NCBI GenBank assembly: GCA_018267435.1
Contig: JAFDYM010000431.1
Coordinates: forward strand, 1 to 27,050
DNA: 27,050 bases
DNA from: Bacteroidota bacterium
GTDB lineage: Bacteria; Bacteroidota; Bacteroidia; Chitinophagales; LD1
Direction of reading: 5' to 3'
Of the stretch, positions 1 through 27,050 are shown piece after piece. Each line of letters begins with the position of its first letter. Position 1 is the first letter of the stretch. The position numbers and the translations under genes were made by a program. The notes beneath the pieces are model-generated. The model saw nothing but the letters and a program-made list of their open reading frames with translations. It ran no database searches and was not told where the DNA came from.

Positions 1-314
1 AGTATCTCATCGTAGTGGGCTATTAGATAGCTTATTTTGCTCGACATCATTAGCGATACCAAGGCTACGGGCAATATCAACACAATGAATGATACAAACA
101 TCAATAGTATAATGGCCAATGGACTAGGCCACTTGCGTTTAGGCTTTTCGGTTAGCTTAAAATAGGGCCTGCGCAATATAATGTAGAAAATAACCGAGCC
201 AAGAAAGGCGCTGATAAAGGGTTTCATCAACCATAGCAAAAAGCAGCCCAAGCCTATCAAGGCAATCACAAAAATGGTCTGCTTTAGCTTGTCGTTGTTC
301 AGTCTATCTTGCAA
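1..314 (-). CDS. AI-2E (PerM/UPF0118) family transporter, N-terminal part; runs off the window edge
   Basis: Manual translation of the minus strand from a possible TTG at 314: (M)QDRLNNDKLKQTIFVIALIGLGCFLLWLMKPFISAFLGSVIFYIILRRPYFKL...PSPLAIILLMFVSFIVLILPV. The 'KPFISAFLGSVIFYIILRRPY..L' pattern is typical of the AI-2E N-terminus. Start codon uncertain; not in the ORF track. Confidence 0.75.
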   Translation of the reverse strand, partial: MQDRLNNDKLKQTIFVIALIGLGCFLLWLMKPFISAFLGSVIFYIILRRPYFKLTEKPKRKWPSPLAIILLMFVSFIVLILPVALVSLMMSSKISYLIAHYDEI

Positions 315-453
315 GGGTGTAGGGTTTTGTTTTTGGAAGATAGCAAGAAAAAGAGTGTGCCGAAGAACCTTAAGTTTTCTTAAGCAAAACCGCCCACAGC
401 ACTCGCGCCCGTGGGAGGCGCACCAAGTAGCTAGGCGCAACCGTATCGCGCAT

Positions 454-487
454 AAACAAAAAACCGCAAGCTGTGCGCTCGCGGTTT
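454..487 (-). terminator. Rho-independent terminator of scpA
   Basis: Minus strand reads AAACCGC-GAGCGCACAGCTT-GCGGTTT followed by TTTGTTT, about 10 nt after the scpA stop. Confidence 0.7.
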
Positions 488-496
488 GTATAGGTG

Positions 497-1291
497 TTAT
501 GGTTTCTTTTCTTCTTCCTCGTCCTCGAAGGTTTTAGCTTCCTCGCCAGGTTCGCGTTGCTCAAGCCAAAAGTTGTTGTAGCCTTCGCCTACGGTTATTT
601 GTATGCGCTGCTCGGCTATCATTTCTAACATACTTAAGAAAACGAACATGGCGTGTATGCGGTTCTCTACCTCGTCGAACACTTCTTCGAATTTTAGCTT
701 CACACCATTCTTCAGGCGTTCGGTTAACAGCATCTTTTCGCCGGCTATGGTATAAGGTGGACTAACAACTGTATGTACCACTTTGTTCTTCTCGCGGGCT
801 ACGCGCTCCAGTACGGTTTGGAAAGCCTTTAGCAAGCGGAACATGGTTAAGTGCTGCATCTCGTGTTCGGTTTCGAACAGGGCGGCTATCTCCTTGTTTT
901 CGCTTAGCGCGTTGCCGCGCTTGTTTATGCTTTGGCGGTCCTCCTCTAGCTTGCGCATAGCCTCGGTTACCTCCTTGTACTTTTTGTACTCTATTAGGCG
1001 CGTTACTAGTTCCTCGCGCGGGTCTATTTCGGCACCGGTAGCAGGGTCAAGCTCCTTGCGCGGCAATAGCATTTTTGCCTTTATGCGCATAAGCGTAGCC
1101 GCCACTAATATAAATTCGCTGGCTACATCCACGTTCAGCTCGGGCATGGTGTGTATGTAGGCAAGAAAATCATCGGCAAGCTTGGCAATAGGAATATCGT
1201 ATATGTCCAGCTCGTCGCGCTCAATAAAGAACAACAGCAGGTCGAAAGGCCCCTCGAACTGGGGCAGTTTTATTTCGTAAGTATCTTGCAT
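497..1291 (-). CDS. scpA: Segregation and condensation protein A (SMC kleisin)
   Basis: 'FEGPFDLLLFFIERDELDIYDIPI', 'ASEFILVAATLMRIKAKMLLP', 'DPREELVTRLIEYKKYK' and C-terminal 'FVFLSMLEMI'. The likely start is the ATG at 1291 (MQDTYEIK) rather than the ORF-track start at 1387, which runs through a repeat. Confidence 0.95.
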   Translation of the reverse strand: MQDTYEIKLPQFEGPFDLLLFFIERDELDIYDIPIAKLADDFLAYIHTMPELNVDVASEFILVAATLMRIKAKMLLPRKELDPATGAEIDPREELVTRLIEYKKYKEVTEAMRKLEEDRQSINKRGNALSENKEIAALFETEHEMQHLTMFRLLKAFQTVLERVAREKNKVVHTVVSPPYTIAGEKMLLTERLKNGVKLKFEEVFDEVENRIHAMFVFLSMLEMIAEQRIQITVGEGYNNFWLEQREPGEEAKTFEDEEEEKKP

Positions 1292-1340
1292 AATAAGGGT
1301 AGCGAAGATAAGGTTTGGAAGCCACAAAACAGAATGCCCA

Positions 1341-1432
1341 TAGCCACGAAGGCGCAAAGACGCTAAGAATGAATGCGCTAAGAACATCCTTCTTAATATT
1401 TTCTTCTTCGTGGCTTCGTGCCTTTGTGGCTA
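1341..1432. repeat. REP-like imperfect inverted repeat, copy 1 (GCCAC-AAGGC-CAAAG family)
   Basis: Arms tagccacgaaggcgcaaagacgctaaga (1341-1368) and tcttcgtggcttcgtgcctttgtggcta (about 1405-1432); a related copy lies at 2521-2583. Confidence 0.7.
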
Positions 1433-1454
1433 TTATCTCGCTATCTTCGCCCAC

Positions 1455-2519
1455 ATGAGCCACGCCAAACCCACCGATGTACCTGCTATAAAATGGTGGA
1501 AGGTATTATTGGCCGTGGGCTTTAGCATAGGCATATCGGCGTACTTTATCGCCCGCTCGTTCCACCCGGAAACACTTAGCAGTATATCGTTCAGCGCACA
1601 CCTATGCATAGGCTTGGTACTGGCGCTAGTTACCGTAGTAGTGCGCGACTTTGCCTTTGTGTATAAGCTACGCCTAAGCAGCGGCATACAGCTAGGCTGG
1701 TGGCAAACACTTAAAATAGTGTTGATGTGGGAGTTCGGCGCTACCGTTACACCCAAGCTGGGCGAGGTAGCTTTTGTGCTGTACATCCTAAAGCGCGGGG
1801 GCTTAACCTACGGTAGAAGCACTGCCGTGTTAATGCTGAATGCTTTCTTTGATAACCTGGCTTTTGTTATCCTGTTTACAGGCGCATACCTTGCCCTAGG
1901 CGAGCAAATGTTCCTGGTACCTAGCAACTGCGCCGACTTGAAAGGACAGGAGTATCTAGGTCGCATTACCGACCTAGCCAAGGGCGCATGGGTAGGCTAC
2001 TTTGCTATGCTGGGCGTATCGGTATTTATGTTTGTATCGGTATTTTTTCTACCGCACAGGGCTAGGCAATTGTTCCAATACCTAAGCAATACGCGCTTGT
2101 TCAGCCGCTTTAAAAACGGACTGTTTATACTGGGGCAAGAAATTGAAATTACCTCTTTGGAATATCGCCACAAGCCCTTCAGCTTTTGGGCGCAAATGAC
2201 GGTGGCTACCCTTATCAACTGGAGCAGCCGCTACCTATTAGCCAATGCCTTGCTATATGCCTTTAGCGCTGTGCCGCTGCCTATGGGCGAGGTGTTTGCA
2301 AGGCAGCTAATCATTTGGGTCTTCCTAATTATACCTAGCACACCAGGCGCTAGCGGCGTAGCCGAGGTGCTTTTCCTTTCCTTCAACTGCCAGTATATGC
2401 CGGTAGGCCTAGCCGCGGGCATAACCACGGTGTGGAGGATGTATAGCTATTACATTTACCTTATCATTGGCGCTATACTGTTGCCGAGATATATAGCGGG
2501 CAAAAGAGAAAACAATTAA
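1455..2519 (+). CDS. Lysylphosphatidylglycerol synthase TM-region / flippase-like (UPF0104) membrane protein
   Basis: Many hydrophobic helices; 'WEFGATVTPKLGEVAFVLYILKR', 'PSTPGASGVAE' and 'TTVWRMYSYY' match the family pattern. Likely start ATG 1455 (MSHAKP). Confidence 0.85.
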   Translation: MSHAKPTDVPAIKWWKVLLAVGFSIGISAYFIARSFHPETLSSISFSAHLCIGLVLALVTVVVRDFAFVYKLRLSSGIQLGWWQTLKIVLMWEFGATVTPKLGEVAFVLYILKRGGLTYGRSTAVLMLNAFFDNLAFVILFTGAYLALGEQMFLVPSNCADLKGQEYLGRITDLAKGAWVGYFAMLGVSVFMFVSVFFLPHRARQLFQYLSNTRLFSRFKNGLFILGQEIEITSLEYRHKPFSFWAQMTVATLINWSSRYLLANALLYAFSAVPLPMGEVFARQLIIWVFLIIPSTPGASGVAEVLFLSFNCQYMPVGLAAGITTVWRMYSYYIYLIIGAILLPRYIAGKRENN

Positions 2520-2520
2520 T

Positions 2521-2583
2521 GCCACAAAGGCACAAAGAGGCTAAGTTTCAGTTAACATCTTTGTGCCTTCGTGTCTTTGTGGC
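2521..2583. repeat. REP-like imperfect inverted repeat, copy 2, between convergent genes (possible bidirectional terminator)
   Basis: gccacaaaggcacaaaga ... tctttgtgccttcgtgtctttgtggc. Confidence 0.7.
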
Positions 2584-2589
2584 TAGGTA

Positions 2590-3423
2590 TTACTTCAGCC
2601 TAGTCTTAATAAAGCTTGTCGCTTTAGTGTAAGCATCTTTGGTGTACTCCTTGTTGTATTTCGGGTTGCTAGGGTTGGCAAAGGCGTGGTCGGCATTGTA
2701 GCGGTGCACGGTAAGTTTCTTGCCGGCCTTCTTCATGTTCGTTTCAAAACCCTTTACAACGCTCTCGTTGATGTGTTGGTCCTGCGTGCCAAATATGCCC
2801 AGCACGTCGCAGTTCAATGTCTTCAACTTGTTGATGTCCTGCTCGGGCATACCGTAGTAAACCACACAAGCCTTAGCCTGCTTGCCCAGCATAAGCGCTG
2901 CTTGTAACGACCATGCTCCACCCATACACCAGCCCATGGTGGCAATATTTGCTTTATCGCCCACTACCTTGCGCAGGCTATTGATAATGTCGCGCGCGCG
3001 GGTATCGCTCAGTTCGCTGCTGTACTTCTGTGCTTCGGGTACTGAGGTAGCCACTTTGCCATCGTATAGGTCGATGGCATAAACGGTAACATTGCCCAAA
3101 GCTGCCTGTAGCTTTTCGGCCTCTTGCTTTATGTAGTCGTTCAGTCCCCACCATTCATGGAACAGGAATACAACCTTAGTAGTTTGTGTATCGGGCGTTA
3201 CGCGGTAGGCACGGGCATCTTCGCCGTATTCGGTTTTAAAGGTCAGCATCTGCCCCTTCTCTTTCTCTAGTTTAAACGGTGTTGGTTCCAAGTGTTTGCT
3301 TGCAAAGTTAGTGTTTAGGGCCAGTTCGGCATTCTGCTCGCTTACAGGGCGCACACAGCAGCTAGCCTGCTGCGCAAAGGTGTATGAGCAAAGTAGCGTG
3401 AATAGGATGGTTAAATACCTCAT
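2590..3423 (-). CDS. Dienelactone hydrolase family alpha/beta hydrolase with signal peptide
   Basis: 'HEWWG', nucleophile elbow 'GWCMGG', 'GTQD' and 'HAF' give the Cys-Asp-His triad; hydrophobic N-terminal signal. Confidence 0.9.
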   Translation of the reverse strand: MRYLTILFTLLCSYTFAQQASCCVRPVSEQNAELALNTNFASKHLEPTPFKLEKEKGQMLTFKTEYGEDARAYRVTPDTQTTKVVFLFHEWWGLNDYIKQEAEKLQAALGNVTVYAIDLYDGKVATSVPEAQKYSSELSDTRARDIINSLRKVVGDKANIATMGWCMGGAWSLQAALMLGKQAKACVVYYGMPEQDINKLKTLNCDVLGIFGTQDQHINESVVKGFETNMKKAGKKLTVHRYNADHAFANPSNPKYNKEYTKDAYTKATSFIKTRLK

Positions 3424-3630
3424 ATTGTGTTGGGTTTTAGGTAGCGAGAAGGCTAAAAATGTGTGCCTGTTAACTAATCATATTTTAATAAGAAGCAAGA
3501 AGCATTAAAAACATTTGGCGCGTTACTGTTGCGCCTTGCCCATACTGCTTCGCACCTTAGGCCTGCCCCGACCTGTCGGTGGCGTGCATACTGTGGAGCC
3601 TAGCTTAACAACATATTGTGCGCTACTTCT

Positions 3631-3652
3631 GCCCACGATTTAAATCGTGGGC
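3631..3652. repeat. Perfect 22-bp palindrome (REP-like)
   Basis: gcccacgatttaaatcgtgggc equals its own reverse complement. Confidence 0.75.
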
Positions 3653-3727
3653 TACTGAATGGAAACATATCTATCCTAGAAAAAGTGAGTAATGTTCACG
3701 TGTTGCCCAAAGAATCCTACGTATCCG

Positions 3728-3753
3728 TAGCCCATGAATTAATTCATGGGCTA
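3728..3753. repeat. Perfect 26-bp palindrome (REP-like, related to 3631-3652)
   Basis: tagcccatgaattaattcatgggcta equals its own reverse complement; shares the GCCCA...TGGGC arms. Confidence 0.75.
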
Positions 3754-3884
3754 ACAAAGCGCTCAAAATATCCTATAACGGCTAGCAGCAACACAAAAAA
3801 TTAACCCGCCAATCTTCATTACAAGCTGCCTTTTCTTGCCATAATATTGTAAATCTATTCACCAATCCAAATCTTAAACTTACC

Positions 3885-5036
3885 ATGGGTACTTTCGATG
3901 TTGTCCGCCAGTTTAATTTCCCTACCATTATCCGTTTCGGCGCAGGTGCCGTTAAGGAACTGCCTGCTTACCTTAAAAGCAACGGCCTAAGCAAGCCGCT
4001 TATAGTTACCGACCCTAACGTGGCAGCATTGCCGTTCTTTAAAGGTATAGTAGAGGACCTGAAAGCAAATGGTTTATCGGTAGAGGTATTCAGCGATATA
4101 CACAAAAACCCAGTAAAGAGCGATGTATACAAAGGCGTAGCTATGTGGGACGCAACCGACCGCGATAGCGTAGTAGGTATAGGCGGTGGCGCTGGCTTGG
4201 ATGTGGCACGTGCCGTATTGTTAGGCATTAACCACCGTGAGGACCTATTTAAATATGATGACCTAATAGGTGGCGATGTATATGTAACCAACGATGTACC
4301 TCACTTTGTTACCATACCTACCACCAGTGGTACAGGTAGCGAGGTAGGCCGCAGCGCTATTATAGCCGATGATGTAACGCACCAAAAGAAAATATTGTTC
4401 TCGCCTAAGCTAATGGCGAAAGTGGTGTTTGCCGACCCGATGTTGACCATGGAGCTGCCACCGTTTATTACAGCCGCTACGGGTATGGATGCACTAACGC
4501 ACAACATGGAAGCATTCCTTGCTAAAAACTATCACCCTATGTGCGATGGTATAGCCTTGGAAGGTATCCGCTTAATATCTCAATCGCTTGAGAAAGCAAC
4601 CAACAGCCCAGACTTGGAAAGCCGCTCGCAAATGTTGTTGGCTTCTATGATGGGTGCTATCGCCTTCCAAAAAGGCTTAGGTGTAGTGCATTCGTTGGCA
4701 CACCCGCTTAGCAGCTTGTTAGATACGCACCACGGCCTTGCCAATGCGGTGAACATACCTTACGGTATGAAGTTCAACATAGCAGGCTTTGAAGACAAAT
4801 TTAAACGCATAGCCGCTACGCTGGAACTGCCACAGCAGAACGGCGAGGCAGTAGTACAGTACCTGTTCGACTTGAACACCAAAGTGGGAATCCCTCACCG
4901 TCTGCGCGATATAAACGTGAAGGAGGAACACCTAGAGGAGCTAGCTGACCTAGCGTTTGCCGACTTTGCACACCCTAACAACCCTAAGCCAGTAAGCAGG
5001 GCCGACTTTAGGGCACTATACGGCGAGGCATTGTAG
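3885..5036 (+). CDS. Iron-containing (type III) alcohol dehydrogenase
   Basis: 'GIGGGAGLD', 'IPTTSGTGSE', 'ATGMDALTHNME' and metal-binding 'VHSLAH...HHGLAN'. Confidence 0.95.
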   Translation: MGTFDVVRQFNFPTIIRFGAGAVKELPAYLKSNGLSKPLIVTDPNVAALPFFKGIVEDLKANGLSVEVFSDIHKNPVKSDVYKGVAMWDATDRDSVVGIGGGAGLDVARAVLLGINHREDLFKYDDLIGGDVYVTNDVPHFVTIPTTSGTGSEVGRSAIIADDVTHQKKILFSPKLMAKVVFADPMLTMELPPFITAATGMDALTHNMEAFLAKNYHPMCDGIALEGIRLISQSLEKATNSPDLESRSQMLLASMMGAIAFQKGLGVVHSLAHPLSSLLDTHHGLANAVNIPYGMKFNIAGFEDKFKRIAATLELPQQNGEAVVQYLFDLNTKVGIPHRLRDINVKEEHLEELADLAFADFAHPNNPKPVSRADFRALYGEAL

Positions 5037-5113
5037 GAAGAATTTGACGATATGACAATGTGATAATTTGAGAATTTAGGCGTACCTTAATCGGTGTAAT
5101 CAAACTATAATCT

Positions 5114-5848
5114 GTGGAATCAAATAATAAGAAAATACGTATAGGCCTTACCTTTACCGAGGCGCGACATGAGAACTACCCTACATGGATACAAGGTAGC
5201 GATGCCGACATAGAGATAGTGGAGCTACATTGGGATAAGCACAGTATGGAAGAGGTGTGGGACGAAGTAGAAGACTGCCACGGCATAGTGCTTAGTGGGG
5301 GTGTAGATGTGCATCCTGACTTTTATGAAAACGAGCGCACCGAATACCCTAATGGCCCCAAAAGCCAAGAAGAGTTCAACAAGGAGCGCGATGAGTTTGA
5401 GATGCATGTGTTTGAAACAGCCTTGAACTTCGACAAGCCCGTGTTGGCTATATGCCGTGGTTTGCAGCTGGTAAACGTAGCCCTTGGCGGAGACCTTGTG
5501 CAGGACTTGGAAGAGAACGGCAAGAATGACCACCGCAGGCACGAAGTAGATGGCGAGCACGAGGTGAAGATTAATAGCGGCAGCTTGCTGCACCAAGTGG
5601 CAGGCACTACAATAGGCCGCGTTAACAGCGCGCACCACCAGGCAGTTGGCAAGGTGGCAGACGAGTTGATTCCTAATAGCTCTTCTCCCGATGGCGTAAT
5701 AGAAGGTGCCGAGTGGAAACACAAAGCAGATAAGCCTTTTCTATTAGCGGTACAGTGGCACCCAGAGCGCATTACAGATAAGGATACCAACCCGCTATCG
5801 AAAAACATACGTGCCGAATTTTTGAAAGCTGTAAGGGCAAACGCATAA
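5114..5848 (+). CDS. Gamma-glutamyl-gamma-aminobutyrate hydrolase (PuuD-like, peptidase C26, class I glutamine amidotransferase)
   Basis: 'LSGGVDV', 'RDEFE', 'LAICRGLQ' (catalytic Cys), 'VNSAHHQ' and 'VQWHPE'; GTG start. Confidence 0.9.
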   Translation: MESNNKKIRIGLTFTEARHENYPTWIQGSDADIEIVELHWDKHSMEEVWDEVEDCHGIVLSGGVDVHPDFYENERTEYPNGPKSQEEFNKERDEFEMHVFETALNFDKPVLAICRGLQLVNVALGGDLVQDLEENGKNDHRRHEVDGEHEVKINSGSLLHQVAGTTIGRVNSAHHQAVGKVADELIPNSSSPDGVIEGAEWKHKADKPFLLAVQWHPERITDKDTNPLSKNIRAEFLKAVRANA

Positions 5849-5874
5849 ACAACTTTTCAAAATCAACAAAATAG

Positions 5875-5910
5875 AAGCCCTGCCAACATAGGTGGGGCTT
5901 TTGCTTTTTT
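5875..5910 (+). terminator. Rho-independent terminator after the PuuD-like gene
   Basis: AAGCCCTGCC-AACATA-GGTGGGGCTT stem (10 bp with 2 G-U pairs) followed by TTGCTTTTTT. Confidence 0.75.
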
Positions 5911-5983
5911 TAGTATTAGCACGTGCCTATTAATTGGGCATACTATTTTACTTTGTGCTACGCAACGTGAAATATATAACCAC

Positions 5984-6919
5984 ATGAAGAAGAAAGTACA
6001 ACTGGTATTGGGTAGTGGAGGTGCTAGAGGTATTGCCCATATAGGCGTAATACAACGTTTGCTTGAAGAGGACTATGAAATAGTAGAAATAGTAGGTTGT
6101 AGCATGGGGGCCGTGGTAGGCGGCATGTATAGTGCCGGCCATTTAGAAGCATACACCGAGTGGTTGTTGAAGCAAAGCAAAACGGATGTTTATCGTCTGT
6201 TTGATATTACTTTTTCATTGCACGGCTTAGTTAAAGGCGACCGCATATTTCAGATACTAGAAGAAATGGCGGGCAAGCATGATATAGAAAAACTGAAAAT
6301 TCCCTTTACAGCTATAGCTACTGATATGCACAGCCGTACCGAGGTGCACTTTAACGAGGGAAATCTATTTAAAGCGTTGCGCGCAAGTACAGGAATACCA
6401 GGTGTGTTTACACCTATTGCAGATAGTGGCCGCCTATATGTGGATGGCGCGGTGTTGAATCCTTTGCCTGTAGACGTATTGCACAGACGTAAAGATGCCA
6501 GCATAATAGCTATTAACTTGAACGGAGCTATAGAATCAGACATTATAGCCATACCACAACCACAGCCGCCCGATGAGGAAAAGGCGCCAGCTTTTTGGAC
6601 GCGCATAAAAAGCTATTTTGAAAAAGCCCAAGATGATGCAGCCGAGAAAAAAGAACCCGAAACCATAGAAACGAAAGCAGAGGATCCTGTACCGGTTACT
6701 GTGCCTACGTTTTCTATGTTCGAGTTGCTGAGTGCCAGTTACGATGCTTCGCTTGATAAATTGGCAGCTATGACGTTGCGCGAAAACCCTGTAGATATGA
6801 TAATAGAAATACCGCGCAATACTTGTTCGGTATTCGAGTTTTACCGCGCAGCCGAGTTGATTGAAGTAGGCCGAAAACAGTACGACAAGGCCATGGCTAA
6901 ACAAAAGAGAGAAGACTAG
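5984..6919 (+). CDS. Patatin-like phospholipase (RssA/NTE-like)
   Basis: Oxyanion 'LGSGGARG', nucleophile 'GCSMGA', 'DGA' and an intact family C-terminus 'FEFYRAAELIEVG'. Confidence 0.92.
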   Translation: MKKKVQLVLGSGGARGIAHIGVIQRLLEEDYEIVEIVGCSMGAVVGGMYSAGHLEAYTEWLLKQSKTDVYRLFDITFSLHGLVKGDRIFQILEEMAGKHDIEKLKIPFTAIATDMHSRTEVHFNEGNLFKALRASTGIPGVFTPIADSGRLYVDGAVLNPLPVDVLHRRKDASIIAINLNGAIESDIIAIPQPQPPDEEKAPAFWTRIKSYFEKAQDDAAEKKEPETIETKAEDPVPVTVPTFSMFELLSASYDASLDKLAAMTLRENPVDMIIEIPRNTCSVFEFYRAAELIEVGRKQYDKAMAKQKRED

Positions 6920-7449
6920 GTTACAGAGTTTTCTTCTTCTTGTATTTCACCGGCATTTGGGTCATATTCCGTTTCTACACCTTGTAGCATTATCTGTTGC
7001 CAGTCCTTTTCTCGCCATACATTGTAGTAGTACAATATGGTGTTGAAGCTTATCACATCATCTTTCAAAGCATCGGCATTAGTGCTCATTTCTGTATTGT
7101 TCAGCTCAAGGCTTTTGAATAGAACCAACCCTTCTTCGTTTTTTGCCACATGGTTTTCCAATGCTTCTAAAACAGAGGAAGTAAATGTAAAGCGGTTCAG
7201 TATATTAGGTAGCTCATCAAGTGCGTTGGTATAGTCGGCACACACACAATGCACTTTAATAGTGGCATATCCTTGCTTTACATCATTAGAAAGTGCGCTC
7301 CATTTTATGTTGCCAAAATCTATGAATACAGAAGGAGAAATAATGGCATCCCCACTGCCGGCCGTTTGGCTGTTCCAGATATCTACAACTGCCGTTGGTG
7401 TTTTGGCTACAAGCTTTGTTTGTATAGCTTTTAAATATGGTTTTAGCAT
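6916..7449 (-). CDS. Putative tail terminator/completion protein (Mu gp37-like)
   Basis: 'VVDIWNSQ...PSVFIDFGNIKW...QGYATIKVH' resembles the protein that closes the packaging operon of Bacteroidota Mu-like elements; size and position fit. Function inferred. Confidence 0.55.
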   Translation of the reverse strand: MLKPYLKAIQTKLVAKTPTAVVDIWNSQTAGSGDAIISPSVFIDFGNIKWSALSNDVKQGYATIKVHCVCADYTNALDELPNILNRFTFTSSVLEALENHVAKNEEGLVLFKSLELNNTEMSTNADALKDDVISFNTILYYYNVWREKDWQQIMLQGVETEYDPNAGEIQEEENSVT

Positions 7450-7471
7450 GCTGAGTTTTTTGATAGATTAA

Positions 7472-8602
7472 TTATTGCTGTACAGGTATGCCGAAGGTTC
7501 GCTGTATCCAAGCAGTATCTACTTTATAATGGCTAAGGGCATCTTTTGTTTTGCTCCATAGTGCATCAAGGTCGGTGCTTACGGCCCACTCAAATTTGCA
7601 GTCCGCTACATCAAAGCCGTGCTTCGCCATTTTAGGTAGCAGTTGGTCGTTAATAATAAACTGCAACAAGCGCTTATCGCTTTCGGTTATGCTATCGGCC
7701 ACACGCTCGTGCACCTCAGCCTGGCTACGGCTGCTGCCGCTATCTGCCGTCATGGTTTGACCTATCAATAGTTTGCTTAGTTCGCTATTGGCGCGGTCAA
7801 TTAGTTTGTCATATACATTGTAGGCATCGCCTTTAGTACTTTCTACAAACTCAATGCTCTCACCTTCTTGAAACACAGCATAAGTAGCGCTACCCATTTT
7901 GCGCAGGTTGTTGGCCATGCGCTCCATATCTACTTGTGCACGGCTCGCAGTTTTACCTACCCGCACAGGCATACCAAACACCTCTGTGTATTGGCTCCAT
8001 TGCAGCATAGCATTCTTCTTAAAAATAAAAGCTGGTGCAGCCATCTTCAGCAAACCTAAATCGCGTTCAGTACCTACTTCTATCAGCCAATCACAGTATG
8101 GTGATTCGCGATATGGCAGACCGTTTGCATAATCGCCCTGTGTAATGGCCACTACACCACATTCGGGTATTACATGTCGGCGTGGCACTAGGGCAATTTG
8201 CTCGTAGCCTTTTGTTGTTATGTTCCAAAGCTGTATCAAACTGTGGCCATACCAGCGGCTTTCAAGTGCTAGTTCTATAAATTTGTAAAACCAGCTACTT
8301 TCAAATAGTTGTTTAGAAACGGCACAATCATTGCCTGCACTATCTGTTATCTTAAATTTTTGGGCTAGCAATTTGTTTACACGTTGGCCCAGCAAACCTT
8401 GCACATGTGCATCAAGCAATATTTCATCGTATAGCGCATATAGCTGTAAGCGCTGTGGGTGCGATAGGTTTTCGGCAGTAGCAATGGCAGTACGCCAAGT
8501 GTCAACATCTTGCCGAGTACGCCAATTCGTTTGCTCTATTATGCGGCTGAATACAATGTCTTTATTGGTTGATTTTATTGTATTTGTTTTTTGTTTGGTC
8601 AT
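7472..8602 (-). CDS. Portal protein, DUF935 / Mu gp29-like
   Basis: 'LYDEILLDAHV', 'LGLLKMAAP..IFKKNAM..WSQYTEVFGMPVRVGKT', 'SKLLIGQTMT..SGSSRSQAEVHERV'. Confidence 0.9.
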   Translation of the reverse strand: MTKQKTNTIKSTNKDIVFSRIIEQTNWRTRQDVDTWRTAIATAENLSHPQRLQLYALYDEILLDAHVQGLLGQRVNKLLAQKFKITDSAGNDCAVSKQLFESSWFYKFIELALESRWYGHSLIQLWNITTKGYEQIALVPRRHVIPECGVVAITQGDYANGLPYRESPYCDWLIEVGTERDLGLLKMAAPAFIFKKNAMLQWSQYTEVFGMPVRVGKTASRAQVDMERMANNLRKMGSATYAVFQEGESIEFVESTKGDAYNVYDKLIDRANSELSKLLIGQTMTADSGSSRSQAEVHERVADSITESDKRLLQFIINDQLLPKMAKHGFDVADCKFEWAVSTDLDALWSKTKDALSHYKVDTAWIQRTFGIPVQQ

Positions 8603-8614
8603 GTATTATTACTA

Positions 8615-9322
8615 TTAATGTAATGCATAAGGAATAATGATATTAGCATGGATATTCTCTGGACTTTCAAGGTCGAAAACCCTTACAGGTAAAGGTTGGC
8701 TCCAACTCCATAAGCCCATATCTGAAATCCATACTTCTTTTCTTGTCTTTGCTCCATCGAGTGTTGTCAACAGGTTCCAGTTATCCCCTTGTTTTGCCTC
8801 TATTGCTATTTTCCCAGATGTGTTCTGTAATTCGGCAATTATTGTAAAAGTCATACCAGCGTTTGTTACATTCATCTCATATCCCAACTCTATAGTTCCT
8901 GTTGCGCCACCATCATTGCCCGGTGCGCGCTTGGCTATAAAAAGGGGAACTATATCATATGGGGATTCTTCACTATTATCAGTTAAGCTTAGCCTGCGCT
9001 GTTTTATGAAGGCCTGCACCATGCCGCGCCAATTTTTCGTGTCCTCAGTTGTAACAGGGCACAAATAAGTGTTTGAATTTGCCCCGGTTACATTAGATAA
9101 CCCCCAGTTTCTATATCCCATTCGGTCAGGCTCATTGGTATATCTAAGTTTTATTTCTCCATTTACCACTATAAGAATATCTGTCAATGTGTCCAAATCG
9201 CTTAGTTCCTCTTGATTTTTATCCGGCGGAAATGCTACTTCGATCGTCTGTGAGAATGGCATTACTTTCTCGGGTAGCAAGTCGGTTTTCTTTGGGTTGC
9301 TTATTGTTTCTTCATTTAGCAT
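8615..9322 (-). CDS. Orphan beta-rich protein inserted between gp36-like adaptor and portal; C-terminal module resembles the repeats of CDS 23500-25137
   Basis: Long ORF tightly packed in the operon. Likely start MLNEET at 9322, 10 nt after the upstream stop; the ORF-track start 9367 overlaps the upstream gene. Confidence 0.65.
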   Translation of the reverse strand: MLNEETISNPKKTDLLPEKVMPFSQTIEVAFPPDKNQEELSDLDTLTDILIVVNGEIKLRYTNEPDRMGYRNWGLSNVTGANSNTYLCPVTTEDTKNWRGMVQAFIKQRRLSLTDNSEESPYDIVPLFIAKRAPGNDGGATGTIELGYEMNVTNAGMTFTIIAELQNTSGKIAIEAKQGDNWNLLTTLDGAKTRKEVWISDMGLWSWSQPLPVRVFDLESPENIHANIIIPYALH

Positions 9323-9332
9323 AGTATCATTT

Positions 9333-9746
9333 TTACCAGCTATATCCATTTGCAGTGTTGCTGCCAAATATGCTGTTGTTGACTGTTGAGTTTATTGCTT
9401 GTAGTGCTGGCAGTACAGGGCTTATCTGCCCTTTGCGAACCATGTCTAGCCACTTAATGGCGGCATTGTACCTATCTAATCGTATCTGCGGTATGTTGCG
9501 CGGTGCGATGGCGCAGAACAGGTGATAAACCGCTATATCTACCATAAACATTTTTATAAGCGGGTTTCTATCATTGCCTGCGGCAGAAAAAATTGCCACT
9601 ACATCATAGCGCTCGCGCAGGTAACTTTCCATCTCGGCTTGTGCCTTGATTTCTACATCCATGCGCACATGGTTATTGTAACCCGTTAGGGCATCTAGCG
9701 CCTGCTCTTTTAGCTGCGCTTTATAATCATCTTCCAGTAAAAACAT
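9333..9746 (-). CDS. Head-tail adaptor, DUF1320 / Mu gp36-like
   Basis: 'AEMESYLRERYDV..IF', 'RNPLI..FMVDIAVYHL', 'RLDRYNAAIKWL..VRKG'. Confidence 0.88.
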   Translation of the reverse strand: MFLLEDDYKAQLKEQALDALTGYNNHVRMDVEIKAQAEMESYLRERYDVVAIFSAAGNDRNPLIKMFMVDIAVYHLFCAIAPRNIPQIRLDRYNAAIKWLDMVRKGQISPVLPALQAINSTVNNSIFGSNTANGYSW

Positions 9747-9757
9747 AGTGTATTTAT

Positions 9758-11338
9758 TTAGTAATTGTATTTTCTTTCTCGCTCGCCTATTATCGCGTCA
9801 AGAGTAACGTTTGGCTTGTGTAGCAGCATGTATATGGCTCCTTCGTCGGCATCGGGACTGTCATCGGGTGCGCGGCTGCCAGGCTCGGTAGCCAGTAGCT
9901 GCTCAATGGCAGTAGCAAAGTCGGGGGCGTTCATTTTTTCTTGGCTGTAAAAAACGCAGCCCCGCTCGTAGTAAGGCGCAGTGGCTTCTATGCGTTTATA
10001 CTTATCGGGCTTTTTGCGTCGGTCTTCTCTTATGGGCAACTGCAAGTTTCTTTCTCTTCCTACCTTATCTATTTCGCTCAGTATTATATCCTGCAAAAAG
10101 TTTGTTTCCATGTAGAAGTCGACGATTACATCATTTGGAATCGAGCTGTACAAATCGTATAGATAATTCACCATTACTTGTATATCGGTGCGGCGAACAA
10201 AAGCATCTATCAGGTGTAGTTCCTTGCCGCGCTTGCCCCAAAACTTTACCGCTTTAAAGTCGCTATGCTTTGTGTTTTTGAACGAAGGATCTACATATAC
10301 TACCAGTTTTTCGTATTCATGTAGCGGCAACATTTCTTTCCATTTTATCCATTCGTGCTTAAACACGGTGCCCTCTTCAATAGGGTTGTTCATATACTCG
10401 CGCTCCCAACTGCGCAATACAAGCATCTCCTTCTTTTCGTGCCAATAAGCATTGCTATATTTTTCTACCCAAGTGCTTTCTCCATGCTCATCAAGCGCAT
10501 TTACCTTTAAGTGATACCACCTATACTTTTCATCCTTCTTTGCCACCATCATATCGTGTAGATGTGCCAGTATGCTATGCTTGCTTATGCGGTTATTTAC
10601 GATCAGAAACCTTTCTCTACCTATATCCATGCAGCCCATCAAATCATCCAGCGCCCACTCCACAGCCTCGCGCACTAGCGATGGATTTTTGTTCAGCTTC
10701 TTGCTATCACAATCATCCATTATTATCAGGTCGGGGCGGTGCTCTTCGCTGCGTGTGCCGCGCGGGCTTTGCCCCATGCCTAGCGCATAGAAGGCGCAAC
10801 CCGTGCGTGTAACAAACTCGCCAAGCTTCCACCTATTGCTACTTACCTGCTTGCCATAGTCGTGTATAATGCGGCGGTTGCTGTGTAGCTGTGCTTGTAG
10901 GCCCGCCAAAAGGCGGATGGCTTTTTCTTGTGTTTGTCCTACCAGTATCATGCACTTCAGTTCGCCCAGTGCCATTAGCCAAAAGGGTATACCTATATCA
11001 GCATGCGTGCTTTTGGCCGAACCACGAAAGGCTTCGAATATGCCTTTGAAGTTTTTGTTGTTGCGCATGGCATTGGCTATGCTTACGTGGAACTCGGCCG
11101 TAGGCGCAGTAGCATACATAGGGAAGTAGTATTCAAAAAAGGCGGCATAATTATTCTGCAGGCGTTCAATGCGCGCCGTTTTTTCTTCACTGCTTTCTTT
11201 CAAATCTATTTCGGTGTGCTTGGCTATAGCTAGGCAAGCAAGTTCAAAGCTAGGTGGTAAATCTTTTTCACTCATAAGGTTTAAGGTGTGGCATTCTGTA
11301 AGGGAACACAATTGCATATAATGGACAATGGTGCTCAA
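9758..11338 (-). CDS. terL: Terminase large subunit (Mu gp28-like)
   Basis: Walker A-like 'FRGSAKST', 'RPDLIIMDD' Walker B, nuclease 'VYVDPS', 'DFKA' and C-terminal 'DDSPDADEG'. The true start may be the internal MSEKDLP. Confidence 0.9.
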   Translation of the reverse strand: MSTIVHYMQLCSLTECHTLNLMSEKDLPPSFELACLAIAKHTEIDLKESSEEKTARIERLQNNYAAFFEYYFPMYATAPTAEFHVSIANAMRNNKNFKGIFEAFRGSAKSTHADIGIPFWLMALGELKCMILVGQTQEKAIRLLAGLQAQLHSNRRIIHDYGKQVSSNRWKLGEFVTRTGCAFYALGMGQSPRGTRSEEHRPDLIIMDDCDSKKLNKNPSLVREAVEWALDDLMGCMDIGRERFLIVNNRISKHSILAHLHDMMVAKKDEKYRWYHLKVNALDEHGESTWVEKYSNAYWHEKKEMLVLRSWEREYMNNPIEEGTVFKHEWIKWKEMLPLHEYEKLVVYVDPSFKNTKHSDFKAVKFWGKRGKELHLIDAFVRRTDIQVMVNYLYDLYSSIPNDVIVDFYMETNFLQDIILSEIDKVGRERNLQLPIREDRRKKPDKYKRIEATAPYYERGCVFYSQEKMNAPDFATAIEQLLATEPGSRAPDDSPDADEGAIYMLLHKPNVTLDAIIGERERKYNY

Positions 11339-11353
11339 ATCTGTGGTGCTATA

Positions 11354-11387
11354 CCACTTCCTGTTTATAGGAGGGGGCAGGGGGTGG
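11354..11387. repeat. REP-like GC-rich hairpin element between terS and terL
   Basis: ccacttcctgtttataggagggggcagggggtgg: short stem plus GGAGGGG-GGGGGTG tail, like elements at 17206, 17818-17913 and 17931. Confidence 0.5.
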
Positions 11388-11413
11388 TTGAAAGGCTAAA
11401 AGAATTATTGTCC

Positions 11414-11845
11414 CTACTTCCCATCGCGCATCATTTGGCGCACGTATTCCATTTCGTATATCACTAGCTCGCGCGCTAGCTGTGGTTTTATTTTTACTAG
11501 GTAGTTGTTGAACTCTTCAAGCATATTCATTACAGCTCCGCTATCTATGCGGCGTTCTATTTTGTTTATACACTCGGCTAGCTTGGCTAGCGTGTTGGTT
11601 TCTTTTAGCGTAATGGCGCGTTGCTCGGTACTGGCTTCTTTCATTATGGCCTCGCTTTGTTCGTAGTACAACTGTATTAATGTTTTGGGTGAAAGGTTTT
11701 TTGCCGTGCGCAGTTTCATCCACTCATCATCGCGTATCCAGCCTTCTATGGTTAGCAGGTCTTCGTCTATATAGCGTGTTATATCAAGGGCGTCTAAACC
11801 CTGATCGGCGTATAGCGTACGCGCTAGTTCTTTGTTCCTATCCAT
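11414..11845 (-). CDS. terS: Terminase small subunit (DUF1804-like HTH protein)
   Basis: N-terminal HTH-like 'KELARTLYADQG...I.....LTIEGWIRDDEW' followed by a helical oligomerisation region; directly upstream of terL. Confidence 0.75.
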   Translation of the reverse strand: MDRNKELARTLYADQGLDALDITRYIDEDLLTIEGWIRDDEWMKLRTAKNLSPKTLIQLYYEQSEAIMKEASTEQRAITLKETNTLAKLAECINKIERRIDSGAVMNMLEEFNNYLVKIKPQLARELVIYEMEYVRQMMRDGK

Positions 11846-11913
11846 TATGTATTGTTTGAATTTGTTAGAAGCAGACTGCTTACACCAAGGCCCAGATTTG
11901 GGCTTTGGAAATG

Positions 11914-11946
11914 CAAAGGTCGCACATGTTTAACCACTTCTCCAAA
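11914..11946 (-). promoter_or_regulatory. Putative Bacteroidota sigma-A-type promoter for the packaging operon
   Basis: Minus strand reads TTTG (11946-11943), 21 nt, then GACCTTTG (11921-11914): one mismatch to TTTG-N19-21-TAnnTTTG. Confidence 0.5.
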
Positions 11947-11951
11947 TTCAA

Positions 11952-11988
11952 TTTCCCGCATGGGGGGTTGAACCCCCCATGCGGGAAA
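11952..11988. promoter_or_regulatory. 37-bp near-perfect palindrome centred at 11970 between the divergent promoters
   Basis: tttcccgcatggggggtt-g-aaccccccatgcgggaaa: 18-bp perfect arms around one base. Confidence 0.8.
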
Positions 11989-11993
11989 CCCGA

Positions 11994-12026
11994 TTTGCAA
12001 ATCGCCTTTCGATTGTTGTATCTTTG
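11994..12026 (+). promoter_or_regulatory. Bacteroidota sigma-A-type promoter for the head-tail operon
   Basis: TTTG (11994-11997), 21 nt, TATCTTTG (12019-12026): exact TTTG-N19-21-TAnnTTTG consensus. Confidence 0.7.
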
Positions 12027-12191
12027 CATCGTCAAACGGGTTTTCCGGGTACAACAGGGTAACATATACAGCCCTGTAATTATTCACTTAACAGATATAT
12101 ACTAATCAAGCCAAGCCTATCAATAGGCTTAGAGTTTAATGTTGTGCCAATGCGCAATAGGTATAATGCTGTGCCTTAAACATTCAATAAA

Positions 12192-13172
12192 GTGGCAAAC
12201 ACAAAAGCAGGAACTAAAAAATTTGTGCTTAGCACATCGGGCTTAAACAGCTATGGCTTTCGCATACTTACCGAGGGGGCCGACTTGGAACAATTCAAAA
12301 AAAATCCGGTAATGCTATTCAACCATAGCCGCGATAACGAAAGCTACACAGGCCCTGTGGGCCGATGGCTGAACATAGCTATAGATGGCGATACAATAAC
12401 CGCCGAAAGCGAATTCGACATGAACGATACAAAGGCTGTTGCTTTGGCCCATAAAGTAGAAAACGGCTTTCTGCGTGCTGCCAATTTCGGTATAAAAATA
12501 TTGGAGACCAGCGATGCTGCCGAGCTGATGCTGCCGGGCCAACTGTTGCCCACCGTTACTAAATGGAAGGCTGTAGAAGCCAGTGTGTGCGATATACCTA
12601 GCAACGATGATAGCCTGATACTATACAACATAAACGATGAACGCATTGAACTAACGCAGCAGGGCTTGGTAAATTTCTTTACCCCGCTGCATGCTACCAC
12701 CACTACCGATATGGAATTACTGCAACACCTAAACACCGCGCTTAACCTAAGCGCCGACGCCAAGCAAAGCGATGCACTTACCGCGCTACAACATGTAGCG
12801 AACGAACACAAAACACTGACCGCTGATAATCTACAACTAAAGGCCGAGAACGAGGCCTTGCACAACGAACTGGTAGATGGCCTGGTACAACTAGCCATAG
12901 AACAGAAGAAGATAAGCGCGCACCAAAAGCCCCTGTATGTTGAGCTGATGAAGAAAGACTTCGACAATACACGTAAGTTGATAGATGGCATAAAGCCTGC
13001 TATAAACCTGGCGCAAGCGGTGCACCAAAACTACCACGATACCGAAGACCGTAGCCTGTGGACACTGAACGATTACCGCCAGCGCGACCCCCGCGCACTT
13101 GAACAGATGCGCGTGCAACTACCCGCCAAGTTTCAACAACTGGTGGATGCCTTTGAACAGAGTATCAAATAA
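12192..13172 (+). CDS. Prohead protease (HK97/U35-like) fused to C-terminal scaffold (Mu gpI-like)
   Basis: 'NSYGFRILTEG', 'NPVMLFNH', 'PVGRW', 'GFLRAANFG', 'EASVCDIPSN', then a coiled-coil scaffold region ('LVQLAIEQKKI..QKPLY'). Confidence 0.85.
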   Translation: MANTKAGTKKFVLSTSGLNSYGFRILTEGADLEQFKKNPVMLFNHSRDNESYTGPVGRWLNIAIDGDTITAESEFDMNDTKAVALAHKVENGFLRAANFGIKILETSDAAELMLPGQLLPTVTKWKAVEASVCDIPSNDDSLILYNINDERIELTQQGLVNFFTPLHATTTTDMELLQHLNTALNLSADAKQSDALTALQHVANEHKTLTADNLQLKAENEALHNELVDGLVQLAIEQKKISAHQKPLYVELMKKDFDNTRKLIDGIKPAINLAQAVHQNYHDTEDRSLWTLNDYRQRDPRALEQMRVQLPAKFQQLVDAFEQSIK

Positions 13173-13200
13173 GCACGTGTGCAATGTTGTTCCGCAGTTA

Positions 13201-13319
13201 TCCCTTTGGGGTAGTGCTATTAATGCAAAGAATTTGTCAGCATTTTATTAGTCCCGTTAGGGATGATATGTTGGTAGAAATAACTGCGAAAAGAGCCTAG
13301 AATCCCGTTAGGGATGATA
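13201..13319. repeat. Short direct repeats with a 51-bp period
   Basis: tcccgttagggatgata identical at 13252-13268 and 13303-13319; degenerate tccctttggggtag at 13201. Confidence 0.75.
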
Positions 13320-13481
13320 CACGTTTCTCAGCTTCGGGGTCCAAGCTATGCATGAGACCCCAAAGCGACAGTCATAGTGTTTCTCCTAAATGGTATTAGC
13401 ATAACGATTTACAAACACGCGGTACGATAGGCTACGGCCTTAACTACAAACCTTTCTCTTTTTACATTAAACAAATTTTCA

Positions 13482-14546
13482 ATGAAAAACATTCTGTCTT
13501 TTCTTGCCACTATCCTTATGCTTGGTTTTATAGCATCTCCGCTATCGGCCACATTGCATTGTTCACCCAATGTAGCATTTGCGGGCCTGTTCTCGCTGTT
13601 AACTATTGCAGGGATAGTTGGCTTTTTTATAAACCCCACCACCAGCGGCATACATACCAACAGCCTATTGCAACAGGTATGGATAAACCAGCTAATGGAA
13701 AAGCTGTATGAAAATAGCGGCCACCTATTGCGCAGTTTAGATATGAGCGCATTTGTAAACTACAACACCATAAACCTAGGCGATGCAGGCGTAGACCCTG
13801 AAGTGTTAGTGAACAACAACACCTACCCTATTGATACGGTAGAACGCACTGATAGCACCTTGACCATAACGCTTGATAGATACCGCACCAAGAACACTAT
13901 AGTGCGCGATGCCGAAGCAGTGCAGCTAGCCTATAACAAACTAGAAAGTGTAATACGCGGCCACCGTAGCAAGATAGCCGAAACCGTATTGGCTAAGGCT
14001 ACACATGCCTGGGCACCTGCTGCCGATGGTGCATATACACCAGTGTTTGGTACAGGTGGCAACGACCGTGCCGATGGCAGCAACCGCAAGGCACTTGCTG
14101 TAAAAGACATAGCCAAGGCGCGTAGGTTGTTCGATAAACTAAAGGTGCCGCAAACTGGTCGCGTGTTGGTACTGTGCCCCGAGCACCAGGAGGACTTGAT
14201 AAATGCCGATGCGCAATTGTTCAAGGCATTTGCCAACCAACGCACCGGCGAGATATTACAGCTGTTCGGCTTTGATGTATACGTAAGCACATTGACCGCC
14301 ACCTACAATAGCACTACTGGTGCTAAGGTTAACTATGGGGCTACTGCCGCCAGTACCGATTCGCCTTCTTCACTCTTCTACCACGAAAATGAAGTGATGC
14401 GTGCCGATGGCGATACCGAAATGTTTTCGCGCCTGCGCGACCCTGAACAAGACGGCGACATAGTAGGCTTTAGCAAAAGGTTTATAGGCATACCTATCCG
14501 CAACAAATACATAGGTAGTATATACAGCACCGCAGTAGGCGAGTAA
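13482..14546 (+). CDS. Major capsid protein (Bacteroidota Mu-like) with a hydrophobic N-terminal extension
   Basis: Follows the protease/scaffold. 'QQVWINQLMEKLY', 'GVDPEVLVNNNTYPI', 'KVPQTGRVLVLCPEHQEDL', 'LFGFDVY' and 'DPEQDGDIVGF' fit an HK97-fold capsid of this family. Confidence 0.8.
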   Translation: MKNILSFLATILMLGFIASPLSATLHCSPNVAFAGLFSLLTIAGIVGFFINPTTSGIHTNSLLQQVWINQLMEKLYENSGHLLRSLDMSAFVNYNTINLGDAGVDPEVLVNNNTYPIDTVERTDSTLTITLDRYRTKNTIVRDAEAVQLAYNKLESVIRGHRSKIAETVLAKATHAWAPAADGAYTPVFGTGGNDRADGSNRKALAVKDIAKARRLFDKLKVPQTGRVLVLCPEHQEDLINADAQLFKAFANQRTGEILQLFGFDVYVSTLTATYNSTTGAKVNYGATAASTDSPSSLFYHENEVMRADGDTEMFSRLRDPEQDGDIVGFSKRFIGIPIRNKYIGSIYSTAVGE

Positions 14547-14678
14547 ACTTTCATTTCTGTTTTCATGAGTAGCTCCGCCTGCTAATAGGTGTGTCGTACA
14601 CGCTTATGCTTTGGCTGCTTGGCAATACAAGCATGGCAGGTGGAGCGAAATGAAAAACGCAAACATTAAATAGTAAAC

Positions 14679-14936
14679 ATGAAGCGCACCATTACATACC
14701 TAAGGCCATTAATAGAGGGCGAAGATGCAAAGCCATCGCTGCGCAGGTTGATAGCCATTGGCTTTTTGGTAGGCATGATAAGGTATGTAGAACATAGCAT
14801 GACGCAGCACTGCGAACCTAATAGCGAAACCCTGTGGGCATTCGGCAGCTTGATATGCATAATGCTAGGTATTACCACCATGCAAACCATAGTACAGCGC
14901 ATAAACAACAAAGCAAGCGATGCAGGAGAACCATAA
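14679..14936 (+). CDS. Small two-TM membrane protein, holin candidate
   Basis: Two hydrophobic segments and a charged C-terminus; upstream of a spanin-like gene. Confidence 0.5.
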   Translation: MKRTITYLRPLIEGEDAKPSLRRLIAIGFLVGMIRYVEHSMTQHCEPNSETLWAFGSLICIMLGITTMQTIVQRINNKASDAGEP

Positions 14937-14937
14937 C

Positions 14938-15117
14938 ATGATGAACGCCGAGCTTACCCTGCTATTTGCCACCATAAGCTGGGCGGGCAACCTATACAAC
15001 TGGCAGCAGCTAGATAGCAATATGATAGCCCCGCTTATGCACTTGGTGCAAATAGCCGCTGCTATAGTGGCCATAGCCATAGGGGTGCGCACCCTGCTGC
15101 GTAACGAGGGCAAGTAA
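14938..15117 (+). CDS. Small membrane protein, holin/antiholin candidate
   Basis: ATG 1 nt after the upstream stop; hydrophobic 'LMHLVQIAAAIVAIAIGVRTLL' followed by RNEGK. Confidence 0.45.
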   Translation: MMNAELTLLFATISWAGNLYNWQQLDSNMIAPLMHLVQIAAAIVAIAIGVRTLLRNEGK

Positions 15118-15157
15118 GTCACACCCATTTTTTCATAACCCAACCAACAACGCAAGT

Positions 15158-15670
15158 ATGAAACACATAACACTATACAGCAGTATGCTAGTGCTTACCT
15201 GCCTGGTACAAAGCTGCTGCAAGCAATACACCGCAGGGCTACAAACAAGCAGGCTGCAAAGCGATAGTACCATAGTAGTAGAACGCTTGCGTACCGATAC
15301 TATAACCATACCCGGTGATACTATAACCATAGAACTGCCTATATGGCAAAACTGTTCTACCAGCGCTAGCAATACAGCTAGGGTAATAACCGAGGTAAAA
15401 GGCAAGCGTAGCAAGGCCAGCGCCAAGCTAACTGCCGATGGCAAGCTGAGCATAACACTGAACTGCGACGAGTACCGCACTGCACTAATAGCGCGCGATA
15501 GCCTAATACGCCGCCTGCAAACCGATAAGCAAAGCAGTGTAGAAACCAAGGTGGTAGAGCGCAAATACATACCACAAATATTTTGGTACAGCATGGTGTT
15601 TAGCTGCTGTGTACTGGTGTGGTGGCTTGCCAAGTTGGTGCTATGGGCCTACAGCAAGTGGCCGATGTAA
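15158..15670 (+). CDS. Unimolecular spanin-like lipoprotein
   Basis: Lipobox-like 'LVQSC' (Cys20), beta-rich middle (DTITIPGDTITI) and C-terminal TM 'IFWYSMVFSCCVLVWWLAKLVLWAY'. Confidence 0.6.
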   Translation: MKHITLYSSMLVLTCLVQSCCKQYTAGLQTSRLQSDSTIVVERLRTDTITIPGDTITIELPIWQNCSTSASNTARVITEVKGKRSKASAKLTADGKLSITLNCDEYRTALIARDSLIRRLQTDKQSSVETKVVERKYIPQIFWYSMVFSCCVLVWWLAKLVLWAYSKWPM

Positions 15671-15688
15671 ATGATGTACTAAACGTCG

Positions 15689-15837
15689 CCTCGCTACCCT
15701 CTAACTCTACCGAGGCTTTGCTCGGTACTATAAGCCTAAAGGGAGAACCGCTCGACTTGAATGCTAAACCGTTCCGCGTCCCCTTAAGGGGAAAGTTTGT
15801 TGAACGACAGTGAATCAAGCGAGGGGTAGAACGGTTT
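15689..15837. repeat. Nested hairpin / REP-like region between spanin and sheath genes
   Basis: taccgag/ctcggta (15708-15727), ccccttaagggg (15780-15791), aaaccgttc/gaacggttt (15766-15837) and cctcgct/agcgagg (15689-15824). Confidence 0.55.
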
Positions 15838-15879
15838 GGCTTCCCAATTTTTTCATTCCTAAAAAACAATAGATAACCA

Positions 15880-17169
15880 ATGCCGTTGAATGACATTAAA
15901 ATTACCAAGATAGAGAAAGGACTTGGCCGCCCGGCACCAGTTGAGGATAGCACCAGTGCCTTGCTAATGGGCGCTATAGCTTTAGCTGCCGATACTACCG
16001 ACCCGGCCAATCCTTTGCCTGAGCTGAAGCTGGACAACCTTTATCTTTTCTACAGTGTAGAAGATGCCGAGAAGGCGCGCATAACCAAAAGTTATGACGA
16101 GGACAATAACGTACTAGTACACCATCACATTAGCGAGTACTTCCGCTTGGCACCGGGCCAGCCCTTGTATGTTTACTTAGTTGCCCAAGGCACTACCTTC
16201 GAGCAGATGTGCGATGCAGCTACCGCCAACAGCTTGCGCACTTTGCTTAACGTAGCCGATGGCAAAATAAGGCAAGTGGGCATGGTGCTTAACCCTGCAG
16301 GCGGCACAGGCGGTACTGCTACAGCCGGTATAGAAGACGACGTAGCTACAGCTATACCTATGGCACAAACCGTAGCCGACGAAGTATATGCACTGCACTA
16401 CCCTGTAGATATAATAATAGAAGGCCGTGGCTTTGATGCTACAACGATAGGCACTGTGCTTGACCTTACTAGCTTGGAAAGCGAAAACGTAAGCGTAGTA
16501 ATAGCGCAGGACCTTGATATGCTAAGCATAACACCTAGTAATGGCGGCACCACACCTATTACCAATACGGGCTATGCAGCAGTAGGTACTTACTTGGGTA
16601 TGACTGCCAGCAAGGGCGTGGCCGATAGCCCTGCCGAGGTAGGCCTTAACTACCAAGGCAATGTACAGAGCCTTGGGCTGCAGAAGTATATCAACTACGG
16701 CTATGGCGGCAAGGCATTGAACCTATATAGCACTACCGACCAAGATGTGATATACGACAAACGCTATGTAGCGCTGCGCACCTTTCAAGGTACCAAGGGC
16801 GTGTACTTTACACAAAGCTTTACCTGCGCCGATGCCGAGAACGATTTTATTTTTCTTGAACTAAGCCGCACGCACAACAAGGCACACCGCAGTATATACA
16901 AAGCATACGTGCCTTACATCAATACCAAGTTTAGGCTTACCGAACAAGGCTTGATACCCGGCGAGGTAGTAAAGTACCTAGAGAACATAGGTAACAATGT
17001 GTTTGTGCAGATGCAGAATAACGGCGAAGTAAGCGCAGGCAAAACCTACATAGACCCTAACCAAAGCGTGGTGCTAAGCCGCAAGCTAAACGTAAAGTGG
17101 AAGATGGTGCCCATGGGCAAACTAGAAGCCGTAGATGGCGAACTTAGCTTTACCCTAAACTTGGAATAA
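15880..17169 (+). CDS. Contractile tail sheath protein (DUF2586-like)
   Basis: 'MPLNDIKITKIEKGLGR', 'HHHISEYFRLAPG..LYV', 'RYVALRTFQG..GVYF', 'LELSRTHNKAHR', 'IDPNQSVV..RKLNVK..VPMG'. Confidence 0.85.
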   Translation: MPLNDIKITKIEKGLGRPAPVEDSTSALLMGAIALAADTTDPANPLPELKLDNLYLFYSVEDAEKARITKSYDEDNNVLVHHHISEYFRLAPGQPLYVYLVAQGTTFEQMCDAATANSLRTLLNVADGKIRQVGMVLNPAGGTGGTATAGIEDDVATAIPMAQTVADEVYALHYPVDIIIEGRGFDATTIGTVLDLTSLESENVSVVIAQDLDMLSITPSNGGTTPITNTGYAAVGTYLGMTASKGVADSPAEVGLNYQGNVQSLGLQKYINYGYGGKALNLYSTTDQDVIYDKRYVALRTFQGTKGVYFTQSFTCADAENDFIFLELSRTHNKAHRSIYKAYVPYINTKFRLTEQGLIPGEVVKYLENIGNNVFVQMQNNGEVSAGKTYIDPNQSVVLSRKLNVKWKMVPMGKLEAVDGELSFTLNLE

Positions 17170-17205
17170 CATCTTTAGGTATTCTCCTCCCTCTTACTCC
17201 CCTCT

Positions 17206-17259
17206 CTTTTATAGCCCTCCCCTTGGGGGAGGGTTGGGAGGGGACTCTTCTAAAAACAA
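17206..17259 (+). repeat. 54-bp direct repeat copy A (REP-like) upstream of the tube gene
   Basis: cttttatagccctccccttgggggagggttgggaggggactcttctaaaaacaa; nearly identical to 17931-17983. Confidence 0.85.
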
Positions 17260-17299
17260 ACAACGGGCAACCGACAACTAATAAAACAACCAATAACGA

Positions 17300-17728
17300 A
17301 TGGCAACATTGATAGAAGCATTCGGCGTGGCATATAGCGCCGGCGATGTAAAAGTGCGCATGCTTGACCGTACGCTAGATGGCGTAAGCAAAATAAAATA
17401 CGGCAGTAAGCAGAAGAAGGAAAACCTATACGGCATGGGCCGCGAACCCGTACAGCGCGGGCACGGCAACAAAGAATACGAGGGTAGCATAACCCTTAAG
17501 GCATTTGAAATGGATGCTATACAAAAGGCTGCTAAAGATGGCGACATCACATCTATAAAACCGTTCGACGTAGTAGTAAGCTATATGGATGCCGATGAGA
17601 AACTGATAAAGACCGACGTAATAAAGTACGTAGAGTTTACCGGCGATGTGCGCGAAATAAAAAGCGGCGACATGGAAATAGAATGCGAGTGCGAACTAGT
17701 GATAGGCAAAATAGTGCGCAACACCTAA
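17300..17728 (+). CDS. Tail tube protein
   Basis: 142 aa after the sheath; 'GVSKIKY..KQKKENLYGMGREPVQRGHGNKEYEGSITL', 'PFDVVVSY', 'VEFT'. Confidence 0.88.
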   Translation: MATLIEAFGVAYSAGDVKVRMLDRTLDGVSKIKYGSKQKKENLYGMGREPVQRGHGNKEYEGSITLKAFEMDAIQKAAKDGDITSIKPFDVVVSYMDADEKLIKTDVIKYVEFTGDVREIKSGDMEIECECELVIGKIVRNT

Positions 17729-17817
17729 GCATTCAGTAGGCAGTATGCATATGAAATAAGTACGCAAACAGTGTAGCGCCTAGCTGCTGTAACCATTAAT
17801 CGCTATCCCTTTTTACA

Positions 17818-17913
17818 CCCCACTCTTTTTAAAGAGAGGTAGCATATCCCGTAGTATTACGGGAGGCCGGGGTGAGTTTTTGAAACAAGCCTTCCGTTGG
17901 AAGCGGGGGTGAG
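17818..17913. repeat. REP-like hairpin cluster between the tube and chaperone genes
   Basis: tcccgta-gtat-tacggga (17847-17864) within ccccactct...agagagg...ggggtgag; second unit cttccgttggaagcgggggtgag. Confidence 0.55.
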
Positions 17914-17930
17914 ATTTTTTCTAACACACC

Positions 17931-17983
17931 CTTTTATAGCCCTCCCCTTTGGGAGGGTTGGGAGGGGACTTTTCTAACAACAA
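17931..17983 (+). repeat. 53-bp direct repeat copy B (REP-like) upstream of the tail chaperone gene
   Basis: cttttatagccctcccctttgggagggttgggaggggacttttctaacaacaa. Confidence 0.85.
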
Positions 17984-18017
17984 CCAACTGGCAACAGTCA
18001 ACTATTCAACACAAACA

Positions 18018-18365
18018 ATGAAAAGACTATTAAGTAACGAACCTATACCACAGGCACAAATAGATGCCTGGAAACAACTGCACAAAGATGTATTTGCCAT
18101 TACCGTACCCGCTACCGATGAAGACGAGGGCAAAGAAGATGGCGAAGTGCTAACGGGCTATTTCCGCAAGCCGAAGCTAGATGAACTAGGCATGGCAGCG
18201 CAAGCCAGCCGCGATAATGCACTAAAGGCGAGCCAGGTAATATATAATACTTGTCTGCTAGGTGGTCACCCTGCATTTAGCGAAGATGAAGATGTGGTGC
18301 GCGCAGCCTTGGCCAAGTTTGGCAACGTAATAAAAACCCGCGAAGCGCAAATAAAAAAGCTTTAA
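18018..18365 (+). CDS. Tail assembly chaperone (gpG-like, short form)
   Basis: 'QIDAWKQLHKDVFAI', 'GYFRKP', 'IYNTCLLGG'; between tube and tape measure. Likely start ATG 18018; the track start 17949 lies inside a repeat. Confidence 0.8.
   Translation: MKRLLSNEPIPQAQIDAWKQLHKDVFAITVPATDEDEGKEDGEVLTGYFRKPKLDELGMAAQASRDNALKASQVIYNTCLLGGHPAFSEDEDVVRAALAKFGNVIKTREAQIKKL
18353..18359 (+). promoter_or_regulatory. Programmed -1 ribosomal frameshift slippery site A AAA AAG
   Basis: Heptamer two codons before the chaperone stop; the -1 frame is open from 18356 through 18377-18562. Confidence 0.75.
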
Positions 18366-18376
18366 GCGGCCGCTTA

Positions 18377-18562
18377 ATGACCGACGATACCGACTTGGAT
18401 ATAACCAAGGGCAATGCTTTAATAAGGCATTGCTTCGGTATGCGTGCGGACGATATGGATGACGATGAGTGGTCGCAATACGTAGCTGAGGCCATGTGGC
18501 TAATGGGCTTTAATGCCAAGCTTATAGCGGTAGAGGTAAGCAGGATTTTTTCGACAAGGTAA
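18377..18562 (+). CDS. C-terminal (gpT-like) extension of the tail chaperone, reached by -1 frameshift
   Basis: 'ALIRHCFG..ADDMDDDEWSQYVAEAMWL' resembles the usual 'Lsd.eW' chaperone extension; in the -1 frame relative to 18018-18365. Confidence 0.7.
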   Translation: MTDDTDLDITKGNALIRHCFGMRADDMDDDEWSQYVAEAMWLMGFNAKLIAVEVSRIFSTR

Positions 18563-18580
18563 ACATAGAGGTAAATAGCA

Positions 18581-20098
18581 ATGGACAATATAATTTCAGT
18601 AGTACAATCGGTAGAAGCATCTATAGTTCAAATAGAGAACATAACTGTAGAGCTGAAGCTGATGAGCCAGGCCATGCCCAACGTTACCAAGCAGGTAGAA
18701 GAGTTTGCCAAAAGCATGACGAAGCTGAAGAAAAGCTCTACCGATACTTTCATTACCATGGAAGATAAGTTTGGCAACCTAATAACCATGAGCCAAAGAA
18801 CAGAGTCTTCGGATTTTGAAGAAACAAACTCAAGCTCAAGCAAAACCAAAGAGGAAACTAAATGGGAGGTTCCTGTTGTTGTTCCTCCACCTCCGCCACC
18901 ACCACCTCCACCACCTTCACCTCCGCCGCCACTGCCTGGCATGAGTATAGGAGAGGCCATAACCGATATGCCCAAGGCACTTGAGAACTTACGAACGCAG
19001 TATGACAACATAGTAAAAAGTGCCAATGCGTTTAGCGGCTTAGTAGCCGATGTTACCGATGAAGTATTGATACAATCGGGCGCAGCACAGTTTTTAACCG
19101 AGGAGGTACCAGCCATAGGCGATGCGTATAACGCATTGAAAGGCCCTATGCAAGATGTAATGTTTACCGTAGGCGAGGTAGGCGGTGCTGTTGGCGAGTT
19201 TGCCGAAAACTTTCAGAGCGGAGTGGACTTTGCAGCTGAACTAGCAGGTGGTATTAGCAATGCTTACAATGCTGTGGAAGGTGGCTTACAATCCTTCAGT
19301 AACTATATGACTACGGTAAAGGAAATAGACACTATGGTGCGTACCTTAACCGATGCACAAAAGTGGGCTGCCTTTTTTACCGAAGTATATACCGTGGCGC
19401 AAAGCGCGCTGAACGTGGTAATGAACCTATCGCCATGGACATTGGTAATAGGCTTTATACTAGGCTTGGTAGCAGCACTTAAAATGGTGTGGGATAGAAG
19501 CGAAAGGTTTAGGCAAATACTATTCGGCCTGTGGGAGGTAGCCAAGCTGGTGTTTAAAGGTATGTTCGACATAGGCAAAACAGTATTCGATGGCTACGTA
19601 GCTATGTGGACGGGTATAGGCAAGTTGATACTTGGTGTGTTCGCGGCTATAAGCGATGGTGGCAAAATGTTCCGCGAAGGTTTAGCCGACATTAAAAATT
19701 CGGGCCAGCTATTTACTAGCATCCCTGGCAAGTTTGTGGCCATTGGCCAACAAGTAGGCGAGGCTATGGAGAAGGGTAAATTGAAGGGTAGCGAATCGTA
19801 CAAAAAATCGCAGGAAGAAAAAGCGCTGCTAAATGTACCAGCGGCACCTAAGCCCGAAGCCCTTAAAACAGGTGGCGAGGGCGGCTTGGTAAATACGAAA
19901 ACCATAACAGGTAATAGGCCTGGGGAGCATGTAGGTAGTGGCACCAATAACAGCCGCAATATAACCGTGCGCATAGAAAGCCTAGTAAAAGAGATAAACA
20001 TTTTTAGTAACGTAAAAGAAGGCGCGCAAGACGTACGCAGGCTTGTACAGGAAGAGCTAATAGCTGCCGTGCGCGACTTTGAGGGGGCAATAACATAA
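18581..20098 (+). CDS. Tape measure protein (short) with a polyproline tract
   Basis: Position after the chaperones; helical Ala/Gly-rich body, hydrophobic 'ALNVVMNLSPWTLVIGFILGLVAAL...W..SERFR' and C-terminal 'ITVRIESLV...VRRLVQEELIAAVRD'. Confidence 0.8.
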   Translation: MDNIISVVQSVEASIVQIENITVELKLMSQAMPNVTKQVEEFAKSMTKLKKSSTDTFITMEDKFGNLITMSQRTESSDFEETNSSSSKTKEETKWEVPVVVPPPPPPPPPPPSPPPPLPGMSIGEAITDMPKALENLRTQYDNIVKSANAFSGLVADVTDEVLIQSGAAQFLTEEVPAIGDAYNALKGPMQDVMFTVGEVGGAVGEFAENFQSGVDFAAELAGGISNAYNAVEGGLQSFSNYMTTVKEIDTMVRTLTDAQKWAAFFTEVYTVAQSALNVVMNLSPWTLVIGFILGLVAALKMVWDRSERFRQILFGLWEVAKLVFKGMFDIGKTVFDGYVAMWTGIGKLILGVFAAISDGGKMFREGLADIKNSGQLFTSIPGKFVAIGQQVGEAMEKGKLKGSESYKKSQEEKALLNVPAAPKPEALKTGGEGGLVNTKTITGNRPGEHVGSGTNNSRNITVRIESLVKEINIFSNVKEGAQDVRRLVQEELIAAVRDFEGAIT

Positions 20099-20751
20099 TG
20101 GCACAGAATATAACTTTTACAGTTCCTGAAAGTGCTGTAGGCACTCAGAAGGTAGAGTTTGATACTACGCAGGCCGAGCTGATAAAACAGGCATTTGAGT
20201 ATAGCAATGTTGAAACAAAAAACTATGGGCAATCTGCCAAGTACAACCTTTCTAAGATAATGGATGAAGGAAAATCTGCCATGTTCGACTATTCCGTTTT
20301 TATGCCGTTAGTGTTTGAAACAACTACATATAATGTGCTGATAGATGGGCAAGTAAAGCCCGAAGGTGCTAGCACTGAAAAAATGGCTTTTCCTGTAGTG
20401 CTTATAGAGGCAGCGCGTAGTAAGGTAATAGAGGTAACTAGTATTGAAGGTAAAAATGGATCGGTAAAAGAGTTTTCAAATCTTGGCCATTACGATGTAA
20501 GTGTGAAAGGCATATTGGTAGGCGATGATGGCAATTATCCTAGCCAGCAAGTACGCAAGCTAGCCCGGCTAGATAGCCGCCCCGTGGCCATAAACGTAAC
20601 AAACGATTTGCTTGACTTCATAGGGGTAAAGAAGCTGATAATTAAACGCATTAACTGGCGAAGTATGCAAGGCTACGAAAACCTACAGGCTTTCGAGCTG
20701 GAATGTATTAGCGACGAAGATGTGGAATTGGTAATTGAAAACGGATTATAG
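20098..20751 (+). CDS. Tail tube initiator / baseplate protein (DUF6046-like)
   Basis: 'SKVIEVTSIEGKNGSVKEF...YDVSVKG', 'YPSQQV', 'VTNDLL..IGVKKLII', 'QAFELECISD'. Confidence 0.7.
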   Translation: MAQNITFTVPESAVGTQKVEFDTTQAELIKQAFEYSNVETKNYGQSAKYNLSKIMDEGKSAMFDYSVFMPLVFETTTYNVLIDGQVKPEGASTEKMAFPVVLIEAARSKVIEVTSIEGKNGSVKEFSNLGHYDVSVKGILVGDDGNYPSQQVRKLARLDSRPVAINVTNDLLDFIGVKKLIIKRINWRSMQGYENLQAFELECISDEDVELVIENGL

Positions 20752-20754
20752 AAT

Positions 20755-21732
20755 ATGCTACAACTAAGTTGTGAGATAGAAATAGAAGGTGAAAAGTTCG
20801 ACTATGTAGGCGAGGTGCAAATACTTAGTAGCTGGAAAACATTAACCGATACAGCTACTATAAAAGTGCCGCGCAACCTTATAAGCCGAAACAAAATGAA
20901 GCTGAACGATAAAGTGGCAGTAGGGCACAAGGTATCTATAAAGCTAGGGTATAACCTTGAGCCTAGCTTAAGGTTTAAGGGCTATGTAGATGCTATAGGA
21001 GCCGCTACTAACGAAATGGAAATAAAATGCCAAGATGATATGTGGCTGCTGAAGAAGGGCAGCTATACCTGTAGCTGGAAAAATGCAAGCATTGATGATG
21101 TGGTGGGCTTTATAAAAGATAGCTATCAACTAAAGTTTGAGCACGAAACACTTGGCGACTTTGTAAGCCTAGGCCAGTGGAAAGTAGAAGGCCTAAGCGG
21201 AGCTAAAATATTGCAGAAGCTAAAGGACGACTTTGGTATAGGTAGTTTTTTTAGAAACGGCATACTGGTGCTAGGCAAACCCTACGAAACCAAAGTAGAT
21301 GCTAAAAAGGAAATAAGCTTTGCCTATGGCCAAAATGTAATAACGTGGAAGGACCTAACATATAGAGATAAAAAGGACATAAAGCTAAAAACCCGCCTTA
21401 TAAACATGAAGCCCAATGGCACTAAAGAGGAAAGCATAAAGGGCGATGACGATGGCGAAGAGCGCACCCTGCATTTCTACAACTTATCTAAAACAGATTT
21501 AGACAAGCAAGCCGAGGCACTTATAGAACGCATGAAATACAGCGGCTACCGCGGCAAGCTTACCGCCTTTGGTATACCAGCAGTAGCACACGGCAATGTA
21601 GCTGTTATTAAAGATTACCGCATGCCTGACCGCGAGGGCAAGTATTTTATTGATAGCGTAGAAACAACTTTTAGCAGCGGCGGTATGCGCCAGGTATTTG
21701 AACTGGGGCCTGTTGCTGATTACAACACATAG
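20755..21732 (+). CDS. Baseplate hub (late control D / Mu gp44-like)
   Basis: 'SSWKTLTDTATIKVP', 'IKLGY..L..RFKGYV', 'IKCQDDMWLLK', 'YRGKLTAFGIP', 'GKYFIDSVETTF..GGMRQ..ELG'. Confidence 0.8.
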   Translation: MLQLSCEIEIEGEKFDYVGEVQILSSWKTLTDTATIKVPRNLISRNKMKLNDKVAVGHKVSIKLGYNLEPSLRFKGYVDAIGAATNEMEIKCQDDMWLLKKGSYTCSWKNASIDDVVGFIKDSYQLKFEHETLGDFVSLGQWKVEGLSGAKILQKLKDDFGIGSFFRNGILVLGKPYETKVDAKKEISFAYGQNVITWKDLTYRDKKDIKLKTRLINMKPNGTKEESIKGDDDGEERTLHFYNLSKTDLDKQAEALIERMKYSGYRGKLTAFGIPAVAHGNVAVIKDYRMPDREGKYFIDSVETTFSSGGMRQVFELGPVADYNT

Positions 21733-21748
21733 TAAAACCTATAACACA

Positions 21749-22318
21749 ATGACAATACGCGAAGCCATAAGGCAAATGGTAATAGATGTAGCCAGCAAAA
21801 AAATGATACGCATAGGCAAGGCTACCAACATAGATGCCGATAAGTGTATATGCGATGTTGACCTTGGCAATGGCGCTAGCCTGCACGCCGTAAAGCTGAA
21901 AGCAATAGAGGAGGGCGAGGATAAAGGCTTGGTAATAATGCCTAAGCAAGATACGATGGTGTGTGCTGCTATGCTGGAAGGTATAGAAGCTAACTGGAGC
22001 CTGATACAATACAGCGAAATAGAAAGCTGGCAAATAACCACTAGTGGCGGCGCACAAGTAACTGTAGCCGACGACGGCAAAGTATACCTAAACGGCAAAG
22101 ACCATGGCGGCTTGGTAAAGATAGAAGCGCTGGTGGATAGGTTGAAGGAGATAGAGGATACACATGATAAGTTAGTTGACATATTCGATACGCATGTACA
22201 TACAGTATCTAGCGGTACTGCAATAAAATTATCGGCACCCAGTATGACAAAAATGCCAAGTAAGACGAACAAGGATGACCTAGAAAACAAGAACGTGCAG
22301 CATGGCGATGGCGCATAA
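21749..22318 (+). CDS. Baseplate central spike (gpV / Mu gp45-like)
   Basis: OB-fold-like N-terminus ('CICDVD...VKL...LVIMPKQDTMV') and C-terminal metal-binding 'FDTHVH'. Likely start ATG 21749. Confidence 0.75.
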   Translation: MTIREAIRQMVIDVASKKMIRIGKATNIDADKCICDVDLGNGASLHAVKLKAIEEGEDKGLVIMPKQDTMVCAAMLEGIEANWSLIQYSEIESWQITTSGGAQVTVADDGKVYLNGKDHGGLVKIEALVDRLKEIEDTHDKLVDIFDTHVHTVSSGTAIKLSAPSMTKMPSKTNKDDLENKNVQHGDGA

Positions 22319-22332
22319 CAAACAGAAAAAAC

Positions 22333-22641
22333 ATGATAGCAGCGAAAGACATAATGCTTGACGACGACAACGAGTTGATAATAAACAACGGCGACTTTGA
22401 AGTAAAGCATAGCGATGGCCAACACGTAAAGTTGATACTGCTAAGCGAAAAAGGAGCTTGGCGGCAGCAGCCATTCGTAGGCGTGGGTATTCGCAAATTG
22501 ATGAATACTAAACTAGGTAGCCTTGATAGGGGCTTGCTGCAAAAGCGCATAGCCAGCCAGTTGGAGTACGATAGCTATGCAGTAAAAAACATAGCCCTAT
22601 TAACCGAAGGTAAACTAAGCATAGATTATGAACGGATATAA
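22333..22641 (+). CDS. Baseplate wedge / sheath initiator (gpW / gp25 / Mu gp46-like)
   Basis: 'KDIMLDDDNELIINNGDF...SDGQHVKLIL..EKGAWRQQPFVGVGI...QLEYD'. Confidence 0.75.
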   Translation: MIAAKDIMLDDDNELIINNGDFEVKHSDGQHVKLILLSEKGAWRQQPFVGVGIRKLMNTKLGSLDRGLLQKRIASQLEYDSYAVKNIALLTEGKLSIDYERI

Positions 22642-23038
22642 ACAAGTAACAGTAAGCGATAGGCAAAGCTTAACAGATATAGCCATGCAGGAGTACGGCT
22701 GCTACCAAGGCATTTTTATACTGCTAGCTGATAATAGCGATAGGCTATTTGCTATTGACGAAGTGCCACTGCCTGGCATGAAGCTGAATATAAGAACTAT
22801 AGTACCTAGTATAAATGCTGCCAATACTACTGTAGTAGCCGAATACGGAAAGCAAGTCCATAGGGTGCTTAGCCAAGCGGTAGGCGAGGCATTTATAGTA
22901 CAAGTAATATCGGACTATGTAACTACCGACTATATGGATATAACCTATAGCCAGCCACCGGCGCATATAACGGGCCTTAAAATAATGGCCGCCATACCTG
23001 CTAATATTTCTATAAACAATACCAACAATACCGGATAG
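22628..23038 (+). CDS. LysM-like tail protein (P2 gpX-like) with C-terminal extension
   Basis: 'VTVSDRQSLTDIAMQEYG....IFILLADN....D..L.PG..L' degenerate LysM pattern. Confidence 0.65.
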   Translation: MNGYKQVTVSDRQSLTDIAMQEYGCYQGIFILLADNSDRLFAIDEVPLPGMKLNIRTIVPSINAANTTVVAEYGKQVHRVLSQAVGEAFIVQVISDYVTTDYMDITYSQPPAHITGLKIMAAIPANISINNTNNTG

Positions 23039-23042
23039 GCCA

Positions 23043-23507
23043 ATGCTTAACACTATAAAAAGAAACATAAAAGGCAGAAGCCTTACACATCAGGAGTTTG
23101 ATAATAATTGGACCGCTATAGAAAGCATAGTGAACAATAACATGCCGCAACAGCGCTACGAAATAGCCATACAAGGATACAATAATGCCGTTGGGCTAGA
23201 TTATGTTGAGGCTTTTATAAGTATAAAAACCTTGGTAGAGCTAAAAGAAATGCCCAAGCTAAAATGCTGGGCTGTAAACCAAGGTGTAATTATAGCTATA
23301 TGCCAAGGCAAAGATTTTTTTGAGGGTTTAAGTTTTCCAATACCTAGCAATACCATACTTAGTCAAACTTATAGCCTAAGGGTAAATATGACCCCTAACC
23401 TTGAGCGCGATTGGGATGCAGTTGCATATCTGCAAGATAGCAACGCACACTTTTCAAACAGTTTAAATATTCCCCCACTAATTTTTTTACAGCAAGCCGA
23501 TGATTGA
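23043..23507 (+). CDS. Putative virion appendage/anchor protein, paralog of the N-terminus of the next gene
   Basis: N-terminal 'IKRNIKGRSLTHQEFDNNW..IE' motif shared with 23500-25137. Confidence 0.55.
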   Translation: MLNTIKRNIKGRSLTHQEFDNNWTAIESIVNNNMPQQRYEIAIQGYNNAVGLDYVEAFISIKTLVELKEMPKLKCWAVNQGVIIAICQGKDFFEGLSFPIPSNTILSQTYSLRVNMTPNLERDWDAVAYLQDSNAHFSNSLNIPPLIFLQQADD

Positions 23508-25137
23508 TTTAATAAAAAGAAGTACAAAAGAGACCCCCTTAACATGGAACGACCTTGATGATAATTGGGCGCAAATAGAAGATAGCCTAAACGCACTGGG
23601 CAACCAGCAACTATATAGCATACAAGATGTAACACATACCAATACTTGCGCTAGCAGCGGGGTAAATAGCCACGTGCTAAGTGCCCATGTACGCTTGCTA
23701 GGTAATGTGCAAGGTGTACCTATGCTTAGGGGCTGTGTAATACTAAATGGAAAGGTAACGGTAGTAGGCGAATCGATGAAGATGTTTTTAGGCAATACTT
23801 ATCCACTTGCCAGCAATGATGTAACAAATGTAGCTGCGGGATATGATGTGGATATAGAAACAGATCAATACCCTGCAACCATTAACGTGTATATGTGGGA
23901 TGAGAAAGGCAACTATGCCGCACCTTATACTTATATCATAGATGAGAACCCATGTGCATTTGTAAATTTAGTGTCGTGTGTAGCTGGGCTGAATGCTGCC
24001 ACATTTGGGCGTACGCTTGATTTTACTGTGCAAGTAAACGGAAGCGATACTTATAAGCTACAGTATTTTGATGGTGATGCCTGGCAAGATCTACATACGT
24101 TTACTACTGCCGAAAGCGAGGTAAGCCTATCGGTACCTATTGCCGATAGTATACCTACAGGCCTGCAGCAGATAAGGGTTGTAGATGTAAGCAACGGTGC
24201 TATAAGCAATACGCTAGATGTATTGCTAAGTTATAGCGATTGGTATGCTTGGCATTTGCCTGCTGTAAGCGAGTGCGACGGCACACAAAAACTTACCATG
24301 ACTTATAACATTGGCAGGATGCCTGCCAGCACTTTGGTGCTTGAGTATGATAGCCCAGCAGGTGGGTGGGAGACCCTTGCCACATATGAGTTTGACACGC
24401 CAATGCAAATGCCATATGCCGGGGGCGAAACAATGGATGTAGACATACCTGCGGGCACCTATAACTTCAGGCTCAGGAACTTGCTAACTGGAAGTGTATT
24501 GCTAAATGAAGGTGTAGACATAATAGCCTGCGAAGATGTGGAGTTGGATATAGAAATAGCAACTGCTGATGTAGTATGTGCCGAAGCTACAGGCTATATG
24601 CGCAAGCTAAATTTACAGCTTGAATTAAATGTTGGCAGTGGCGATTACAAAGTGCAAGTTTACTATGCTGGCTATTGGGGCGATATGCACGAGTTTAGCT
24701 ATACAACAGGTACAGCCCTAGTAGATTTTTATGTGCCAAGCTCGCTACCATGGGGCACGCACAATATTCGCATAATAGATATAGCTAACGACACTACAAG
24801 CAATGAAGTAAGTGTAGCGTTGGCATATACCGACAGCTATGAATGGACGATAGCACCTACAGTTTATTGCGATGGCAGTACACAAAAGCTAGACGCTGCT
24901 CTTACCTTCAGCAACACACCAGCTTCTGCCTTAATACTTGAGGTATATGCAGCTGGAACCTGGGTAGAATTGAGTAGCACTGAAGTGCCTGCCACTGGTA
25001 GCAATACTACTAGCTTAGGCAGCCCTATAATTATAGCTGAGCCGCTTGACGGCACCTACAATGTACGCTTGCGGAATACTATAACCGGCAACTCTATACT
25101 AGCAACAGATGTAGCATTTGCAAGCTGTGCACTGTAG
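23500..25137 (+). CDS. Putative virion appendage/adhesin with anchor motif and four Ig-like beta modules
   Basis: 'IKRSTKETPLTWNDLDDNW..IE' N-terminus; acidic, beta-rich; internal duplication at about aa 173-344 and 370-543. Confidence 0.6.
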   Translation: MIDLIKRSTKETPLTWNDLDDNWAQIEDSLNALGNQQLYSIQDVTHTNTCASSGVNSHVLSAHVRLLGNVQGVPMLRGCVILNGKVTVVGESMKMFLGNTYPLASNDVTNVAAGYDVDIETDQYPATINVYMWDEKGNYAAPYTYIIDENPCAFVNLVSCVAGLNAATFGRTLDFTVQVNGSDTYKLQYFDGDAWQDLHTFTTAESEVSLSVPIADSIPTGLQQIRVVDVSNGAISNTLDVLLSYSDWYAWHLPAVSECDGTQKLTMTYNIGRMPASTLVLEYDSPAGGWETLATYEFDTPMQMPYAGGETMDVDIPAGTYNFRLRNLLTGSVLLNEGVDIIACEDVELDIEIATADVVCAEATGYMRKLNLQLELNVGSGDYKVQVYYAGYWGDMHEFSYTTGTALVDFYVPSSLPWGTHNIRIIDIANDTTSNEVSVALAYTDSYEWTIAPTVYCDGSTQKLDAALTFSNTPASALILEVYAAGTWVELSSTEVPATGSNTTSLGSPIIIAEPLDGTYNVRLRNTITGNSILATDVAFASCAL

Positions 25138-25169
25138 CCCAATTTTTTTATAACACATAACACAAGCAC

Positions 25170-25697
25170 ATGAAGCAAACAGAATTTGTTACGCTATACT
25201 ACCCCCATGCCTATGCTGCGCAAAAGCGAACTGGCATATCGGCCACAGCTATATTGGCGCAGGCAGCGCTTGAAAGCGGTTGGGGTAAAGCGGCGCCAGG
25301 CAATATGTTTTTTGGTATAAAAGATACCGATGGCGTAAACGGCAATGAACAGTTGCTAGTTACCGCCGAATACAGCCGCAGGGCCGATTTAAAGTTCCCT
25401 GAAATAATATCTATTACCCCACAACTGCGCAATGGGCAAAAGTGGTTTAAGTATAAAGTAAAAGACTATTTCAGAAAATACGATACGGCCGAAGAGTGCT
25501 TTGTTGACCACTGCAACTTCTTCTACAAAAACAAAAGATACGCCAAGGCGCTACAGGTAAAAGCTAATGCTACAGCGTTTATAAAAGCCATAGCTGAAGC
25601 AGGCTATGCTACCGACCCCGCGTATGCCGAAACGCTATTGGCCGTAGCTAAGAAGATAGATGCTTTAATAACCAAACAGAAAACCAAGACACAGTAA
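25170..25697 (+). CDS. GH73 glucosaminidase/muramidase (FlgJ-like), endolysin candidate
   Basis: 'ILAQAALESGWG' (catalytic Glu), 'GNMFFGIK', 'FRKY' and 'GYATDPAY'; no signal peptide or binding domain. Confidence 0.9.
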   Translation: MKQTEFVTLYYPHAYAAQKRTGISATAILAQAALESGWGKAAPGNMFFGIKDTDGVNGNEQLLVTAEYSRRADLKFPEIISITPQLRNGQKWFKYKVKDYFRKYDTAEECFVDHCNFFYKNKRYAKALQVKANATAFIKAIAEAGYATDPAYAETLLAVAKKIDALITKQKTKTQ

Positions 25698-26611
25698 TGG
25701 CACGCACAATAGAAGAAATATATAACGCTATAGTGGCCGAGAAGCAAAGCTTTGCCGAGCTTGATAACCTTATGCCACAATACAACCTTGCACCGCCTGC
25801 AGTGGGCAACCCCTTTGCCGATATGCTGAACGAAGTAGCATCGGTAAGTAAGGTAGCTATATGGAAGCTATGGATATACCTGGTAGCCGTGGCGCTATAT
25901 ACGCACGAAACGCTATGGGATAAATTTAGGGAAGAAACTGAGGAGATAGCACGGCAAAGCATAGCAGGTAACTTGGCTTGGTATGCAGCGCAGGTTAAGC
26001 TATGGCAATTTGGTTCGCCCTTGCTATGGAACCACACTGCGTATAGGTATTACTACTTAGATGCCGGCACACCGCAAGGCATAGCCAAGCGCCTTGCCCA
26101 AAAGGTAAGCTGCGTAGAAGTAAACAATGCGTTGGTTAATGGCGTGCTTATAAAAGTGGCCCGCGTAAGCGGCGGCATATTGGCACCGCTTACGCCACCT
26201 CAGCTTAGCAGTTTAACCACGTATGTTAACCGCATAAAGTTTGCAGGCGTGCAAACGGCGGTAGTAAGCCTACCGCCCGATAGGGTAAAGCTGAGCTTGA
26301 AAGTATACTACGATGGCACGCTTGACCTTGCTGTGTTTAAAACCGAGCTAGAAGCAGGCATAGAGGCATACCTGCGCAACATAGAGTTTGATGGTGTGCT
26401 GTACTTAAACGAGTTGGTAGATGCCATACAGGCATTGCGCGGCACTAAGGAGCCTTGGGTGTATGTAAACAGCTGCCTATGTGCACCTAACGGGCAGCTA
26501 ACATATACCACCGTGCTTGAAAGGTACGAACCTGTAAGCGGCTACTTTGAACTGGTGCCTATAGGTACCAATATCAATGCCGATACAACCATAGATTATA
26601 TACCCATTTAA
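25697..26611 (+). CDS. Baseplate wedge protein J-like (Mu gp47-like)
   Basis: 'MARTIEEIYNAI', 'SKVAIWKLWIYLVA', 'GNLAWYAAQV..WQFG', 'YVNRIKFAGV..AVVS.PPD', 'AIEAYL.NIEFDG', 'LVDAIQAL.G'. Confidence 0.75.
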   Translation: MARTIEEIYNAIVAEKQSFAELDNLMPQYNLAPPAVGNPFADMLNEVASVSKVAIWKLWIYLVAVALYTHETLWDKFREETEEIARQSIAGNLAWYAAQVKLWQFGSPLLWNHTAYRYYYLDAGTPQGIAKRLAQKVSCVEVNNALVNGVLIKVARVSGGILAPLTPPQLSSLTTYVNRIKFAGVQTAVVSLPPDRVKLSLKVYYDGTLDLAVFKTELEAGIEAYLRNIEFDGVLYLNELVDAIQALRGTKEPWVYVNSCLCAPNGQLTYTTVLERYEPVSGYFELVPIGTNINADTTIDYIPI

Positions 26612-26627
26612 CCCCCGCACTTATACT

Positions 26628-27050
26628 ATGTACTTATGGAATATATACCAATGGGTAGAAAATGAACTACCTGTAGAGGTAAGGCGGCCCACAATGGCAA
26701 AGTGGATGCAAGCACTGCTAAAACCGCTTAAGGAGCTACACAGCTATTTTGAAACCTATAGGCTAGCTACGCTTAAAAAGATGCGCTACAACGGGCAGGT
26801 AATAGTGCTTGAAAACGTACTGAATGATTTGTACGACCCCCTGCTGCGCAGGTTTAGGATAAGCACTACATACGATGTGCTTAACCCGCTGTACATATAT
26901 AAGCAAAACGAAGTAAGCAATACTAACCCTGCACCGTATCTGCGTACCGAGCAAGCCTATGTGCAAGATACGGCCCATGTGCTTACCCGTATATATCTGC
27001 ATACCACTAATGAGTTAGGAGTGCTTTATGACTTTATAGTGTTAGCACCC
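26628..27050 (+). CDS. Baseplate wedge protein I-like (Mu gp48-like), partial; runs off the window edge
   Basis: Manual translation from ATG 26628, open to the end: MYLWNIYQWVENELPVEVRRPTMAKWMQALLKPLKELHSYFETYRLATLKKMRYNGQVIVLENVLNDLYD...YDFIVLAP. 'LP..LR......W...L..P...L' and 'NGQV..LE..LND' patterns. Not in the ORF track. Confidence 0.75.
   Translation, partial: MYLWNIYQWVENELPVEVRRPTMAKWMQALLKPLKELHSYFETYRLATLKKMRYNGQVIVLENVLNDLYDPLLRRFRISTTYDVLNPLYIYKQNEVSNTNPAPYLRTEQAYVQDTAHVLTRIYLHTTNELGVLYDFIVLAP

Follow-up and report, generated by a model that had tools for sequence, protein, structure and literature searches.

Does a cluster of Mu-like structural genes in a Bacteroidota chromosome belong to a phage, or has it become a particle system that its host maintains? 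We analysed a window of 27,050 nucleotides, which is an entire contig of a MAG (82% complete). The host clade is one of activated-sludge Bacteroidota, in the order Chitinophagales. An earlier note had described a packaging, head, contractile tail, baseplate and lysis cluster in this DNA, and Pfam and PHROG scans bore this out, finding such genes without gaps across 6916-27050. This region is most of an element of ~25.1 kb, which extends ~5 kb past the end of the window onto further contigs.

Gene content of the two arms

The genes form two arms in the Pfam and PHROG annotation, the portal and terminase genes lying on the minus strand and the protease-to-endolysin genes on the plus strand.

5984..6919, plus strand: host patatin-like phospholipase (Pfam PF01734), the conserved left neighbour
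6916..7449, minus strand: last gene of the portal arm, 177 aa (phrog_6911)
7472..8602, minus strand: Mu-type portal, Portal_Mu (PF06074 at 5e-78, full profile)
8615..9322, minus strand: fast-evolving 235-aa orphan between adaptor and portal, in the immobilised clade only
9333..9746, minus strand: Mu gp36-like head-tail adaptor (PF07030 at 2.6e-14, phrog_195)
9758..11275, minus strand: large terminase TerL (phrog_38 at 5e-73), 505 aa from Met22 of a long ORF
11414..11845, minus strand: TerS-like, small terminase or DNA-binding protein, DUF1804-like (phrog_4151 at 3e-15, weak PF08822 match)
11846..12191, no strand: divergent late promoter region, with a REP-like host repeat at ~11949-12032
12192..13172, plus strand: prohead protease with a scaffold-like part fused at its C-terminus (PF04586, PF10123, phrog_11321)
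13482..14546, plus strand: major capsid protein (phrog_267 at 1e-31)
14679..15117, plus strand: candidate holins, a pair of small membrane proteins (85 aa, 65 aa) that each have hydrophobic segments
15158..15670, plus strand: 170-aa head-completion or neck protein (same-position homologues in prophages G060 and G065)
15880..17169, plus strand: contractile tail sheath (PF10758 (DUF2586) at 7.5e-38, phrog_907)
17300..17728, plus strand: tail tube (phrog_4579)
17949..18562, plus strand: pair of tail assembly chaperones, preceding the tape measure (phrog_19076)
18581..20098, plus strand: tape measure protein (phrog_58 and other tape-measure families)
20098..23038, plus strand: baseplate genes (PF19512, phrog_4930 at 5e-71, phrog_120), comprising a DUF6046 protein, a gpD-like hub (20755-21732), a 189-aa protein, a gpW-like wedge (22333-22641) and a 136-aa protein
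23043..25137, plus strand: hypervariable 154-aa and 545-aa proteins, likely a receptor-binding fibre module
25170..25697, plus strand: endolysin, N-acetylglucosaminidase (PF01832 at 1.5e-28, phrog_3513)
25697..27050, plus strand: distal tail-arm genes, 304 aa and 178 aa (phrog_38413), the latter cut by the contig end

On the minus strand, the 177-aa protein shares 37% identity with a 174-aa portal-arm protein of phage contig L055 and 74–76% with its counterparts in sister lineages. The orphan varies between 235 and 357 aa depending on the lineage, has no match in Pfam or PHROG searches and was not found in L055, G044, G060, fF4 or Hankyphage; in L054 and L066, the orthologous protein matches a portion of the 545-aa fibre-like protein. 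TerL has conserved ATPase and nuclease motifs in all lineages, and the TerS-like gene sits where Hankyphage has TerS. Within the promoter region, an 80-aa ORF is probably not a gene, the REP-like repeat is found on 15 other contigs of the genome, and the assembled contigs of all four sequencing runs compared break here.

On the plus strand, the protease nucleophile is a Ser in orthologues and in contigs of the four runs, and hydropathy analysis places a hydrophobic stretch of ~55 residues at the N-terminus of the major capsid protein. The lineage of run SRR30452384 has 84-aa and 66-aa genes at the position of the candidate holins, the chaperone pair is called as 115 aa and 61 aa in L035, and the distal tail-arm genes have homologues in fF4 and G044. 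The pair at 23043..25137 varies most: in a variant of the same species (L044), the 154-aa and 545-aa proteins are 50% and 88% identical to those of the window with neighbours at 96–100%, and between lineages they are 33–44% identical. Judged from its genes, the element is predicted to retain everything required to build a DNA-filled head and a contractile tail and to lyse the cell.

A repressor, and no mobility genes

In the assembly of the same MAG, guided by public contigs, the window is followed after a 1-nt gap by contig C486, which overlaps the reversed contig C309 by 51 nt. This stretch carries three more genes, a self-cleaving CI/LexA-type S24 repressor, four small early genes (products of 69 aa, DUF3164, 108 aa and 65 aa) and then host genes, so that patatin is the left and HPP the right neighbour of the element. 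The junction from repressor through DUF3164 to HPP was seen in six independent samples of the same species. In the repressor, both the Ser motif (GHSMYP) and the Lys motif (LLKRV) are present, and its operator region shows conservation from lineage to lineage. This repressor appears to be what controls the element, and a host link through RecA may be proposed. The statement in the earlier note that there is no repressor is correct inside the window and fails beyond its end, where the repressor and an early-gene remnant lie.

The absence of transposase, MuB and integrase, also claimed earlier, holds both in the window and on the downstream stretch. Pfam and PHROG searches detected no transposase, MuB, MuF, integrase or replication protein in the complete ~25-kb element, and inspection of C486, C309 and public contigs, as the earlier note had suggested, yielded the S24 repressor and no transposase, ATPase or terminal repeats. 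The assembled genome (82% complete) contains no match to the rve, DDE_2, Mu-transpos_C or Phage_Mu_F families (PF02914, PF09299 and PF00665 without a match there, PF04233 (MuF) without one in element or genome), and tblastn searches with MuA sequences from relatives gave no hit. In the element the portal is not followed by a MuF domain or gene, and no MuB-type ATPase lies between the repressor and DUF3164, near the position it has in G044 and G060.

At the left junction, the stop codon of patatin, a convergent neighbour that recurs in sister lineages, overlaps that of the last element gene, and the right junction measures 25 nt; there is therefore no room for transposon ends. We found no terminal inverted repeat common to both ends, and in direct orientation they have just one 11-nt word in common, which lies within the host flanks and is not a target duplication. 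Compared with a Mu-like phage, the element has the portal, gp36 and terminase, and lacks MuA, MuB, terminal ends and MuF.

Relationship to transposable phages

The relatives of the element are the Hankyphage/fF4 group of transposable phages, of which Hankyphage p00 (BK010646; PMC6199706, PMC12135933) and Flavobacterium phage fF4 (MN850656; PMC7761591) are the closest characterised by sequence (TerL 30–37% identical). All three share the portal, gp36, DUF3164, a late region of two divergent arms and a CI-like repressor as master regulator, and the sheath is shared with fF4. Whereas Hankyphage and fF4 carry MuA, MuB, MuF and many early genes and occupy variable sites, the element is without those genes and occupies one fixed site. 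MuA, MuB, MuF and a helicase-like gene are all retained in G060 and G044, two prophages from other genera of the host family; G060 also has a repressor, and MuF is found in G065 and L055 as well.

Inheritance and selection across five lineages

The same gene order is present in four further lineages (runs SRR33953792, SRR29660192, SRR30452384 and ERR3928896), flanked by the same patatin and HPP genes wherever the junctions were recovered; the synteny check proposed in the earlier note thus came out in its favour. The six element TerLs form a single clade with 100/100 support, the further lineages being 71–79% identical to the window. On an outgroup contig free of phage genes, ABC-F, LysR and patatin lie within 8 kb of one another, and patatin orthologues of ~60% identity occur in genomes without the element.

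The element also resembles its host in composition, as the earlier note had judged by eye (RSCU r = 0.945; GC3 0.467 versus 0.472). ATA is the dominant Ile codon in both, with a share of 57–75% in sampled element genes, like the host, against 21–43% in related phages. The REP-like elements that had been noted in the spacers do recur, on 7–20 other contigs of the genome. Together with the codon usage and the element-free outgroup, they point to a long stay in the host.

A still-autonomous temperate phage could enter the same site in each species, using an unrecognised recombinase or by self-transduction, through packaged flanks and homologous recombination. Such a phage would account for the gene order, which is that of Hankyphage/fF4 circularly permuted, as though a circle had recombined with the chromosome at the meeting point of portal arm and early operon. 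It would also fit the retained repressor switch, the several proteins of no known function and the heads of the relatives, which hold more DNA than the 25 kb of the element. However, the Pfam and PHROG searches described above gave no integrase, transposase or replication protein, and the 304-aa protein of no known function beside the repressor has a signal-peptide-like N-terminus. Neither junction has att-like spacing, and no empty site or second location appears in any contig recovered. The ranks of host and element identity agree, which supports congruence of TerL and host as far as five lineages allow, and reads cover the element to the same depth as the host flank in three DNA runs (total-DNA metagenomes, silent on particle cargo). 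We regard this alternative as unlikely.

About equally unlikely is a defective prophage that has lost its early region, serves no host function and decays slowly, remaining intact by chance. The missing transposase, MuB and MuF are what it would predict, and element proteins diverge faster than the host flank (60–73% versus 71–82% identity). The element is lacking in the other 39 species representatives of the genus and confined to one shallow clade of five known lineages (CysS 93–96% identical between them), and it is therefore young compared with RcGTA. Yet the loss of A/B and MuF is common to all five lineages, and so predates their split, since when synonymous sites (dS) have become saturated while all ORFs (about 30 in each lineage) stayed intact; neutral DNA would have gained stops and frameshifts. 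Pooled within-species dN/dS is 0.09–0.10 with the fibre genes set aside and 0.10 and 0.25 with them (two pairs), similar to the host flank (0.06–0.12), and neutrality is rejected at P < 1e-49. The selection test called for by the earlier note thus gave ~0.1, and the TerL motifs and operator region are conserved.

A tail-only weapon with unused head and packaging genes, although suggested by the domesticated contractile tail, baseplate, lysis genes, diversifying fibres and S24-type repressor (PrtR in pyocins) that recall R-type pyocins and contractile tailocins, is very improbable: tailocins are without head and packaging genes, whereas TerS, TerL, portal, protease and capsid are here present, intact and under selection, with portal (82–85%), TerL (71–79%) and protease (74–80%) identities between compared lineages, a capsid gene unchanged in length in the lineage of run SRR30452384, the catalytic motifs of TerL and the protease Ser kept, and head gene conservation no weaker than that of the tail genes.

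The element has a single origin and a fixed location, has lost its mobility genes and is under purifying selection.

A probable domesticated particle locus

We propose, at a probability of roughly 0.6, that the element is a domesticated, immobilised and vertically inherited derivative of a Hankyphage/fF4-type transposable myophage in activated-sludge Chitinophagales. Its domestication is well supported. MuF is a head protein, and its absence counts against this reading. All computational tests that the earlier note had proposed favoured a host-maintained element, which the note had put forward as a possible GTA or particle system; its lack of a repressor had to be given up.

In our model, DNA damage would activate RecA and trigger self-cleavage of the S24 repressor, permitting expression of the early operon, one product of which would turn on the divergent late promoters at 11846-12191. 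The terminase may then pack chromosomal DNA into heads, because the locus no longer replicates by transposition. Particles would be released by the holins and glucosaminidase, and could attach to kin or competitors via the fast-evolving fibre module. The benefit to the host may be gene transfer, as in GTAs, killing of rivals, as in PBSX, or both, and a PBSX-like killer particle could equally be the outcome.

PBSX-type defective prophages of the Bacillus subtilis group are phage-like, GTA-like bacteriocins. Like PBSX, the element is a chromosomally fixed locus, apparently under repressor control, that combines terminase and head genes with those for a contractile tail and for lysis, and has none for integration or replication; it is likewise inherited vertically in a species group, and its logic is presumably damage-inducible. 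The two differ in having no sequence relationship, and in the Mu/Hankyphage-type ancestry, Bacteroidota host and self-cleaving S24 repressor of the element, versus Xre in PBSX. PBSX-type particles carry 13.4 kb (PMC12946183).

We also compared the element to RcGTA, BaGTA and VSH-1/BhGTA under the viriform definition (PMC9662315). As in GTAs, a phage-derived structural locus without replication or movement of its own is inherited vertically under purifying selection, here at modest clade depth, with host-like codon usage. Unlike them, it would derive from an independent domestication, and it has a contractile tail, a phage-type repressor rather than the known host regulators, and a single locus, and is much younger than RcGTA. 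Since relatives package 32–43 kb, the heads might hold the whole 25-kb element, which would depart from the GTA rule that cargo is smaller than the locus.

Tentatively, the element might be the first GTA-like system of Bacteroidota, with an independent origin in a transposable phage and the role of a dedicated lateral-transduction engine; we hold this specific version to be possible and rather doubtful. Packaging by Mu-type terminases begins at a pac site within the integrated element and goes on to fill heads with adjacent DNA, so that a fixed, single, non-replicating copy would be such an engine. If so, chromosome would be exported outward from the patatin/HPP locus, possibly with the element and its flanks, to kin chosen by the fibres.

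Implications

Few GTAs or PBSX-like particles are known. In a 2026 survey, characterised GTAs are confined to Rhodobacterales, Desulfovibrio, Brachyspira, Bartonella, Caulobacter and Methanococcus voltae, and our literature search found none in Bacteroidota (PMC12946183, PMC9662315). On its gene content, the element is a strong candidate for the first GTA-like or PBSX-like particle of the phylum. For a locus known from metagenomes, the comparative evidence is unusually full: it comprises the two junctions, five lineages, a single origin, statistics on selection and an element-free outgroup. With this locus, the way in which a transposable phage turns into a host-owned particle can be studied on a concrete case in activated-sludge Chitinophagales. 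It also bears on whether neighbouring chromosomal genes are moved when Mu-type packaging starts from a fixed site, and on the share that such particles may have in gene flow or strain competition in wastewater communities.

Organization of the element and its continuation beyond the window

The window is the complete contig C368 (27,050 bp) of a MAG of 553 contigs that is 82% complete, and its DNA was carried mostly by activated-sludge, wastewater and soil metagenome runs. Pfam and PHROG scans revealed two divergent arms between 6916 and the contig end, in agreement with the earlier note's account of packaging, head, tail, baseplate and lysis genes. Public contigs bridging the window end were retrieved by exact-protein look-ups. 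These placed the window, 1 nt, C486 and then reversed C309 in order, the latter two being contigs of the same MAG that overlap by 51 nt. Across the C486-C309 join, identity is 100% to a Logan contig of run SRR24111718, which is probably the source run and alone has contigs 100% identical to the window. A chimeric assembly was rejected, since Logan contigs from this run and from other samples show both junctions. The locus, from left to right, is comprised of:

1-6919, host genes (Pfam): LPG-synthase-like, dienelactone hydrolase, Fe-ADH, PuuD-like peptidase C26, patatin
From 6916, leftward packaging arm (Pfam/PHROG): TerS-like, TerL, gp36-like adaptor, orphan gene, Mu-type portal, 177-aa gene
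Rightward arm, head and neck (Pfam/PHROG): protease-scaffold, capsid, two small membrane proteins, neck protein
Rightward arm, tail and lysis: sheath, tube, chaperones, tape measure, baseplate, fibre-like 154/545-aa pair, glucosaminidase, two more genes
Right of the window, first: complete 178-aa gene, 284-aa gene, small reverse-strand ORF
Then: 304-aa protein with a signal-peptide-like N-terminus
Optional, in some samples only, ahead of the repressor: 436-aa Fic gene
Minus strand: HTH_3 and Peptidase_S24 repressor, with Ser and Lys motifs present
Plus strand, early operon: 69-aa gene, DUF3164, 108-aa gene, 65-aa gene
Right host flank, 25 nt past the 65-aa gene: HPP, TPR glycosyltransferase-like gene, ABC-F gene

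The element measures ~25.1 kb, or 26.4 kb with the Fic gene, and stop codons overlap at its left junction. The earlier note had proposed looking to the right of the window for a transposase; the DNA recovered through to HPP holds none, and the full element also lacks MuB, MuF, integrase and terminal inverted repeats at its ends. Searches for rve, DDE_2, Mu-transpos_C and Phage_Mu_F gave no match in the assembled genome (82% complete), and its four tyrosine recombinase genes all lie on contigs other than those of the element. The claim that a repressor was missing did not hold, as the S24 repressor sits to the right of the window. The 235-, 178-, 284-, 304-, 69-, 108- and 65-aa proteins gave no function in PHROG, Pfam (down to E = 1) or ESM-Atlas look-ups, so no Mor/C-like activator can be named.

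Several features of individual genes were observed. The Fic/DUF4172 gene (L035:11837-13147 on a public contig) is a 1366-bp indel at the tail-end/repressor junction, past the 304-aa gene; some same-species samples have it and others, this MAG among them, cleanly lack it. The N-terminus of the capsid protein (13482-13650) holds ~55 hydrophobic residues with two predicted hydrophobic segments, and the length of this gene is unchanged in sister lineages. The prohead-protease nucleophile codon at 12483-12485 is AAT (Asn) in the window; Logan contigs from 4/4 runs aligned to it, the likely source included, have G at 12484, giving AGT (Ser), and the nucleophile is Ser in all orthologues. The Asn is not representative and is either a minor allele or an assembly error. 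A further, orphan TerS-like gene lies on contig C260 of the MAG (3455-3913) and shares 26-37% identity with the TerS of related elements; no terminase or other recognised phage gene was found among its neighbours.

A permuted transposable-phage order

By TerL, the element is closest among characterised phages to Flavobacterium phage fF4 (37% identity), an active myovirus resembling transposable phages, and to Hankyphage p00 (30%), a transposable phage (PMC7761591, PMC12135933). Both phages have an early side with a repressor followed by MuA, MuB and ~10 kb of early genes; next come a leftward arm with portal and MuF at its end and a rightward head-tail arm. Prophages in three other host-family genomes (G060, G044 and G065; TerL 45-49%) share this late-region order. 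Past the portal, MuF is found in all three, a helicase-like gene, MuB and MuA in G044 and G060, and a repressor in G060.

The 177-aa gene of the element has a homologue in the portal arm of the phage contig L055, and the 65-aa gene is a homologue of the final gene in the L055 early operon, located there 3 nt from the portal-arm end. The element is thus open at exactly the point of convergence of the portal arm and early operon in phages. Its tail end and repressor end adjoin each other across only 70 nt. The gene order is that of transposable phages, circularly permuted, and not what insertion by transposition would produce. The permutation may have arisen by recombination between a circular or tandem form and the chromosome, or in an ancestor that integrated by a different system. 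A left-hand position of the early genes, like that in the relatives, was excluded, since host genes are contiguous there in two assemblies. The earlier note had allowed that early genes might lie beyond 27,050; host genes in the window occupy the position of the relatives' early module, which is thus not simply further right.

In L055 (TerL 62%), the portal is fused to MuF and ADP-ribosyltransferase toxin domains (858 aa, 11973-14549), and reverse transcriptase and methyltransferase genes lie nearby. L001, from a Chitinophagales MAG, was rejected, as it has in common only the distal 304-, 178- and 284-aa genes, in a different cluster.

The same locus in other lineages

TerL homologues 71-79% identical to that of the window were found on contigs from four other runs, and no mobility genes are present on the contigs of these lineages. 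The left half was recovered in 4/4 runs: TerS, TerL, gp36, an orphan of 242-357 aa, a portal of 376-377 aa and a gene of 167-203 aa, with a convergent patatin adjoining the element, followed by LysR, an Exo_endo_phos protein, rhomboids and MutL. The right half, recovered from two of the four, has the same genes to the repressor, then the 69-aa gene (59 aa in one), DUF3164, the 108-aa gene and a 65-66-aa gene, flanked by HPP, TPR, ABC-F and CysS.

The proposed synteny with patatin was thus borne out across lineages, and the PuuD neighbour proved to be specific to the lineage of this MAG, the only one rearranged beyond patatin, with PuuD/Fe-ADH in place of LysR/Exo_endo_phos. The patatin gene (5984-6919) adjoins the element end in all five lineages. 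Its constancy against an altered outer flank reflects either a rearrangement at this site or a functional tie between patatin and the element. Between lineages, host flank proteins are 71-82% identical (CysS 93-96%) and element proteins 60-73%. The identity ranks agree. Among phage TerLs, the six from the element group in one clade with a long stem (100/100 support), and within the limits of five lineages the element is congruent with the host.

The element, and any TerL more than 51% identical, was absent from the genus's remaining 39 species representatives. Their patatin and HPP orthologues are 57-69% identical (HPP about 61-69%, patatin about 60-62%), which indicates that the carrier clade is not otherwise represented in that set. 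These genomes were rejected as a source of an empty site, as the two orthologues lack common neighbours. A metagenome scan with patatin alone found nothing, and an alignment-based scan returned more distant relatives only. The useful one, outgroup contig L093, has ABC-F, LysR and patatin inside 8 kb and no phage genes; the two flanks were adjacent before insertion.

Residence in the host genome and the switch region

Four spacers of the element recur elsewhere in the genome, in keeping with the earlier note's REP-like hairpins: about 11339-11413 on 20 other contigs, 11949-12032 (the divergent promoter region) on 15, 13247-13370 on 12 and 15688-15754 on 7. They are short REP/MITE-like elements, and assembly contigs of all runs end at them. 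The palindrome in the divergent promoter region is part of such a repeat and is therefore probably not a dedicated operator.

The impression of a host-like codon style was confirmed by RSCU, GC3, tetranucleotide distance and ATA use, all of which match the host. Among the genes sampled, ATA makes up 48-84% of Ile codons in the host clade, 57-75% in the element and 21-43% in related phages and prophages. It is by far the commonest Ile codon in host housekeeping genes (23/30 in ABC-F and 28/35 in the putative CysS, both on C309), and GTA is a preferred Val codon; window 3885-5036 is a further example. This usage, unusual for bacteria, is common to the sister lineages and was not seen in the sampled G060 host gene. 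In three DNA runs the element and the host flank were covered to equal depth, as expected of a quiescent single-copy locus.

The switch region separates the repressor from the 69-aa gene (L029 3114-3182 and L030 11266-11434, in the C486/C309 composite), and its repressor-proximal half has been conserved across lineages. A TGCCAA-N-TTGGCA palindrome and repeated TTGACAA motifs are kept there in lineages with saturated synonymous sites. The late promoters carry none of the operator-like palindromes of the repressor region. Run X20 was rejected as expression data; it is labelled RNA and is probably DNA.

Selection and proposed function

Every ORF is open between lineages, at saturated dS, and the ATPase and nuclease motifs of TerL are invariant; together with the conserved switch region, these motifs indicate that function was retained. 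In two within-species comparisons (dS about 0.08-0.14), the pooled dN/dS of the element minus its fibre genes was about 0.09, within the host flank range of 0.06-0.12 (neutrality rejected, P < 1e-49); with fibre genes included, the values were 0.10 and 0.25. In a same-species variant, identity falls to 50% for the fibre-like 154-aa protein and 88% for the 545-aa one, against 96-100% for their neighbours, the pattern expected of a putative receptor-binding module under diversification. A domesticated particle locus fits the data far better than a decaying remnant.

We propose a working for such a domesticated locus by analogy with PBSX, pyocins and Hankyphage, which has a CI-like master repressor (PMC12135933). 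DNA damage would lead to self-cleavage of the repressor, and its loss would allow the retained early operon to be expressed and then the late arms to be switched on. Chromosomal DNA would fill the heads, since the locus is unable to amplify itself. The heads may hold more DNA than the locus contains, which makes strict membership of the GTAs uncertain. Lysis would then release particles targeted by the variable fibres, and their putative outcome may be gene transfer, killing or both.
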